Positions 1-64,000 of a stretch of 64,000 nt of DNA are shown in pieces (the first letter of the stretch is position 1; each line of letters starts with the position of its first letter). This DNA is from a candidate division FCPU426 bacterium. Lineage in GTDB: Bacteria; Oederibacteriota; Muellerivitia; Muellerivitales; Muellerivitaceae. The position numbers and the translations under genes are program-made. Below the pieces are notes generated by a model. That model worked only from the letters and a program-made list of their open reading frames with translations. It was not told the DNA's origin and did no database searches. The DNA is taken from positions 64,001-128,000 of the forward strand of contig CAWCKJ010000002.1 in the NCBI GenBank assembly GCA_963796105.1. Reading direction: 5' to 3'.

Positions 1-96
1 TTTGCTCTTGCGCCCGATGGGCGTTATGGTCAAGTCTGCGGACCGTGGAAAAATCAATTTTTCCATCGGCCGTCAGCTGGACCATAGAACATGATC
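1..96 (-). repeat. ~110-bp multi-hairpin element (family D), truncated by window edge
   Basis: Reverse complement aligns with 33618-33728 (gacggccgatggaaaaatt-atttttccacggtccgcag...cgcccatcgggcgcaa). Confidence 0.85.
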
Positions 97-132
97 AAAA
101 TGCGCTTTAAATCCCATGTACCCATGTATCCG

Positions 133-207
133 TGCCGAACATCTATAAAAATATCTTGAGATCAGTACTGTACCAGCCTCCTTCAACTTCTTTATGGTGG
201 GCTGGCA
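133..207 (+). repeat. ~75-bp double-hairpin unit, flanked by CG/CG
   Basis: TGCCGA..TCAGTA-ctg-TACCAGCC..GGCTGGCA; removal restores atccgtggc. Confidence 0.9.
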
Positions 208-279
208 CGTGGCAAAATAACTTTTTGAATTTAACTGTGTCTCTGTGTGGTGCGAAGCACCGCTGTGGTGAATACGTTT

Positions 280-3200
280 TTAATGAATTACGGCTATCTT
301 GCCGCTGAAAGTTTGGCTCCCCGCCTGGATCTTGTAAATATAGAGCCCCGCCGCTATTGGCGCCCCGGACTGGTTTCTTAGGTTCCAAGTCAGCGTATTC
401 AATCCCGGTTGTCCCAGGAAGCTTACGGAATAAACCAGCTCGCCCGTGAGGTTGTAGAGGTTCAATTGGACCGGCGTGGCTCCTGTGAGCGTGAGGCGGA
501 ATTGGATGGGCGTCCCGTCCTGGGAAATATTCGGCCAAGCGGCGGCGGAGTTAGAAATGAGGAATGAGGAGTTAGGGGTGGGAGACAAGGTATAAGTAGG
601 AGTTAGGAGTGGGGAGTTAGGAGTTAATGTCAAAGTCGGGGTGGCTGTGTTGTAAGGTGTCGCGGTGTAAGAGGGCGTAGCTGAAGGCGAAGCGGTGAGG
701 GACGCCGTAGGCGTCATCGAATCCGTCGAGGTGGGCGTGGAAGTGGATGTGCTTGTGGATGTGGGGGTAGGCGTAAAGGTGCAGGTCGAAGTGGGGGGCG
801 CTGGGGTGCAGGTGGAAGTGGGTGTTGGGGAAGGGGTAGGGGTGGGTTCCAGCCTGACGCCGAAAACCACGTTCATGATCCTGCCGCCCGTGGGGGCGGA
901 GGTGAACTCGTCCACTTCCTTGTTCCCGCAGTCCACCACGAACAGGTTCCCAGTGGGGTCGTAGGCCAGACAGCTCGGGTTATAGAAATTCGTGACACCC
1001 GCCCCGTCGATCTCGCCCAGGTAGCCTCCCTGGTTCGCGGCGTAAACAACCCGGTTGTTATCCCAGTCGGTGATGAATAGATTTCCCTGCTTGTCCGTCA
1101 CGATCCCGCCGCTGTAGCTACCGAGAGCTTTGGGCCATCCTGTCCCGTTGAAGGAATTAACGAGGGTATAGGATGAGTTGTATTCGGCGATGGAGACGCC
1201 GGAGTTGTTGAGGTAATAGTCCACGAAGTAGTTGCCGTTCCCGTCGAGGGCCACGTCCTCGCAGTAATTGGTGCTCGAGGCGGGGATGATGTTCGATCCG
1301 CTGTCATCCGCCCAGGCCAGGGACCAGATTCCGTTGTCATCGGCCACCAGCAGGTTCCCATTGGGGTCGATCCTGACGCTGTTGTCCAGCACGCAATTTC
1401 CAAGTCCTGTCCAGGTGTAGTCGTAAACCGCCGAGCTGGCGCCGAGTTTGTAGCCCACCACGCCTGTCCCGTACTCGGGGATGTAAAGCTCGTCGCTGGA
1501 ATCAATGGCCAGGCTTCCGGTGTATCCGCCGGTGGTGGGGATGGTATAGAGCAGGGTCTGCCCGGTGATGTCGTACACGTACACGTTGGAGTCCGCGTCG
1601 CCGTCGTCCACCACGAGGAAACTCACCCCGTCGGAGGCCACGCTCCAGGGGTTGGTGGTGCCAGCCGGGCTGAAAACGTTGGGCACGTAACTGGTGGTCA
1701 GGTTCCAAGAGCCGATGGGGATGGTGGTCTGAGTGGAAGTGACGGTGGGCGTGAAGGAGGATTGCGCTATGGCCGTCTGGGTCTCCTGCGCCTGGTAAGT
1801 GGCGGTGGGGGCGGTGGTTCCGGTCATGTTGGGGGTAGGGGTATTTGTTTTGGTGAGAGTGGGCGTGAGCGTGTTCGTGGGTGTGTTGGTCACGGACGGG
1901 GTGTAGGAATAAGTATAGGTATAGGTAAAGGTATTGGTGTAAGTAGGAGTAGCAGTGGGGGTATTGGTGGGTGTGTTCGTCGGTGTCGCGGTTTTGGTGG
2001 GAGACAAAGTAATAGTGGGGGTGCTAGTTGGGGAAGGCGTCGGGGTGGCCGTCGGGTTGCAGTTGGCCGCGTAAAACTCAACCGCCAAAATGTCTGAAAT
2101 GGAAGCGCCGCTTAAAACGCAGGTCACAGGGTAGCTGTTGATTGCCGTTGCGGTACGGTAGTTTCCCTCGGTGGAAAAGCCGGTATTGGAAAACGACCAT
2201 TCCGGGGTTTCCCCGGTTCCGGTCAAGGTAAAGGTCCTGCTGTTATAGACGTTGAATAATCCCACCACGATGGAGTTTTGCTGGCTTGTGGAAAAGGGCA
2301 TGGATGGATTTGCCGTTGAGGCAAGAACCGTCGAGGCGGAGTTGCCGAGGGGAGCGATTGGGTCCATCCCCGTGAAAACCATGGCGCCGATATCCATGGT
2401 TTGGGCGGCGGAAGCCGTGATCACGATGTTCCGGGACGCGCCGAGACCGGTCATTTGGGAACTGGGCAGGTAAAAGATGAAATTCTCGTGGCCGTTTGCG
2501 GTATCCGTGACACCCAAGGCGGGCACCAGGTTGACATTGTTGTAAGTGGCGGTGTTGATGGTGGCGGTAGTGTTTTTTATGGAGACTTGGACCACCAGGA
2601 GGGGGTTGGTTACTGGGGTGGCGATATTCAAGGCGAGAGTGTAGGTGTTGACGCTCCCGGGGAACGCGCTGGTCACGGTGGAGAAAGCGGATTGGCAGGT
2701 GACATAAGCCGTGTCCGTGGGTGTCTGGGTGGGAGTGGATGTATTCGTGGATGTCGGGGTATTGGTAGGCGTGGAAGTTTTCGTCGGGGTTAGGGTGATG
2801 GTGGGCGTGGCTGTTTTGGTGGGGGTAAGAGTGATGGTGGGCGTGGAGGTATTCGTGGAAGTGATAGTCGGCGTCGAGGTTTTGGTCGGCGTGGGAGTGA
2901 TGGTGGGTGTGTTGGTGATCGTGGGCGTCGAGGTCCAGGACGGCACGAAACCCACGCAGGAGTTGGCGTAAACCTGGTAGCTAAGTGTGCTCGCCGCGCC
3001 AGCTGTCCCGTTGGCCGTGAAGGGGTCCTGCATGCCATTATAGGGCCCGCCCGAGATGCCCTCGGAGTAGCTGGTTCCTGATCCGGTGCAGGCGACCGTG
3101 CCCGTGGTGCCGGTCACGTAAAACGCGAGCCAGTAGCTTCCGGCCGGAAGGGCAGTCGCGGGAACCGGCAGGGTATTCAATCCGGCGGTCACGGCAGTCT

Positions 3201-4293
3201 GCTGGGTTTGCACGAGAAGCCTTCCAGGGGTGTTGCCGGTGACGTTGGCGTAGATCCCCAGGATGGCCGAGACCGGTGCGGTCGCGGCGGTCATGCTGAT
3301 GGCCATGGAAGTGACGGTGGCCCCGTTGGAGAAACTGTAAAGGGAGCCAGCCTGCGTGTTGATCCCATTGGCGCTAGGGGTCGTGCCGGGAACAGCCGGA
3401 CCCGTGGTTTGGACCCAGGTGCAGACGGGAGTGGCTGTGGCGGTGGCGCAAGCCCCGGTGTAGGAGATCCACTGCTGGTTGCTCGACCCGCCGGTGGCGG
3501 CGGTGAATCCGTAATAGACCATGGTCTGGTTCTGGAAGACGCTTCCCACGAGGTCTCGGTTGTAAACCATGGTGCGGGCCGTGCCGCCCGCGTCCACGAT
3601 CGTGAAGGACAAAATCTTGTTCACCGCGTCCCAGGTCACGGTGACTGGATCGACCCCGCCGTTCAGGATCGTGGCGGGGAACACGTAGGGACAGCCGGTG
3701 ACTGAGGCGCTGGGTGTGACGTAGGGGCAGACGGCCGCGGTGGTCACGCCGTTCTCGAAAACTTCCAGTTGCCCCGTTTTGAAGGTTGTGTCGTAAGTGT
3801 TGATGGCGAAAGCCACCGAGGGAGAGACGGGGTTGGTGCCGGAGTAGCCCAGGCAGGCCCCGCAGGGTCCGCCGTTTCCGCTGAGGGCCGAGAGCCCGTT
3901 CTGGTCTTTCTGCAGGACGAAAGCGATCCCGTCGGCTCCACCCGCCGCGCCCAGGCTGGCGTTGTAGGTCTGGGTGAAGCCTTGGCTGAGGTCAATCTGC
4001 GTGGAGTTCCAGCAGGCCCCGCTTTGGCTCGCCACGTTTTGGGTGAGATAGACGGTCGTGCCGATGCTGGTGGCGTCCCCAACCAGGTTCCAATTGGGAC
4101 AGACTTGGGCGGAAGAGAAAGAGGAAGAGAACAAAATAATGAAGAATGAATAATGGGCAATGGACAATAAGGACAAACGACGAAGAAGAACGGGGAATGA
4201 AAGGCAACGGCGAAGAAAAGCAGGGCGATGGAAAACGGACAATCGGGACGATTGGTGACGAGAAAGTTTTTTCCTGCCCGGCGACAAAAACAT
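280..4293 (-). CDS. Large secreted multidomain protein: L-type lectin-like N-domain, Thr/Pro linkers, NHL-like beta-propeller, C-terminal FlgD/Ig-like domain
   Basis: 1337 aa [13 protein letters not shown] and [10 protein letters not shown] lectin motifs; TPTxTPT tracts; C-terminal [10 protein letters not shown]...[23 protein letters not shown]; true start uncertain. Confidence 0.8.
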
Positions 4294-4935
4294 GAATTGC
4301 CCCCCTATAACGGCCGAAAAGACATGTACAATGACGAATCATTACTTTGGAAATGGATAGTTTCTCGGTGGGATCAACGGGCAGGTCTAACCCAACAATT
4401 GTGCAAATTATACAGCGCTATAAAGAATAAGTCAACTCAGTAAAACGAGAAACTAAAGGGTTTTTAAGGTTTTCTTACCATTGTGATTATTGATTAAAGA
4501 CTCGTAAATAGGGGTTTTTGTGGGGAGGTAGAATGGGACTGCTTTCCCGTTAGTAACTTAAAAACAGGGTTCATGTACAAATTAAGAATGATGAATGAGT
4601 GACCCGCCAAGCGACTTTGAGGGAAGGCGGGAAGGGTAGTGGAACAAAGGCTCTCGAGTAATAAGTGCCGCCACTGATTTGATGGTTCTTCTTAAAACAT
4701 CAACGACTGAAATGTTAATTGGTGAATGGCCGGGAATTCCCGGACCGGGAAAACATTCCGGAATTTAGAAAGGAGATGCTTCTTAAACTTTCCTTATAAA
4801 TTTAATTGGAAAAATAACGTCTCTATAAGGAAGTGTTTGGCTTTGAATGAACTGATGGACAAACTTTGATTGTTCATGGATTTTTCCCGGGCGCCTGGTT
4901 TTCAGGGGATTAATTTTACGGTGATGGTTTAAGAT

Positions 4936-5547
4936 TCAGGAAAGATCTTCGGACCTTAAATAACGCTCCAAGGTTTTGGGACTCACATCCATAAATGTGG
5001 CGATCTTCCTTTTTTGCAATTTATTTGGACCCAGGAGTTGTTCCAAAAAAGTCCTCGTGAAAATACGTTTAGCTTGATTCAGATTGGTGTTTTGGTAGTA
5101 AGAACGCTCGATCGTTGAATAGGAGACACTGCCAAAGTTATCAACGCTGGACTCCCTAGACGGCGTACCCGCGAGAAATTCCTTGATCTTTTGCTCCAGC
5201 ACGGATGGTTCCCAAGCGACGCAAAGAACGTCTTGAAAACCCGACTTCAAAGCGGTCAACACATTGCTCAAATCCAGGGCTGAAAACAAGGCCATGCGCT
5301 GGGAGGTGGGCTGGATATGTTCAATCTCCGCGAATAAACCAAAGGCCCATTGCTGATTATGGATAAGATGCCAATCAATCAATAAAAAATCATAGGCGCG
5401 GCTGGTTAACTCATGAATGGCGTCCTTGATGTTATCCGCGGCTTTTGCGTCCCCGTATCGGGAACATACGTTCATGAGTACCGGCCGGAAATAAGCGTCA
5501 TCCTCGAGGATAAAAATATTTTGTTTTTTTGGGCTGATTGGAAGCAT
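4936..5547 (-). CDS. Atypical response regulator (receiver plus Fis-like HTH)
   Basis: IFILEDD and FLLIDW receiver motifs; C-terminal IATFMDVSPKTLERYL HTH; paralog at 22113-22724. Confidence 0.75.
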   Translation of the reverse strand: MLPISPKKQNIFILEDDAYFRPVLMNVCSRYGDAKAADNIKDAIHELTSRAYDFLLIDWHLIHNQQWAFGLFAEIEHIQPTSQRMALFSALDLSNVLTALKSGFQDVLCVAWEPSVLEQKIKEFLAGTPSRESSVDNFGSVSYSTIERSYYQNTNLNQAKRIFTRTFLEQLLGPNKLQKRKIATFMDVSPKTLERYLRSEDLS

Positions 5548-6218
5548 GAGCTTCTTTCCTATAAGGATGTCTTTAATTTACCATAAGTGACCGCAACCTT
5601 AATACCAACCATTGGTACTTTTAAACATCGAGAGAACGGCCGACACCAAAATCAATCCCGTTTCAGCTTTTGGATTTCCTGATTCTCCATTAGTCATTCT
5701 ATGGTCCGTTAAGCGGGAAAATATACCCCTGCCTATTTCCCGCGTAAAATAAAGAAGATATCCGGATTTTCCAAGGTGACACTAAGCAAGGAGGGCCGCA
5801 CTTTGGAAGGGGTCAATAGCGTAATTTTGGGCCCCGTCATGGAATACAACCGTGTTAATTATGCAAAGAAAATAGGGTCTGGACGACATACTGCACAATA
5901 TTAGGCTTTTATGGATATTCCTCAGGTATTTCATTGAGTTCTAAAATTAAAAACTGCACAAATTCTGATCTATGCAAGCCCATGTCACGAGTTTAACGTT
6001 CATTGCCTGAAATATTAAAATGAAATAGGGAAACAGGAGTTAAAATAAAGCCTCTCGGGATAATGAACCCTTTCAATGAATGTCTTCATTGGAAATAATA
6101 AGCCCATAGTTTCCTTGGCATGGTTGGAAAGAAATATCTTGAATCTTCCTATCTTCGGTGATGAGTTAAACGACAATGGCTAAAATCTCAGTATCAACAT
6201 TTCCGGAAGGTTGAGCGA

Positions 6219-7631
6219 TTGAAACCCACCATATTAATAGTTGATGACGAGGAAAGCGTCAGGGAATCCCTGAAACTGATCCTGGAAGGGGATTACCACC
6301 TGGTATTCGCCGTGGACGCCAAATCCACCTTGGAGACATTAAAATCAAAGGCTTTTGACCTCTGCCTCCTGGATATCCTCCTGCCCGATGGAACCGGTAC
6401 CGACCTGTTGCGCCAGATCAAGCGCCGGGATGATTCATTGGAAGCCATCATGGTGACAGCCTTGCAAAGCGTGGACACTGCTTTGGAGGCCATGAAACTC
6501 GGGGCCTGCGACTATGTCACCAAGCCGTTTCAAGTGAAGGAACTCCTGGAAAAAATCAAGGCTGCCTTGAGTAAGAGGAACCTTAAAAAAGGTTTCCGGT
6601 TTTTAAAGGACGAGAACGAGCGTTTAATCCCGGCCAGTCTCACCGGAAAAAGCAAGGCCATTCAGGGGGTTCACGCGAGAATCAAGGAATTAGCCCAAAC
6701 CGGCGAGGCGGTCCTGATTAGGGGGGAAGCGGGAACAGGAAAAGCGGATGTTGCCTGGGAAATTCACCGCCAAAGCCCCCGCCAAAAGGGTCCTTTCGTC
6801 ACCATCGCCTGCGGAACCTTGTCCAAGAGCCAATTGAGCCTCGAGTTATACGGCCGGGAGGAGAAGGACGAGATCACCAAGCAGGACCAAATAGGGAAGC
6901 TGGAGTTCGCCGAGCATGGAACCCTTTACTTGGAGGATGTGGACAAGCTTTCCCTGGAGACCCAGGATGAACTGGCGAAAATATTTTTGGAGCGAAAAAT
7001 TCAATGGGGCAAAAAGCAAAAAGCCATATCCCTGGATTTCAGGCTCATCGCCTCCAGCGGGAAGGATTTGATCCCTGAGGTGGATAACCGAAAGTTCAGG
7101 GGCGCTTTTTACCAGTTATTAAGCTCCCAGACACTCCTGGTTCCGTCTTTGAGGGACCGCCGCGAGGACATTCCCGGGTTGATCCGGCATTTCCTGGAGG
7201 CCGCCAACCAAAAAGCCAATACGCCCGTCCAGGGCATTCACCAGGATGCCATCCAACTTTTTATGGAATACGGCTGGCCCGGAAACCTATGGGAATTGGA
7301 AAGCAGCGTCGAAACCATGGTGCTTTTCGCCGGCAAGGAGAACCTGGACGTGGAGGATGTGCCGCTGGCCATCCTGTCTAAAAAGATTGAAACGGCGAAG
7401 GCGAAGGCCCAAACGAAGGTCTCTCTCCGGAAACTCCGCCACCAATTTGAGCGCCAATACATCCGCAAGGTCCTGGAGCGCACCAGGGGAAACCAAACCC
7501 GGACCGCCGCCACCTTGGGCCTCCACCGAAATACCCTCATTTGGAAATTGAAAGAATTGGACCTGGAGGAGGATTACAAAAAAATCGTCAAGAAACGGCG
7601 CGAGGGCGGAGTCGGTTTCAGGGATTTGTGA
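6219..7631 (+). CDS. NtrC/Fis-family response regulator (REC-AAA+-HTH), GAFTGA loop absent
   Basis: ILIVDDE, GEAGTGK Walker A, WPGNLWELES, NQTRTAATLGLHRNTL. Confidence 0.9.
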   Translation: MKPTILIVDDEESVRESLKLILEGDYHLVFAVDAKSTLETLKSKAFDLCLLDILLPDGTGTDLLRQIKRRDDSLEAIMVTALQSVDTALEAMKLGACDYVTKPFQVKELLEKIKAALSKRNLKKGFRFLKDENERLIPASLTGKSKAIQGVHARIKELAQTGEAVLIRGEAGTGKADVAWEIHRQSPRQKGPFVTIACGTLSKSQLSLELYGREEKDEITKQDQIGKLEFAEHGTLYLEDVDKLSLETQDELAKIFLERKIQWGKKQKAISLDFRLIASSGKDLIPEVDNRKFRGAFYQLLSSQTLLVPSLRDRREDIPGLIRHFLEAANQKANTPVQGIHQDAIQLFMEYGWPGNLWELESSVETMVLFAGKENLDVEDVPLAILSKKIETAKAKAQTKVSLRKLRHQFERQYIRKVLERTRGNQTRTAATLGLHRNTLIWKLKELDLEEDYKKIVKKRREGGVGFRDL

Positions 7632-7892
7632 CGGCTCATTTCCGGGAATCGTTCTTTTCCCGGGCAAAGGACAGGCAAAGAATTTTCCAACCTCCAACAC
7701 CGCGCTTGACCCGGAACCATTAGCTTCTTTCAAGGCCTGTTTAGGGCGCGGGATTTTTCATTAGACGCTTAAAAATGATAGAAGACAAAGCCTGTCAACT
7801 AACCTCGCCAGAGCCTTTTATTTCCAGAAGGAATATTTCCTGCGGTAAAATTCTTTTTTCCCCGAAGTTTGGAATCATCAAGGAGTCATTCG

Positions 7893-9113
7893 ATGAAAAA
7901 GGTCGCTGTCACGGGTCTGGGGGTGATATGCCCTTTGGGGGACAACGCGGCTTCCGCCTGGGACGCCATGCTCCAGGGCCAGGTCGGGACCGGGAGCCTC
8001 CAGTTGATGGATCCCTCCCCCTATCGCGTGAAGATCGGCGGCGAGATCAAGAACCGCGCCCGCATCGAGGCCTTTGAGAAGGAAAACTCCGGCCGGTATG
8101 AAAGGGCCTCGGTCCTGGCCATACTCGCCGTGAGGGAGGCCTTGGACAACGCCGGTTTGAGCCAGACCGGGTTGGAGGACTTCCGGATCGGGAGTTTTTT
8201 CGGCACGACCATGGGGGAGGTCCAGCTGGCCGAGCGGTTATCGGAACTGGTTTCCCAAAACCGCTCGGGGGAAATCAAGGCGGAAAGTTTCCACAAGGTC
8301 CAGGGTTCCAGGATCGCCTTTTCAGTGTTGGAGGACTTGGGAATCGGCGGCCAAACCATGGTTTTTTCCAACGCCTGCGCTTCCGGGAATTACGCCATCG
8401 GCTGGGGTTTCGAGCAGATCCGGCAGGGAAACCTGGACTTGGCCCTTTGCGGGGGCGTTGATCCTTTTTCGCGGATCGCGTTCACCGGTTTCAACCGTCT
8501 CCTCTCCCTGACCCCCGACAAGTGCCGGCCTTTCTCGAAAAACCGCAAGGGTTTGGTCGTGAGCGAGGGGGTGGGAGTACTGGTGTTGGAGGATCTGGAC
8601 CGGGCCTTGGCGAGGGGCGTCCATGTTTATTGCGAGGTCGGCGGCTACGGCCTCGGGATGGACGCGCACCATATGACCTCCCCCCATCCGGAAGGAAACG
8701 GAGCTTATGAGAGCATCTTGAGGGCGTTGGACCAGGCAGGACTCTCACCTGGGGAAGTGGATTACATCTCGGCGCATGGCACAGGCACTCCCGCCAACGA
8801 CAAGACGGAATCCATCGCCATCAAGAAGGTGTTCGGCCCGGATCGCGCGATACCCGTCAGCTCCATCAAGTCCATGATCGGCCACACGATGGGGGCCGCC
8901 AGCGCCATCGAAGCGGCAATGACCTGCCTGTCCCTGGACCGCGGGATGCTTCTTCCCACCATGAACTGGGAAGTCACCGACGGGGACTGCGTCCAGGATT
9001 GCGTGCCCAACCGATCCCGTCCCTTCCAGGGTAAAACCGCGCTCTCCAACTCTTTCGCTTTCGGGGGAAACACCTCCTGCCTGGTCCTGGTAAAAAGGGA
9101 GGCGCGCCCGTGA
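7893..9113 (+). CDS. fabF: Beta-ketoacyl-ACP synthase (FabF-like KS)
   Basis: VAVTGLG, NACASG (catalytic Cys), HGTGT, KSMIGH, SNSFAFGG; ATG at 7893 after AAGGAG. Confidence 0.92.
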   Translation: MKKVAVTGLGVICPLGDNAASAWDAMLQGQVGTGSLQLMDPSPYRVKIGGEIKNRARIEAFEKENSGRYERASVLAILAVREALDNAGLSQTGLEDFRIGSFFGTTMGEVQLAERLSELVSQNRSGEIKAESFHKVQGSRIAFSVLEDLGIGGQTMVFSNACASGNYAIGWGFEQIRQGNLDLALCGGVDPFSRIAFTGFNRLLSLTPDKCRPFSKNRKGLVVSEGVGVLVLEDLDRALARGVHVYCEVGGYGLGMDAHHMTSPHPEGNGAYESILRALDQAGLSPGEVDYISAHGTGTPANDKTESIAIKKVFGPDRAIPVSSIKSMIGHTMGAASAIEAAMTCLSLDRGMLLPTMNWEVTDGDCVQDCVPNRSRPFQGKTALSNSFAFGGNTSCLVLVKREARP

Positions 9114-10012
9114 AGCCGCTTTTCATCCAACGCAAGGGAGAGGCCATCCTGGGCCGGGGAGGGATCTCTTTAGATAACTTGCCGGTGGAATTCCAAAAGT
9201 TTTATCCAAACGAGTCGCCCAAATACATCGACCCTCTGTCCCTGCTGGCCGCCTTGGCCGCGGGACGGGCCCTGGAAGGGGTTGGGTCCTTGGCTGGGGA
9301 GGAATTCCGGGGGAATTTCGCGGTGGTTCTGGGTAATGGTTTCGGCGCCCTCGAAAGCTCATTGGATTTCGACCGGCAGGCCCTGCTCAAGGGCCCCAAT
9401 ACCGTCAATCCCATGGATTTCCCCAATACCGTGGCCAACGCGGCAGGAAGCAGGATCGGGATCTGGCTCCAACTCAAGGGGCCGAATGTGACCCTCACCA
9501 ACGGGGCGACCTCCTTCATCGACGCGGTCGGGTTCGCTTTTGAGGGGTATAACGCCGGGCTTTTTAAGCGGTGCCTGGCCGGTGCGGTGGAAAAGGTTCC
9601 GGCCTTCCTCAAACCCATGACAGGACAACCGGGAACAAAATCAGAATCCAGGGAAGGGGCATGCTTGTTGCTGGCATCCGAGGATCAGGAAAAGGAAAGT
9701 TTATTCGAGGTGGTTGATTTTTTTTCTGTACAATTGAAACCGGATTTAACCCTTCCCGAATTGTCCCCCGGCCGTTGGGAGGGATTGTGGGAGGGATTGT
9801 CCTGGCTGGGTTATCCGGCGGATACGCCCCTAGAGCCTCTTTTTCCCCGGAAAATCTCCCGGACTTTTCCTGATCCGTCCGTAATGGAACTGGGCTTAAG
9901 CGGTTTGGGGTCCTTGAACGCGTTTCTTGCGGCGCCGCAGCCGCTGGGGATGGTTGGCGCGTATTCCGGTGTTGATAAAAAAGTATCAATGATAAAAATA
10001 AAAAAGAAATAA
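9110..10012 (+). CDS. Ketosynthase-like protein without catalytic Cys (chain-length-factor-like)
   Basis: VNPMDFPNTVANAAGSRIGI...KGPNVTLTNGATS KS N-domain; overlaps KS stop codon. Confidence 0.75.
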   Translation: MKPLFIQRKGEAILGRGGISLDNLPVEFQKFYPNESPKYIDPLSLLAALAAGRALEGVGSLAGEEFRGNFAVVLGNGFGALESSLDFDRQALLKGPNTVNPMDFPNTVANAAGSRIGIWLQLKGPNVTLTNGATSFIDAVGFAFEGYNAGLFKRCLAGAVEKVPAFLKPMTGQPGTKSESREGACLLLASEDQEKESLFEVVDFFSVQLKPDLTLPELSPGRWEGLWEGLSWLGYPADTPLEPLFPRKISRTFPDPSVMELGLSGLGSLNAFLAAPQPLGMVGAYSGVDKKVSMIKIKKK

Positions 10013-10025
10013 GGAGCCTTTAAAA

Positions 10026-10271
10026 ATGGAAACCACCGAAATTAAATCGAAAATCAAGGAAATCATCGCGGGCATGTTCGACGTCCAGCCTGGGGACATC
10101 CCCGACGCTAAACCGTTTCCTGAAATCTCGAAATACGATTCCATGAGGGCCTTGGAGTTCCTGGCCAAGTTGGAGACCGAGTTCAATGTCACCATCGATC
10201 CGGACCAACTCTACACAATGACAACGGTGGAAAAGACGGTAGAGGTCATCCGAAGCATGGTCAAGGACTGA
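10026..10271 (+). CDS. Acyl carrier protein
   Basis: 81 aa acidic, YDSMRALE phosphopantetheine motif, AAGGAG RBS. Confidence 0.9.
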   Translation: METTEIKSKIKEIIAGMFDVQPGDIPDAKPFPEISKYDSMRALEFLAKLETEFNVTIDPDQLYTMTTVEKTVEVIRSMVKD

Positions 10272-10272
10272 A

Positions 10273-10722
10273 ATGGAAACGCCCAACGAGATCCAAGTTC
10301 AAACTTTGCTGAAACAACGCTATCCCTTTGTGATGGTGGATAAGGTCCTTTCCTGGGAGAAGTGGCGGGAACTCAAGGCAGTGAAAAATGTCACATTCAA
10401 CGAGCCCCATTTTCAGGGCCATTTTCCGGGATTCCCGATATTTCCGGGAGTCTTGACGATCGAATGTTTCGCCCAAGCCTCCGCTCTCCTGATCGGCCTT
10501 TCCCGGGATGAGCCCTTGGCCCCGGGTTTATTCGACGCCATTGGAACGGTCATGGATTTCCGATTGGAAAAACCCATCTTTCCCGGCGATCGCTTGGAAA
10601 GCAACGTGAAAATCGTCAAGATGGCGGGCTCGAATCGGATTTTGGAGGGGAAAATGTATGTGGATCAAGAGATCGTCGCGACTGGAAAAATGATTTTTGG
10701 GGAAATCAGATTGCCGAAATGA
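10273..10722 (+). CDS. fabZ: 3-hydroxyacyl-ACP dehydratase
   Basis: RYPFVMVD, KNVTFNEPHFQGHFPG.PIFPGVL.IE. Confidence 0.93.
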   Translation: METPNEIQVQTLLKQRYPFVMVDKVLSWEKWRELKAVKNVTFNEPHFQGHFPGFPIFPGVLTIECFAQASALLIGLSRDEPLAPGLFDAIGTVMDFRLEKPIFPGDRLESNVKIVKMAGSNRILEGKMYVDQEIVATGKMIFGEIRLPK

Positions 10723-10757
10723 TTTATGGCGCTGAAAACCGCCGAAAAGGATGAGGG

Positions 10758-11477
10758 ATGAAAAAAATCGTTATCTCCGGCGGCTCTTCGGGAATCGGCA
10801 AGAGCCTGGTGGAAAAATTTTCCGAAAAGGGCTGGAAAGTCCACTTCACCTTTCATTCCAATGAGCCTTCAGCCCGGGAAATGGAACGGCGGTTCGAAGG
10901 CAAAATAAAAGCCCATAAGTTGGATGTCACGAATCGCGAGGCCTGCGACCAATTTTGCAAGAACGTTCTAAAAGAGGAAGGAAGCGTTGACGTATTGGTC
11001 AATAACGCGGGTATCACAAGGGACAAACCGCTTTTTGTCATGAAAGACGAGGATTGGTCGGAAGTCTTGAACACGAACCTTTCCGGGGTTTTTTACCTAA
11101 CACGGGCTTTTGTACTGGACATGTTGAAAAAGAAAAGGGGCCGAGTGGTCAATATCTCATCCGTCTCCGGCCTTCACGGACTCCCGGGGCAAACCAACTA
11201 TTCCGCCTCGAAAGCCGGGATCATTGGGTTCACCAAGGCCCTGGCCAAGGAAGCGGGCCCCTACGGCGTGACGGCCAATGTGGTGGCTCCCGGAGGCGTT
11301 ACAACGCCCATGATCGAGAAAATGACTCCGCAGGCCAAGGAAGCCATTCTCCAGGCGGTGCCGCTCAAAAGGTTTTGCGAGCCGGAGGAAGTCGCGCGGG
11401 TGGTATTTTTCTTGGCTGAGGAAGCCCCGAATTATATGAACGGCAGTGTCCTGGTCCTGGATGGCGGGGCGGGGTGA
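10758..11477 (+). CDS. fabG: 3-oxoacyl-ACP reductase
   Basis: SGGSSGIG, LVNNAGITRD, GQTNYSASKAG. Confidence 0.92.
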   Translation: MKKIVISGGSSGIGKSLVEKFSEKGWKVHFTFHSNEPSAREMERRFEGKIKAHKLDVTNREACDQFCKNVLKEEGSVDVLVNNAGITRDKPLFVMKDEDWSEVLNTNLSGVFYLTRAFVLDMLKKKRGRVVNISSVSGLHGLPGQTNYSASKAGIIGFTKALAKEAGPYGVTANVVAPGGVTTPMIEKMTPQAKEAILQAVPLKRFCEPEEVARVVFFLAEEAPNYMNGSVLVLDGGAG

Positions 11478-11484
11478 AAGGAAT

Positions 11485-12270
11485 ATGAAAGACAAGTTTC
11501 CGGATATAAAGGCCGATGAAATCCATATCCACCTTCTCTGGACAGAGCCAATAGGATTCCTGAATAACATGATTGAATTCCTGCCCCTTTTGCCCCCAGA
11601 CGAACAAGAAAAATACAAGCATTTCGGATCGGAAAGGCGGCGGCGGGAGTTCTTATCGTCCCGTTTACTGGTGCGCCATCTCCTAGCTGGATATTTGAAC
11701 AAGCCAATGGAAAGTATGGAATTCGGCTACTTGGAGCGGGGAAAACCCTTTGTTGAAGGCGCGGAATTACATTTCAATCTTTCTCATACTGACGGCCTCA
11801 TCGCTTGTTCTTTTGGCTGGGATGAGGTTGGGATTGATGTGGAAAAAGCGGATACCCAAGCACGGCCGAATTGGCGCCTCCTGGCAAAGAGATATTTTTT
11901 ATTGGAAGAACAAAATTTCCTGAATGGGCTATCGGAGGTGGATCAACCCATAACTTTTTTCAGGATATTCACCGCGAAGGAGGCTTTAGGTAAGGCCACG
12001 GGGCGGGGTATCAACTTCCAATTAAATGATTGTAATGTTCCTTTACCGCCCGTGGAACGCGCCCGGATGGGCCAGTGGGAATTTTTCTCAAAAACAATCA
12101 ACCGGGATGTTTATTGCATGGCGCAAGTTACTAACAATCCGACAAGCGTTCCGCTGAGATATCAAATTCGGTACTGGGGTGAGGAAAGTTTAATGGATTT
12201 CCTTCAACAGGATTTTTTCGAACGTCCTGGAAATCAAACCGCGGGCTTGCAAAGGGGGATATCCATATGA
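11485..12270 (+). CDS. Sfp-type 4'-phosphopantetheinyl transferase
   Basis: GKP, FNLSHT, VGIDVE, FTAKEA motifs; likely start MKDKF. Confidence 0.9.
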   Translation: MKDKFPDIKADEIHIHLLWTEPIGFLNNMIEFLPLLPPDEQEKYKHFGSERRRREFLSSRLLVRHLLAGYLNKPMESMEFGYLERGKPFVEGAELHFNLSHTDGLIACSFGWDEVGIDVEKADTQARPNWRLLAKRYFLLEEQNFLNGLSEVDQPITFFRIFTAKEALGKATGRGINFQLNDCNVPLPPVERARMGQWEFFSKTINRDVYCMAQVTNNPTSVPLRYQIRYWGEESLMDFLQQDFFERPGNQTAGLQRGISI

Positions 12271-13031
12271 AGACGAGTGGGAACACAGTTTTGATTACCG
12301 GGGGAGGGTCGGGGATTGGTTTGGCCTTGGCGAAGGAATTTTTAACCCGCGGGAATACGGTTGTGGTTTGCGACCATAAGGCACAGAGGCTTCGAGAGGC
12401 CAAAAAGGCAAATCCTGAGCTCCAAACAATTCTTTGCGATGTCAGAAGCCCAGCGCAACGCAAAAGGCTGATTGCCGCCGTGATAAAAAAGTTTTCAAAG
12501 CTTAATGTGCTTGTCAATAACGCGGCGGTGTCCATGTGGCATGATTTTGTTGTCCCGGAAAAGGATCAAAGCGTTCGGATTCAACAACAAATCGAGACTA
12601 ACATTTTGGCTCCTATCGAATTGACCAGGCTATTCCTCCCACACATTCTCAAGCAGGATTATTCCGCATTGGTATATATCACTTCAGGCCAGGCCTATGT
12701 TCCGCTTTCAAAAAAGGCCGTTTATGCGGCCACGAAGGCGGCCATTCATTCTTTTTCGCAATCGATCAGGTACCAGCTCAAGGACCGCCCGGTTTTAGTG
12801 ATGGAGGCCTTGCCCTCTTGGGTGGACACGGACATGATCAGGGACCTGGCCATAAAAAAGATGTCCCCTGAAAAGGTCGCCGGGGAAATATTGGCGGGGT
12901 TGGAGGAAAACACGCAAGAGCTCCGGATTGGCTTATCGGGCCTTTTATTTCACCTCAGCCGTTTGATGCCGCGCATGATGTGGAAGAAATTCAACGATTA
13001 CGCGCCAACGCCAAAAATGGATAAATTTTAA
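12267..13031 (+). CDS. Short-chain dehydrogenase/reductase (DltE-like)
   Basis: GNTVLITGGGSGIG, NNAA, YAATK. Confidence 0.88.
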   Translation: MKTSGNTVLITGGGSGIGLALAKEFLTRGNTVVVCDHKAQRLREAKKANPELQTILCDVRSPAQRKRLIAAVIKKFSKLNVLVNNAAVSMWHDFVVPEKDQSVRIQQQIETNILAPIELTRLFLPHILKQDYSALVYITSGQAYVPLSKKAVYAATKAAIHSFSQSIRYQLKDRPVLVMEALPSWVDTDMIRDLAIKKMSPEKVAGEILAGLEENTQELRIGLSGLLFHLSRLMPRMMWKKFNDYAPTPKMDKF

Positions 13032-13056
13032 CCACTACGCACGGAAAAAAAGGCCC

Positions 13057-14598
13057 ATGGAAAAGACCCGACAATTCGACGCGATCGTCATCGGCTCAGG
13101 CATGGGCGGTTTAGCGGCCGCTTCCCTATTGGCCCAGATGAAGCGATACCGGGTTCTTGTTTTGGAAAGACATTTCAAGTTGGGGGGATTCATCCAGTCC
13201 TTTCAACGGCCAGGCGGTTACCATTGGGATGTGGGACTCCATTATGTGGGTGAGTTGGAGTCGAGAAGCCCCTACCGCCAGGCTATGGATTACATCACGG
13301 CAGGCCGGTTGAAATGGGTCAAAATGAAGGACCCTTTTGATGTGTTCCTCTATCCCGACTTGAGATTTGAGGTTTCCTCCGACCGCGCTGATTACCTGCG
13401 GAAACTCCAGGACCTTTTTCCTCAGGAGTCCGGACCCCTCCAGGATTATTTCTTGGATATCATCCGGGTCCGTGAAATCCTGATTGGGCGGTGGCTTCCA
13501 TCCGCTCAAATGCTGAAACGCGAGGAAGCCTACCGCCAAAATTATGATTTGATCCGGCAAACCCTCCAAACCTACCTCGATTCCCATTTCAGGGACAGCC
13601 GGCTCAAGGGTCTTTTGGCTTCGCAATGGGGTAATTACGGTCTGCCCCCGAAATTGGCTAGTTTCGGGACCCATGCCGCCACGGTTCGTCATTATTTGGA
13701 CGGGGGATATTATCCTTCCGGCTCCTCTTCCGCATTGGTGGACGTTCTCGCGGAAATTGTGAGGGAGGCGGGAGGCGAGCTTAAGACACGGCACCGGGTG
13801 GTCCGCATCCTAGTCGAGGACCGGAAAGCCAGGGGAGTGGAGGTGGAGACTTTGGGCGGACGGGTCAGGTTCGATGCCCCGGAAATATACTCGGACGCGG
13901 GCGCGGAGGCGACCTACAATGGGCTTCTTTCGGAAGAAACGCACGCTCCCGAGATCCTTAAGGAACTTTCCAATTCGCCGGTCCATGGGGTCGTTGTCCT
14001 GTACCTCGGCTTGAAATCCACCTGCGGATCTTTAGGCGTTCACGGGCAGAATTTTTGGATCTACGAACATTATGATCATGACGCGATGTGGGAAAATAGA
14101 AATTCCCTCGCGGGGGGGAAAGCCTCTTATTGCTTCCTTTCATTTCCCGGAATCAAGGACCCGGGCGCTAAAGCGCCCACGGCGGAAATTATCGCGGACC
14201 TTGACTACGATGTCTTCCAAACCTGGCGAGACAAGGAGTGGATGAGACGCGGGAGGGATTATTCAGCCTTGAAGACGAAGATCACCGAAACATTATTAAA
14301 TTTTGTAGAATCGAGGTTGCCGGGTTTCCGTAAGGAAGTGGCCTACGCCGAGCTGTCCACGCCCCTTACCGTCAAGCATTTCACTGGTTACCGCGGCGGG
14401 AACATTTACGGATTTCCCGGTGTTTCCAGCCGGTATGAAATGGAATGCTTTAAACCCAATACTCCCATTGAGGGCTTGAAACTCGTCGGCGTGGACGCGG
14501 GATCCTCCGGCATTTCCGGGGCGATGTTTGGCGGCCTTTTAGGCGTCGCGGCCCAGCATGGAAACGCCATTTTTCACGGACTGGCAAAAGGGAATTGA
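13057..14598 (+). CDS. FAD-dependent oxidoreductase, phytoene desaturase / retinol saturase family
   Basis: DAIVIGSGMGGL, VLERH, DVGLHYVG, ELSTPLT. Confidence 0.85.
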   Translation: MEKTRQFDAIVIGSGMGGLAAASLLAQMKRYRVLVLERHFKLGGFIQSFQRPGGYHWDVGLHYVGELESRSPYRQAMDYITAGRLKWVKMKDPFDVFLYPDLRFEVSSDRADYLRKLQDLFPQESGPLQDYFLDIIRVREILIGRWLPSAQMLKREEAYRQNYDLIRQTLQTYLDSHFRDSRLKGLLASQWGNYGLPPKLASFGTHAATVRHYLDGGYYPSGSSSALVDVLAEIVREAGGELKTRHRVVRILVEDRKARGVEVETLGGRVRFDAPEIYSDAGAEATYNGLLSEETHAPEILKELSNSPVHGVVVLYLGLKSTCGSLGVHGQNFWIYEHYDHDAMWENRNSLAGGKASYCFLSFPGIKDPGAKAPTAEIIADLDYDVFQTWRDKEWMRRGRDYSALKTKITETLLNFVESRLPGFRKEVAYAELSTPLTVKHFTGYRGGNIYGFPGVSSRYEMECFKPNTPIEGLKLVGVDAGSSGISGAMFGGLLGVAAQHGNAIFHGLAKGN

Positions 14599-14645
14599 AG
14601 GAAAAACAAGCTTCATCGCGCATGAAAATTTAATCAGGGAATCGA

Positions 14646-16064
14646 GTGGCCATGGCCGTGTCAACGAGTAAGGACATGTTTATTGTTTGCCGGAACAGCC
14701 AGGGAACGGAGTTCCGCGCCACGCTGCTGCGGCTGATGCAGTACACGGTCGTTTTCGAGGTCTACAATCCCTATAGCATCATTCAATTGGGGGAGGTCCT
14801 GACCAATTTCAAAATGGTCCTGAATGACCGCGTGGTTTATTCCGGAAAGGCCGTGGTCAGCAATTTGGTGAATACGGGAATCCTTCTGGTTTGCGAATGC
14901 ACCTTGGAAGAGAGCTGGTTGGACGTGAACGCATTCGCCTCCATACACAAGGAGGAAAGGCTCCAGGAGGAGTTCCAGGGATTTTTGAGGGATTGGGAGA
15001 AATTCCACCAAATCGACGATAAGCTCAAGGTGGCGGTGGCTGATTTGCAGACCTTCCTATTGGATGTCAGGCGTTGGCTGGAACAAGTGGAATTGGGCAT
15101 TCGTTCCGACCCCGCCAGGGAGCGAAGCCGGATGGAAATGGATGTTATCCTGAAATTGAGGGGTTCCATGTCCCCCGCCATTGACAAGCTTTTCCAGCGT
15201 TTCGAGAAAACGGCCGCCAGTATTCCCGAGGAATTCCGGGCCATCCATTGGTCCTACAGCAAGCAGCAGCTTCATCCCCTCATGCTATGCTCGCCATTTG
15301 TCTACCGGGTTTACCATAAACCTCTGGGTTACGCGGGTGATTACGAAATGATTAACATGATGTTGAGGGACCCTTACGAGGGCGCGTCTCTTTTCGCCAA
15401 GATATTGAACATTCACTTTCTGGACACGTCGCCTTGCCGGGCGCACCGGAACCGCATCAAGACTTTGACGCGGAATCTCAGGCGGGAGGCGGGGCGTGTA
15501 TTGAGGGAAAAAGGGGAGTTTCGGATCATCAATATGGGATGTGGGCCCGCCAAGGAAATCCAGGACTTTATCGTCGAAGAGGAACTGAGCGACCGCTCGA
15601 GTTTTGTCCTGATGGATTTTAACGATGAGACGTTGGAATATGCCGAAAAAACCTTGGAGGATGTAAAAAGGAAGCACCACCGTAGGGCTCGGATCCAAAT
15701 GGTCAAAAAATCGGTCCACCAAATCCTGAAGGAATCCTTCAAGGCTCCCGGCCCCCAAGAAATGAATTACGATTTCATCTATTGCGCCGGGTTGTTTGAT
15801 TATCTGGAGGACAGGATCTGCAAAAGATTGATGGAATATTTTTACGGCCTGTTGTCACCTGGTGGATTATTGCTTGCCACCAACGTGACCCCCAATAGTC
15901 CCATCCGGAATATCCTGGAAAGCCTGCTGGAGTGGCCGATGGTTTACCGGAACGCTGAACAAATGTCGGCCCTCATCCCCGACTTGGCGGGGAAAGGCTC
16001 CTTTAAAGTTTATACTGAGGAAACCGGTGTCAATATTTTCGCGGAAGTGAGGAAAGCCGGATGA
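14646..16064 (+). CDS. PhcB-like class I SAM methyltransferase (candidate acyl methyl ester signal synthase)
   Basis: 472 aa; KPLGYAGDYEM, AHRNRI, NMGCGPAKE, DFIYCAGLFDYL; directly followed by kinase and receiver-kinase. Confidence 0.75.
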   Translation: MAMAVSTSKDMFIVCRNSQGTEFRATLLRLMQYTVVFEVYNPYSIIQLGEVLTNFKMVLNDRVVYSGKAVVSNLVNTGILLVCECTLEESWLDVNAFASIHKEERLQEEFQGFLRDWEKFHQIDDKLKVAVADLQTFLLDVRRWLEQVELGIRSDPARERSRMEMDVILKLRGSMSPAIDKLFQRFEKTAASIPEEFRAIHWSYSKQQLHPLMLCSPFVYRVYHKPLGYAGDYEMINMMLRDPYEGASLFAKILNIHFLDTSPCRAHRNRIKTLTRNLRREAGRVLREKGEFRIINMGCGPAKEIQDFIVEEELSDRSSFVLMDFNDETLEYAEKTLEDVKRKHHRRARIQMVKKSVHQILKESFKAPGPQEMNYDFIYCAGLFDYLEDRICKRLMEYFYGLLSPGGLLLATNVTPNSPIRNILESLLEWPMVYRNAEQMSALIPDLAGKGSFKVYTEETGVNIFAEVRKAG

Positions 16065-18700
16065 ACAGGGATCTGCTCACCCAACCAGCAATGAAGAAGT
16101 TGTTCGCCGAGTATAACAGCCGCGAATGGGTGCGTTTGTTTAAGGTGGCATGTTGGGTTTGCGCTATCGCCATGCCTTCCGCGGTTTTCCTGGACATGAT
16201 CGACTATCCAAACTATGTCGCTTATTTCCTTGAGCTTCGGTTGGTTTGCGTGGCGCTAGCGATGGTTCTTTTGGGGGTGGTTTATACCCCCTGGGGGCCG
16301 CGCCACCAGTACATCTTAACCCTGTTCCTGGCCATCATCCCCCAGGGTTTCGTCTGTTGGATGATCTACATTACCGATGGCGCTGTTTCACCTTATTACC
16401 AAATCCTGAACCTGCCATTACTCATTTACTGCCTATTGTTCCCCTGGACCTACCTGGCAACCTTCAGTCTTTCCATCATCACCATGGTTTTTTACCTTAC
16501 CGCGTGTTTCGCGCATGGTGGGGCATCGGGAAGCGGGTTATTCCTCAGCAACATCATCTTTCTTCTTTACACGGTTTCTTTCGCGGTGATCGGGAGCTAT
16601 TTCACCAATGGCCTCCGCGCCAGGGAATTCATTTCCCAGTTCGAGCTGGACCAGAGCCGGAAACAGCTCGAGGAATCCAACCAAAAACTCGTCGAAATGG
16701 ACTTGGCTAAAAACCGGTTTTTCGCCAACATCAGCCACGAGTTGAGGACGCCCCTGACCCTGCTCCTTTCCCCGCTGGAATCGATCCAGAAGATGAAATC
16801 CCACCTGTTGGATGAGGAAACGAAGGGCGTCCTGAGCCTCATGCATAACAACGCCATGAGGCTGTTGAAGCTCATCAATGATTTGCTGGACCTGGTCAAG
16901 CTGGAGTCCGGCCGCACGGAAGTGAGCAAGGGCCCCCTCAAGGTGGAGGAGTTCATCAAGGGGCTGGCCCTATCCGTCCAACCGGCGGCTAAGGAAAAAA
17001 GGATCGCTCTTTCAACCACGGTGGGTGTCGCTTTGGGGACGATCCTGGCGGATCAGGACAAGCTGGAAAAGATCACCTTGAACCTGCTTTTTAATTCCTT
17101 GAAATTCACCCAGGCGGGGGGGCTGATCGAGCTTTCCGCGAATGCCGAGGGCCCATTCCTAGTGTTGAAAGTGAAGGACACGGGCATGGGAATCTCGGAA
17201 CTGGACCTGCCGCGCATATTCGACCGGTTTTGGCAGGCCGATACCTCCTCCCAACGCAAGTACCAGGGCACGGGCATCGGCTTAGCGCTGGTGAAGGAGC
17301 TCGCCGAGGCCATGGGCGGATCCATTTCAGCCGAAAGCCAGATGCATAAGGGCACGGCCATCTCCGTCAAGATTCCCCTCGAACGGCCTAAAGAAGAAGC
17401 GGCCAGCCTGCCGGATGTTTCTTCCGGGGCCGCCCCAGCCGGGGAAAAGGCTGAGTCCCCGGAATGGCTCTCCAGCCTCTACCGCAGGGCGGAGCTTTTC
17501 CCGGCCATCACCCCAGTCTCGGAAACCATCCGCCGGGACGATTTCAGCTCCGGCAAACCCAAGGTCCTGGTGGCCGACGACGAGCCGGATATGCTGCGCT
17601 ACCTGAGATCCCAATTGGAGGGGAATTTCACGGTCTTGGAGGCCGTGGATGGGAACCAGGCCGTGGAAAAAACGAGGCAGTTTCTTCCCGACCTCGTGCT
17701 CTTGGACATGATGATGCCGGAGAAAGACGGGGTGCAGGCCTGCCGCGAGATCAAATCCTCGGTCTCCACCCAATCCATTCCCGTGATCCTCCTGACCGCG
17801 CGGGCCGACGAGGAGACCCGCATCGCGTCCCTCAACGTGGGCGCGAACGACTTCCTGACCAAGCCTTTTTCCGCGACGGAATTGCACATTCGGGTCCGCA
17901 ACCTGGTCCAATCCCACGGGTATCAAAAAGATTTGGCCCTTGAAAAAAGTGCACTGGAAACGACACTCGAGCAGTTGAAGGAGACGGAGGGACAATTGGT
18001 ACAAAACGAGAAAATGGCTTCCCTCGGCCGCCTGAGTGCCGGTATCATCCATGAGATCAACAATCCCCTGAACTATTCCGTGGCGGCCCTGAGGCTCCTG
18101 CGGCCGCGGGAGGCGCAGCTTCCGGAAGAGGAGCGGGCCAAGTTCAAGGAGACCCTGGCCGACATCGAGGAGGGACTGGGTCGGGTCGCGGGAATCGTCT
18201 CGGATTTGCGGGCCTTCAGCCACCCGAAATCAGGCGGGATGGACCTGATCGACCTGGAGGATGTCGTCTCATTCTCCCTGCGCTTCCTGAACCATGAGCT
18301 GGCGGACAAGGTGAGGGTCGAGGTGGAGGTGCCGGGGGATCAGAAGGTGCTGGCGGACAAGAACAAACTGACCCAGGTTCTCATCAACCTGATCCAGAAT
18401 TCCCTCGACGCCTTCAAACGGAAGGATTTCCAGGGCGAGAAGCCGGTGATCTCGGTCAAAAGCCGGCAGGTGGATGGAAAGGTCCTGGTGGAATTCCGGG
18501 ACAACGGATCGGGAATTGGGGAGAAGGACTTGGACAAGATTTTCGACCCCTTTTACACCACGAAGGACGTGGGGGAGGGGATGGGGCTGGGCTTGAGCAT
18601 TTGCTACAAGGCGATGATGGACCAGGGCGGGAAAATCTCGGCGGCGAGCGAGAGGGGGAAATTCACACTTTTCACCCTGGAACTTCCCTCGGGGACTTAA
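16061..18700 (+). CDS. Membrane hybrid sensor kinase with two kinase modules (TM-HisKA-HATPase-REC-HisKA-HATPase)
   Basis: About 6 hydrophobic segments; SHELRTP, GTGIGL; VADDE/LLDMMMP; HEINNP, GMGLGL. Confidence 0.9.
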   Translation: MNRDLLTQPAMKKLFAEYNSREWVRLFKVACWVCAIAMPSAVFLDMIDYPNYVAYFLELRLVCVALAMVLLGVVYTPWGPRHQYILTLFLAIIPQGFVCWMIYITDGAVSPYYQILNLPLLIYCLLFPWTYLATFSLSIITMVFYLTACFAHGGASGSGLFLSNIIFLLYTVSFAVIGSYFTNGLRAREFISQFELDQSRKQLEESNQKLVEMDLAKNRFFANISHELRTPLTLLLSPLESIQKMKSHLLDEETKGVLSLMHNNAMRLLKLINDLLDLVKLESGRTEVSKGPLKVEEFIKGLALSVQPAAKEKRIALSTTVGVALGTILADQDKLEKITLNLLFNSLKFTQAGGLIELSANAEGPFLVLKVKDTGMGISELDLPRIFDRFWQADTSSQRKYQGTGIGLALVKELAEAMGGSISAESQMHKGTAISVKIPLERPKEEAASLPDVSSGAAPAGEKAESPEWLSSLYRRAELFPAITPVSETIRRDDFSSGKPKVLVADDEPDMLRYLRSQLEGNFTVLEAVDGNQAVEKTRQFLPDLVLLDMMMPEKDGVQACREIKSSVSTQSIPVILLTARADEETRIASLNVGANDFLTKPFSATELHIRVRNLVQSHGYQKDLALEKSALETTLEQLKETEGQLVQNEKMASLGRLSAGIIHEINNPLNYSVAALRLLRPREAQLPEEERAKFKETLADIEEGLGRVAGIVSDLRAFSHPKSGGMDLIDLEDVVSFSLRFLNHELADKVRVEVEVPGDQKVLADKNKLTQVLINLIQNSLDAFKRKDFQGEKPVISVKSRQVDGKVLVEFRDNGSGIGEKDLDKIFDPFYTTKDVGEGMGLGLSICYKAMMDQGGKISAASERGKFTLFTLELPSGT

Positions 18701-18728
18701 ACCCGCCCAAAAGAATTCGGAGAGGCTC

Positions 18729-19991
18729 ATGGAAAATTTATACGATTACAAGAAATTTTACGTCCTTTACGTGGACGACGAGCTGAAGTCCCTCAAGTAT
18801 TTCAGGGAGACCTTCGGGGAGAAGTTCGCCATCCTGACCGCCGTCAACGCGGAGGAGGGCTTCCGGATCCTGAAGGAGAACCAGACCACGACCGCGGTGC
18901 TCATGACCGACCAGCGCATGCCGGGGGAGAAGGGCGTCCAGCTTTTGGAGAGGGCCCGGCAGTTGAACCCGCGCGTCCTGCGCATCCTCATCACAGCCTA
19001 CTCGGACCTGGACACGGCCATCGATTCCGTCAACGTGGGGGCCATCTACAAATACGTCACCAAGCCCTGGGACATTCCCCAGTTGGAGGTCACCTTGAAG
19101 AGGGGCATCGAGTTCTTCATCGTCCAATCCGAGAGGGACCAACTTCTCCGCGAGAAAATCTCCACCCTCTACAACGTCATGCTGACCGACCGGATCCTGG
19201 GCCTGGGCCTCCTGGCCACGGGCCTGAGCCACCACATCCGCAATTCCCTGGTGGCGGTCAAGACCTTCCTGGACCTGGCCCCCGTGAAATTGAAGGAGGA
19301 AAACCTGGACCTGGACCAGATGAGGAACGCGGATTTCTGGAAGGAATACTACAAGAAAGTCCAGGGCCAGATGGACAAGGTGGCCGGGCTGTTGAACGAC
19401 CTATGGGAGTCCTCAGAGCGCCCGTACATCGAGTTTCCCGACCAGATGAGGGCGGGCCAGGCGCTGGGGGAGGCCCTCGCGAAGGCCGGGCCTGATTTGG
19501 AAAAGAAGGGGATTGCCGTGGAGAACCGGATACCCGCGGACCTCCCCGACCTGAGGGTGGACAAGAAAAAATTCCTGCGGTTGTTCGAGCTACTTCTCCG
19601 GGAGGAGGCCTCCGCCCTGCCTTCTGGGAGCCGGGTGGGTTTCACCGGCCGGGTGGCCGGGCCCAAGGGCGGGCCGGAGGAAATCCAGATCGAGATGGAG
19701 GACAACGGGCCGGCCTTGAGCGAGTCCGCCTCCAGGTCCCTGTTCGATCCCTTTTTCGTGCGAACCGCCAACCCCCAGGAGTTCGGGCTTTACCTCATGA
19801 CCTGCTTTTTCATCGTCTACCATCACGGCGGAAGGATCGCTGCCAGCCGTGATGAGAAGCGCGGAAACATCCTGACGATCACCCTGCCCTTGAACCCGCC
19901 CGTACAGGTTTCCGGCGCCGACCAGCGGGATTTCATCAGCAAGATCCTCATCAACGAGTCCATGTGGGAGCGGCTTCTTTCGGGAATTTGA
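18729..19991 (+). CDS. Receiver domain fused to degenerate histidine-kinase domain (PhcR-like)
   Basis: LYVDDE, TDQRMP, TKPW; SHHIRN H-box; EDNGP, LFDPFF, altered G2 box FGLYL. Confidence 0.8.
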   Translation: MENLYDYKKFYVLYVDDELKSLKYFRETFGEKFAILTAVNAEEGFRILKENQTTTAVLMTDQRMPGEKGVQLLERARQLNPRVLRILITAYSDLDTAIDSVNVGAIYKYVTKPWDIPQLEVTLKRGIEFFIVQSERDQLLREKISTLYNVMLTDRILGLGLLATGLSHHIRNSLVAVKTFLDLAPVKLKEENLDLDQMRNADFWKEYYKKVQGQMDKVAGLLNDLWESSERPYIEFPDQMRAGQALGEALAKAGPDLEKKGIAVENRIPADLPDLRVDKKKFLRLFELLLREEASALPSGSRVGFTGRVAGPKGGPEEIQIEMEDNGPALSESASRSLFDPFFVRTANPQEFGLYLMTCFFIVYHHGGRIAASRDEKRGNILTITLPLNPPVQVSGADQRDFISKILINESMWERLLSGI

Positions 19992-20455
19992 TTGGCGGGA
20001 TCTCAACCGGCTATTGGGTTTTTTAAATATTTTTAGTTATTTTTTTATAATTTGTCGGGCCGGTAAAACTGCTCAATATCTGACCCTTGCTTTCAAGCTC
20101 CTGGATTTTCATTGCCAATATCCTCGGAATAAAATTGCCCGATTCCGGCATCGGTCTGCTGATCGAATTTTTCCGGGTGGATAATTCATGGCAGGCCCCT
20201 TGATTCAGCGGTAAACTATCCCCGTCAATTAATTTTTAACACGCCCTGTGAATTCCTTCACCGGGTTATCATCATCAAAGTTTCCCTCAACGGTTTCCGA
20301 CTCGGGTGAAGCCGCCAACAATAAATATCTCAACCGTCTCTTTTCACTTTTTCAGAAACCGGTATCGGGTCTCCAGGTATTTCTATCTTCAAAAAAGCGG
20401 GTTCGAGCCGTTGGAATGCTTGCGCTTGGATTCGCGGCGTGGAAGGGAGTCGGTC

Positions 20456-20872
20456 ATGGAAAGCTTGTTATTCGTCACGAGGGAAGTTTCCGTCGGGGGT
20501 GAGGCCGTCATCCTAAGGCTGGAGGGGACGCTGGATGTCACCACGGTCGTGCAATTCGAGGCCAAGCTCCAGGAACTCGTTTTGGACCGGAAACTCAAGA
20601 TCATCGTCAACCTGGAGAAGCTATCCTACATTTCCAGCGCCGGCATAGGGGTTCTGGTTTATTTCAACCAGTTCCTGAGGAACAACCGCGGGAGCATCAT
20701 CCTGACCAACGTCAACCGGGAGACCTTCAGGATTTTCGAGTTGCTGGAGCTTCCCGAGCTGTTTCAAATCATGGTCGCGGAGAAGGACGCCTTGAGTGAG
20801 TTCGAGGGGATCAGGAAGGCCCCTTCCCTCAGGCTGAACCCCGTGCGGCTGTTCGAGGAGTCCCATGCTTGA
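20456..20872 (+). CDS. STAS-domain anti-sigma factor antagonist
   Basis: LRLEGTLD, LSYISSAGIGVL; likely start MESLL after GGGAG. Confidence 0.88.
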   Translation: MESLLFVTREVSVGGEAVILRLEGTLDVTTVVQFEAKLQELVLDRKLKIIVNLEKLSYISSAGIGVLVYFNQFLRNNRGSIILTNVNRETFRIFELLELPELFQIMVAEKDALSEFEGIRKAPSLRLNPVRLFEESHA

Positions 20873-21248
20873 GGCCAGGCTTTTTATCGAGAACCGCGCC
20901 TACCCAAGGGTCCTGACGAATATCCAAATCGGGTACCGCGTGATCTTGGAGCAAAAGGAGATGGAGCGAATTTTCCTCAGGAGAAAAAGGGAAACGGCCC
21001 GGACCGGGGACATCAGCCTGGGGGGTCTTTTTATCCTGGTGGAAGACGGATTGGAGGCGGGGCAAATCCTGCGCCTCTATATCACCCTGCCTGAGGGTTC
21101 GAGCGTACTGGCGCCAACCGCCGAGGTGGTCTGGACCAACGGGCAAGGAGGCGGCCTCAGGTTCATCACCCTTCATGAGGAGGAAAAAAACCAGCTCAGG
21201 GAGTACCTTGGGAAGTCTGCCTGTCCACCTGAGCCGACCATTCATTAG
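20865..21248 (+). CDS. PilZ-domain protein
   Basis: RAYPR (RxxxR) and DISLGG (DxSxxG). Confidence 0.85.
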   Translation: MLEARLFIENRAYPRVLTNIQIGYRVILEQKEMERIFLRRKRETARTGDISLGGLFILVEDGLEAGQILRLYITLPEGSSVLAPTAEVVWTNGQGGGLRFITLHEEEKNQLREYLGKSACPPEPTIH

Positions 21249-21413
21249 TCGCCACTCGTTATTGCCAAATATATTCATCCCGCCACCCGCGAACTTTTCC
21301 GGCAAATATGCAAATCCGATAAACCGTTTAACGGTTTTCCATCCTTTTTCGATGACCCGAAGTATTCCCCAGGCGTTATCCTTTCTGTAAATATTTCGTA
21401 TCGCGAGGCCCGT

Positions 21414-21656
21414 ATGGAGCAGAGGGAAATCAAGCAGTGCTTCATCGCCCGGAAAAATGTGTTCATGATCCGCGAGCTGGAAATGGCTATTGACGAGGCT
21501 GGATTCATCCAAAGCAGGGTGAGGAAAAAGTGCAGTGAGGCCGGTCTTTGCGACCAGAACAATATCATGTGCAAATGGGTTTCAATGGATTTTCATTCCG
21601 ACGGAATGGACCAAAGGGGCTCCCCACCACTAGAAGCAAATCCCCAGGACAATTAA
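21414..21656 (+). CDS. Small hypothetical protein
   Basis: 80 aa, GAGG RBS, same strand as upstream genes. Confidence 0.45.
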   Translation: MEQREIKQCFIARKNVFMIRELEMAIDEAGFIQSRVRKKCSEAGLCDQNNIMCKWVSMDFHSDGMDQRGSPPLEANPQDN

Positions 21657-21922
21657 AACAGCCTTTGCGCTCCGTTCAATTTGATCCTATGAAAAAATAT
21701 TCACCTGGTCGCCCATGGTTTCATGTATTCATCATGGGTTTTCATTGCCTTTCAAATTAAACATAAACCAAGGAACAAAGATAAATAAAATCAGAAATAT
21801 AAAATTCTAAAAGGCGTTACGTAAAACCAGGCCCTTTGCCACGGATTCAGGGGATGCACTTGGATAGAACATAGAAAAAAGGCTTTAAGCTTATATTTTT
21901 TAAATCCCACGTATCCCGTGCA

Positions 21923-21997
21923 TGCCGACCTTCCTATAAGTAATAAAAGAGGTCGGTATCGTACCAATCTCCTTTTAAGTTTCATGGAAGATTGGCA
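21923..21997 (-). repeat. ~75-bp double-hairpin unit, flanked by CA/CA
   Basis: TGCCGACC..GGTCGGTA-tcg-TACCAATCT..AGATTGGCA. Confidence 0.9.
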
Positions 21998-22112
21998 CAT
22001 CTGTGGCTAAAGTTTATTTTGGACCGGTGTGATGGGTTTTAATTAATTTGTGATGATTGAGGGTTTTCAAGGAGGGCCAAGATTATAGGGTGACGGGAAA
22101 TGACCCTATTTG

Positions 22113-22724
22113 TCAGGCGGGATCCTTGGCTTTTAAATAGCGCTCCAGCGATTTATAACTTATTTTCATGAGGGCCGCGACCTGCTTCTTGGTAAATTGA
22201 TTCTCGGCCATCAACCGCTCCAGGAAATACTTCGTGAATTTTTTCTCTGCCTGGAAAAGCGTTTGTTTCTGGTAATAGGCCTTCTCGATCAACGCGTTAT
22301 CGGCCGAAGTGGGGGTGTGATGCGCGGATTTTTTGGGGGTCGAATCAGCCAGGGATTCCCTGATCTTTTTCTCCAGGACCGCCTGGTCCTGGCCCGCGAA
22401 AAGAACGTCCCTGAACCCGGATTTAACCGCGGACACGACATCCCCCAGGTCCTGGGCGGGAAACAAGGCGAGCCTTTCAGCCTTGGATTGGAAATCATCT
22501 ATCTCGGAAAACAAGAATAACGCCCAGTCCTTATCTTTGTTGAACTTCCAGTCCAGGAGCAGGAGATCGTAATTCTGGCGGGTTAAAGTTTGAATGGCTG
22601 ATTCAGCTGTCTCCGCGGCGGTAGTGTCGCCGATCCGGGAGCAGATTACCTCCAGGGTCGAGCGGAAAACCGCGTCCCCTTCGAAAATGAAAATTTTAAT
22701 TTTTTCCGGGACCATTTCCACCAT
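22113..22724 (-). CDS. Atypical response regulator (receiver plus Fis-like HTH), paralog of 4936-5547
   Basis: Same length (203 aa); shared YD.LL.DW, RxALF, KSGF.DVL, LERYL. Confidence 0.75.
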   Translation of the reverse strand: MVEMVPEKIKIFIFEGDAVFRSTLEVICSRIGDTTAAETAESAIQTLTRQNYDLLLLDWKFNKDKDWALFLFSEIDDFQSKAERLALFPAQDLGDVVSAVKSGFRDVLFAGQDQAVLEKKIRESLADSTPKKSAHHTPTSADNALIEKAYYQKQTLFQAEKKFTKYFLERLMAENQFTKKQVAALMKISYKSLERYLKAKDPA

Positions 22725-23176
22725 TCTAAAAAATCGATAAACCTAGTTTACATCCAAGAAAGTCCTTTTTAATGCACCCCCCGGAAATGGTTTTGTGCAA
22801 TTTCAAGGATAGGATCAATGACCCGGCAAAAAGAAGTATCAATGGTCGCGTGAACCTATACAGTGGTTTAATTCGGTCATTGCCATCTACTTTTTCCCTA
22901 TATGGGTAAATAAGGTCAGAAATTTTGCATTTTTATTTTTTTTATTTCTATATGTGTTAATACCCAATATTTTGAGGGATAATCAACGGGTATATAGCGG
23001 ATGAGAAACGGGTTAATGCGTTAACTTTAGTATTTTAATTTTAAACCGTATCCAAGCGCCTGGTCATAAACAACAGTTTATCCTGGAAAATAGGGATACA
23101 CGCGACGTATCGGATAGGGCGGCTGAATGATTGGGTTTATCGCTTAAACGCGGATATTCAATCGGAGGCAGGGTGT

Positions 23177-26100
23177 ATGACCATTGAAGCCAGGGCCAAA
23201 TTTATCGCCGAAATTGTGTTCGCGGCTGTGATAGCCATAATCCTGTTCGGCGGAATTTGGTTTTACGTGGTGCAGGAAAGCTACCTGAAGCGGATGGTCG
23301 AGGATGATCTTTCGAACATTTGCCGTTTGAAGATGGAAGGGATCACCGCTTGGAGGGGGGAACGCCTGGGGGATGGCGCGGTGCTCCGGGAAAGCCCTGG
23401 CGTGAACAGGGATTTGCCAGGCGCTTTGGCCCATCATCCCCAGGCCATCCGGAATATCCACGCGCGGTTCCGCTCCCTGGCGGCCCACTATGGTTATGAC
23501 AACATTTACCTCGTTAATTCCTCCGGCGGCATCCTCATCAACCTGAACGGCTGGAAGGCCGAAAGCCCCGAATCCCTTTCCTCCGAGATGGCCCCCGCTT
23601 TCGAATCCGGAAAACCCGTTTTATCGGATTTGACGGCTTCCGCCCTTGACCCCAAACCCCATAATAGCGTCATCGTTCCATTCACCATTGGCGCCGGGAT
23701 GAGGGCCGCGCAAAAATGCGCCGTCATCATGGTGTATCCGGCGGAAAAATTCCTATATAGCTTGATCCAAACCTGGCCGGTTCACAGCCGGAGCGCCGAG
23801 ACATTCCTTGTCCGCAAGGACGGCGATTCGGTCCTATACCTGAGCCCCCTGCGCTTCAATAAGGACGCCGCGCTCAAATTGCGTATCCCCTTTGCCCAGG
23901 ATGAAGAGCCGGCCGTCAAGGCGGTCAAGGGGTATGAGGGTATTGTCCAGGGGCCCGACTACCGGGGCGTCGAGGTCTTGTCCGCGGTAAAAGCCGTCCC
24001 TGAAACCCCCTGGAAAGTTATCGCGAAAGTGGACGCGTCGGAGGCCTTCTCGGCCTGGCGCGCGATGGCCCTTTTCATCATCATCCTGATTCTGCTTCTC
24101 GTGTTGATTTCGGGAGTGGTCTTTTATATCGCCTGGCAGAGAATCACGCGTGAGTATAAACAAACCCTCAGCCGAACCCAAGACGCTTTGTCAGAAAGCG
24201 TCGATCAGTTTCAAATCGCTTTTATGAATATGGTTACGGGGATGTCCATGGTCGATTTGAGCGGCCGTTGGACCCTAGTCAGCCCAGGCTTGTGCGTCAT
24301 TACGGGTTATTCGGAGACTGAGTTGCTGAAGATGAATTTCTTCGACCTTTCCCTGCCGGAAGGCCTTGAGACGGTCCTCTCGAAATTTCGCAAGCTGGCT
24401 TCGGGAGAAATAGACTTTTTCCGAATGGAAAACCGTTACCGCCACAAGGACGGCCACGTACTCTGGATAGAATTGACCGTCACCCCGATCCTGGCCGCGA
24501 ACGGAAAACCGAAATATTACATTTCCCAGATCTTGAATATCAACGAGAGGAAAATGATCGATGAAATCCTGCGCTCCACCGAGGAGAAATACCGGCAAGT
24601 CGTGGAAAACGTCATGGAGGGGATAAGCGTGATCCAGGACGGGCAGATCAAGTTCGTCAACACCTTCGCCGCCCATTCCATGGGTTATGAGCCAGAGGGG
24701 ATGAAGGACCTGCCCTTCGAAAAGATCATCCACCCAGACGACCGGGCCCAGGTGGCCGAGAACCACAGACGCAGGCTGGCTGGCGGGAAATTCGAGAGTA
24801 ATTACCAGTTCCGGATCGTGACGCTTTTGGGCCAAATCCGGTGGGTCGAGATCAACGCGGTCAAGATAGAATGGGAGGGTCGCCCGGCCACCTTGAATTT
24901 CACCAGCGACGTTACCGAGAAAAGGAAAGCCTTGGCCTCCCAGAGCGAAAACGAGAGGCGCTACCGCGCCCTCTTCGACTCGGCCCTGGACGCCATCTTC
25001 ATCAGCGACCAGGTGAGCCAAATGGTCCTGGACGCCAACCCTGCGGCCTGCCTGCTTTACGGCTATACCAGGGGGGAATTCCTCCGGAAAAAAATGGCCG
25101 AAGTTTCCGCGGAGCCCGCCAAGACCATCCGCGCCATTACGGACAATACCGTCCTGGTTTCGGACCGTCTTCACCGGAAAAAAGACGGGACCATCTTTCC
25201 GGTCGAGGTTTCCTCCACCATCATCAACCTGGGGGGCCGGCTCCTGAGGATCGGCATCATCCGGGACATCACCTCCCGGCGGAAGGCCGAGGAGGATTTA
25301 CGGGACAGCGAGGAAAAGCACAGGATCCTTTTCGAGACCTCTACCGACGCCCTCATGACCCTGGAACCCCCGGATTGGCGATTCTCCCTGGGGAATCCGG
25401 CCTGCCTCAGGCTTTTCCTGGCCAAGGACGCGGCCGAGTTCGAGTCGAAGGGCCCCTGGGACCTTTCCCCGGAGTTCCAGCCGGATGGGCAGCCCTCCGA
25501 CGAGAAGGCGGGGGCGATGATCGAGAAGGCCGTCCGGGAAGGCTCCCATTTCTTCGAGTGGACTCACAGGCGCCTCGACGGGGAGTCGTTCCCGGCGACG
25601 GTTCTCCTGACTAGGTTCGAGCGCGGCGGCAAGCTTCTGCTCCAGGCGACGGTGAGGGACATTACGTTCCAGAAGAAGGCGGAAACCTACAGGGAAATGG
25701 GCAGGGAAATCATCCAAATCATGAACCAGCCTGGGGACCTGAGAGAGGTCCTCCAGAGGGTGGCGGCCCATTTGAGGGAAAGGACCGGCTTCGACGCCGT
25801 GGGAATCCGCTTGCGGGAAGGGCAGGATTTTCCCTATGCCGCACATCTGGGTTTCTCCAAGAATTTCCTTTTGACCGAGAATTCCCTGACCAGGGCCGGG
25901 AAGGACGGCCTGGCTTGCCGGGACCAGGATGGAAACGTCCTGCTGGAATGCACCTGCGGTTTGGTCCTGCGGGGAAAAGCGGATCCTTCCAATCCCCTTT
26001 TCACGAAAGGCGGAAGCTTTTGGACGAATGAATCGCGCCCCCTCCTGAACATCCCGCCGGAGGAGGAACTGCGCCTTTACCCGCGGAATAAATGCGTCCA

Positions 26101-28825
26101 CCTGGGTTACGATTCCCTCGCCCTGGTTCCCATCCGCGATAAGGAAAAAATCATTGGACTGGCGCAGTTCAACGACCCCCGGTCCGGGTGTTTCTCCCTT
26201 GAGATTGTTGAGATGCTGGAGGGGATCGCTTCCATCCTCGGGGAGGCCATCACCCGAATCCGGGCGGAGGAGGAGCTGAGGTTCCAGAATCTCCTGCTTT
26301 CCACCGAGCACGAGGCTTCCTTGGACGGCATCCTGGTGGTGGGGGAAAAAGGAAAAATCCTTTCCTTTAATAAAAAATTCATCCAAATGTGGAGGATTCC
26401 TTCCAGTGTCATCGCCACGAAATCGGATGAGAAGAACCTGGAGTACGTGATTGGCCAATTGGCGGAGCCGGAGTCGTTCATGTTGAAGGTCCAATACCTC
26501 TACCAGCACAGGTATGAGACCAGTTTCGACGAGGTCGCCCTGAAAGACGGCAGGGTCTTCGACCGCTATTCCTCCCCCATGATCGGGCCGGATGGAATTT
26601 ACCGGGGAAGGATCTGGTATTTCCGGGACATGACGGAGCAGAAAAAAGCCCAGCAAACCCGGGAAAGGCTGAATTTGATCCTGAAAAGCGCCCCGGAAGC
26701 CATCACGGGAAGCGATCTTCAGGGTGTTTTTACCGATTGGAACAAGGGGGCTGAGATTCTCTACGGCTACAAGGCCTCGGAGGTCCTGGGGAAACCCGTG
26801 TTGCTTTTAGCGCCGGAGGGTATGGAAAAGCAATTCCTTGGGTTGAGGGAAAAAACCTTGAATGGCGAAACCGTTCTAAACCACGAGACGAAGCGCCGCA
26901 GGAAAGATGGAAGTCTGGTAGAGGTGTCACAGACTCTTTTCCCGATGAGGGACAACCAGAACCGGATCATCGGGGTGACCGCGGTGGCCAGGGATATCAC
27001 TGAACTCAAAAATGCTGAAAATGTGCTCAAGGAGAGTGAGATCCGGTTCCGGACCCTCATTGAGAAGGCGCCGATCGCCATGAGCCTTTCCCGCGACGGC
27101 GTCAGTTTGTACGGCAACCAGAAGCTCCGCGAGATTGTGGGCTTGAACAGTCCCAAGGAGACGGTTGGAACCAAGATTGGGGAATATTTCGCGCCGGAAT
27201 ACCGGGAGGCGAGCCAGGAGCGTACCAAGCGGCGCGTCAAGAGTCTTCCGGTTCCCGAGGAGTTTGAGTCGGTCTTTTTGCGCGGGGATGGCTCCTCATT
27301 TCCCGTCCGGATTTCGGTGAAGGAAGTCCAGCTTCCGGATGGACCGGCCCACATGGCCTTCATAACCGACCTCACCGAGCAAAAGCAATCCGAGAAATTG
27401 CTTGTCGCCAAGGGGGCCTCCGACGCCGCCAACCAGGCCAAGAGCGTGTTCCTGGCCAGCATGTCCCACGAGATCCGTACCCCCATGAACGCCATCCTGG
27501 GTTTCGCCCAGCTCCTGGCGAGGGACCCGGACCTCACCGCCCGGCAGGCCAGGCAGTTGGACAACATCGACCGGGCCGGGAACCACCTGCTTTCCCTCAT
27601 CAACGACGTCCTGGAAATGTCGAAGATCGAGGCCGGCCGGATCACGCTTCATCCCAACCATTTCGGATTGGATGCCTTCCTGGGCGACCTGGAGGTCATG
27701 TTCCGTCTTCGCGCCGCCGAGAGGGGGCTGGATTTCATGATCGAGAAGAGCGGGGATTTGCCCAAGTATGTATGCGCGGACGAGGCCAAACTCCGCCAGG
27801 CCCTGATCAACCTGCTGGGGAATTCCCTGAAGTTCACTGAAAAGGGAAGCGTCCGGCTGAGGGCCAGGTCCGAGCGGTCGAAATCAAACGACCTTCGCCT
27901 CGTTATGGAGGTTTCCGATACGGGTCCTGGGATTTCTCGGGAGGAAATGGAATGCCTTTTCGACCCCTTCGAGCAGGGCAAGGCCGGCCAATTGGCCGGT
28001 ACAGGCACGGGTCTGGGCTTGACCATCAGCCGCCGTTTGGCGCGCCTCATGGGGGGCGACCTCACGGCCGAGAGCCAAATAGGAAAGGGAAGCACCTTCA
28101 GGCTGGAAGTCCAGGTCGAGGAGGGTTCCCCCGAGAAAGTGGCCTCCCCGCTCGAGGGGCGCAAGGTGAGGGCCCTGGCCCAGGGACAGCCCCATTACCG
28201 CGTTCTGGTAGTGGACGATCGGGAGGATAACCGCGCGGTCCTGAGCGGAATCCTTTCCCCCCTCGGGTTCGAGATCCAGGAGGCCTCCGACGGCAGGGAA
28301 ACCATCGAGAAGAACCTCGAGTGGAATCCCCAGCTCATCCTGCTGGACATGAACATGCCGGTGATGGACGGCTACGCGGCCCTCCGGCTCCTGAGGGAAA
28401 AGGGCTCGGCGGTCCCCGTCATCGGGATCTCGGCCAGCGCCTTCGAGGAAAACCGCAGGGCGGTCCTGGCGGCGGGAGCGGATGATTTCATCGGAAAACC
28501 CCTTCGGGAGGAGGACCTGCTCGAGAAGATCAAGTACGTCCTGGGGGCCCAATACGAGTATGGGGAAAAATCCCCCCTCCTATCCCCTTCCGCCCCCCCA
28601 CTGGATGAAAAGGCCTTGTCCTCGGCCCTGGCGGAGCTTCCGAGAAAATGGCTGGAGCAATTGGCCGAGGCCGCCTCCAAGGCGCGCCTGGACCGTTTGA
28701 TTCTTCTCATCGGACAGGTGGAACAACAATCGCCCGAGGCGGCGCGTCAGCTCCGCCAGCTGGCGGACGGTTTTAGGTACGCGGACTTGATCCGGTTGCT
28801 TCCCAAGGGGGTCCTGAAATCGTGA
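23177..28825 (+). CDS. Giant hybrid sensor kinase (Cache-like, multiple PAS, GAF, HisKA, HATPase, REC)
   Basis: 1882 aa; two TM, PDYRGVEVLSA, repeated RxDG PAC motifs, SHEIRTP, GTGLGL, LLDMNMP. Confidence 0.92.
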   Translation: MTIEARAKFIAEIVFAAVIAIILFGGIWFYVVQESYLKRMVEDDLSNICRLKMEGITAWRGERLGDGAVLRESPGVNRDLPGALAHHPQAIRNIHARFRSLAAHYGYDNIYLVNSSGGILINLNGWKAESPESLSSEMAPAFESGKPVLSDLTASALDPKPHNSVIVPFTIGAGMRAAQKCAVIMVYPAEKFLYSLIQTWPVHSRSAETFLVRKDGDSVLYLSPLRFNKDAALKLRIPFAQDEEPAVKAVKGYEGIVQGPDYRGVEVLSAVKAVPETPWKVIAKVDASEAFSAWRAMALFIIILILLLVLISGVVFYIAWQRITREYKQTLSRTQDALSESVDQFQIAFMNMVTGMSMVDLSGRWTLVSPGLCVITGYSETELLKMNFFDLSLPEGLETVLSKFRKLASGEIDFFRMENRYRHKDGHVLWIELTVTPILAANGKPKYYISQILNINERKMIDEILRSTEEKYRQVVENVMEGISVIQDGQIKFVNTFAAHSMGYEPEGMKDLPFEKIIHPDDRAQVAENHRRRLAGGKFESNYQFRIVTLLGQIRWVEINAVKIEWEGRPATLNFTSDVTEKRKALASQSENERRYRALFDSALDAIFISDQVSQMVLDANPAACLLYGYTRGEFLRKKMAEVSAEPAKTIRAITDNTVLVSDRLHRKKDGTIFPVEVSSTIINLGGRLLRIGIIRDITSRRKAEEDLRDSEEKHRILFETSTDALMTLEPPDWRFSLGNPACLRLFLAKDAAEFESKGPWDLSPEFQPDGQPSDEKAGAMIEKAVREGSHFFEWTHRRLDGESFPATVLLTRFERGGKLLLQATVRDITFQKKAETYREMGREIIQIMNQPGDLREVLQRVAAHLRERTGFDAVGIRLREGQDFPYAAHLGFSKNFLLTENSLTRAGKDGLACRDQDGNVLLECTCGLVLRGKADPSNPLFTKGGSFWTNESRPLLNIPPEEELRLYPRNKCVHLGYDSLALVPIRDKEKIIGLAQFNDPRSGCFSLEIVEMLEGIASILGEAITRIRAEEELRFQNLLLSTEHEASLDGILVVGEKGKILSFNKKFIQMWRIPSSVIATKSDEKNLEYVIGQLAEPESFMLKVQYLYQHRYETSFDEVALKDGRVFDRYSSPMIGPDGIYRGRIWYFRDMTEQKKAQQTRERLNLILKSAPEAITGSDLQGVFTDWNKGAEILYGYKASEVLGKPVLLLAPEGMEKQFLGLREKTLNGETVLNHETKRRRKDGSLVEVSQTLFPMRDNQNRIIGVTAVARDITELKNAENVLKESEIRFRTLIEKAPIAMSLSRDGVSLYGNQKLREIVGLNSPKETVGTKIGEYFAPEYREASQERTKRRVKSLPVPEEFESVFLRGDGSSFPVRISVKEVQLPDGPAHMAFITDLTEQKQSEKLLVAKGASDAANQAKSVFLASMSHEIRTPMNAILGFAQLLARDPDLTARQARQLDNIDRAGNHLLSLINDVLEMSKIEAGRITLHPNHFGLDAFLGDLEVMFRLRAAERGLDFMIEKSGDLPKYVCADEAKLRQALINLLGNSLKFTEKGSVRLRARSERSKSNDLRLVMEVSDTGPGISREEMECLFDPFEQGKAGQLAGTGTGLGLTISRRLARLMGGDLTAESQIGKGSTFRLEVQVEEGSPEKVASPLEGRKVRALAQGQPHYRVLVVDDREDNRAVLSGILSPLGFEIQEASDGRETIEKNLEWNPQLILLDMNMPVMDGYAALRLLREKGSAVPVIGISASAFEENRRAVLAAGADDFIGKPLREEDLLEKIKYVLGAQYEYGEKSPLLSPSAPPLDEKALSSALAELPRKWLEQLAEAASKARLDRLILLIGQVEQQSPEAARQLRQLADGFRYADLIRLLPKGVLKS

Positions 28826-29100
28826 ATCAAATCTGGCGGGATTGGAAATATTTTTTGATAAAAAAATCGAATTTGGCAATTTTGCGGGACACATTTTGTC
28901 TCCACCTCTGAAAGAGGGACATTTCGGTTTGTGGGTAACATAGGGGGTTTTCCCTATGAGCGCCTTTGGAATAAGGGGGAGTTAGTCTTTTCTTGCCTCT
29001 TTGTCAAAGGCTAATACCCCTATCCCCCTTTTTCAAAGGGGGGAGTTGATGTATGCGACTCGTCTTTAAAGATTCGCAAAAGACGAGTAAGGAGATTATT

Positions 29101-30252
29101 TTGAACGAAAAAAAAGAAGTTGTTCCCAATATCTTGATCGTGGACGACCTCCCGGCGAACCTGGAGGTCCTGGCTGGCATGCTGAAAAAGCGCGGCTTCG
29201 AGGTGAGGCCGGTCTTGAGCGGTTCCCAGGCCCTGCAGGCGGCGAAAAGCGACCCGCCGGACCTGGTTTTATTGGACATCAACATGCCGGAAATGGACGG
29301 TTTCGAGGTCTGCGAGAGGCTCAAGGCCGAGCCGAAGCTTTCCGAAATCCCCGTGATCTTCATCAGCGCCTACACCGAGACCGTGGATAAGCTGAAGGCC
29401 TTTCAGGCGGGGGGCGTGGACTTTGTGACCAAGCCCTTCCAGATCGAGGAGGTCCGCGCCAGGGTGGATGTCCACCTCAAGATCCGGAGCCTCCAGAGGG
29501 ACCTGCGATCCAGCAACGAGAGGCTCTCCGCGAGCCTGGCGAGACTGCGCGAGCTGGAGTCCCTCCGCGACAGCCTCGTGCACATGATGGTGCACGACCT
29601 CAAGGCGCCCCTGACGGCCATTGGCAGCGGCCTCCAGATGCTCCAGGCCAAGGCCGGGGACAGCCTGCCGATCAACCTGGTGAAAAGCGTCCATCTTGCC
29701 GAGAGCTCGGTCAAGGCGATGATGAGGATGGTCAATTCCATCCTGGGTATCAACAAGCTGGAGGAGGGAAAGCCCGAGTTGAACCTGGCGGTGACGGACC
29801 TGGGGGCTTTGGCCAGGGAGGCCTTGGGAAGCATGGAATTCTTCCGTGGGGGGAACAGGGTCATCGTCAAATCCACCCCCGCGGGGCTGACGGCACCCCT
29901 GGACGCGGAAATGATCACCAGAGTGATCCAGAACCTTTTGGACAACGCCTATAAATTCTCCCCGCCGGACACCTCCATCCATATCGCCATCCGGCAAGGG
30001 GACGGCGGGGTGGAGCTGTCTGTCTCGGATTCAGGCCCCGGCATCCCCGGGAAGTTCCACAAGAAGATCTTCGATAAATTCACCCAGGTTGAGCCTGGCG
30101 GAGGCGGGCCCATCGGCTCCACCGGACTGGGGCTGGCTTACTGCAAACTGGCCGTCGAGGCCCACGGCGGAAGGATCTGGGTGGAGAACAGGAAGGAAAA
30201 GGGAAGCGTCTTCAAGTTTGTCCTGCCAGCAAGCGCTCAAACTGAAAAATAA
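29101..30252 (+). CDS. Response regulator-histidine kinase hybrid
   Basis: ILIVDD, LLDINMP, VHDLKAP, STGLGL; TTG start after AAGGAG (alternative 29053). Confidence 0.9.
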   Translation: MNEKKEVVPNILIVDDLPANLEVLAGMLKKRGFEVRPVLSGSQALQAAKSDPPDLVLLDINMPEMDGFEVCERLKAEPKLSEIPVIFISAYTETVDKLKAFQAGGVDFVTKPFQIEEVRARVDVHLKIRSLQRDLRSSNERLSASLARLRELESLRDSLVHMMVHDLKAPLTAIGSGLQMLQAKAGDSLPINLVKSVHLAESSVKAMMRMVNSILGINKLEEGKPELNLAVTDLGALAREALGSMEFFRGGNRVIVKSTPAGLTAPLDAEMITRVIQNLLDNAYKFSPPDTSIHIAIRQGDGGVELSVSDSGPGIPGKFHKKIFDKFTQVEPGGGGPIGSTGLGLAYCKLAVEAHGGRIWVENRKEKGSVFKFVLPASAQTEK

Positions 30253-30490
30253 ATTTTGAATTTTGAATTCTTAATTATGAATTGCGGTTAGATTTCCCCG
30301 ACTCGGAAATCCTCAAATTGTTTTAGCCTTTTTCTTTTAGAAAATCCTCGTCCCCCTCAATGCAAGGCAATTTTGAATTTTGAATTCTTAATTATGAATT
30401 GCGGGTTGTTTTATCTAGTTCGGAAATCTACAACAATTTAATTTTTTAAATTAAGAGTTTTGTTTTATTAAATCCCATGCATCCCATGCA

Positions 30491-30564
30491 TGCCGACCTT
30501 CCTATAAGTAATTAAGGAGGTCGGTATCGTACCAATCTTCGTATAGCTTTATGGAAAATTGGCA
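30491..30564 (-). repeat. ~75-bp double-hairpin unit, flanked by CA/CA
   Basis: Closely similar to 21923-21997; removal restores atcccatgcatccgtggc. Confidence 0.9.
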
Positions 30565-30691
30565 CATCCGTGGCTAAAACTTGCTTTTGATGTTTTTAAG
30601 CTGTGCCCAATTTAAGCTGTTGCTACTGCTTTAAGGGTTCAATTCAAAATTTAGAACATGCTCTGAGCCTAGTCGAAGGGTTTAAAATTGC

Positions 30692-31078
30692 TTATTTCGT
30701 CTTCGGCCTTTTCTCCAGTATCTCCCTGATCTTCGCCTTCAGCCCCGCCATGGCGACCGGTTTCGCGAAGAACCCCAGGATGTTGAACCCCTTCAGGTGG
30801 AAATCGTCCTCAAGCCCCTTGAACGCCGAGACCACGATGATGGGGAGGTCCGGGAAATCGGCCCTGACCCTCGGCACCATCTCGAAGGCGTGCATGTCCG
30901 GCATCTTCACGTCGGTCATGAGAAGGTCCACCTTCTGGTCCTCGAGGGTCCCCAGCACCTGCAGGCCGTTCTCGGCCGTGAGGACCTTGTAGCCCTCCTC
31001 GGAGAGCTCCTCCAGGTAAAGGAATAGTGAGGCTTTTTCGTCCTCCGCCACCAAAATCGTATAGTCGCTAGGATTCAT
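30692..31078 (-). CDS. Single-domain response regulator
   Basis: VAEDE, MTDVKMP, AKP. Confidence 0.9.
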   Translation of the reverse strand: MNPSDYTILVAEDEKASLFLYLEELSEEGYKVLTAENGLQVLGTLEDQKVDLLMTDVKMPDMHAFEMVPRVRADFPDLPIIVVSAFKGLEDDFHLKGFNILGFFAKPVAMAGLKAKIREILEKRPKTK

Positions 31079-32807
31079 TTTTCGCCCCTTCCTCCAACGG
31101 CAGATAGAAAATAAACTTGCTTCCGGCGCCCACCTGGCTCTCGACCCTCATGAAGCCCCCGTGCGACTCCACGATCTTGTGGCAGATGCTCAGGCCCAGG
31201 CCCGTTCCCGTCGTCTTGGTGGTGAAAAACGGCGTGAAGAGCTTGTGCAGGTTTTCCTTGGTGATTCCGCATCCCGTGTCCTGGACGCAGACGGAGACCA
31301 TCTTTTGCTGGAGGAAGACCTGCTGGAGGAGCGATTGGTCCGGGTTCGTCAACTGCTCCGCGGGAAGCATGCCCTCCTCGACCCTGGCCCCCACCGTGAG
31401 GGTGCCCCCCTCCTCCATCGAGTGGATGGCGTTGAACATCAGGTTCAGGAGTACCTGCTTGATCTTGTCCTTGTCCATCGGTATGAGGGGCAGGTGGTCG
31501 TCTATTTCCTTGACGATCCGGACGTTGGAGGCCTCGGCCTTCTCGGCCACGAAGACCAGGCTGTCCTCCAGGGCCGCGTGGAAGTCCACGAGCTCCGTGG
31601 AGGATTTCTGGTAGCGGCTGTATTCCAGCACGTCGCTGATGGTGGCGGCCATGCGGTTGACTTCCTCGATGATGATCTCGGCGTATTTTTTCTGCTTCGG
31701 GTCCTCCAGCTTGTCCGCGAGGCGCTGGGAGAAGCCCAGGATCGCGTTCAGGGGGTTCTTGATCTCGTGCGCGACGCCCGCCGCCATCTCCCCCAGGGTG
31801 GCCAGGTGCTCGGAGCGCACCAACTGCTGTTCCATCTGCTTGACGAGGGAAATGTCCTTCAGGGTCACGATGACGCCCAGGTTTTCCCCGCCTGGCCCCT
31901 GCAGGGGGGTGGTTTGCAGGGAGAGGGTCACGGGGGTCGATTGGGGCGTCTTCATCTCGACGTTCTCCTGGGAGAAGGGCTTGCCGGTCGTAAGGGTGCG
32001 CCTCATCAGAACGGCGATGGGCTGGAAGCTCTCGGGCAGGTCCGCCAGCCGCACGTCCACCACCTTGTTCTCCTCCAGGCCGGTGATCCGGCAGGCCGCG
32101 GTGTTGAAGGTCCTGACTTTCTCGTCCTGGTGGGCCACGACGATTCCAGTCTGGATGCTGGCCAGCACCAGGTGGTGGTAATCCACCAGGTCCTTCAGGT
32201 GCTTCTGGGAATCCAATAGTTTCCGGATGGCGGTATCGGCCTGGTCGGAGATGGACGCGTTGATTTTACCGTAGCGGTGGGCCAGCTCCTCCCGCTTCCG
32301 GGAGTCCACCGCGAGGTAGCCGCTGAAGGTGGCCACGATCAGGAGGAAGGGAATCTTGAGGATGGTCGTGGTATCGGTCAGCACGAGCTGGCCTGTGATC
32401 CGGTATTGGAGGAAAAGGTAGATGAAGCAGGCGGCTACGCCCACGACGAGGCACTCCTTCAGGTTCCGCACCAGCGCGCAGATGAAGATGGTGAGGAAGT
32501 AGAGGGCCATGAGGTCCCACTCGTGGACGCCGGTCAAGTAAAGCCCGCAGGCCACGAAGAAAGTGTCCAGGAAGAAGATCAGGATCAGGACCAGCTTGAC
32601 CTCCAGCCAGGCCTGGAAAAGGAAGAACATGGCGATGATGGAAAGCAGGAAGAAGGAAAGCAGGATGATGGCGTGGATCTCGTAAGCCTGGGGCGGGGGG
32701 TTGAAGATGAGGAAGAGCGTGATGATGGAAAGGGAAAGCAGGCGCAGCGAAATCAGCACCCGGCGGTGCTCGCTGGCGAGGGCGATGTTCATCTGGTTGT
32801 CTTCCAT
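31068..32807 (-). CDS. Membrane PAS sensor histidine kinase (PilS/NtrB-like)
   Basis: N-terminal TM bundle, PAS, AHEIKNP, PFFTTK, GTGLGL. Confidence 0.92.
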   Translation of the reverse strand: MEDNQMNIALASEHRRVLISLRLLSLSIITLFLIFNPPPQAYEIHAIILLSFFLLSIIAMFFLFQAWLEVKLVLILIFFLDTFFVACGLYLTGVHEWDLMALYFLTIFICALVRNLKECLVVGVAACFIYLFLQYRITGQLVLTDTTTILKIPFLLIVATFSGYLAVDSRKREELAHRYGKINASISDQADTAIRKLLDSQKHLKDLVDYHHLVLASIQTGIVVAHQDEKVRTFNTAACRITGLEENKVVDVRLADLPESFQPIAVLMRRTLTTGKPFSQENVEMKTPQSTPVTLSLQTTPLQGPGGENLGVIVTLKDISLVKQMEQQLVRSEHLATLGEMAAGVAHEIKNPLNAILGFSQRLADKLEDPKQKKYAEIIIEEVNRMAATISDVLEYSRYQKSSTELVDFHAALEDSLVFVAEKAEASNVRIVKEIDDHLPLIPMDKDKIKQVLLNLMFNAIHSMEEGGTLTVGARVEEGMLPAEQLTNPDQSLLQQVFLQQKMVSVCVQDTGCGITKENLHKLFTPFFTTKTTGTGLGLSICHKIVESHGGFMRVESQVGAGSKFIFYLPLEEGAKNES

Positions 32808-32838
32808 GATTCTAGCGCCCCTTTCCGGGCTTTTTCCG

Positions 32839-33231
32839 TCACCCGTTGATTTGGGGGACAGATTGCTTTTGCAGGATTTCCGCGATGCTTTTCCGTAAGT
32901 CTTTCAGGTTGACCGGTTTCTTGAAAAAGGCCCTCACCATGGGCTCGTTGCGCTGGAGGTAGCCCTTGTAGGCTGGATAACCTGAGACCACCACCACCGG
33001 GATGCTGAGTTGGGCGTCGCGAATCCGGGGGATAAAAGCGGTGGCGTCGCCCCCGGGAAGCTTGATGTCCGTCAGGATCAGGTCGATGTGGGTGTCCTCC
33101 AACACCACCAGGGCCTTCAGGGCGTCCGGGCAGGCAATAACTGTATAGCCCGCCTCGGTGAGGTCCTCCTCGAAAAGGAACCTTTGGTTTTTCTCATCTT
33201 CGATCACCAGGATGGTTTTGGGGTCTGACAT
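32839..33231 (-). CDS. Single-domain response regulator
   Basis: VIEDE, LTDIKLP, KKP. Confidence 0.9.
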   Translation of the reverse strand: MSDPKTILVIEDEKNQRFLFEEDLTEAGYTVIACPDALKALVVLEDTHIDLILTDIKLPGGDATAFIPRIRDAQLSIPVVVVSGYPAYKGYLQRNEPMVRAFFKKPVNLKDLRKSIAEILQKQSVPQING

Positions 33232-33617
33232 ACGCGCGTTCCTTTGCTAGTTCGTCATTTTCACCAAGCTGTTCGTTTAACCCGCCTTGAATAAAACTAT
33301 CCCCGGGATGGTCACTGCCGGGGGTGAATGGGGGATTCGGATACCTTGTGTTGAACCAGCGGGATCATCCGCCGGTGAAACATTTCCTGATTAAATTGTA
33401 TGACTTATCGGGGGGAATACAAGGAAGGCCGTACACTCAAAAGGCGGCAGAGACTAAAATAGTGCAAAAAGGACTCGCGGAAAAACCATCCGACAAAGTC
33501 CAGTAATCAAGGGAAAGAAGCTTCAGGCTTAGCTGGGATTCAGGGGATGGCAAGACATTCTCTACAGGATGAATTTTAATTTTTTAATTTTAAGTTTTAA
33601 ATGAAGGATTGCTTAAC

Positions 33618-33728
33618 GATCGTGTTATATGGCTCGGCCGACGGCCGATGGAAAAATTAATTTTTCCACGGTCCGCAGGCAGGGCCAAAACGCCCATCGG
33701 GCGCAAAGGCAAAGCCTATGCCACGATC
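33618..33728 (+). repeat. ~110-bp multi-hairpin element (family D)
   Basis: GATCGTG...CACGATC termini; internal GGAAAAATTAATTTTTCC and CGCCCatcGGGCG hairpins. Confidence 0.85.
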
Positions 33729-33750
33729 TAGTCTTGTTGTATCCCATGCA

Positions 33751-33845
33751 TACCCGCTAAAATGGCAAAGCCATTTTCTTCCTATAAGTAATTAAGGAGG
33801 CCGGTATCGCAGCAATCTTCAAATAAGTTTTATGGAAGATTGGCA
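33751..33845 (-). repeat. Double-hairpin unit with extra AAAATGGCAAAGCCATTTT palindrome, flanked by CA/CA
   Basis: Aligns to 30491-30564 apart from the ~20-bp palindrome. Confidence 0.8.
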
Positions 33846-33962
33846 CAACCGTGGCAAAAGATGTTACTGTGGTTTCGATGAAACCCGTGGTGTGTTGTTG
33901 TTGCTTTAGCTGAGTCTCCGTGTCCCTGTGGTGAGAGATGTCCGTTGTCTTCAATCCACCAT

Positions 33963-34643
33963 TCAAATTTTAGAATGGTCCTTCTTGAGCAGGTGATAAC
34001 ATTTTCTCGCCCAATTGAACAACCGGGTCTTCAGCCTTTTATCCTGGGTGTACTCGAAACGAGGGTTGGTCCTGATATCCTCCCCGATGATTTCCTTGAA
34101 CCTCACGCCGGGATGGTTTTTCAAGACGTGGGAGAAGCTGACCTGGTCCCTGAACTGCCACCGGCATAGTTCCGCCCACCAGGATTCGAACAATTCGTTG
34201 ACCCTGGGGATGTTCCTCCTGAGGATGAGATTGGTTTCCCATAAACCGGCCTTCTCGGGGAAACCCAGGCTTCGGTAGTGTTTTTCCTGCTCCTCCAGGA
34301 GCCTCATGAGCCATGGGTCCGACCTGAACCGCCTGTCCGTACGGAGGATTTTGATCTCCTCATAAAGGCAGTCCCGGGCGGGATGCTTGAACACCGCCAA
34401 ATCCGCGTCTCCCAGGTATCTCTTGACCGCCTCCGACTCGCTGATCCTCAATTTGATGTTGGCGTCCATCCAGATCAGGATGCCGCTGTCGGGGAAATAA
34501 AGGTGCCCCAGCATCTTGGAGCGCCTCGCCTCGTAAACAGGGGATAGCAGGCCCCCCTCCGGCCCGAAGCAGGGAATGTCGGTTCTCTTGAAAAAGGCGC
34601 CGTAGCGGTTTTGGGTCAGGGCGGTATAGGAGGCGATTTTCAA
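33963..34643 (-). CDS. DUF616/TOD1-MUCI70-like glycosyltransferase-domain protein
   Basis: KMLGHLYFP, IWMDAN, HPARDCLYEE, RDQVSF. Confidence 0.75.
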   Translation of the reverse strand: MKIASYTALTQNRYGAFFKRTDIPCFGPEGGLLSPVYEARRSKMLGHLYFPDSGILIWMDANIKLRISESEAVKRYLGDADLAVFKHPARDCLYEEIKILRTDRRFRSDPWLMRLLEEQEKHYRSLGFPEKAGLWETNLILRRNIPRVNELFESWWAELCRWQFRDQVSFSHVLKNHPGVRFKEIIGEDIRTNPRFEYTQDKRLKTRLFNWARKCYHLLKKDHSKI

Positions 34644-34701
34644 TGGTTTAACCCTTTCCGCCTTTAAATAGCAAATCTCCTCCCCAGATTCAAGAGTTTT
34701 C

Positions 34702-35700
34702 GGGGTCAGGTCTTCATTTTATATTAACTCCTGGTACAATACATGAATGGCCCGACCCCTCCGAGTGCACTTTGAAGGCGCTGTGTATCACGTGACTTCC
34801 CGCGGGAATGAACGGGGGGACATTGTCCGTTCGGATCAAGACCGGGAATTGTTTTTGCGCGTTTTGTCCCATGTGGTGGAAGACCACCATGTGTTGTGCC
34901 ACGCCTGGGTGCTGATGAATAATCATTATCATCTGCTTCTTGAAACACCGGAAGCCAACTTATCGAAAGCCATCCGGCATCTCAATGGGGTCTATACCCA
35001 GAAATTCAACAGGACCCATGACCGGGTGGGTCATTTATTCCAGGGCCGTTTCAAGGCCATCCATGTGGAGAAAGGCTCTCATTTGTTGGAACTGTGCAGG
35101 TATTTGGCGTTGAATCCTGTGCGAGCCGGCATGGTCAAGCATCCCCGGGAGTGGCGATGGAGCAGTTACCGCGCGACAGCGGGGGTCTCCGGGAAGGAGC
35201 CATGGCTTGAGGTGAATTGGGTTTTGAGCCAATTCGGGAAGCGTTTTAAGGTGGCCCAAGCTTCTTACAGGAAATTTGTTTTGGAGGGGATTGGGAAAAA
35301 GGGGTCGCCCTGGGATGAGATGGGCGGGAGCATTTATTACGGAGGAGAGGCGCTCAAGGAGAAGTTAAAGGGGTTGTTGAAGCGCAAAGACCCGGAGATA
35401 CCCTTAAAACATCACCGGATTGAGAGGCCGGCGGCAATGGAGGTGCTGAAACAAGTGTCGAGAGCCTATCGGGTGGATGAGAAAGTGATCACGGACAAAC
35501 GGCATCAAGTGAACGAGGCAAGGGATGTGGGCATGTACTTATTGCGGAAAAGATCGGGAATGTCTCTGGGGGAAATCGCGTCAAAGTTCGGCGTGAAATA
35601 CCCGGCGGTGGGAAATAGGCTGGCGGTGATGAGAAAGAAAGTTGAGACGGATCCTGGATTCAGGGCCAAGTTAGATAATATAAAATGAAGACCTGACCCC
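34702..35700 (+). mobile_element. RAYT-type element bounded by perfect 25-bp inverted repeats
   Basis: GGGGTCAGGTCTTCATTTTATATTA at 34702-34726 and exact reverse complement at 35676-35700. Confidence 0.8.
34747..35688 (+). CDS. REP-associated tyrosine (Y1/HUH) transposase with C-terminal DnaA-like HTH
   Basis: MARPLR, YHVTSRGN, MNNHYHLL (HUH), GHLFQGRF, RYLALNPVRAG, WSSY. Confidence 0.9.
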   Translation: MARPLRVHFEGAVYHVTSRGNERGDIVRSDQDRELFLRVLSHVVEDHHVLCHAWVLMNNHYHLLLETPEANLSKAIRHLNGVYTQKFNRTHDRVGHLFQGRFKAIHVEKGSHLLELCRYLALNPVRAGMVKHPREWRWSSYRATAGVSGKEPWLEVNWVLSQFGKRFKVAQASYRKFVLEGIGKKGSPWDEMGGSIYYGGEALKEKLKGLLKRKDPEIPLKHHRIERPAAMEVLKQVSRAYRVDEKVITDKRHQVNEARDVGMYLLRKRSGMSLGEIASKFGVKYPAVGNRLAVMRKKVETDPGFRAKLDNIK

Positions 35701-35786
35701 AATGCGGGGGTGTGCCGGCTCAAGAATGCTTGGCCTTTTTGCCTTTAATTCATAATTTAAAATTCAAAATTTAGAATTCATTCATG

Positions 35787-35860
35787 TGCCGATCATCTGT
35801 GAAAACAAGATGAGAACGGTACGATACCAGCCTCAGTAAAAGTTTTATGGAAGGCTGGCA
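35787..35860 (+). repeat. ~75-bp double-hairpin unit, flanked by TG/TG
   Basis: TGCCG..CGGTA-cga-TACCAGCC..GGCTGGCA, about 90 bp from the RAYT right repeat. Confidence 0.88.
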
Positions 35861-35933
35861 TGTGGTTTTCACGAATGCCTTGGCCCCCTATGCCGAGCCC
35901 ACAAGGCGAGGCGTGAGTCTTGGGTGTGCCGGC

Positions 35934-36671
35934 TCAAGAATGAGCCGGCCAGTTGTCTACGCCGATCACGTGCAGTCCCACCCTCAGCAGGCTTCCCCAA
36001 AGCTTCGCGTATTCCACCCAGAATTCGCGCTCCATCCAAAAGCAGCTGGGCGCCGGCTCATTGGGACAGGAGACCACCTGGAATGAGGCCTTCCGGGGGG
36101 CGCCGTGCCGGTTTTGGGGCTGATCCGGGTAGGCGCCGGTCAGGTGAAAGCCGGAAAGGAAAAGGTACAGCCTGGTCAGCAACAGCGACCGGGGCTCATG
36201 CTGCCAGGTGGTGACGAGCGCGATCCGGTTGAAACCGCGTTGCCGGATAAAGGGCGCGGCTAAGCGGGCGTTCTGGTCGGTCGTGCGGGCGTGGGATTCG
36301 ATGGTGATGGAGATGTTCTTGTCGGCCTCGGGGTTCAGCAGGGGCCGGACGTCCTGGACCATCTCCGAAAAATAAGCCGTGGATTGGTATTGGCGGGCCA
36401 GCGCGATGCCGCGCCGGTCGGATTGGGTGGTGCCCCCGTAAACCAGGACCAGTTCAGGCCTTTCCGGTCCGGGTTTGCCCGCGTAAACCGCCCAGTAATA
36501 GATGAATTGGGCCAGGAGCAGAACCGCCAGAAGGCAGAAGGGGACCAAGAATAGTTTCCGCCGGAGAAGGTAGAGTCTCAGGTTCGGGTAGGAATTGCGC
36601 GAGACGCGTTTTTGCCCCGCGGGGGGTTGATTGGGATATTCTTTTTTATATCTGTTGTTTCTGTCATACAT
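35934..36671 (-). CDS. YdcF/DUF218-family membrane-anchored protein
   Basis: N-terminal TM, LVLVYGG, ESHARTTDQNA, LVTTWQHEPRS, EYAK. Confidence 0.7.
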   Translation of the reverse strand: MYDRNNRYKKEYPNQPPAGQKRVSRNSYPNLRLYLLRRKLFLVPFCLLAVLLLAQFIYYWAVYAGKPGPERPELVLVYGGTTQSDRRGIALARQYQSTAYFSEMVQDVRPLLNPEADKNISITIESHARTTDQNARLAAPFIRQRGFNRIALVTTWQHEPRSLLLTRLYLFLSGFHLTGAYPDQPQNRHGAPRKASFQVVSCPNEPAPSCFWMEREFWVEYAKLWGSLLRVGLHVIGVDNWPAHS

Positions 36672-36871
36672 AGTCAGTGGTTCCTAGCTCCCGGATAATT
36701 TGTTCTATACCTTTTGGCGGTTAAAGTAAATCTCGTTTAAGGTCATGTTTGTAATCGAATCGCGTCGAACCGTTCGAAATGGCTTGCCAAGTGTTGTTCC
36801 GCGGTTATTGGGTATTTTCTTGAAATTCAAAATTTAAAATTGCCTTTTAAAAATTCGGCCCGTTTGTTTTG

Positions 36872-37480
36872 CTAAAACGAATTCCCGTTAATACCGTGGT
36901 GCTCCGCGGGGTGCCCGGAATGGCCCGGCGTATTCGGCGGGAAAATCTTGGAACTGGCATCCTCCAACAACCTTTCCAGGTCGAGGATGCCGGCGGAATT
37001 ATTCATCAATTCCTTGGCCGGGTGGTCGGGGAACAAGGCGACTTCGACGCGCTTGCCTAGGGCGTTCACCGATTTCAAAAGGTCGGTATATTCCTCGCTC
37101 TCCGAGACCAGGATGGCGGTGTCGAACAAGTTGCGGGCCGCGTAATAAACCATCTCGGAGGCAAGAAGGATGCCCACGCCCTTTTCCCTGAGGCCTGTAT
37201 GCCCGTTGGAGGCCATGTGGCCCAAGCGGACCTCCACGAAGGGGGTTTTGTCGAGGGATTCCAGGAACGGCTGCTGCGTCGCCGCTTTTTCCGGGAAGAG
37301 TTTCTTGTCGTAGGAGCTGTTGTAGTAGAAGATCCTCTCCAGCTTCCTTTCCTTGCCTGTCAGGGCGAGGCCGAATTGGTAATAATCCACCCGGGTCGGC
37401 TGTTGGTTGCGCTTGAGGGCGAAATACAAATTATTCCCGTCGATAAACACGAAAACGCGGTTCATGGGCGATGGTTTCAC
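36872..37480 (-). CDS. NYN-domain (LabA/DUF88) protein, catalytic residues partly lost
   Basis: VFIDGNNL, REKGV, DTAILVS, GKRVEV. Confidence 0.8.
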   Translation of the reverse strand: MKPSPMNRVFVFIDGNNLYFALKRNQQPTRVDYYQFGLALTGKERKLERIFYYNSSYDKKLFPEKAATQQPFLESLDKTPFVEVRLGHMASNGHTGLREKGVGILLASEMVYYAARNLFDTAILVSESEEYTDLLKSVNALGKRVEVALFPDHPAKELMNNSAGILDLERLLEDASSKIFPPNTPGHSGHPAEHHGINGNSF

Positions 37481-37674
37481 TTTCTTTTTCGTTTCAAAAA
37501 AGCTGGCTGATTATAGCCAAAAAAACAACTTGAATGCCAGCTATCAAAAGCGGCGCCGTGCGGTTGATTTACCGGCTGATTTAGGCTCCGTTAAAAGGGG
37601 ATCATCCAGGCCTTTCTATATATAACTGCAATCATGAGTTTTGCTTTTGAATCGTCAATTGTTGAGGGCATTCG

Positions 37675-38042
37675 TACCGAGCATCCATGCAAACATAAGG
37701 AGATCGGTACAGTACCAGCCTCCTTTAACTGTGTTATGGAAGGCTGGCACGTACCGATCATCCATGCAAACATAAGGAGATCGGTGTTATACCGAGCTTT
37801 CCAAAAAAGTTTCATCGAGGTTCGGCATTTGGTGAAACGGAATTTTTTTGCCATACCGTGAGTTCGAAGAAACCTGTCGTTTGTAGTTAAATGTATTTTT
37901 TGTTTTGCGGTTTTTGCCTTACCCAAGAGGAAGCTTTTCCGTGACCTCTGTGGTTTCTAAGAAACCTGTGCCGATCATCCATAAAAATATATCGAGATCG
38001 CTACTATGCCAGTCCCAATATCATCCTTTTGGAAGACTGGCA
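37675..38042 (+). repeat. Three double-hairpin units (tandem pair 37675-37827; single 37969-38042)
   Basis: Same TRCC...GGTA-nnn-TACC...GGCA architecture. Confidence 0.88.
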
Positions 38043-38198
38043 TGTGGTGAAATGTTGAAGCCGTTTGTTTTACTGTTGTTTTCATTTTTCATTCTACATT
38101 TTCCATTATCCATTTTTGCCGGGTATTTTCCCCCTCCCACGCCCATCCGCCTTATAATTAAGGAAGAAGGCAATCCCATTGGTCAAGGCGGGGCATTC

Positions 38199-39137
38199 AT
38201 GAAATTGAAACTCTTGGTGCCGCTCGGGCTGGTCCAGGAACGCTGGCATTCCGACCGGAAGCTTTTCATGGACAGGGCCAAGGAGCTTGGCGCGGAAGTT
38301 CTCCTGCAGGCGGACCGATTCAATGACGTGCTGAAGACCATCCAGGAAGGGAAGCTCAAGGACCAGGGCGTGGATGTCCTGGTGGTGGTGAGCCACAACG
38401 ACGAGGACTCTGCCCCCATCGTGAACGCGGCCCATGAGGCGGGAGTCCTGGTGGTGGCCTACGACCGGTTGATCCATGACTGCGACCTGGACCTTTACGT
38501 GTCCTTCGACAACGAGGCCGTGGGGGAGATGCAGGCCGAGTACCTGGTGGAAAGAAAACCCAAGGGCAATTACGTCCTCATCGGGGGCTCCCCGACGGAT
38601 GTCAACGCCGAGCTCTGCCGGAAGGGGCAGATGAAGGTTCTCCAGCCCTTCGTGAACAACGGCCGGATCCAGATCGTGGAGGACCAGTGGGCCAAGGACT
38701 GGCTTCCCATGGAGGCCCTGAGGATCACGAAGTCCGCCCTGGACAAGACCGGGAACCAGGTGGACGCGGTGCTGGCCTCCAACGACGGCACGGCGGGAGG
38801 GGCCATCCAGGCCCTGGCGGGAAGGGGCCTGGCGGGCAAGGTGCCCGTCACGGGGCAGGACGCGGACCTGGCCGCCTGCCAGAGGATCGTGGATGGGACG
38901 CAGTGCATGACGGTTTACAAGCCCCTCAAGCGCCTCGCGGCCCAGGCCGCCGAGGCCGCCGCGGCCCTCGCGTTGAAAAAGCCCATTCCGGACACCCGGG
39001 GGATCCACAACGGGAGGAAGGTTGTCCCCAGCATCCTGTTCCAGCCGGTCCTGGTGGACTACACCAACATCTACCAGACCGTCTTTTCCGACGGCTTCCA
39101 CGACGAGTCGAAGGTGTTCAAGAAAGAACCGACCTAA
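38199..39137 (+). CDS. XylF-like sugar ABC substrate-binding protein (orphan)
   Basis: ERW.SDR, VAYDRLI, YVSFDN, GGSPTD.NA, ASNDGTAGG, TGQDAD, TVYKP; start uncertain (38052 or 38199). Confidence 0.85.
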   Translation: MKLKLLVPLGLVQERWHSDRKLFMDRAKELGAEVLLQADRFNDVLKTIQEGKLKDQGVDVLVVVSHNDEDSAPIVNAAHEAGVLVVAYDRLIHDCDLDLYVSFDNEAVGEMQAEYLVERKPKGNYVLIGGSPTDVNAELCRKGQMKVLQPFVNNGRIQIVEDQWAKDWLPMEALRITKSALDKTGNQVDAVLASNDGTAGGAIQALAGRGLAGKVPVTGQDADLAACQRIVDGTQCMTVYKPLKRLAAQAAEAAAALALKKPIPDTRGIHNGRKVVPSILFQPVLVDYTNIYQTVFSDGFHDESKVFKKEPT

Positions 39138-39302
39138 AACCCACCAAAAGACAATTTTGAATGTTGAATTTTAAATTGCTGAAGACTCAATTAAAGGCGT
39201 CAGGAATAGCTGGGATTCAGGGGATAAACATATTAACCACGGGTTCCCACGGGAACCACAGTGCTTACGCATCACAGAAGAAGATTTAATGGGATCTGTT
39301 TA

Positions 39303-39552
39303 GATCGTGTTCTATGGCCAATGCCGACGACCCCGGGAAAATCTATTTTTCCGAGGACCGCGGGCATGTACCGGTTCACCATAAAGCAGTTAAGGAAATC
39401 GGTACGATACAGGCCGCATGAGGCTACCAGCCGAGAGCGATGGTTGCCGGGGCAGATTTATAGTAAATCTGTACCAGCCTCATTTAAAGGTTTATGAATG
39501 GCTGGCATGGCCATATCGCCAATGGCGCAAAAGCCATGCTCTTGTCACGATC
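39303..39552 (+). repeat. Nested composite: family D element containing a double-hairpin unit (39369-39507) containing a 62-bp element (39410-39471)
   Basis: Removing the inserts restores sequences matching 33618-33728 and the canonical unit. Confidence 0.82.
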
Positions 39553-39790
39553 GCGGTTTTTAACCTATTTGATGTTTTAACTGTGTCTCTGTGTTGTGCG
39601 AAGCACAACTGTGGTGAAACGTTGAAGTTGTTTGTTTTGCTGTTGTTTTCATTTTCCATTGTCCATTTTTCATTATGTCCACTTGTGTCCCTGAAAGTTT
39701 GCGCGTCAACCTGTTTTGGGCGGGTCTTGTGCTATACTGCCCCGCGCTTGATGTGGATTTCCGTAATTAAATAAATGGGGAGCGGATACG

Positions 39791-40036
39791 ATGAGTTTCC
39801 AACAAAAACGCGTCTATTCCTTTTGGCGCAACAGGATCAGGGCCGCCAAGGGCATGGATGCCTTGAACGAGATAGTCAACGGCCTTAACCGGCAATTGAA
39901 CCGGATCATCCAGAACAACGCGGACAAGGGTTTATCCGAACAGACCATTATCGAGCTGTGGGACCTATTGAAGAAAAAAAGAAGAAGTTATTTGGCGCGG
40001 ACCGAGTTCTTCAGGTGCGGGAATTTTTCGGTCTAA
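39791..40036 (+). CDS. Small hypothetical helical protein
   Basis: 81 aa, GGGGAG RBS. Confidence 0.5.
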   Translation: MSFQQKRVYSFWRNRIRAAKGMDALNEIVNGLNRQLNRIIQNNADKGLSEQTIIELWDLLKKKRRSYLARTEFFRCGNFSV

Positions 40037-40248
40037 CCGCGCGATATTAATTGTTAATTTTTCATTCTACATTGCCTGTCCATCGACCAGTCTTCCGACA
40101 TGTCTCCCGACCTGTGTCCCGTAGCTTGCGCGTAGGGACAAGCTTTAGCAAAGGAAGAAGCTCAAAGAGCGCAGTGGTATGTTGAATTGTTTATTGTGGT
40201 TTTGATATTTTTTATGGTACCTAATGAAATGTTTTAACTGTGTCTCTG

Positions 40249-40324
40249 TGCCAATCTTCCATAAAGATTAAATGGAGATTGGTACGATACCGATCTCCTT
40301 ATTAATTTATTTGGAGGGTCGGCA
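40249..40324 (+). repeat. ~75-bp double-hairpin unit, flanked by TG/TG
   Basis: Interrupts ctgtgtctctg|tgtggtgcgaagcaccgctgtggtgaa, which is intact at 231-272. Confidence 0.92.
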
Positions 40325-40360
40325 TGTGTGGTGCGAAGCACCGCTGTGGTGAAATGGGTT

Positions 40361-43300
40361 TTAATGAATAACCGCGACTTTCCCGCTGAAAATTCGTGAT
40401 CCCGCTTGAACCCTATAGATGTAAACCCCCGTCGCGACAGGTGTCCCGGAGTTGTTCCGTAGGTCCCATTCCATCTCGTTCAAGCCCGGGTTTCCGGAGA
40501 TATCTGCGGAATAGACCAACTCACCCACAATGGAATAAATGGCAAGCTTAATGGGTGTCGATTGGCCCGTGAGCATCACCCTGAATTGGATGGGTGTCCC
40601 ATCCTGGGAAATGTTCGGCCATGCCGCGGCTGAATCAGAAGTGGGGAGCGGGGGAGTGGGGTTGGGAGTGGGTGTCAGGGTCATGGCCGGGGTGGGCGTG
40701 GGTTTGGAGCCAAGGACCACGTTCATGATCTTATCCGCCGTGCCGGGTTTATATTCTTCCACGACGGTGGTGCCGCAATCCACCGCGTACAAGTCCCCGG
40801 CGGGATCGAACGAAAGACAGCTGGGGTTGCGAAAATCCAGGACACCTCCGTCTATTTCCCCCGAGTAGGCCCCGGTGTTCGAGGCGTAAACCACCCGGTT
40901 GTTGTCCCAGTCGGAAATGAATAGGTTATTGTTGGAATCCACCACGATCCCGGCGCTGTAGGTCCCCAGGACCTGGGCCCAGCCGGTGCCGTTGAATGAG
41001 CCCTGCGAAACGTATGAGGAATTGTAAGAGGTGATGGAGGTTCCCGGCTCGAGGTAGTTGTCCACATAGAAGTTGCCGCTGGAGTCCATCGCCGCGTCCT
41101 GCGGGTAAACCCCCGGGCCCGCCGGGATGATATTCGATCCGGTCCCATCGACCCATTTCAAAAGCCAAACGCCGGTGTCGTCGGCGATCACCAATCGCTC
41201 GTTCATCCCGCTTCCATTAATCCTTACACTATTGGGTAATACGCAGTCTTCCTCACCGTTCCAAGTGTAATCGCTAACGGCCCCGCTGGGACCCAGGATA
41301 TAACCCACCACCCCCGTGCCGTACTCGGGAACATAAAGCTCGCCATCTGTATCCAGCGCCATATTGCCGAGATAACCCCCGTTAGTGGTGATGGTATAGA
41401 GTGAATTGCCATTGATGTCGTAAACGAAGATATCACCGTTCGCGTCCCCGTCATTCACCGCGATGTAATAAGCCCCGTCGGTCGTCACGCTCCAGGGGTT
41501 GATGTCCCCGTCGAACCCGGAGGGGACGTAATCGGCCGTCAGGTTCCAGCCGGCCAGTTGCTGGGGGGGCGTCGGCGTAGGGGTGAGGGTGTTGACGGTC
41601 ATGGACGTGTACCAGACGTCGTTTAAGGCCGTTGAACCGGTGTACCCGCCCAGGGTCCACATCCTGTTGTTGAAAACAACGGCGCTATTGGAATCCCTCG
41701 GCGGGAAAGCGGCCGAGGCGTTGACCTCGTTCCATTGGTTCCCGTCCGTGGAATTCCAGACGTCGTTTGAAGGCGTACCCCAGTCCTGCCCGCCGATCAA
41801 CCACATGGCGCCGTTATAAACGAGGGATGGAAATGAGTCCTTTTTTCCGAACGCGGAAATTTGGGAGACTTGGGTCCAACTGACCCCGTTGGAGGAGGAC
41901 CAAACATCCTCGAAACCCTGGCCCCCGGCTACCCACATTTTTCCGGCGTAAACAAACGCGGAGGCGAAAGCCCTGGCGGCAAAATTGGCGCTGGCGGTGG
42001 CCTCGGTCCAGTTGACGCCGTCTGGGGAATACCAAACATCATTCAGAAAACCGCTGAGGCCCCACCCTCCGATCACCCACATCTTGCCCGTCGCGGTCCC
42101 GTCCGCGGGATTGTAAACCACCCCGCAATGGCCGAACCTGGCGGGAAAGGCTGCGTTGGTAGTGGCGGACGACCAATTGGCGCCGTCCGGGGAATACCAA
42201 ACGTCTTTCTGGCAGGTAGCGTTTGCTAACCCGCCGATCACCCACATTTTGCCGGTCGCGGTCCCGTCGGCTGGGTTGAAAACCTCGGAGGTATGATCGG
42301 CCCTGGGGCTGAACGCGGCGTTGGTAGTGGCGGCCGACCAGTTGGTCCCGTCCGGGGAATACCAGGCGTCGTTCATCGCGTTGCCTGAATTGCCCCCGCC
42401 GCCGATCACCCACATCTCGCCCGTCTGGGTCCCGTCGGAGGGGTTGTAAACCACCGAGCTATGGCCGTTCCTGGCGGGGAAGGCGGCGTTGAGCGTGGCC
42501 GGGCTCCAGCAGTAGCCCGTGATGGAAGAGGAGCAGGTGGGCGTAGAGGTCGGAGTGGAGGTGGGGGTGTTGGTTGGGGTGTAAGTGTAAGAAAAGGTAT
42601 AAGTAGGTGTGGGTGTCCAGGTAAAGGTCGGGGTGGGAGTCAAGGTAGGGGTCGGGGGCAGGGCGTTTGAATGCCAAACGTCGTTCAGGTAGGGAGTGGT
42701 TAGGTTTCCATCCCAGCCGCCCAGGACCCACATGGCCGGTCCGGACCCATTGTCGAACGTCACTCCGCTCATGCCGGCGCGCGGGGGGAAAGGCGCCGAG
42801 GAGGTAGCCTCTGTCCAGTTGGCCCCGTCGCCGGAGCTCCAGACGTCGTTGTTCTCGGGGCTTGATAGTCCGGTTCCGCCTATGACCCACATTAAACCGT
42901 TATAAACCATGCAAGCGTCGCTGTACCTGAACCCGAAGCCTGGAGAGGAGGTGGCCAGGGTCCAATGGACGCCGTCGGTAGTTGACCATACGTCGCTGGT
43001 GGCCGCGCTTCCCCCGATGACCCACAGCCTTCCACCGTAAACCAGGGCCGAGGCCCAGGATCTCGGGGTGAACGGCGCGTTGGCGGTGGCCTGCGTCCAG
43101 TTGGCGCCGTCGCTGGAGTACCAGACGTCGTTCGCGAAACCGTTTGCCGTGTAGCCCCCGATGATCCACATTTTTCCCGAGGCGGTCCCGTTGACCGGGT
43201 TGAAAACGGCGCTGCACATGCCCCAGCGGCCGGAAAAGGCGGCGTTGGGGGTGGCGGGGTTCCAGTTGATGCCGTCGGTGGAGTACCAGGCATCGTTGGC

Positions 43301-44455
43301 ATAGGCCCCGGAAGAAAGTTGCCCCCCGATCACCCACATCCTGCCCGTCGCGGTCCCGTTTGAGGGGTTGAAAACCACCGAGGCGTGGCCCACCCGGGGG
43401 GAGAAGGCCGCGTTGGCGGTGGCGGGAATCCAGATATCTCCATTCGAGGAATAATAAACGTCATTTAAAAAAGAGGGGGCCGTGCCGTATTGTCCGCCGA
43501 TCACCCACATCTTGCCCGTTTGGGTCCCGTTGGCGGGGTTGAAAACCACCGAGCTATGTCCGGTCCTGGTCCGGAAGGCCGCGTTGGCCGTGGACTCGGT
43601 CCAGCAGGAGCCCAGGACGGACGTGGAACAGGTGGGCGTGTTGGTGATTATGGGGGTAGGGGTTGGCGTATTGGTGCTGGTTGTGTCATTGTCAGAGAGA
43701 ATCTCGATGCCCTGGTAGTCGGCCGTATTAGCTGAGCTTAACGCATAGGTCGGGAAATAGGTTCCGGGTGACGGGGCGGGCATTTCGTCGCCTTCGCTCA
43801 CCTTAGGCATCGGTTGTGCCCATCTTCTGGTTTGTCCCGTGCCCGCCACGATGCTGACCGTGGGATTGGTATTGCCCTGCATGCACATGGAAGCGATGAG
43901 GCTATTGTAGTAGAGGGTGTTGTCCGTAAAGGTCTGGGTCGTATTCGCGGGATTTGAGTAAAAAGTAGTCGCGCCATAAGGGGTGGTTTGGTTCACGTAT
44001 TGGTAGCAAAGAACAGCCATATCCAGGTATGCGCTTGCGCTGATAATGACCGTCACGGTATTGGTACCAACCGCGGGATTGACCAGGTACCAGGTTTCCA
44101 TGGAATCGCCATTGGGCGGGTCAGAATCCCTTCGGATCAAGCTGAAGGGAGTTGTGTTATAAGTCGCGGAAGTGACTGAAACGGCCGAATCGAAGATGGC
44201 GACCTGCAGGAGCAAAAGGGTATCGGTTCCGCTGGGGGATATGTTGGCCCGAAAAGTTGCGGCCTCGGTAGTCCCAGTTCCACCTTCGGTTACGTAAGCA
44301 GGTGAGGTTTGGGCCTGGAGGGAAAAGGGAAGGGACAAAAACAAAATGAATAATGCGAAATGGATCAACAGGAATGGGGAATGAAAAAAATCATTCCGCT
44401 TAAGCAAGGGAACGGTCAATCGGCTCATACAACCTCGCTGTATCTTCATAAACAT
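40361..44455 (-). CDS. Large secreted protein with two Kelch-like repeat blocks, NHL-like propeller, Thr/Pro linkers and C-terminal FlgD/Ig-like domain
   Basis: Repeated MWVIGG...NDVWYS.DG.NW...T.NAAF.PR units; C-terminal region paralogous to 280-4293; start may be 44428. Confidence 0.85.
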   Translation of the reverse strand: MFMKIQRGCMSRLTVPLLKRNDFFHSPFLLIHFALFILFLSLPFSLQAQTSPAYVTEGGTGTTEAATFRANISPSGTDTLLLLQVAIFDSAVSVTSATYNTTPFSLIRRDSDPPNGDSMETWYLVNPAVGTNTVTVIISASAYLDMAVLCYQYVNQTTPYGATTFYSNPANTTQTFTDNTLYYNSLIASMCMQGNTNPTVSIVAGTGQTRRWAQPMPKVSEGDEMPAPSPGTYFPTYALSSANTADYQGIEILSDNDTTSTNTPTPTPIITNTPTCSTSVLGSCWTESTANAAFRTRTGHSSVVFNPANGTQTGKMWVIGGQYGTAPSFLNDVYYSSNGDIWIPATANAAFSPRVGHASVVFNPSNGTATGRMWVIGGQLSSGAYANDAWYSTDGINWNPATPNAAFSGRWGMCSAVFNPVNGTASGKMWIIGGYTANGFANDVWYSSDGANWTQATANAPFTPRSWASALVYGGRLWVIGGSAATSDVWSTTDGVHWTLATSSPGFGFRYSDACMVYNGLMWVIGGTGLSSPENNDVWSSGDGANWTEATSSAPFPPRAGMSGVTFDNGSGPAMWVLGGWDGNLTTPYLNDVWHSNALPPTPTLTPTPTFTWTPTPTYTFSYTYTPTNTPTSTPTSTPTCSSSITGYCWSPATLNAAFPARNGHSSVVYNPSDGTQTGEMWVIGGGGNSGNAMNDAWYSPDGTNWSAATTNAAFSPRADHTSEVFNPADGTATGKMWVIGGLANATCQKDVWYSPDGANWSSATTNAAFPARFGHCGVVYNPADGTATGKMWVIGGWGLSGFLNDVWYSPDGVNWTEATASANFAARAFASAFVYAGKMWVAGGQGFEDVWSSSNGVSWTQVSQISAFGKKDSFPSLVYNGAMWLIGGQDWGTPSNDVWNSTDGNQWNEVNASAAFPPRDSNSAVVFNNRMWTLGGYTGSTALNDVWYTSMTVNTLTPTPTPPQQLAGWNLTADYVPSGFDGDINPWSVTTDGAYYIAVNDGDANGDIFVYDINGNSLYTITTNGGYLGNMALDTDGELYVPEYGTGVVGYILGPSGAVSDYTWNGEEDCVLPNSVRINGSGMNERLVIADDTGVWLLKWVDGTGSNIIPAGPGVYPQDAAMDSSGNFYVDNYLEPGTSITSYNSSYVSQGSFNGTGWAQVLGTYSAGIVVDSNNNLFISDWDNNRVVYASNTGAYSGEIDGGVLDFRNPSCLSFDPAGDLYAVDCGTTVVEEYKPGTADKIMNVVLGSKPTPTPAMTLTPTPNPTPPLPTSDSAAAWPNISQDGTPIQFRVMLTGQSTPIKLAIYSIVGELVYSADISGNPGLNEMEWDLRNNSGTPVATGVYIYRVQAGSRIFSGKVAVIH

Positions 44456-44930
44456 CGTTCAGATTAGAATACGGACAGTTGCGACTTAATGTTTAAAGTG
44501 TAAACCCGGATGGTGTTTTATGCAATTTGCCGGAAGGGGGCTATATAAAGGGTTTTAGGGGCATTTCAGGTTTTTGTAGAAGCTGAGCCTCTGAATACTC
44601 TTTGGTTAAATAAGTTTGTAATTGGTTTAATTTTTAATTGTTCATTTTTCATTGCCGTATTGGTGCCTTTGATTTTCCATTGTTCATAGTACATTTTTCA
44701 TTATGTTCACCTGCGTCCCTGTGGTGAGAGGTAGTCTTTGATACTGTGGTTTCGAAGAAACCTGTGTTTTGGCCTTTGGTTATCTGTATTTGTTGCTTTT
44801 GAAGTTATTTAAAAGGACCCAATTGAAGTTGTTATCGTGGTTCTGAAAGAAACCGTGGTGAGATGGCCGTTGCCTGAAATTCAACATTCAAAATTCATAA
44901 TTTAAAATTCGCGTTCTTTGGTTTTTCGCG

Positions 44931-47114
44931 TTAGTGGAATGCCACGATGCGGTAGTTGTACTTGTCCAAAACGTAGAAGGTGCCGGCCCCGTCCGTGGCG
45001 ACGTCGCTGATCCCGGTGGCCAGATTACCCGACCCGAATTGGCCGGTCACGGTCCCGGAAGGATTGAATTCCCAGACCATGGCGTTGTTGTTGTCCGAGG
45101 CGTAAACGTTGCCGGAGGGGTCCGTCGTGACGCCGGTGGGGTAAAAGCCGGGGGAAAGTCCAGGTATCGTGAGGGTGTTGAGATGGGTCCCGGTCGGGCT
45201 GAATTCCATGACGCCAAAACCATTATTAGCCCCCCAAATATTGTTGCCGGCGTCCATGGCCAGGTTATAGGAGCCCCCGCAGAAGAGGCAGGTATAGGCG
45301 GTGAGGGCGGTATAGGTGGTTCCGCTGATGGAATAGGAGATGAATTCGGCGTAATAAGGGACTGAAACGTAAAGGGTCGTTCCCGCGTCGTTGACGGCCA
45401 AGCCCGCTGAGTATTTAGTGAGGGCGAAAGAGGCCAGGTAGGCGCCGGACGGGTTGAAGACAACCCCCAGGTTGTTGCCGCCGTCCACGACGTAAATGTT
45501 GCCGGTCGTGGGGTCCAGCCCCACGCCCTGCGGCGAGTAAAAGGTGCTGCCTCCGTTGTAGGTGGTGATGGTCGTCACGGGGCTGGTGCCGTTCGTCGCC
45601 CATTCCTGGAGGTTGTTGTTGTACTCATCAGAGACCCAGAGGTGGCCGTTCGTGTATTGGATCCCGTAGAGGCCGTTAAAATAGGAGCCGGACCCGAGGG
45701 TGGCGAAGGCGCTGAGGGAATTGGTGGGCGTGCTCGTGGCGGTATTGGTGGCGGTCGGGGTCGGGGTGAAGGTCGGGGACGGCGTGGGGGAGCCGGTGGG
45801 CGTATTGGTCGGGGTGGGGGTGCTGGTGGGGGTCGGGGTGGAAGTGGCGGTGAAAGTCGCGGTCGGCACCAGGACCGAGTGGGTGTTTCCGTTGATGGGC
45901 CCGCCGATAACCGTCGCGGGGGTTCCCGTTTGCGCGCCCACTGCCGAAATCGTTTCCGCGCTGACAGAGTTGTCAAAGGACGCGTTCCCGGAGGCATCCA
46001 GGCTGAAAACCAGAAGCAGGGTCTGCGGTGTTCCTGGCGAAACCTCCAAAAGGCCCCCGGCTTTGGTGAAAGTCACGGCGCCGCTGGTGAAGGTTCCCCA
46101 GGCCAGGGCGGTCCCGCCGCCCGTGTACAAACCGTTCGCGCCGGAGTCATCCCCGCTTGCGCCGGTATCCTGGTACAAGCTCACGCTGTTGGCTGTCACA
46201 TCCGCGCCGGTCAAAGAGCCCTCCAGGCCGAAGGCGATCTGATTTATCGAGACAGGCTCCTGGCCGAGAACCTTCAAGACGACCTGGATTCCCGTCACAT
46301 CCGCCTGGCTGGTGAGGTAGTTTTGGGACGCCGGATCGCCGTTCCAGGCAAGGATCAGCTTGGGCTGGGGCGTGGGAGTCACGGTGGGAGTTTCAGTGGG
46401 TGTAGGCGTCTGGGTCGGCGAGTCGGTGGATGTGGGGGTGGAAGTATTCGTAATGGTATTTGTCCAGGTGGGCGTTGGCGTCATCGAATCCGTGGGAGTC
46501 CAAGTAGGAGTTAGGAATGTGGAGGTAGGAGTTGTTGAAGGGGTGTAGGTCAGGGTGCCGGGAGGGAAAGTCGGCGAGTAGGTCGGGGTTTCCAGGATCG
46601 TCACGGGCGTGTCCGTAAAAGTCAAAGTAGGAGTTAGGAACGTGGAGGTAGGAGTTGTAGTAGGCGTGTAGGTCAGGGTGCCGGGCGGGAAAGTCGGCGT
46701 ATAGGTTTCAGTCACCAATACGGTCACGGGAGTGTCCGTAGAAGTCAAAGTAGGAGTCAGGAATGTGGGAGTAGGAGTTTCGGAAGGCGTGGCTGTCAGG
46801 GTGCCGGGCGGGAAGGTGCGGGTGTAGGTCGGTGTTTCCAGGATGGTCACGGGGGTGTCGGTCGGCACGGGAGTGTCCGTGGAAGTCAAAGTAGGAGTCA
46901 GGAATGTTGAAGTTGGGGTCGCGGAAGGCGTGGCAGTCAAGGTGCCGGGGGGAAAGGTGGGGGAGGGGGTGGCTGTCACGAGGATGGTGACAGGCTGGGT
47001 GACTGTGACGGGGGAGGAGGGCCCGGCGGTATTGTTCGAGCATCCGGTGGGGAACAGCGATAAAAAGGACGAAAGAACCAAGACGCAGCATGGAATATAA
47101 ATGGAACGGCTCAT
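44931..47114 (-). CDS. Thr/Pro-rich lipoprotein with C-terminal NHL-like beta-propeller
   Basis: Lipobox-like LFPTGC; four TFPPGTLT...TFLTPT repeats; PTGVTTDPSGNVYASD. Confidence 0.82.
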   Translation of the reverse strand: MSRSIYIPCCVLVLSSFLSLFPTGCSNNTAGPSSPVTVTQPVTILVTATPSPTFPPGTLTATPSATPTSTFLTPTLTSTDTPVPTDTPVTILETPTYTRTFPPGTLTATPSETPTPTFLTPTLTSTDTPVTVLVTETYTPTFPPGTLTYTPTTTPTSTFLTPTLTFTDTPVTILETPTYSPTFPPGTLTYTPSTTPTSTFLTPTWTPTDSMTPTPTWTNTITNTSTPTSTDSPTQTPTPTETPTVTPTPQPKLILAWNGDPASQNYLTSQADVTGIQVVLKVLGQEPVSINQIAFGLEGSLTGADVTANSVSLYQDTGASGDDSGANGLYTGGGTALAWGTFTSGAVTFTKAGGLLEVSPGTPQTLLLVFSLDASGNASFDNSVSAETISAVGAQTGTPATVIGGPINGNTHSVLVPTATFTATSTPTPTSTPTPTNTPTGSPTPSPTFTPTPTATNTATSTPTNSLSAFATLGSGSYFNGLYGIQYTNGHLWVSDEYNNNLQEWATNGTSPVTTITTYNGGSTFYSPQGVGLDPTTGNIYVVDGGNNLGVVFNPSGAYLASFALTKYSAGLAVNDAGTTLYVSVPYYAEFISYSISGTTYTALTAYTCLFCGGSYNLAMDAGNNIWGANNGFGVMEFSPTGTHLNTLTIPGLSPGFYPTGVTTDPSGNVYASDNNNAMVWEFNPSGTVTGQFGSGNLATGISDVATDGAGTFYVLDKYNYRIVAFH

Positions 47115-47561
47115 GACTTGTCTCCCCTGGAAGAAGGTTATGCATCGCGGGGGAGAAGGTCAACAAGGTAAAACGAATAATGGGGGGCTTTTATATGAAG
47201 AGTTACTTTAGGTAATGGGCAGTCATGCGTTGTATTCATTTTCCATCGTACGTTGTTCGTTGCCCTATCGCGGTGCGGGAGATCTGGCCCCTTTGTCTTT
47301 GTACAAATAGTATGTAACCTCTGAAAAAGTCGGCCATCGCCTCCTTTTTCAGAAAACAAATTATGGAAACCCCACGATTTCCTGCGGAAATCTTTGGGGT
47401 CGAAACCTCTGTTGGTCGCTTTTAATAGTTTTTCAGAGGTTTCAGTATTACTAAATGTACATATCAATCTCAGGGGAACGGCTGATTCCAGGCCCGTCTT
47501 GCGCCGGGGCTTTCTGGGGTGGTTTAGATTGGGGCGGCCGCTTCCATCACGGCTGGATCGT

Positions 47562-47590
47562 TAATATAAAATGAAGACTTGACCCCAATG
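47562..47590 (+). repeat. Solo copy of the RAYT terminal repeat
   Basis: TAATATAAAATGAAGACTTGACCCCAATG, one mismatch to 35676-35704. Confidence 0.85.
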
Positions 47591-47628
47591 GTAAGAGTTC
47601 CCGGGCCTGCCCCGAGCTTGTCGAGGGG

Positions 47629-48219
47629 TTATCGGACCCTATATATCGCCCTGGGTTCCTCCAAATATCCGATCCGGTGCTTGGGCTTCTCGGGCACTTT
47701 CATCAGCTCCCTTAAGGCATCGAAAACAGCCTGGATTTTCGCATCCTGGGAACCCACCTTTTTCTCTAAAGCCTCCAGTTTTCGGGCCAAGTCCTTATGA
47801 ACCGCCAATGCTTCCCGCAGACGCACGAAAGCGCGCACGACAAACACACTCATTCGAACGGCCTGTTTGCTATTGAGGACATTGGCCGCCATTAGTGCGC
47901 CATGCTCGGTAAAAGCCCAGGGAAGGAATTTTCGGTGCTTTCCACGTCCGCTTTTTAAGGTCGCAAATTGCGACCTTAAAGGCTCAATTCGAGTTTTCAA
48001 GTACGACAACTCTTGGGTGGTCAGTTGGAAAGAGAAATCTTGCGGAAAACGTGCTTTGTTGCGCCGCACTTGTTCATTCAGCCGTTTCGTCAGAACGCCG
48101 TAAACACGGGCAAGGTCGGAATCCAATATGACCTTTTGACCGCGAATGATGAGAATCAATCCCTCGACAACAGCCGGAACCTTATATTCACCTTGGACTT
48201 CCGTCATAAACATCTCCAT
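47629..48219 (-). CDS. ORF6N/KilA-N-like DNA-binding protein
   Basis: IRGQKVILDSDLARVYGV.TKRLNEQVRRN..RFP.DF.FQLT, PWAFTEHGALMAANVL. Confidence 0.92.
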   Translation of the reverse strand: MEMFMTEVQGEYKVPAVVEGLILIIRGQKVILDSDLARVYGVLTKRLNEQVRRNKARFPQDFSFQLTTQELSYLKTRIEPLRSQFATLKSGRGKHRKFLPWAFTEHGALMAANVLNSKQAVRMSVFVVRAFVRLREALAVHKDLARKLEALEKKVGSQDAKIQAVFDALRELMKVPEKPKHRIGYLEEPRAIYRVR

Positions 48220-48534
48220 ATTTTGAATTTATATTTTTAATCAGTTAAAAGGGTGCTCCATCTTGAATGTCTTTTGGGCCATATCCCGTTCTAGTGCGAC
48301 ATCGGATGGTTGGTATTTTAAAACCGGGAATTATGGGAGTGAAACAAAAAAAGACCCAAAACGGGTAATAGTTTGCATTGGCCTTAAATCTAGTTAGAAA
48401 AGGCGCAAGAGGATTAGGATTTTGCAGTGTTCTGGTTGGCTGAAAAAAAGTAAGGTTTTTTGGCCCTCAATTTCTAATTTCTAACGGCTAACTCCTAATT
48501 CATTCTGTTATGAATGTCTTGGCGTATTTATTAG

Positions 48535-48795
48535 GCGGAAAAAGGGGAGGTGAATTATCCAACTAGAACCCTGTACAAGATCGCCGATGCCCTGGGATGC
48601 GACGTAACTGATCTCTTTACCGGCTGCCAAGGCCCCGGGCTTGCCCGGGGGCCTAGCCGTGTACTTGGGCGGGATTCCATGCCCGGCCCAAGTGGCGACC
48701 CGAAGGGTCGTCCCTTGATAAAACCCACCACAGATCGGCCCGCTCCGGGGCATTCTTCCAAGAAACCAAAACCCAAAAAACACGTATTACCGTGA
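48535..48795 (+). pseudogene. XRE-family HTH remnant carrying a 99-bp in-frame insertion
   Basis: AEKGEVNYPTRTLYKIADALGCDVTDLF; N-terminal helices missing (TAG immediately upstream). Confidence 0.7.
48619..48717 (+). mobile_element. 99-bp three-hairpin element
   Basis: Homologous to 58980-59075; absent from the paralogous XRE remnant at about 55015. Confidence 0.8.
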
Positions 48796-48808
48796 TTTCG
48801 AAGAAACC

Positions 48809-49346
48809 TGTGCCAATCTTCCATAAAGATTAAATGGAGATTGGTACGATACCAGCCACCCTATTAGTTTTATGGAGGGCTGGCATGTGCCAATCTTCCA
48901 TAAAGATTAAATGGAGATTGGTACGATACCAGCCACCCTATTAGTTTTATGGAGGGCTGGCATGTGCCAATCTTCCATTAAGCATATGTGGAGATTGGTA
49001 CGATACCAGCCACCTATTAGTTTTATGGAGGGCTGGCATGTGCCAATCTTCCATTAAGCATATGTGGAGATTGGTACGATACCAGCCACCTATTAGTTTT
49101 ATGGAGGGCTGGCATGTGCCAATCTTCCATAAAGATTAAATGGAGATTGGTACGATACCAGCCACCCTATTAGTTTTATGGAGGGCTGGCATGTGCCAAT
49201 CTTCCATTAAGCATATGTGGAGATTGGTACGATACCAGCCACCTATTAGTTTTATGGAGGGCTGGCATGTGCCAATCTTCCATTAAGCATATGTGGAGAT
49301 TGGTACGATACCAGCCACCTATTAGTTTTATGGAGGGCTGGCATGT
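48809..49346 (+). repeat. Tandem array of 7 double-hairpin units (77/76-bp variants, order A A B B A B B)
   Basis: Unit starts 48809, 48886, 48963, 49039, 49115, 49192, 49268. Confidence 0.97.
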
Positions 49347-49375
49347 TGGTGTGCGCCCCAAACCTTGGACAGTTT

Positions 49376-50212
49376 TTACTCCAAGTTGAGAATAGGTTTT
49401 CCGGCGATTGGTTTGAGTGACTTTAAAGCCTCGAACTCCTCAGGCGGCATGTAGCCGATAGAAGAATGCAACCGTTTTTTGTTATACACCTCCTCGATGA
49501 AGTATGGAAGTCTTTGAAGCACTTCCTGATAAGTTTCGTAATTGAATAGATGCACCTCCTCATATTTCAAGGTTTTGAAAAAGGATTCCGCATTTGCATT
49601 GTCGTAAGGGTTGCCTGTCCTGGACATGCTGATCCTTAATCCTTTGGACTCAAGCAGGGCCACGTAATCCCAGCAGGCATATTGCACCCCTCTGTCTGAA
49701 TGGTGGATGCATCCCGGAAGAGGATTCCTTTCCTCTAAAGCCATGCGTAAAGCCGAAAGCGACAACTCCCGATCCAGTCTCTTGGAAACCGCCCACCCGA
49801 TCACCTTTCTGGAAAAACGATCCAGAATGGCCGCCAGATAAACAAAGCAAGTGAGGATTCGGATATAGGTAATATCCGCCACCCACACTTGATTGACAGC
49901 AGTTTCTGCCACCCTTTCCAAGAGGTTGGGGAACACCGGCAGGTCGTGATTGGATTGGGTGGTTTGGATCTTGAACCTTTTCCCCCAAATAATAGGGTAA
50001 AGACCGTATTTCCTTACCACCCGCCGAATCCGTTTGGCGTTAATCCTTAATCCCTCCCGTAAAAAGTGGTGGTAGAGCCTCCGATAGCCGTAGTAGGGGA
50101 AGGTCAATCTCACCTGCTCGATTCGGTTCTTTAAGTCCAAATCTCTTTGTTCCTGAATCTCCGGTTCACTTTTAAGTGCAGAATAATAGGTACTTCGAGG
50201 AAGCCCCATCAT
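49376..50212 (-). CDS. IS3-family transposase OrfB (DDE integrase core)
   Basis: WVADITYI, HHSDRGVQY, DNANAESFFKTLK. Confidence 0.95.
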   Translation of the reverse strand: MMGLPRSTYYSALKSEPEIQEQRDLDLKNRIEQVRLTFPYYGYRRLYHHFLREGLRINAKRIRRVVRKYGLYPIIWGKRFKIQTTQSNHDLPVFPNLLERVAETAVNQVWVADITYIRILTCFVYLAAILDRFSRKVIGWAVSKRLDRELSLSALRMALEERNPLPGCIHHSDRGVQYACWDYVALLESKGLRISMSRTGNPYDNANAESFFKTLKYEEVHLFNYETYQEVLQRLPYFIEEVYNKKRLHSSIGYMPPEEFEALKSLKPIAGKPILNLE

Positions 50213-50556
50213 TTGGCATCCTCTTGAAATTGAGCCAAATTCCTTGAGGTGATCACGGAGGTATCGAGCTTTCTCTGGTTTTCCGCGTATTTTTGGAATT
50301 TTTTTAAAAGGTCTATCGCCATGATCAATTCCCCAATCTTGGCTTTGAGTTTCTCATTCTCTTTTTCCAAGGCTTTTTCACGGGGGGAAGGCTTTTCAAC
50401 CAGTGATCCTTGGCGAAATTTATCCCGCCAATTCTTTATGACGCTAGGGTCGATTTGATATTGGCGTGCGGCCCCATTAATGGACTGGCCAGACTCTATT
50501 TCCCGAACAACCTGTTGTTTGAAATCAACACTGAATTTTCGTCGTATTTTACCCAT
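50209..50556 (-). CDS. IS3-family transposase OrfA (HTH)
   Basis: RRKFSVDFKQQVV, coiled-coil tail, ATGA overlap with orfB. Confidence 0.92.
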   Translation of the reverse strand: MGKIRRKFSVDFKQQVVREIESGQSINGAARQYQIDPSVIKNWRDKFRQGSLVEKPSPREKALEKENEKLKAKIGELIMAIDLLKKFQKYAENQRKLDTSVITSRNLAQFQEDAK

Positions 50557-50737
50557 CTGGAAACGCTCCTTTGGGGGGCTACCCCTTGAGCCGTTTCCCT
50601 ATTCTCTATTTTTTGCTTCAACTGTCCAACCTAAGGGCGCATACCACCCTCTCATAGTTGAAAAGAAGGTGGTGGCTCCTCTGCCCAGACTGTAAAGTCT
50701 GGGTGACCAATTTTTTTAAAAAAGAGAGGAAACCACC

Positions 50738-52006
50738 ATGAAAAAGTTACACCGTAGTGCCTTGAAAGGCGACAAGAATCTTTGGCAGATGCCGCTCAGC
50801 CCGGAAGATCGGGTGGCAATGATTCAGGACGGGCTTAACAGCTTGGCTTACCAGTTAGGGGTGATGGCGGCCCAAGAGTTTTTGCAGGCTGAAATCAAAG
50901 ACTTTTGTGGTCCCCGATACCAACGCCAGCCGGAACGGTCGATCAGCCGTTGGGGAAGTCAAGGCGGAACCGTGGTTTTAGCGGGCCGAAAAGTGCCCAT
51001 CCTCAAGCCCCGGGCTCGGATGAAAGACGGCCGTGAGATCGTTTTAGAAACCTACCAGAAACTCCAAAATCCCGAAGCCATACCTGAAAGCGCCCTTCGG
51101 CATATGGTTCGAGGGGTTTCCTGCCGGGAGTACGAAGGTTGCCTGGAACCGTTGGCCAAAGGCTTTGGGATGAAGCGCTCTTGCGTGAGTCGAGGGTTCG
51201 TAAAGGCCTCGGCGAAACAGATGAAATTACTTGCGGAAAGGCGTTTTGAGGGCCAAGAGTTTCTGGCGGTATTCATCGACGGAGTGCCCTATGGGGGCGA
51301 GATGATGGTAGTAGCCCTGGGAGTGAAAGGCGGAAAAGACGCTGGAAAGAAAGTTATTTTGGGGCTTCGTCAAGGGGCCACGGAGAACGCCCAGGTCTGT
51401 AGCGACCTGCTGACGGACTTGAGGGACCGGGGTCTTTCCTTTGGAAATCCGATGTTGTTCATACTGGATGGGTCCAAGGCTCTGACGGCAGCCGTGAAAC
51501 GGCTTTGTGGGGAAAAAGCGAAAATCCAACGTTGTCAGCAGCACAAAATCCGAAACGTGCTGGGCTATGTGACTAAAAAACATCAAGACGAAATCCGCGA
51601 TCGCATGGCCGAAGCTTACGCCTGCCAGGATTGGCGAGAAGGGGAGAAACGCCTGAATACCCTGGCCGCCTGGCTGACGCGGATTAACCCAGATGCCGCC
51701 GCCAGCCTGAGGGAAGGCCTTGAAGAAACTCTGACGGTGGTCAAACTGGGCCTCCCTGCGGTGTTGGCGAAAAGCTTAGTGACGACGAACCCCATCGAGT
51801 CGGCATTCAGTGTGGCGGGCAAGGTGACCGGGAGGGTGAAACGGTGGCGAGGTGGAGACATGCGCCGACGCTGGTTAACGGCGGGCCTGATGCGGGCCGA
51901 AGAGGCTTTCAGACGCCTGAAGGGATACAGGGAAATTCCAATCTTACAGGCGGCTTTGAGGAGGTGTACGGCGAACGACGTTGACGGGGAAACAGCTGCG
52001 GCTTAA
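50738..52006 (+). CDS. IS256-family (Mutator-like) transposase
   Basis: RGVSCR, VFIDG, ILDGSKAL, QRCQQHK, TTNPIES. Confidence 0.93.
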   Translation: MKKLHRSALKGDKNLWQMPLSPEDRVAMIQDGLNSLAYQLGVMAAQEFLQAEIKDFCGPRYQRQPERSISRWGSQGGTVVLAGRKVPILKPRARMKDGREIVLETYQKLQNPEAIPESALRHMVRGVSCREYEGCLEPLAKGFGMKRSCVSRGFVKASAKQMKLLAERRFEGQEFLAVFIDGVPYGGEMMVVALGVKGGKDAGKKVILGLRQGATENAQVCSDLLTDLRDRGLSFGNPMLFILDGSKALTAAVKRLCGEKAKIQRCQQHKIRNVLGYVTKKHQDEIRDRMAEAYACQDWREGEKRLNTLAAWLTRINPDAAASLREGLEETLTVVKLGLPAVLAKSLVTTNPIESAFSVAGKVTGRVKRWRGGDMRRRWLTAGLMRAEEAFRRLKGYREIPILQAALRRCTANDVDGETAAA

Positions 52007-52056
52007 GGTAGTCAAATCGGAGCCGCCACGAATTTCAACTGACGGCGGGACAACTT

Positions 52057-52295
52057 CGCCGATTTTCCATAAATCAGTTAATGAAATCGGTGCTATACCG
52101 AACTTTCCTTTTAAGCCTTATGGTGGTTTAGCATGAGTTCCTGTGCCAATCTTCCTTTAAGCATATGTGGAGATTGGTACGATACCAGCCCCCTATTAGT
52201 TTTATGGAGGGCTGGCATGTGCCAATCTTCCATAAAGATTAAATGGAGATTGGTACGATACCAGCCACCCTATTAGTTTTATGGAGGGCTGGCAT
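52057..52295 (+). repeat. Three further double-hairpin units right of IS256
   Basis: Divergent copy 52057-52133, then B-type and A-type copies from 52142. Confidence 0.9.
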
Positions 52296-52534
52296 GTGGT
52301 TAGATGTTGAAGTTATTGGTTTTGATGGTTTTAGCCGTACCCCAAAGAATGCCTTACCGTGTTCTCTGTGGTTTCGAAGAAACCCGTGGTGAGAAATTGT
52401 TGCTTTCAATTCATAATTTAAAATTCAAAACTTAAAATTCGCTCTTTTGCGCTCTGTGGTGAGAAGGTCGTTGCCTTCGATTCATAATTCAACACTCAAA
52501 ATTTAGAATTGTCCGCGGTTGATGGGTTTTTCCG

Positions 52535-53746
52535 TCAGGAAATTAAATGGGTGATGGGAACGGCCCAGAGGTTCTTGCCCAGGGGAAGGGTTTCCCGCCC
52601 TGTGGTGGCGAGTATCCCCATAGCGGGCCCCGCCTGGGCTTTCAGGAAGGCCTCCAATCCCCTCAGGTCATCCTTCCTGGGGCGGGAACCCCATTTGACC
52701 TCTACCGCCAGGGTTCTTTGACCCGATTCCAGGATGAAATCCACTTCGTGACGGCCTTGGATGTTCCAGTAAAAACCCCCGGCATCCGGTAAAACGGCCT
52801 CGGATAAGGCCAGCAAATTCTGCGCGACCCAATTCTCAAGGAGGGCGCCTTTCAAGGGATGATCCCCCTGGGACGCGCTCATACCGGTCAAATGGGCGGC
52901 CAAACCGGAGTCGGTGAAGTAGAGCTTTGAGGATTTCACGAGGCGGCTGGTTGGGTTTCCAAGGTACGGCGGCAGGCGGCGGATCAGGAAGGATGTTTCC
53001 AGGAGGGAAATGTACCGGGACAGGGTCATCACATTCATCTTCGCGTCCCGCGCCAGGTCGGAGAGGCTCAGGATACCGCCGGTTCTCAGCGCCGCCAGCC
53101 TCATCAACCTGCGGAACCCGGCCAGGTCGCCCACCTGGCTCAAGTCCCTTAAATCCCTCTCCAAATAGGTTTGGACATATCCCTGGAACCAAATCCCGGG
53201 TTTTTTGACCTCACCCAGGATGACACTCGGCATCCCGCCCCTGAGGACAGTCTCAAAGTCGAAGGCCTCGGCCTTGCCTTCCGGGGGGATCCCTTGAAGC
53301 AGGCTTCCCAATACAGGGGGGAAGGATGTCCTTTTCCGCGCCTCGCGGGCGGTAAAGGGCTGGAGTTCCATGTAAACCGCCCTTCCAGCCAGGCTTTCGG
53401 AGACGCTTTTCAGGAGCCGGAGGTTAGCCGACCCGCTCAGCAGGAATTGCCCGGGACGGCGGTGACGGTCCACCGCGCGTTTGACCGCCAAAAGAATTTC
53501 GGGAAACCGCTGGACCTCGTCCAAGGTGAGGGGGCCGCCCTCCAGGAAGGTTTCCGGGTCCCGTTGGGCGGCATCCAGGGTGGCAAAATCGTCGAAAGAG
53601 GCGTAACGCCGTTTCTTGAAGGCGGGATCAAGTTGGAGGAGCGTGCTTTTGCCGGCCTGGCGCGGCCCTGTCAGCGCCACGACAGGCATGTTCTCCAGGG
53701 CCTCCAGTAAACGGGGGGTGATCTCACGGGGATGGTAGTTAGTCAT
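52535..53746 (-). CDS. AAA_14 ATPase with DUF4143 and C-terminal restriction-endonuclease-like motif
   Basis: GPRQAGKST, LDEVQR, LLSGS, KLYFTDSGL, EVDFIL, AVEVK. Confidence 0.92.
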   Translation of the reverse strand: MTNYHPREITPRLLEALENMPVVALTGPRQAGKSTLLQLDPAFKKRRYASFDDFATLDAAQRDPETFLEGGPLTLDEVQRFPEILLAVKRAVDRHRRPGQFLLSGSANLRLLKSVSESLAGRAVYMELQPFTAREARKRTSFPPVLGSLLQGIPPEGKAEAFDFETVLRGGMPSVILGEVKKPGIWFQGYVQTYLERDLRDLSQVGDLAGFRRLMRLAALRTGGILSLSDLARDAKMNVMTLSRYISLLETSFLIRRLPPYLGNPTSRLVKSSKLYFTDSGLAAHLTGMSASQGDHPLKGALLENWVAQNLLALSEAVLPDAGGFYWNIQGRHEVDFILESGQRTLAVEVKWGSRPRKDDLRGLEAFLKAQAGPAMGILATTGRETLPLGKNLWAVPITHLIS

Positions 53747-53963
53747 AACTTAACTATAAATGTTAAAATATGACAAGGTCAAGGGGATTCTTGGGGTTTG
53801 TGAATGCCAGGTTGTTGCCTTTTATTTATCATTCTACATTGCCTGGCGGTGAGCGGAAAACCCGTTCTTCGTTTATTGAATCCATCATTGTTCATTGTAC
53901 ATTTTTCATTTTATTCAGCTGTGCACATGGCGCAGAAATGGGAAAGTGGGGAAGTGAATTATC

Positions 53964-54949
53964 CATGCTTCTGTATTAAGTGACCCTTGAAATAAAGGAA
54001 TACATAGGTATACTGTCCGCTACGGGAGGTGGTACATGAGCTACCAGCGGATGAAAAGCATTAAAATTCTGAGGAAAATCCACACGGAAGAAGAAGCCCG
54101 CCAATGGGTGTGGAGATGCCGTTTCGGCGGGAAAGACTTTGTTTGTCCCCAATGTGAGGGCGAAAGCTTCTGGCAACACCAGGCCAAGCCTGAAGTGAGG
54201 GAATGTGACTATTGCCGGAAACGTCTTCGGCTTCGCGCCGGGACGATTTTTGAAAGCTCCAAGCTGCCTCTTTTAACCTGGGTCAGGGCCATCAGTTTGA
54301 TGATGCAGGGCAAACGGGGTATTTCGGCCCTGGAACTGAAGCGGCATTTAAATCTTTCGGATCATTCGGCATGGCTTCTATTGCATAAGATCCGGGAAGG
54401 TCTTAGGCAAAAGGACGAAAGCTATACTCTAAAGGGCGTCATTGAGTTGGATGGGGCGGTTTTTGGGAAAAAGGCCAAGGAAAACCAAGTGGAAGTCTTG
54501 GTGGCGGTGGAAAGCAAGGAATGGGTGGATGAGAATGGTTGCAAGAAGGAAAAAGCGGGTTTTGCCAAGGTGAAGGTAGCTATGGAAACCAAGTGGGAGA
54601 GCCAGGAATTCGTGAATCAGACTATGGAAAAAGGCTCTTTCCTCAACACAGATGCTTCGCCAGCCTTGCGTGAACTCAAAGGAGTGGAGGCAGACTACCG
54701 GGTGATGGCCAATGACCCGAAAGAGTTGGAAAGTTGGTTGCCCTGGGTACACCGGTTCATTTCCAACGCCAAGGCCTGGATCATTGGAACTCATCATGGC
54801 GTTGATGCTAAGTATTTAGGCCGGTATCTAAGTGAATATGCCTATCGGTTCAACCGTCGTCATGATCCCGATTCCTTATTTCACCGTGCTTTGACCGCAT
54901 GTGCCTTAGCAAAACCCATTACAGCACGGTCACTTTGTGCATAAGCATA
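53964..54949 (+). mobile_element. IS1595-family insertion sequence
   Basis: Imperfect TIRs ATGCTTCTGTATTAAGTGACC / GGTCACTTTGTGCATAAGCAT; GAATTATC direct repeat at 53956-53963 and 54950-54957. Confidence 0.9.
54036..54944 (+). CDS. IS1595-family transposase
   Basis: CPQC/CDYC zinc ribbon, GTIFESSKLPL, IELD, YLSEYAYRFNRR. Confidence 0.95.
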   Translation: MSYQRMKSIKILRKIHTEEEARQWVWRCRFGGKDFVCPQCEGESFWQHQAKPEVRECDYCRKRLRLRAGTIFESSKLPLLTWVRAISLMMQGKRGISALELKRHLNLSDHSAWLLLHKIREGLRQKDESYTLKGVIELDGAVFGKKAKENQVEVLVAVESKEWVDENGCKKEKAGFAKVKVAMETKWESQEFVNQTMEKGSFLNTDASPALRELKGVEADYRVMANDPKELESWLPWVHRFISNAKAWIIGTHHGVDAKYLGRYLSEYAYRFNRRHDPDSLFHRALTACALAKPITARSLCA

Positions 54950-55056
54950 GAATTATCCAATTGACACCCTTTACCGGGTCGCTATTGCCCTGGAATGCAG
55001 CGTACCTGATCTTCTTATAAGTCCCACCACGTTATGGCCCTTTACGGGGAGACTTT

Positions 55057-55267
55057 CCAAGCAGCCAAAAACCCCCAAATAGGGTTAAGTGAATTGATTC
55101 GCTGATTTCGTGTTGTTTCCTGAAATTCATAATTCAAAATTTAAAATTGATTTTCCGGGTCGTCCTTCCAAACAGCCAAAACCCACCAAAACAGGGTTAA
55201 GTGAATTGATTCGCTGATTCCGTGTGTTTTCCTGAAATTTAAAATTCAAAATTTAGAATTCAAAATT
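55057..55267 (+). repeat. Imperfect direct duplication (~110 bp) ending in AATTCAA/AATTTAA heptamer runs
   Basis: agggttaagtgaattgattcgctgatt occurs twice. Confidence 0.8.
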
Positions 55268-55318
55268 GTCTTTAATATGCCTCGATTGTCTTTCTGAAAG
55301 ATAAACAGTGATTGGGAT

Positions 55319-55825
55319 TTAACGCTTTTTCCTGGTAAGAACCTTCGATTTGGTTTTGCGGACTCTTCGATGGGTTCGTTTGGATTCACCACTGGAGGAT
55401 TGAAGAGGCTGGTAAACGGCATGGGATTCGTTTAGAACAGAATCGCTTTCGGGATTTATTTCACCGAGGGGTAGGCGCCTGATTCGATGTTGTTTCTTAT
55501 CTACTACCACTACACAGCCGGCCAAAAGGGGTTCAACTGAGTCGGCCAAGATCGTCTGGAGACGGCGGATGATTTCGGGATGCTTTACTTTTTGGATTCG
55601 GAAAAGGATGATGCTCGCGCGCTTTTCCCGAGTTAAAAAAGCGATCCTATTAAAATCCAGGTCGAAGGTTAAGAGGATACGTTCTTCAGAACGAGCTTTT
55701 TGGAAGATAAGCTCATCAGACGCGCGGTGTAAGCCCTGATCCCTCAGATGGATTACGTCATGTCCTTGGCTGCTCAGCCATGATGCGACACGGATATCCA
55801 CCCCCATGTCCGCTAGGAATTTCAT
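55319..55825 (-). CDS. DUF5615 PIN-like toxin (VapC45-like)
   Basis: MKFLADM, GHDV.H, D..IF..A..E.RILLTFDLDF. Confidence 0.9.
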   Translation of the reverse strand: MKFLADMGVDIRVASWLSSQGHDVIHLRDQGLHRASDELIFQKARSEERILLTFDLDFNRIAFLTREKRASIILFRIQKVKHPEIIRRLQTILADSVEPLLAGCVVVVDKKQHRIRRLPLGEINPESDSVLNESHAVYQPLQSSSGESKRTHRRVRKTKSKVLTRKKR

Positions 55826-55828
55826 TAA

Positions 55829-56047
55829 TCAGGGAGTTAAAACAGTATCTTGGGTTAGCCACGCCGCGTATTCGAGGGCTTGCCGGATATCCGCTGGTTC
55901 CAAATCGGGATAACCAGCCAAGATCTCGTCTACCGTAGAGCCAGCGGCTACTTGATTAAGCACTATCGAAATGGGTATCCGCATTCCGCGAATGCAAGCT
56001 TTCCCGCCCATTATTTGAGGGCTAAAAGTAATACGGTCGAACTTCAC
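55829..56047 (-). CDS. DUF433 antitoxin
   Basis: RITFSPQIMGGKACIRGMRIP, YPDLE..DIRQALEYAA; GTG start after GGAGG. Confidence 0.92.
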   Translation of the reverse strand: MKFDRITFSPQIMGGKACIRGMRIPISIVLNQVAAGSTVDEILAGYPDLEPADIRQALEYAAWLTQDTVLTP

Positions 56048-56169
56048 GTTAATACCTCCAGGGGATACCCCCCCCAATGTGATTGTTTAGAAGTCTATTA
56101 TCTCTTTTCCACATGGTTGCTTCAAGTCGGGTATAAAATGCTGATTTTTCAACAAATCCCCTGAATCCG

Positions 56170-56244
56170 TGCCGATCATCTATAAAAATATATTGAGATC
56201 GGTACTGTACCAGCCACCATCAACTGCCTTATGGCAGGCTGGCA
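56170..56244 (+). repeat. ~75-bp double-hairpin unit, flanked by CG/CG
   Basis: Close relative of 133-207. Confidence 0.9.
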
Positions 56245-56341
56245 CGTGGCAAAATGAGGTGATGTGTTTTTGTTTTAACTGTGTACTTTGTGGTTTCGAA
56301 GAAACCCGTGGTGAAAAGTAGTTGTTGTTGCTGAGTCTCTG

Positions 56342-57263
56342 CGCCGATTCACCAAAAAGCAGTAAATGAAATCGGTGCGATACCAGCCACATTATTAGTT
56401 TTATGGAGGGCTGGCATGCGCCGATTCACCAAAAAGCAGTAAATGAAATCGGTGCGATACCAGCCACATTATTAGTTTTATGGAGGGCTGGCATGCGCCG
56501 ATTCACCATAAAGCAGTTAAGGGAATCGGTGCTATACAGGCCGCATGAGGCTGCCAGCCGAGTGCGACGGTTGCCAGCGCATGCCAGCCTTCCATAAGGC
56601 TGTTATGGGGGCTGGTATTGCACTGATCTCAAAATCCTTTTATGGTTGATCAGCGCATGCCAGCCTTCCATAAGGCTGTTATGGGGGCTGGTATTGCACT
56701 GATCTCAAAATCCTTTTATGGTTGATCAGCGCATGCCAGCCTTCCATAAGGCTGTTATGGGGGCTGGTATTGCACTGATCTCAAAATCCTTTTATGGTTG
56801 ATCAGCGCATGCCAGCCTTCCATAAGGCTGTTATGGGGGCTGGTATTGCACTGATCTCAAAATCCTTTTATGGTTGATCAGCGCATGCCAGCCTTCCATA
56901 AGGCTGTTATGGGGGCTGGTATTGCACTGATCTCAAAATCCTTTTATGGTTGATCAGCGCATGCCAGCCTTCCATAAGGCTGTTATGGGGGCTGGTATTG
57001 CACTGATCTCAAAATCCTTTTATGGTTGATCAGCGCATGCCAGCCTTCCATAAGGCTGTTATGGGGGCTGGTATTGCACTGATCTCAAAATCCTTTTATG
57101 GTTGATCAGCGCATGCCAGCCTTCCATAAGGCTGTTATGGGGGCTGGTATTGCACTGATCTCAAAATCCTTTTATGGTTGATCAGCGCAGATTTAATGTA
57201 AATCTGTACCGAACTTTCATTAAAAGTTTTATAGAGAAAATGGCTTTGCCATTTTAGTGGGCA
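56342..57263 (+). repeat. Three tandem double-hairpin units (77-bp period); the third contains the 62-bp element, which contains an inverted 8x76-bp array
   Basis: Unit starts 56342, 56419, 56496; third unit resumes at 57207. Confidence 0.85.
56581..57188 (-). repeat. Eight identical 76-bp tandem double-hairpin units
   Basis: Starts 56581, 56657, 56733, 56809, 56885, 56961, 57037, 57113. Confidence 0.97.
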
Positions 57264-57356
57264 TGTAGTGAAACGTTGAAGTTAATGGTTTTGCTGTTGA
57301 TTGCATTTTTCATTCTACATTGTCCATTCTTCATTGCCGTTTTGTTGCCTTGTGTG

Positions 57357-58400
57357 TTAAGCCGGGATTCTTTGGGATTCCTCGGGAATGATCCTCAAAT
57401 CGAGTTTGACCGATTTCCGGATGATCGTAAGGGATGTTATCTCCCCCAGTTTTTCCTCGCACAGGAGCCGGTGCAAGTCGTCCATGTTCTCCACCGGGCT
57501 TCCCTGGAACTCCACGAGGACGTCTCTTTCCATCAGGCCGGCCCTCTTGGCGGGGCTGTCATCCTCCACTGCCACGATCAGGACGCCTTTTTCAGCGGAC
57601 AGGCCGAAGTGCCGGGCGATCTGCCGGGGGATGTCGATGTTCTGGCCTCCAATCCCGATATAGCCGCGCCGGACCCTCCCGTATTTCATGATCTGCATGG
57701 CCGCCCGCTTGGCCGTGTCGATGGCGATGGCGAAACAAAGGCCCTGGGCCGAGGGGATCATGGCGGTATTGACCCCTACCACCTCCCCGCGAGAGTTGAC
57801 CAGGGGGCCTCCCGAATTGCCGGGGTTCAGGGCCGCGTCGGTCTGGATGATGTTGTCGATGAGCCGTCCCGATTGCGACCGGAGGGAGCGCCCGAGGGCG
57901 GATACCACGCCCGCGGTCACGGTGGTCTGGAAGCCCAGGGGGCTTCCGATGGCCGCAACCAGCTGGCCTGGCCGCAGGGCCTGGGAAGAGCCCAGGACCG
58001 CCGGATGGAAACCGGAGGCGTCATCCACCCGGACGACTGCCAGGTCCGAATCGGGGTCCTCGCCGATCAGGCGGCCGGGGTGGGAACTGCCGTCCAGCAG
58101 GGTGATTTCCATTTCCTGGGCGCCGCGCACCACGTGGCTGTTGGTCAAAAGGAACCCATCCGGGGTGAAGAAGAAACCGGACCCGCTTCCCGCCTTGCGG
58201 GGGGAATGGGCGGATTCCCGGTACCGGGGGTCCTTCTGGAAAACGTCGATGTTCACGACCGCGGGGCTGGCCTTTTCCGAGGCGTAAATGACGGAGCTGG
58301 AGTAGGCGTCCAAGAGGCCCTCGTTATCATAGGGAGGCTGGGCTTCCTGGGCGCGGTTGGGCTGGCGGTTATCAAACGAGAGAAATTGAATGGATTTCAT
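57357..58400 (-). CDS. HtrA/DegP-family serine protease with PDZ domain
   Basis: GSGSGF, LTNSHVV, SDLAVV, QTDAALNPGNSGGPL. Confidence 0.93.
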   Translation of the reverse strand: MKSIQFLSFDNRQPNRAQEAQPPYDNEGLLDAYSSSVIYASEKASPAVVNIDVFQKDPRYRESAHSPRKAGSGSGFFFTPDGFLLTNSHVVRGAQEMEITLLDGSSHPGRLIGEDPDSDLAVVRVDDASGFHPAVLGSSQALRPGQLVAAIGSPLGFQTTVTAGVVSALGRSLRSQSGRLIDNIIQTDAALNPGNSGGPLVNSRGEVVGVNTAMIPSAQGLCFAIAIDTAKRAAMQIMKYGRVRRGYIGIGGQNIDIPRQIARHFGLSAEKGVLIVAVEDDSPAKRAGLMERDVLVEFQGSPVENMDDLHRLLCEEKLGEITSLTIIRKSVKLDLRIIPEESQRIPA

Positions 58401-58595
58401 GACGGCCTCCCATTCCGAAAACAATAGGAAGATGGACGCCAAAATCCAACACGAGGGGTTAAAAAACAGGAAAAATAAAGGATTACTTGAAATGAATATT
58501 TCCGGCTGTTGGTTGGTTGTTCCGCGGTTTCTTAAAATTTGCCTGAAAATTTAGAATTGCCTTTATAGAGACTGACTCCAAAAGTATAGCTCTTG

Positions 58596-59096
58596 TTAAA
58601 TTCGACCCAAAAAATCACGGGCTTTTATGATTTCAATATCTTGATAATGGACCAGCGATAAAAGATCCTGGCGGTCACCGCTGACGATAAACGAGCAAAA
58701 TCCATCCACCGCGCATTCAAGGACGCGGTTATCGGCGGGACAGCGGCTGATGATATTAACCTTCGCGTTTGGGGTTATTATTTCGGCAATATCGAAAAGA
58801 GGTTTGGTAAGGACCCGTGTTTCATTTGGGGTCAAACCGAATTTAGCGGTTTTAAGAACACGCTTTGTTTCTTCCATCAGGAAAGGTGAGGTAATACAAG
58901 CGAATCGACGGTCTAAAGCCGCTTGAATGACCTTTAAAGGGATGCCGCCAAAAAGAAGTCCTGATACCACGACATTCGTCAAGGGACGACCCCACGGGTC
59001 GCCACTTGGGCGGGAACTGAGACTCGCCCAAATACACGGCTAGGCCCGGGAAAAATCCGGGCCAAGGAAGCCGGTATCAATGACCGCCCTAATCAA
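58596..59096 (-). pseudogene. PIN-domain toxin interrupted by a 96-bp element
   Basis: MIRAVID-[insert with in-frame TAG]-TNVVVSG...DNRVLECA...IVSGD..DLL; TTG start overlaps antitoxin stop. Confidence 0.85.
58980..59075 (-). mobile_element. 96-bp three-hairpin element
   Basis: ACCGGCT...GGCC-TAGCCGTGTA.TTGGGCG...GCCCAAGTGGCGACCCG..GGGTCGTCCCTTG shared with 48619-48717. Confidence 0.82.
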
Positions 59097-59332
59097 AAGC
59101 GCTTCCTCATTTCAGATAGGGACTCCTCGACATCAGTGGGGGTTAAACCCTTCTTTTTCAGGCGCTTCGATACGGTCTTCCTTGTCTCCTCGAATTCCTG
59201 GAGGACCATATATTTACGGACGGCTTCCCGGATGTATTCGCTCACCGTTCGGTGCTCATATTCAGCGTGCCGTTGGATATCCTTTTCAAACTGCGGCGGT
59301 AGGGAAACGGTGATGACTTTGCTGGTTCTCAT
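59093..59332 (-). CDS. CopG/ribbon-helix-helix antitoxin
   Basis: MRTSKVITVSLPP...RTVSEYIREAVRKY; GGAGG RBS. Confidence 0.88.
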   Translation of the reverse strand: MRTSKVITVSLPPQFEKDIQRHAEYEHRTVSEYIREAVRKYMVLQEFEETRKTVSKRLKKKGLTPTDVEESLSEMRKRF

Positions 59333-59643
59333 GTGGGTGACCTCCCAAGGATTTAACAGAAATTCCAATGTACTAACAAGTAATACATAGTAATAATAAT
59401 ATCCGCGCCGTTTTTTTCAATAAAAAATGAAATAAAGCGAATAATGCCTGTGGCTGCGGATTTATTCCACTGGTTCTAAGTAATTGTCTTCAATTCAAAA
59501 TTAAAAATTTAGAATTTGGATTTATTGAATCCCATGAATCCCATGAATCCCAGCTAAATGAAGATGTTGGTTTTGATGTTTTTAGTCTTACCTAAGGGAC
59601 GCTTTACCGTGTACCCCGTGGTTCTGAAAGAACCTGTGGTGAA

Positions 59644-60852
59644 TTAGGTGAAAAGCGTCTGCAATTCTTTTTCCCATTTGTTCATGATGATTTTTTTTGA
59701 GAAATGGGCCTGATAGACTTTATGGCAATGCTTGAACATGGCGGATCGCCCGCGCTTGTTGGCGGAAAATTTCAGCAGGGATTTGGCCGTTTCCCCCGGG
59801 TTCGTGGGAGTGAGCACCCAGCCTACACGGTATTCCTCGATCCATCGGGCGATACAGCAATCCGGGCTTCCCTCGAACAGGACCGGGCGGCCCGCCGCTA
59901 GGGCGCCGAAAAACTTGGAGGGCACCACGATCCCGTTCCATTCGGGGCGGAGGGAAACCAGGTGGACGTCGGGCGCGGAAAGGCGGGAGGATAGTTGATC
60001 CCCCGACGCGGGGTCGGCGAAATGGATATTGGCGTCCTCCGGGTTGACCGCGAGCCTCAGCTCCGCCAACCGGCTTCCCCTGGCGCTGAAAACGAACAGG
60101 CCCTGGCTTCCCATCAATCGGGCCAGTTTCAGGATCATGTAAAACTCATGGGCCCGGCCGAAACTGCCGGAGTAAAGGAGGCCGAGCTTGGCCTTGCCGA
60201 AAAGGTTTTCACGTTCCTTCTTATCAATGGGCAAAGGCTTGGCCGGCTCCTCGAGGGCCCAAGGGGTCAGGGTCGCTGATTTCTTAATGGGATATTTTTC
60301 CAACCTTTTTCTCATGCAGGATCCCAAATCCACGGCCAGGCCGCATTGGAAGTAACCCCGTCTCACCAGGGCCGTCAGGGCCATGAGAATCGGGTTATTT
60401 TTTCCGACGATACCGTCGGCCAAGGCGGCTTCCGGGTAAAGATCGAAGCACCAATGGACGATTTCGGCCTTGGGCCTGAGGAGTCTCAGGAAGGGGTGGA
60501 GGATCACCGTGAGCAGGGGGTCGGTGCCGGTGATGATCACGTCCGGCCCGCAGGAGGGGGTGAAGGCCAGCCTCAGCCACCAAAATTTGAGCATCCAGAG
60601 GGCGTTCAAGACCCGGCCAAGGAAAGAATGCTGGCTCAAGGGGGGCCGCCAAACCCGGCGCACCAGCACGCCGTTCAAATCCGCCGGTTCCAGGGAATAG
60701 GCGGCCTTGCCGTGACAGCTTCGGTTGGAGGGCCAAACCTCGACCTTGTAACTTTTTTTGGAAAGGTTTTCGCAAAGGTCCGTGAACAGGCGGGCGGCCG
60801 CCACGTCATCCGGGTGGTAGTAATGGTGTAAAACTAAAATCTTTTGGCTCAT
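59644..60852 (-). CDS. GT4-family glycosyltransferase (WcaI-like)
   Basis: HYYHPD, FDLYPE, LYSGSFGRAH, VVPSKFFGALAAGRP. Confidence 0.88.
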   Translation of the reverse strand: MSQKILVLHHYYHPDDVAAARLFTDLCENLSKKSYKVEVWPSNRSCHGKAAYSLEPADLNGVLVRRVWRPPLSQHSFLGRVLNALWMLKFWWLRLAFTPSCGPDVIITGTDPLLTVILHPFLRLLRPKAEIVHWCFDLYPEAALADGIVGKNNPILMALTALVRRGYFQCGLAVDLGSCMRKRLEKYPIKKSATLTPWALEEPAKPLPIDKKERENLFGKAKLGLLYSGSFGRAHEFYMILKLARLMGSQGLFVFSARGSRLAELRLAVNPEDANIHFADPASGDQLSSRLSAPDVHLVSLRPEWNGIVVPSKFFGALAAGRPVLFEGSPDCCIARWIEEYRVGWVLTPTNPGETAKSLLKFSANKRGRSAMFKHCHKVYQAHFSKKIIMNKWEKELQTLFT

Positions 60853-60945
60853 CCAAAATTCTTTCCGAAAAAGGGTTTGTGAGGCTTCCTGAAGCCCGGC
60901 TTGGGGCAAGGGAAGGGAGATATTACAACATTTAGGCCATGGATT

Positions 60946-61881
60946 TTAACCGCGAAGGCGCCCGGAGTCCTTCTCCGCGAGGAAGCTTTGGTAGGTCTCG
61001 CGGATGCCTTTCTCCAGGCCGATCCGGGCTTTCCAGCCAAGGGCCTTGAGGCGGGACACGTCCAGGAGTTTACGGGGCGCGCCGTCCGGTTTGGAGGCGT
61101 CCCAAAGGGTCTTTCCCTTGAAACCCACGGCGGAGGAAACCAGGACAGCCAGTTCCTTGATGGAAACATCCTCTCCCACCCCCACGTTCACCCAGTCCGG
61201 GGGATTGTCGAGGCCCAGGAGGAAGGCGCAGGCGTCGGCCAGGTCATCCACATGGAGGAACTCCCGCCTGGGGGTTCCCGTGCCCCAAAGGGTCACCTCC
61301 GCCGATCCTTCCGTTTTGGCCTTATGGAACTTGGAGATCATGGCGGGAAGGACATGGGAATCCGTCGGGTGGTAGTTGTCCCCCGGCCCGTAGAGGTTGG
61401 TGGGCATGACCGAATGGTACAGGACGCCGTATTGGGAGCGGTAATATTGGCAGAGCTTCAGGCCCGCTATCTTGGCGATGGCGTAGGCCTCGTTGGTCGG
61501 CTCCAGCGGCCCGGTCAGGAGGCAGGTTTCCGGCATGGGCTGGGGGGCGTGGCGGGGATAGATGCAGGAGCTTCCCAGGAACAAAAGCCTTTTGATGCCG
61601 GCTTGGAATGATCCCTCGACGCAGTTCATGGCGATGATCAGGTTTTCCCGGATGAAGTCGGCTGGATAGCTCGCGTTGGCCAGGATACCGCCCACCTTGG
61701 CGGCGGCCACAATGACCGCGTCCGGCTTTTCCCTCAACAGGAAATCATGGGTTTTTTTCTGGTCCTTGAGGTTCAGCTCCTTGAATGTCCGCGTGAGAAG
61801 TTGGACTGATTTGTCGCCCGTGAAACGGCGCGCCAAGGCCGAACCCACCATGCCGTTATGCCCCGCGATGAATAGTTTCAT
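60946..61881 (-). CDS. fcl: GDP-L-fucose synthase
   Basis: [42 protein letters not shown]. Confidence 0.97.
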
Positions 61882-61905
61882 GGATGATCCTTGAGCGGTA
61901 TTTAC

Positions 61906-62955
61906 TTAAGAATCCCGCTTCTTTTCACGAACGGCCAATTCCAGGTCATGGTCCACCATGCGGCGGATCAACTGCCGGAAGGAAGTCTCGTTCCGCCAGC
62001 CCAGGACCCTCCGCGCCTTGGAGGCGTCGCCCCGCAGGAAATCCACCTCGGAGGGGCGGAAATAACGAGGGTCGATTTTTACGTGTTTTTTCCAGTCCAG
62101 GCCGGCGTAGCCGAACGCCTCCTCGGCCATTTCCCGGACCGAATAGGCCTTTCCGGTCGCCACGACGTAATCATCCGGCTTGGGTTCCTGGAGCATGAGC
62201 CACATGGCCTTGACGAACTCCTTGGCGTCCCCCCAGTCGCGTTTGGCGTCCAAGTTGCCCAGGAACAAGTCTTTCTGGAGGCCGGCCTTGATCCGGCCCA
62301 CGGCCCTGGTGACCTTCCGGGTGACGAAAGTCTCGCCCCGCCTTTCGCTCTCGTGGTTGAAAAGAATGCCGTTGGAAATATGGAGGCCGTAGGCCTCCCG
62401 GTAGTTCCTGGCGGACCAATAGGCGTAAAGCTTGGAGACCCCGTAGGGGCTCCTGGGGTGGAAGGGGCTGGTTTCGTTATAGCCGGACTTGGGACAGTCC
62501 ATGCCCCCGTAAAGCTCCGAACTGCTGGCCTGGTAGAAACGGGCCTTGGGACAGGCTCCCCTCATGGCTTCCAGGAGCTTGAGGGTCCCCACGCCGGTCA
62601 CCTCGCCGGTATATTCCGGCTGGTCGAAGGATACCATTACGTGGCTCATGGCGCCGAGGTTATAGATCTCATCCGGCCTGATCCGCGCCAGGAGCTTGTA
62701 TAGGCCCGAGGAGTCGGAAAGGTCCCCGTAATGGAGGAAAAACCTGCGGCCGTGGACGTGGGGGTCCTGGTAGATGTGGTCAATGCGTCCCGTGTTGAAA
62801 ACGGAGGATCGGCGGATGAGGCCGTGGACCTCATAGCCCTTTTCCAATAGGAGGTCTGCCAGCCAGGAACCGTCCTGGCCCGTGACGCCTGTCACGAAAG
62901 CTTTACGGCCCTTGGAGGATTTCCCGGCCTTACCGCTCATTTTCATTTCATTCAC
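61906..62955 (-). CDS. gmd: GDP-mannose 4,6-dehydratase
   Basis: [43 protein letters not shown]; start may be a few codons downstream. Confidence 0.97.
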
Positions 62956-63173
62956 TCCGGTTTCCTAAAGGGTGGAACGGCTTGACTCGAATGGGTGCCC
63001 TTAATAAGGAAGAATCATTTTAACTTGAAACCTCTGAAAAACTGAAATAAAGCTTCAAACAGAGGTTTCGACCCCAAAGATTTCCGCGCCATTTTTTCAC
63101 ATAAACCTATAAAGACAAAATGGCATGCCCAGTTATCTTAATCAGATTTCCAACCTAACTGGGCAGGAAATAG

Positions 63174-63495
63174 GCCGGGATAACCCGCCGACAGTACCGT
63201 CGGCCTGGGTCGGTAAGCTGAGATAACCCGCCGACAGTACCGTCGGCATGGGCCGGTAAGCCGAGATAACCCGCCGACAGTGCCGTCGGCATGGGTCGGT
63301 AAGCTGAGATAACCCGCCGACAGTACCGTCGGCATAGGCCGGTAAGCTGGGATAACCCGCCGACAGTACCGTCGGCATAGGCCGGTAAGCTGAGATAACC
63401 CGCCGACAGTGCCGTCGGCATGGGTCGGTAAGCCGGGATAACCCGCCGACAGTGCCGTGGGCATGGCCCGGTAAGCTGAGATAACCCGCCGACAG
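63174..63495. repeat. 43-bp tandem repeat, 7 full units plus a partial, each with a GCCGAC-N6-GTCGGC palindrome
   Basis: GATAACCCGCCGACAG at 63179, 63222, 63265, 63308, 63351, 63394, 63437, 63480. Confidence 0.95.
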
Positions 63496-63624
63496 AGCAT
63501 GAAAAAGGCGAAAAACGGGTATACATAGGTAAAAATGTTGACAGAAATCATATTTATTTTGGCCGGTTTATATTAATTTTTACCCTCTGAAACAAATACC
63601 TATCAAGACACCATGGAGGACGCC

Positions 63625-64000
63625 ATGGAAAATATTAGCCAGGATTCCTTAAATTGGCTGGGTGATCTCAATGACCTTTCCAAACAGGCGCGAAAGGACC
63701 CCACCAAAAGCAACACCGATTTGGCCAAGGAATTAGGCATCCACCGCGGGTCGGTCATTACCCTGAAAGTTCTTATAACCCTGCTCGACCCCTCCGCCAT
63801 TGAAAAGATCCAAAAGGCAGCGCGGGGGAAATACCCCTATACCCTGTCCTTCAGGCAAGCCACGGCCCTGGCCCGATTGGAAGGGGGGATAACCGGCAAA
63901 CCGGGGATTGTCCATGAAACGCTGGATATGGCCATTGCCCGTAGGTTAACCACCAAGGAAATTTTGGGGTTGGTGGCCCATGTCAAAAGCGGAAAACCGG
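63625..64000 (+). CDS. Partial ORF (runs off window) with ParB/Spo0J-like HTH region
   Basis: GGAGG RBS, open to window end; DLAKELGIHRGSV, LSFRQATALARL, LTTKEILGLV. Confidence 0.55.
   Translation, partial: MENISQDSLNWLGDLNDLSKQARKDPTKSNTDLAKELGIHRGSVITLKVLITLLDPSAIEKIQKAARGKYPYTLSFRQATALARLEGGITGKPGIVHETLDMAIARRLTTKEILGLVAHVKSGKP

Follow-up and report, generated by a model that had tools for sequence, protein, structure and literature searches.

A REP/BIME-like double-hairpin repeat in Muellerivitaceae whose spacer is complementary to its flanking dinucleotide

In the genome of an uncultured soil bacterium, a repeat unit of about 75 bp occupies some 190 places, almost always between two identical dinucleotides, and carries at its centre a 3-nt spacer that is complementary to those dinucleotides. 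This spacer–flank complementarity is new here. We propose that the unit is a non-autonomous, REP/BIME-like element that moves as single-stranded DNA and encodes its own guide, a reading to which we give a probability of roughly 0.58. An earlier note on the 64-kb window (the whole stretch of DNA that was analysed) had described a non-autonomous mobile family of this kind without the GTAG tag, and the present results support that description.

Architecture and covariation

Each unit consists of two related but distinguishable hairpins of about 36 nt, P (TGCC-AGCC/GACC...GGTA) and Q (TACC-GATC/AATC...GGCA), inverted around the 3-nt spacer. The two halves are inverted copies of each other, and the unit starts with TG and ends with CA. 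The second base pair is irregular and conserved, being G.T on one hairpin and A.C on the other. DNA folding gives a pair of hairpins on each strand, with an MFE of -11.6 to -15.8 kcal/mol (z of -3.5 to -4.8); pairing of flank with spacer lengthens the first of them.

An alignment of 115 distinct units bears out the covarying stems already described from the window. Seven pairs in each main stem are changed on both sides, and the covariation score is 0.239, compared with 0.154 for shuffles (0/500 reach 0.239) and 0.05–0.07 for slid partners. Examples are pairs 9-63 (AU 74, GC 36) and 10-62 (GC 66, AU 40) in the P stem, and pairs 71-118 (UA 95, CG 12), 75-114 (GC 85, AU 28) and 78-111 (CG 71, UA 35) in the Q stem. 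Such compensatory changes in both stems argue that structure is selected, not sequence alone. The rival pairing of TGCC with GGCA and of GGTA with TACC shows no covariation (0.099 versus 0.097, a score reached by 133 of 500 shuffles).

Copies, flanks and empty sites

An nhmmer profile built from the unit copies finds 33 non-overlapping matches across the window (Table 1), of which 29 are full-length and 4 partial, where the genome mean predicts about 2.4 per 64 kb. A match is present everywhere that the earlier note had placed one of its roughly 32 copies, although the last of the three units it counted at 56342 is a half copy only. Genome-wide there are 190 matches, about 146–147 of them full-length. 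In the seven-unit array, the order a a b b a b b of two variants (higher-order period 229 bp) points to block duplication rather than one-by-one insertion; array growth occurs at least partly by this route.

Table 1. Units and associated features of the 64-kb window
Position	Strand	Feature
133..207	-	Solitary unit, CG/CG flanks, spacer CAG, in host motif C
21742..22035		Host repeat, with unit 21923..21997 in right arm
21923..21997	+	Solitary unit, CA/CA, spacer TCG, in host motif A
30491..30564	+	Solitary unit, CA/CA, spacer TCG, in host motif A
33751..33845	+	Unit with degenerate first hairpin, broken by 19-nt palindrome (AAAATGGCAAAGCCATTTT), in host motif A; match coordinates 33751/33778
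34697..35703	+	TIRtron with Y1 (HUH) + DnaA_C gene 34747-35688 between arms of perfect 21-bp inverted repeat GGGGTCAGGTCTTCATTTTAT
35787..35860	-	Solitary unit, CA/CA, spacer TCG, 84 bp past right inverted repeat of TIRtron
37675..37827	-	Two abutting units, CG joint: 37675-37749 (spacer CTG), 37752-37827 (degenerate)
37969..38042	-	Solitary unit, CA/CA, spacer TAG, in host motif B (TTCACCA-CA-GGTTTC)
39371..39507	-	Unit split at spacer by 62-nt insert (CAGATTTA..TAAATCTG palindrome + CCCCGGCAACC..); matches at 39371 and 39469
40249..40324	-	Solitary unit, CA/CA, spacer TCG, in B-type motif
48811..49343	-	Tandem array, 7 units, single CA joints
52057..52294	-	Three units: 52057-52133 divergent; 52144-52217 and 52220-52294 resemble 48811 array, from which IS3 and a Mutator-type IS separate them
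56170..56244	-	Solitary unit, CG/CG, spacer CAG, in host motif C
56342..56545	-	Pair of identical units (56342-56416, 56419-56493), CA joint, and half unit 56497-56545, which runs on into 62-nt insert sequence
56582..57187	+	Tandem array, 8 identical 74-bp units, CA joints, period 76, 100% matches; seated at CA within 62-nt insert of older unit
57188..57263	+	Remainder of older split unit (read from sequence): CAGATTTAATGTAAATCTG palindrome, then TACC..GGCA hairpin itself holding 19-nt palindrome

When units are oriented with the AGCC/GACC hairpin first, the dinucleotides on the two sides agree in 136 of 146 full-length copies (CA 120, CG 13, TA 3) and disagree in 10; CA, CG and TA correspond to TG, CG and TA in the orientation of the earlier note, whose list lacked the TA class. 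The rule that both sides carry the same dinucleotide stands. That it reflects a duplication is not proven, because identical flanks also arise if the element brings one dinucleotide and inserts beside an identical one.

Paralogous empty sites do exist, and these uninterrupted sites carry the flank dinucleotide once. By strict motif pairs, host motif A is occupied 22 times and uninterrupted 23 times, motif B 7 and 22 times, and motif C 9 and 22 times; a doubled dinucleotide without an insert occurs 0, 0 and 0 times in the three motifs. The insert is precise to the base, with a gain of one dinucleotide. Most flanks are themselves repeat motifs, a feature overlooked when the family was first described.

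Within the family (Muellerivitaceae), 21 of 24 genomes contain units; of 16 genomes belonging to the phylum's other families, 0 do. The window has no Rfam match at gathering score. As had been claimed for the window, copies are almost confined to non-coding DNA: with units removed, an open frame of at least 150 aa spans 17 of 161 unit sites, against 813 of 1000 random positions. No recurrent neighbour gene was found among 131 open frames adjoining units at 61 loci in 13 genomes.

This intergenic placement would also suit a selected, host-serving structural or regulatory repeat (an mRNA 3'-end stabiliser, protein-binding site or supercoiling target) that spread mostly by recombination and duplication of larger carrier repeats rather than by its own transposition. 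One unit occupies the same intergenic place in two genera, the family persists whether or not a Y1 gene is found, and many copies are carried along on host repeats A, B and C, with block duplication enlarging the arrays. We nevertheless consider this account unlikely. In a tree of A-type flanks (30 occupied, 39 empty), the two kinds of site are interspersed: the label needs 19 changes (shuffled mean 22.5), at least three of which are forced by well-supported branches. Different unit subfamilies share one host site, unit sequences recur unchanged in different surroundings at a distance of 38 kb, and the base-precise insertion with its single gained dinucleotide likewise speaks for mobility. A host-serving role is in any case compatible with transposition, REPs being credited with both roles in the cited section of PMC3733652.

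Complementarity between spacer and flanks

The flank dinucleotide XY is the Watson–Crick complement of spacer positions 1 and 3, such that the spacer reads Y'-n-X'. This rule is obeyed by 103 of 105 unique equal-flank units in the genome (CA/TnG 89, CG/CnG 11, TA/TnA 3). In 13 genomes of other genera it is obeyed by all 60 equal-flank units (of 64 in total), one CG/CnG and an independent TA/TnA among them, with CA so dominant there that it could be read as part of the element. Units of the non-CA classes are few, and some of them form a single subfamily; independent support for a guide amounts to roughly six contexts. In the alignment, the corresponding pairs are 4-68 (AU 98, GC 13) and 3-70 (CG 108, UA 3). 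The earlier note overlooked this complementarity, and also that the middle TAG, TCG or TTG can serve as positions 2–4 of GTAG.

These pairings bear on a further alternative, a classical double-stranded MITE moved by a DDE transposase with a staggered 2-bp cut, in which the flanks would be a true target-site duplication, the TG...CA termini transposase ends and the hairpins incidental. The terminal dinucleotides, the mutually inverted halves, the 2-bp direct repeat and the single-copy empty sites all fit it, and DDE elements (IS3, Mutator-type, IS1595) lie among the arrays, with one IS630-type gene in the genome. It also accommodates the lack of an orientation bias against GC skew (40 versus 43 units in skew-positive stretches, 26 versus 20 in skew-negative ones), a bias that strand-specific IS200/IS605 elements do show and whose lack counts against our own reading. 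We regard this alternative as quite unlikely, since a duplex-end transposase selects sequence rather than intra-arm pairing, leaving the compensatory changes within each half unexplained, as is the complementarity of target-derived flanks to an internal spacer. A longer element with such ends was not found; there are only about 20 weak solo hairpins, none of which brackets a gene. IS630 duplicates TA, whereas CA is dominant here, and the contig that is home to the IS630-type gene (C14) has zero profile matches.

Very improbable is a small circle-forming element that uses a site-specific recombinase, for example a serine recombinase, to exchange a 2-bp core at abutted ends GGCA-XY-TGCC with a target sharing that dinucleotide: it accounts for the same dinucleotide at both junctions and exactly one between tandem copies, for a joint (..GGCA-CA-TGCC.., read from the sequence) that is an inverted repeat around a 2-bp centre, and for an internal junction GGTA-n3-TACC resembling a second crossover site, and the genome encodes two large serine recombinases, but neither gene has a unit nearby, targets A, B and C lack half-site likeness to the element ends, and both the covariation within each half and the spacer's extra middle base are left without a reason.

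Candidate enzymes

The gene at 34747-35688 had been proposed as the RAYT that serves the units. Its surroundings do not bear that link out: it is a TIRYT, and the TIRs that flank it form a perfect 21-bp inverted repeat of its own (GGGGTCAGG...), unrelated to the units, and the same holds for all of its at least 12 paralogs. At least 12 full-length Y1 genes in the genome pass the NCBIfam cut-off for REP-associated tyrosine transposases (88.7 versus 80 bits) and resemble PDB 4ER8. No Y1 gene shares its ends with the units: each carries either GGGGTCAGG inverted repeats or, in two IS200 copies, CCACGGGCTTGCCCGTGG hairpins, and a unit lies within 200 bp of only 2 of 12 full-length TIRYT paralogs.

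Nor do Y1 genes co-occur with units, which likewise counts against our reading. In 7 of the 21 genomes with units no PF01797 (Y1) gene was found, including three that are 99%, 99% and 98% complete and have 10, 28 and 41 unit matches; PF01797 is present in all three unit-less genomes of the family and in other families without units.

The gene and its paralogs match the TIRtrons/TIRYTs, subclass 2.1 TnpA_REP-like proteins with a DnaA_C or HTH tail, in their Y1_Tnp + Bac_DnaA_C composition and in inverted repeats that fit the TIR consensus GGGGWSAS, as these are described in the cited sections (PMC3733652 for the TIRtron/TIRYT arrangement and consensus; PMC6006769). This likeness concerns the candidate enzyme, not the unit, and the portion of PMC6006769 cited reports that a REP-like partner was not found for subclass 2.1. 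The TIRYT paralogs are the only RAYT-like candidates found in the genome, and the TIRtron product would represent only a candidate class of mobilising enzyme.

Known systems

Our comparisons are with known systems as the cited sections of the papers portray them. The closest parallel in architecture is E. coli BIME-2 (y and z2 REPs, TnpA_REP/RAYT), which likewise has two distinguishable inverted REP-type hairpins with a short linker, an intergenic location, tandem copies uniform within a locus, use as a target for IS insertion and required stem mismatches (PMC3333891, PMC8266576); its Y1 enzyme cleaves either 5' or 3' of the REP hairpin, at a CT or CA (PMC8266576). The units differ in lacking a GTAG or CGTC tag, the tag-like position being A+TnG, in their longer (~36 nt), abutting hairpins with 3 nt between, in a cut-site dinucleotide (CA, CG or TA instead of CT) located immediately at the foot of each hairpin, in that a Y1 gene bracketed by these hairpins (a REPtron) was not found here, and in their host, an uncultured candidate phylum. 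Pseudomonas REPINs share the inverted doublet as spreading unit, hundreds of copies and long vertical persistence (PMC3116915). The REPIN doublet is described as one hairpin, whereas the halves here fold separately, P-box with P-box and Q-box with Q-box, and REPIN RAYTs are single-copy and REPIN-flanked, whereas the Y1 genes here are multi-copy, TIR-flanked and patchy.

The complementarity has its precedent in a Marinomonas group 3 REPtron, where in vitro work on a REP-associated Y1 enzyme demonstrated the T-n-G/CA logic: T2 and G4 of GTAG select CA by cross-complementarity, with one free base between them, and changing T2/G4 shifted the cut predictably (PMC8266576). There the rule comes from in vitro mutants; here it appears as natural covariation (CA/TnG, CG/CnG, TA/TnA), with the putative guide common to two hairpins. 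IS200/IS605 elements (IS608, ISDra2) and the gene-less PATEs resemble the units, as we read them, in subterminal hairpins and single-strand 'peel and paste' movement, with guides beside hairpins that pair with cleavage and target sites and no true duplication (PMC8266576). Their guides are 4 nt, one per end and 5' of each hairpin, their targets are 4–5 nt, and they are described as having a strong replication-linked orientation bias, which was not seen for the units. The genome's own IS200 has hairpins unrelated to the units.

Proposed mechanism

We propose that the unit most likely moves as single-stranded DNA by means of a tyrosine HUH (Y1) enzyme supplied in trans. This enzyme would recognise the folded hairpins, irregular second base pair included, and would cut beside the dinucleotide XY at each hairpin foot. 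The spacer Y'-n-X' may act as a guide that, by base-pairing with XY, determines where the 3' end of the element is cut as well as which dinucleotide is targeted. A guide with this double role would place every copy between identical dinucleotides and join tandem copies by exactly one. The complementarity thus suggests that the element itself picks where it is cut and pasted.

Hairpin architecture of the unit

The repeat is a ~75-bp unit made of a hairpin (P), a 3-nt spacer and a second hairpin (Q). Its profile consensus reads TGCC-AGCC-TTCCAT..loop..GGAG-GCT-GGTA / TCG / TACC-GATC-TC..loop..GGAAGATC-GGCA. The two halves are inverted relatives, yet they can be told apart by a short box, which is AGCC, GACC or GAAC in P and GATC, AATC or GATT in Q. 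Because just ~20 single hairpins, all weak, were found outside doublets in this genome, we take the doublet to be the unit that spreads.

Pairing was examined on an alignment (A1) of 115 distinct units, each extended by its 4-nt flanks; the window supplied 15 of them and 53 other regions the remaining 100. RNAalifold on a MAFFT alignment predicted 4 pairs, and a hand-defined structure was tested instead. With two hairpins, 83.9% of cells are paired, and both sides of a pair have changed in 218 cells versus 89.7 in shuffles. The covariation score is 0.239 versus 0.154 in shuffled alignments (reached by 0 of 500) and 0.05-0.07 when the partners are slid by 1-3 columns, which confirms the covarying stems claimed in the earlier note. 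Individual pairs exchange one Watson-Crick combination for another: 9-63 (AU 74, GC 36), 10-62 (GC 66, AU 40), 11-61 (CG 96, AU 9, UA 2), 71-118 (UA 95, CG 12), 75-114 (GC 85, AU 28) and 78-111 (CG 71, UA 35). The second stem pair of each hairpin is irregular and conserved as such, a G.T in P (100 of 114 units) and an A.C in Q (non-standard in 87 of 115). A cloverleaf fold, in which outer TGCC pairs with GGCA and inner GGTA with TACC, is also conserved, but this pairing shows no covariation (0.099 versus 0.097, a score reached by 133 of 500 shuffles), and we therefore prefer two hairpins. DNA folding of both strands of three window copies gave two hairpins (-11.6 to -15.8 kcal/mol, z -3.5 to -4.8). 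At gathering score, an Rfam search of the window returned no family.

Copies, arrays and intergenic setting

The units are plainly visible in the raw window sequence and were also reported by Tandem Repeats Finder (TRF; see the table of features). Across the genome (4.98 Mb in 16 contigs), a loose architecture pattern, filtered for stems, picked out 95 units, whose alignment contained 65 different sequences; a profile of these produced 277 nhmmer hits, collapsed to 190 non-overlapping places. Every unit position listed in the earlier note was recovered by this search. Contig C4 holds 70 places, C2 (which contains the window at 64001-128000) 60, C3 23, C6 11 and the other contigs fewer, and 146-147 of the 190 are full-length doublets. 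The window has 33 units where ~2.4 would be expected from the genome mean, an excess due mostly to its arrays.

Arrays of 7, 8, 8 and 3 copies occur in the genome. The order of copy types in the 7-copy array is a a b b a b b, with a higher-order period of 229 bp, which shows that arrays grow also through block duplication. An IS3 and a Mutator-type IS separate this array from three further units, and the two elements appear to have landed within a longer array. On contig C4, a copy of this IS3 has an identical unit on each side. Some units have a 62-nt insert in the spacer, composed of a CAGATTTA...TAAATCTG palindrome and CCCCGGCAACC..GCGGCCTG. Each of the genome's two 8-copy arrays is located at one and the same CA of the insert, and their unit sequences differ. 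A 19-nt palindrome (AAAATGGCAAAGCCATTTT or its complement), perhaps a nested mobile hairpin of even smaller size, lies within units at three places.

With unit clusters removed, an open frame of at least 150 aa spans 17 of 161 unit sites, compared with 813 of 1000 random positions. The neighbours are ordinary genes and also IS elements. It is conceivable that the units serve the host, a reading that fits both this intergenic confinement and the old conserved copy described below; such a function would be compatible with mobility and would not replace it.

Several further features were seen in the window. AT-rich 14-nt tandem motifs (AATTCAAAATTTAA) and a 112-bp near-duplicate adjoin units and mobile genes. 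ATPase genes with AAA_14 and DUF4143 lie near units three times in the genome, which may merely reflect shared 'junk' regions. Very long minus-strand open frames with internal 18-165-bp coding repeats are probably genes for repeat-rich surface proteins, and a 43-bp tandem repeat (GATAACCCGCCGACAGTACCGTCGGCATGGGCCGGTAAGCTGA) lies near the window's end.

Coordinates of features. Bare numbers are window positions; C-numbers are contigs of the same genome, and L-numbers are loci of other genomes.
Feature	Coordinates	Detail
TIRtron of the window	34697-35703	perfect 21-mer inverted repeat, 34697-34717 and 35683-35703
TIRYT gene	34747-35688	
Further TIRtrons, among others	C3:193553-194567; C4:1337784-1338798	
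Unit tandem repeat (TRF)	48809-49346	period 76, 7.0 copies
Unit tandem repeat (TRF)	56340-56537	period 77, 2.6 copies
Unit tandem repeat (TRF)	56575-57189	period 76, 8.1 copies, 100% matches
IS3 and Mutator/IS256-type elements	49376-52006	
IS3-family element	50209-50556; 49376-50212	orfA; orfB
Mutator/IS256-type transposase	50738-52006	
Identical units on either side of the same IS3	C4:976340; C4:978411	
62-nt insert	39408-39470; 56546-56581 + 57188-57206; C2:158340-159010	
19-nt palindrome	33760-33778; 57236-57254; C6:183089-183183	
Palindromic host repeat	21742-22035; also 33530-33750 and 1-132	~180-290 bp
CG-class unit adjoining another unit	37675	
CG-class unit in unrelated context	C4:1537198	
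Identical units, different left contexts	C2:116144; C2:154046	38 kb apart
Shared intergenic insertion	L080:1501-1584; L085:1501-1582	genomes G023 and G004
43-bp tandem repeat	63179-63495	7.4 copies, 92% matches
AT-rich motifs and near-duplicate	35747-35781; 52408-52440; 55055-55267	
AAA_14 + DUF4143 genes	52535-53746; C4:423438-424631; C4:1545725-1546891	
Long minus-strand frames	280-4293; 40361-44455; 44931-47114	
Internal coding repeats (TRF)	2728-2934; 42064-42657; 45747-46988	

Equal flanks and empty sites

Read with P first, CA lies on either side of 120 of the 146 full-length copies, CG of 13 and TA of 3, and the remaining 10 have unequal flanks; the equal flanking dinucleotides proposed from the window alone thus hold across the genome. 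The flanks are nonrandom beyond the dinucleotide, since many belong to three repeat motifs, A (CCCATG-CA-TCYGTGGCTAAAG), B (TTCACCA-CA-GRGACTCAGAGAC) and C (TTTGCCA-CG-GATTCAGGGGAT). By strict patterns, 22 units occupy motif A, 7 motif B and 9 motif C, another 39 copies are next to a second unit, and 69 are found in other contexts. Uninterrupted versions of A, B and C number 23, 22 and 22, with the dinucleotide present once in each and doubled in none. These are paralogous empty sites, and their single dinucleotide implies that the insert consists of the 74-76-bp unit plus one dinucleotide.

A larger host repeat is an imperfect palindrome that holds TTGCCACGGATTCAGGGGATGCA in its left arm and ATCCCATG.ATCCCATGCATCTGTGGCTAAAG in its right arm. 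It is present in dozens of copies, at 75-90% identity, in this and a same-genus genome, and units enter either arm at a single fixed CA or CG. Within the host motifs, TTCACCACA, TTTGCCACG and TTAGCCACA resemble the DnaA box TT[AT]TNCACA as quoted in the accessible text of PMC6006769. To read the motifs as DnaA boxes is speculation: just TTCACCACA is clearly over-represented (141 observed versus 37 expected, compared with 71 versus 39 for TTTGCCACG and 30 versus 37 for TTAGCCACA), and the insertion point differs among motifs.

Occupancy was mapped on a maximum-likelihood tree of A-type flanks, 30 of them occupied and 39 empty. On this tree, which has few columns and many open forks, the occupied label changes 19 times (shuffled mean 22.5; 36-38 of 500 shuffles as low), and well-supported branches force at least 3 changes. 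The tree argues against one insertion followed by copying of the host repeat. Two identical units on contig C2 have different left contexts. Empty orthologous sites were sought in the same-genus genome, where gene identity is 70-83%, synteny is broken and the neighbour-gene homolog lies in another context. A look for alleles among strains gave no listed sequencing run covering window 30001-40000, and the neighbouring 579-aa protein had metagenome relatives of 73% identity at best (11 loci).

The spacer is complementary to the flank

Spacer bases 1 and 3 are the complement of the flanking dinucleotide in 103 of the 105 unique equal-flank units of this genome. Flank CA goes with spacer T-n-G in 89 of them (TCG 46, TAG 24, TTG 15, TGG 4), CG with C-n-G in 11 and TA with T-n-A in 3; the two exceptions are CA/TCA and CG/ATG. 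In the A1 alignment the corresponding pairs are 4-68 (AU 98, GC 13) and 3-70 (CG 108, UA 3), and 98.7% of their cells pair. Most of the CG class belongs to a single subfamily within motif C, and the class is also found adjoining another unit and in an unrelated context.

Loci from 13 further genomes of the family supplied 64 distinct units on which the rule was checked. Equal flanks were found in 60, and all 60 obey it: 58 are CA/TnG, a share slightly biased towards CA because the search model includes flank columns, one is CG/CnG (from the same genus) and one is TA/TnA (from another genus and context). This complementarity is a new observation. The literature yielded no description of the unit family by word search, as distinct from sequence search, and an earlier description is possible.

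A DDE-type MITE with a true 2-bp target duplication would fit the TG..CA ends and the 2-bp repeat, but it leaves the covariation within each arm and the spacer rule unexplained, and no parent was found, the unit profiles having detected no longer element with unit ends. A site-specific recombinase with a 2-bp core would fit the identical core at both junctions but not the hairpin covariation, and neither of the two recombinase genes has a unit nearby.

Distribution in the family

Of 24 other genomes of the family scanned with a covariance model of the unit (R1; scored candidates limited to 111 per genome), 21 have it, in 14 of 17 genera; the same model found it in none of the 16 genomes taken from nine further families of this phylum. 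In two genera a unit occupies the same intergenic position beside homologous genes, which indicates that some insertions are old. A third genus (locus L097, genome G019) has a unit at this position in the opposite orientation, and the shared unit could have been retained from an old insertion or could mark a recurrent target.

Candidate enzymes

The earlier note had put forward a RAYT, the Y1 (HUH) gene of the window, as an enzyme to test on the units. Its product matches Y1_Tnp (44.2 bits) and Bac_DnaA_C (32.9 bits) and passes the NCBIfam model for REP-associated tyrosine transposases (NF047646; 88.7 bits, cut-off 80); the N-terminus resembles E. coli TnpA_REP (4ER8) and the C-terminus DnaA domain IV. 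At least 12 full-length paralogs (50-63% identity) exist in the genome, each bracketed by its own inverted repeat beginning GGGGTCAGG. The TIRtron/TIRYT arrangement, a Y1 gene with its own terminal inverted repeats, has the consensus GGGGWSAS in the accessible text of PMC3733652, and the window gene shows it in both its RAYT-like Y1 domain with HTH/DnaA_C tail and its GGGGWSAS repeats. The locus is a TIRtron and corresponds to subclass 2.1 as that class appears in the accessible text of PMC6006769, which reports no REP-like sequences near such genes and repeats unlike DnaA boxes. About eight TIRtrons carry near-identical 318-aa copies, several contain a hairpin insert of 31 nt (..CCACACGCTGCGGAGCGTGTGG..) within the right-hand repeat, and the family also includes truncated copies and a few solo repeats.

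The assignment of this gene to the units is wrong or unproven, its inverted repeats being unrelated to them. A unit lies within 200 bp of only 2 of the 12 full-length paralogs. Y1 genes and units do not co-occur across 24 genomes of the family: at a cut-off of E<=1e-5, PF01797, the Y1 family, went undetected in 7 of 21 unit-bearing genomes (completeness: G004 99%, G007 85%, G018 80%, G019 99%, G020 82%, G021 98%, G023 89%) and was found in 3 of 3 genomes with no units. It is possible that multi-copy genes were lost in fragmented assemblies, or that units outlived their enzyme; we give neither suggestion evidential weight. The window protein has no close ortholog elsewhere (best ~54%). The sole IS200 of the genome (2 copies, 532 bp) has CCACGGGCTTGCCCGTGG hairpins unlike those of the unit, and a search for IS91-type Y2 genes gave no match, a negative of little weight since the control genomes gave none either. 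No gene is bracketed by solo unit hairpins in this genome; genes between nearby unit pairs (32 frames, 12 loci) encode a PfkB kinase, YceG, PAPS reductase and other ordinary proteins or belong to IS, and no recurrent gene family adjoins units in 61 loci from other genomes. With unrelated Y1 gene ends, rare proximity, lacking co-occurrence and no recurrent neighbour, no specific enzyme can be tied to the units.

Proposed mechanism

Selection for pairing within each half, the conserved stem irregularity and the pairing of flank with spacer together point to an enzyme of the HUH type that would read hairpins in single-stranded DNA. A close precedent is published: according to the accessible text of PMC8266576, TnpA_REP cuts at CT (and in Marinomonas also at CA) 5' or 3' of the hairpin, CA is picked through cross-complementarity with T2 and G4 of GTAG, changes to these bases moved the cut predictably, and E. 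coli REPs require stem mismatches. In the unit, counting the preceding A of GGTA, the spacer gives A-T-n-G at Q's 5' foot, and CA stands at the 3' foot. Identical flanks complementary to the spacer would fit, indirectly, Y1 cleavage at a dinucleotide beside a folded hairpin.

As the simplest scheme, we propose that the element is P-spacer-Q-XY, where XY is the flanking dinucleotide, and that insertion would take place on the 3' side of an XY in the target; the spacer would recognise this XY as well as the element's own. This scheme would produce a direct repeat, single-copy empty sites, a single XY between tandem copies and a fixed orientation relative to the asymmetric CA. In E. coli, the tandem BIME-2 copies at any one locus are uniform, and BIME-2 tandems can be assembled in vitro through strand transfer by TnpA_REP (PMC3333891, accessible text). 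By the sign of smoothed GC skew, from which alone replication direction was inferred, unit orientations on five contigs are 40 vs 43 and 26 vs 20, and this lack of bias speaks against a strict IS608-like process. The hairpin-plus-guide module is presented on both strands of the unit.

As high-copy intergenic palindromes in inverted pairs and tandem clusters, the units resemble REP/BIME repeats. They differ in having no GTAG or CGTC (their feet are TGCC/GGTA and TACC/GGCA, with A+TCG, A+TAG or A+TTG at the tag-like position) and no REPtron, that is, no Y1 gene bracketed by unit hairpins. A REPIN in the sense of Bertels and Rainey is two inverted REPs making one long hairpin, whereas the unit forms two separate ones. 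Unlike PATEs, the gene-less elements derived from IS200/IS605, the units share no ends with the genome's IS200 and show no orientation bias relative to replication (lagging-strand template). The unit is thus an element that works like a BIME or REPIN and fails three classical features: the GTAG tag, the REP-bracketed Y1 gene and the single long doublet hairpin. The interpretation in the earlier note, a REP/BIME-like non-autonomous element with no GTAG tag, is right in kind, and on the enzyme it named it is wrong or unproven.

More tentatively, the units could be the missing repeat partners of the TIRYT class (subclass 2.1), moved in trans, with the 3-nt spacer acting as a reprogrammable two-base guide common to both hairpins, such that one base change would retarget CA to CG or TA. 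We regard this combined reading as rather improbable as it stands, at about 0.28.

Significance

To our knowledge, the choice of cut and insertion sites by REP-type repeats is known only from in vitro work on a few proteobacterial enzymes. The natural copies described here, which come from 14 genera of an uncultured phylum, let a targeting rule be read directly, in three flank classes each with its own spacer and in an element with neither a GTAG tag nor a REP-bracketed enzyme gene. Two hairpins, one 3-nt guide and a 2-nt target make a clean testable system, and the natural spacer-flank code would be the part worth specialist testing. It lets one ask whether element-encoded guides are general in the spread of REPs and BIMEs, and whether TIRYT enzymes, which are widespread and for which we know of no substrates, act on such repeats. 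Were the units indeed TIRYT partners with such a spacer guide, they would be the smallest known self-targeting DNA transposon, at 77 nt including the carried dinucleotide. For annotation, the units account for a large part of the mosaic intergenic sequence and the tandem arrays found in genomes of this family.

Follow-up and report, generated by a model that had tools for sequence, protein, structure and literature searches.

A PIN toxin gene in a candidate division FCPU426 bacterium, very probably disrupted by a copy of a lineage-restricted, non-autonomous mobile hairpin repeat

The Rickettsia palindromic elements (RPEs; Ogata et al. 2000) are described in PMC10969869 and PMC3184786 as hairpin repeats of ~100-150 bp that lie in frame inside genes: the host open reading frame (ORF) stays open, orthologues are found without the insert, and no obvious transposase is associated with them. 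The CGTC-tagged REPs, according to Di Nocera, De Gregorio and Rocco 2013 (PMC3733652), show G-T pairing, include intragenic copies and have no dedicated transposase; they occur as free-standing units of 20-40 bp, mostly as head-to-head dimers, and the unit consists of a stem of 8-9 bp, a loop of 4-5 nt, a terminal CGTC and a short CCA-like tail. Classical MITEs, such as Correia elements, ERIC and RUP, carry terminal inverted repeats and are flanked by target-site duplications (PMC10969869 and PMC3184786).

Here we analysed a 64,000-nt stretch of a bacterial genome (the window), in which a toxin gene is interrupted by a short repeat. We consider it very likely that the gene was disrupted by a copy of a lineage-restricted, non-autonomous mobile hairpin repeat of ~99 bp. 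In its behaviour this repeat is closest to the RPEs and to the intragenic REPs presented in PMC10969869, PMC3184786 and PMC3733652. The features of the toxin locus are the following:

58980..59075, minus strand: copy of the element, 96 bp, a three-hairpin repeat (from the sequence; covariance model 95.3 bits)
59076..59096, minus strand: codons 1-7 of the PIN toxin (TTG start, ending Ile-Asp), severed from the rest of the gene (from the sequence and alignment)
58596..58979, minus strand: remainder of the PIN_3 toxin, 127 codons plus stop (Pfam, NCBIfam, alignment)
58596-58982, minus strand: longest toxin ORF, starting at the TTG that closes the element (ORF list)
59093..59368, minus strand: ribbon-helix-helix (RHH) antitoxin gene, intact (RHH_1 match)
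59393..59420, minus strand: promoter-like site upstream of the antitoxin, TTGAAA-16-TATTAT, 10 of 12 (consensus match only)

The 96-bp insert splits the D-T-N motif of the PIN_3 toxin gene between its Asp (GAT) and Thr (ACG) codons. Read from 59096 to 58596 on the minus strand, one frame runs through seven toxin residues, 32 element codons and then T-N-V-V-V-S-G with the rest of the protein; the element keeps the frame and contains one TAG, codon 19 of this reading frame, the in-frame stop already noted in the preliminary description. That description had also proposed that removal of 58980-59075 restores a PIN toxin coupled to the RHH antitoxin. This is borne out by the alignment, in which the seven upstream residues joined to the downstream fragment are gapless at the junction against 11 of 11 homologues from related genomes, and by the antitoxin stop and toxin TTG start, which overlap as TTGA. 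The closest of the 11 homologues is 60% identical and starts L-I-R-A-V-V-D-T-N-V, and a metagenome contig of a relative carries an intact pair, an RHH gene with a 135-aa PIN protein that is 65% identical.

The 128-aa ORF downstream of the break covers positions 6-114 of the 115-position Pfam profile PIN_3 (E 1.4e-14), and what has been severed is therefore no more than the first strand, which bears the first catalytic Asp; the ORF also matches NCBIfam TIGR00305. In this remainder the other conserved acidic positions are kept (the E in MEET, the D in ADN and the D in SGD) and there are no stops or frameshifts beyond the element. The antitoxin ORF matches RHH_1 with an E of 1.6e-4. The locus thus has the type II toxin-antitoxin layout, a PIN domain with its acidic residues and an overlapping antitoxin gene upstream, with the toxin now interrupted. 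A 206-nt contig from a public DNA run, which may be the source sample itself, spans 58934-59139 in the filled form with zero differences, while the same site searched in two more runs of that study gave short unlike pieces only. When an orthologous empty PIN site was sought in the sister genome, G001, the element alone was matched, the whole locus being absent there.

A homologue of the insert had been reported in a remnant of an XRE-type gene in the window and absent from a paralogue, and both parts of that report agree with the DNA alignment:

48619..48717, plus strand: copy of the element, 99 bp, in a helix-turn-helix (XRE-type) gene remnant, with the frame open across it (alignment, covariance model)
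54950..55078, plus strand: paralogous helix-turn-helix remnant without the element, the empty site lying between 55016 and 55017 (DNA alignment)

The 48619-48717 copy and the toxin copy share 83% identity per column in an alignment of 139 columns, which includes ~20 unrelated flanking bases on each side. The empty paralogue reads GATCTTCTT^ATAAGTCC and the filled remnant GATCTCTTT-99 bp-ATAAAACC (here and below a caret marks the insertion point), so that the element is missing to the base. Directly upstream of the paralogous remnant lies a 302-aa ORF (window 54036-54944) that resembles an ISXO2/IS1595 zinc-ribbon transposase, an impression gained from its sequence.

The three hairpins of the preliminary description, said to keep their stems despite sequence change, are recovered in the family consensus as four helices: an outer stem in which ACCGGCU pairs with AGCCG.GU, hairpin 1 within this outer stem, hairpin 2 (ACUUGGSCGGG...CCCGSCCAAGU) and hairpin 3 (GGCGACC-loop-GGUCGUC), followed by a five-base tail, CCTTG. 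The minimum free energies are -49 and -59.5 kcal/mol, with z values of -4.6 and -3.7. Over 39 copies from 13 genomes, in an alignment that was fitted to the covariance model and hence favours pairing, 96.1% of the cells pair and 20 of the 31 pairs are changed on both sides. The observed pairing and covariation are reached by none of 500 column shuffles, and pairing falls to 31-47% when the partners are slid by 1-3 columns; RNAalifold, run independently on 14 copies, finds 6 compensatory pairs. Pairs of the G-T type number 69 and those of the A-C type 17 (42 and 17 without one near-fixed G-T pair), counts that are taken from related copies and do not represent independent events. This excess of G-T over A-C indicates that the structure was selected in one strand only, either as RNA or as single-stranded DNA. 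Terminal inverted repeats are absent: the 5' end, ACCGGCTG, pairs with internal positions 39-46 and not with the 3' end, GTCGTCCCTTG.

A search of the whole 4.98-Mb genome by iterated nhmmer, at an E of 1e-3 or better, gave 31 matches that correspond to 29 loci, two copies being split by nested insertions. The covariance model, derived from 14 full-length copies, gave 22 matches in this genome, and two further long-variant copies lie beyond the nhmmer loci; all searches together place the element at ~31 loci, in both orientations and at varied lengths. The modal length is 99 bp (12 of 39 aligned copies) and the remainder measure 89-101 or 107-209 bp. There are also short variants of 50-52 bp from which the middle is missing, and a variant of ~124 bp with an extra small hairpin within hairpin 3. 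The nested inserts of the two split copies, 71 and 100 nt long, come from a different repeat.

Two other repeats were seen beside the element (contigs are designated C with a number, C2 being the contig of the window). A 76-bp unit forms seven tandem repeats with 96% matches at window 48809-49346 and is found again at 52168-52286; dozens of copies are scattered through this genome and the sister genome, and the unit is nested in two element copies (C4:617941-618011 and C3:705364-705463) and in a long-variant copy on C12. The second is a small hairpin, present at 32 loci (e.g., C2:53895, C4:843189, C3:665933 and C4:1410094), whose loop, GCTGCGG(A/T)GC, is conserved and whose stems covary freely. 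It is the module found in hairpin 3 of the long element variant, occurs in at least two other repeat families and in the right inverted repeat of some tyrosine-transposase units, and looks like a protein-binding hairpin that is itself inserted.

Among relatives, where genome incompleteness may conceal copies, the covariance model had matches in 12 of the 24 other genomes tested from the host's taxonomic family, 15 of these matches being in the sister genome G001; none of 16 genomes from nine other families of the phylum had any. A two-motif pattern scan of one genome per species, covering 185,579 species and possibly leaving out near relatives, returned one further match and no lead to an autonomous element. 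The Rfam search suggested earlier produced no matching family: the window had no matches at the gathering threshold, and three other copy-bearing loci, examined at E up to 1, had nothing at the element and three chance-level matches elsewhere. A literature search by kind of element, not by sequence, found no published description of this repeat family. The element is very likely a lineage-restricted, non-autonomous mobile repeat.

Four empty sites define how it inserts: the paralogue in the window and, in G001, a glycosyltransferase gene, the ribD-ribE spacer and the lpdA-lipB spacer. In the glycosyltransferase gene the empty site of G001 reads TATTTGGAC^GAAGAA and the filled site TATTTGG-99 bp-ACGGGGAA. 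Between filled and empty sites the element is the sole difference and the insertion is seamless; there is no target-site duplication, since the filled and empty forms of the XRE paralogue, the glycosyltransferase and lpdA-lipB share no more than 1-3 nt of ambiguous sequence (A, AC or GAC). Insertion between T and A, as first proposed, is what is found at the toxin (GAT^ACG), and family-wide it extends to a target WTTK^AY, obtained from 33 left and 21 right flanks. On the left, T is present in 16 of 33 flanks at -4, 22 of 33 at -3 and 25 of 33 at -2, with T or G in 30 of 33 at -1; on the right, A occupies +1 in 20 of 21 flanks, and 19 of 21 have C or T at +2. The 3' end of the element with its flank, CTTG^AC, is similar to this target. 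Since the toxin GAT^ACG, the Asp codon of the glycosyltransferase (G^AC) and the Asp codon of a second PIN gene (see below) all fit the same preference, a special attraction to toxin motifs is needless. Although G001 has 15 copies elsewhere, the three orthologous loci checked there are all empty (3 of 3), which means that the family has been mobile since these species diverged. Its ends are sharp, its target can be read and its sites differ in the sister genome, so that the family makes a usable test case for how such repeats move.

Against the systems described above, the likeness to RPEs is one of behaviour: a hairpin repeat lies in frame, the ORF stays open and the orthologues are empty. 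In the RPEs, however, most copies are intragenic and in frame, whereas here 2 of ~31 loci are well-supported cases of a retained ORF, most of the others being intergenic or disruptive. A further difference is that the element copies are no more open-framed than shuffled sequences (2.72 vs 2.82 open frames of 6 per copy), which indicates that the element is not adapted for translation. As to the CGTC-tagged REPs, hairpin 3 has a stem of 7-8 bp and a loop of 3-5 nt, ends its 3' arm with CGTC in most copies, has a G-T pair inside this tag in 27 of 39 copies and is followed by an unpaired tail beginning with CC. The tails differ, however, being CCTTG in the element and CCA in the REPs, and hairpin 3 is the third module of a 99-bp unit, 10 of its 11 exact matches lying inside the element and 1 standing alone. 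Few families of hairpin repeats are known from the interior of protein-coding genes, and this one, from an uncultured candidate phylum, adds a well-defined, structurally constrained member to them, with seamless insertion, strand-specific hairpins and modular variants.

With the miniature elements derived from IS200/IS605 (PATEs) and their single-strand "peel and paste" transposition the element has in common that it lacks terminal inverted repeats and target duplication, carries hairpins near both ends, is structured in one strand and inserts seamlessly beside a short target. Characterised IS200/IS605 elements have strict 4-5-nt targets. The target of the element is degenerate by comparison (WTTK), a left flank whose looseness speaks against our preferred reading; its left hairpin begins at the first base, not some bases inside; the IS200 ends of this genome are unrelated to it; and a replication-strand bias is not detectable, orientation relative to local GC skew being 17 to 13, with a skew that is noisy on these contigs.

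The preliminary description had considered a MITE that inactivated the toxin to be the most likely case. This stands in so far as the element is a small, non-autonomous, mobile, multicopy repeat and the toxin is broken, and MITEs too can inactivate genes or fuse to ORFs; the term does not apply in its classical sense, as the element has neither terminal inverted repeats nor target duplication. Nor was an autonomous IS sharing its ends found in this genome.

Among the 29 loci, two copies clearly retain an ORF, two disrupt toxins and one lies in a gene remnant, the others being intergenic or at gene ends. The first ORF-retaining copy is in a family-4 glycosyltransferase, a gene present in 25 of 25 genomes searched, where it adds a sense insert of 33 aa after G-G-Y-L-D that is missing from 9 of 9 aligned orthologues. 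The second is antisense and in frame, just past the signal peptide of a Sel1-repeat protein, and none of the 7 homologues compared has it. In both copies a single frame of the six is open and is the one that the gene uses, which points to survivorship or later selection. For annotation, the element explains the split PIN gene as well as 33-residue "extra loops" in otherwise conserved proteins.

The other toxin disruption is in a second PIN_3 gene (C2:53473-54018; L013:1184-1729), ~10.5 kb upstream of the window start, in which a 124-bp variant lies exactly at S-G-D with a frameshift and has lost the seamless junction on its right side. Other copies are found in the tail of a RhuM-family gene, at the very end of the coding sequence of one Nramp and one CheB gene, within the last codons, and upstream of rplU; the copy at ribD supplies the stop codon, formed by TG and the first A of the element. 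Many copies lie between co-directional genes, such as ribD-ribE and lpdA-lipB. At ~17 of the 29 loci the copy has the same direction as its flanking genes, at 6 it is antisense and at 6 the orientation is unclear; the sense excess has a two-sided binomial probability of ~0.03, or 0.05 when one duplicated gene pair is counted once. It had been suggested that copies insert in sense with lengths divisible by three. This describes the copies surviving in genes and not the family, which occurs in both orientations and has multiples of three in 16 of 29 near-full-length copies; "sense, in frame, divisible by three" is survivorship of copies within genes and no family rule. An apparent HicB antitoxin with an in-frame insert (C2:157123-157221) was rejected: the HicB domain begins at ORF residue 65, so the copy more likely lies upstream of the true start.

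Our preferred reading, disruption of the toxin by a copy of this mobile repeat, is as follows. The one functional strand of the element folds into the outer stem around hairpin 1, followed by hairpins 2 and 3, and insertion is seamless at WTTK^AY, with a left flank rich in T and a right flank that starts with A(C/T); one copy landed in the GAT^ACG of the toxin D-T-N motif. Translation from the toxin start would then halt at the TAG of the element after 18 residues, and a restart at its terminal TTG, predicted to be buried beside hairpin 3, would yield a product without the first catalytic Asp. In PIN/VapC nucleases the first Asp belongs to the catalytic set and its loss should abolish activity. 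By analogy with these enzymes, loss of the first Asp would kill toxin activity, and the early stop together with a restart product of this kind suggests that the toxin is inactivated, leaving the RHH antitoxin as a probable orphan. The locus offers a clean natural example of the toxin of a toxin-antitoxin pair knocked out at its catalytic motif.

The copy in the toxin gene is the most diverged full-length copy in the genome, and its changes from the consensus are mostly compensated within stems. It was probably derived from a divergent yet intact master, and for this reason its divergence provides no date for the insertion. The toxin remainder, intact despite so diverged a copy, is a point against the preferred reading, since it also fits a recent insertion from a divergent master, or selection on the fragment.

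A further point against the preferred reading is that no transposase is tied to the element. The Y1 transposase family has 16 matches in the genome. Two 532-bp IS200 units (C7:20618-21149 and C14:47555-48086) encode a 151-aa transposase and carry CCCACGGGCAAGCCCGTGG hairpins at both ends, and there are at least six derivatives of ~110 bp in which both ends are joined (e.g., C9:60491-60599 and C4:33566-33674). The IS200 end hairpins are unrelated to the element, and no cognate TnpA element with matching ends was found in this genome. Another 13 of the matches are proteins of 312-318 aa with a DnaA-like C-terminal region that score above the cut-off for the NCBIfam "REP-associated tyrosine transposase"; one of them lies in the window:

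34747-35673 (C2:98747-99673): one copy of the 312-318-aa transposase, with 12 or more other loci

These genes have inverted repeats of ~30 bp on both sides, with the motif GGGGTCAG, and the ends are unlike those of the element. Seven of the copies are 97-98% identical, and judged by sequence the unit behaves like an active insertion sequence. In arrangement and motif it matches the "TIRtron", with its GGGGWSAS motif, of Di Nocera et al. 2013 (PMC3733652). The transposase gene is present in 7 of the 12 element-bearing genomes and in 8 of the 12 without the element, and also in other families of the phylum, so nothing ties it to the element. Nor did the nhmmer matches include separated 5' and 3' halves flanking an ORF, as an autonomous relative would show. 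The strand-specific structure, the seamless insertion and the lack of inverted repeats are best fitted by single-strand handling by an HUH-type enzyme, a tentative idea that we regard as possible rather than probable; the element would then move in single-stranded form, with an HUH/tyrosine-type enzyme acting on it in trans. What moves such repeats is a question common to CGTC-type REPs and Rickettsia elements.

Of the alternatives to disruption by a mobile repeat, the one that survives best, though we judge it unlikely, is that the element has been exapted as a cis-acting RNA structure, with transcribed hairpins that act like REP/BIME elements in the stabilisation or processing of operon mRNAs; within the toxin-antitoxin operon, expression of the antitoxin would then be uncoupled from that of the toxin. 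The sense strand is the one favoured by the G-T pairs, sense copies make up ~17 of the 23 assignable loci, and many copies lie between co-directional genes or upstream of rplU. The same two arguments are used for transcribed REPs by Di Nocera et al. 2013 (PMC3733652). If the promoter-like site upstream of the antitoxin is used, the element would be transcribed in sense within the operon. Yet the orientation excess is weak, at the probabilities given above, and the sites are not conserved between the sister genomes, all three orthologous loci being empty in G001.

Slightly less probable still is a reversible genetic switch, in which precise excision at the DNA level ("peel and paste") restores GAT^ACG and hence an active toxin in some cells. 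As insertion leaves no duplication, an exact excision would give back every codon of the toxin; the hairpins are specific to one strand, as in elements that are processed in single-stranded form, the rest of the toxin has stayed intact, and Y1 transposase genes are plentiful, with 16 matches. A passenger element moved in trans by an HUH transposase of the genome, with the RHH/PIN toxin behind a removable plug, is a version of this idea to which we give equally little weight. Were it true, plug excision would provide a stochastic on-switch for a toxin-antitoxin system, and the second PIN_3 gene, hit at S-G-D, would be an older example of the same event. The removable switch had been raised as a speculative alternative in the preliminary description, and the results go against it: the further copies lie in both orientations and range from 50 to ~209 bp, the only public contig across the junction has the filled form, no enzyme is linked to the element, and the second PIN_3 gene, with its non-seamless junction and the frameshift from the 124-bp variant, looks like decay.

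Removal at the RNA or translational level, by which the element would be spliced out, bypassed or read through so that the toxin is still made, seems very improbable to us. It would be helped by the 96 nt that keep the frame with one stop only and by the very stable sense-strand structure, but Rfam, ribozymes and introns included, gave no match (the window at the gathering threshold, three other loci at E up to 1). As for a bypass, the codons on either side of the insert junctions, GAT/ACC and TTG/ACG, show by eye no match that could serve for take-off and landing; a product of read-through would have its first strand interrupted by 32 additional residues between Asp and Thr; and copies of the family occur in both orientations, some with lengths that are not multiples of three. 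An assembly artefact or chance similarity is hardly credible, for although the assembly is of metagenome type, in 16 contigs, the 206-nt contig (58934-59139) agrees independently without differences, even if its run may be the source sample, and the presence of the same element at ~31 loci here, which excludes chance similarity, is accompanied by copies in 12 other genomes.

Two minor observations concern the genes around copies of the element. The window belongs to a cluster of toxin-antitoxin-type genes at ~52-160 kb of contig C2 that has five element copies inside it; its genes include PIN_3 twice, a HicB-like gene, a nucleotidyltransferase (MNT-type), DUF5615/PIN_10 and helix-turn-helix remnants. 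In a genome of another genus, the MutS2 gene (L031; G006:C19, ORF 2-1963, minus strand) has an in-frame copy of the element, in antisense orientation, within a linker; the MutS2 of the present genome (C9:~71086-73017) has at that place an unrelated stretch of equal length, which may be an old decayed insertion or a coincidence.
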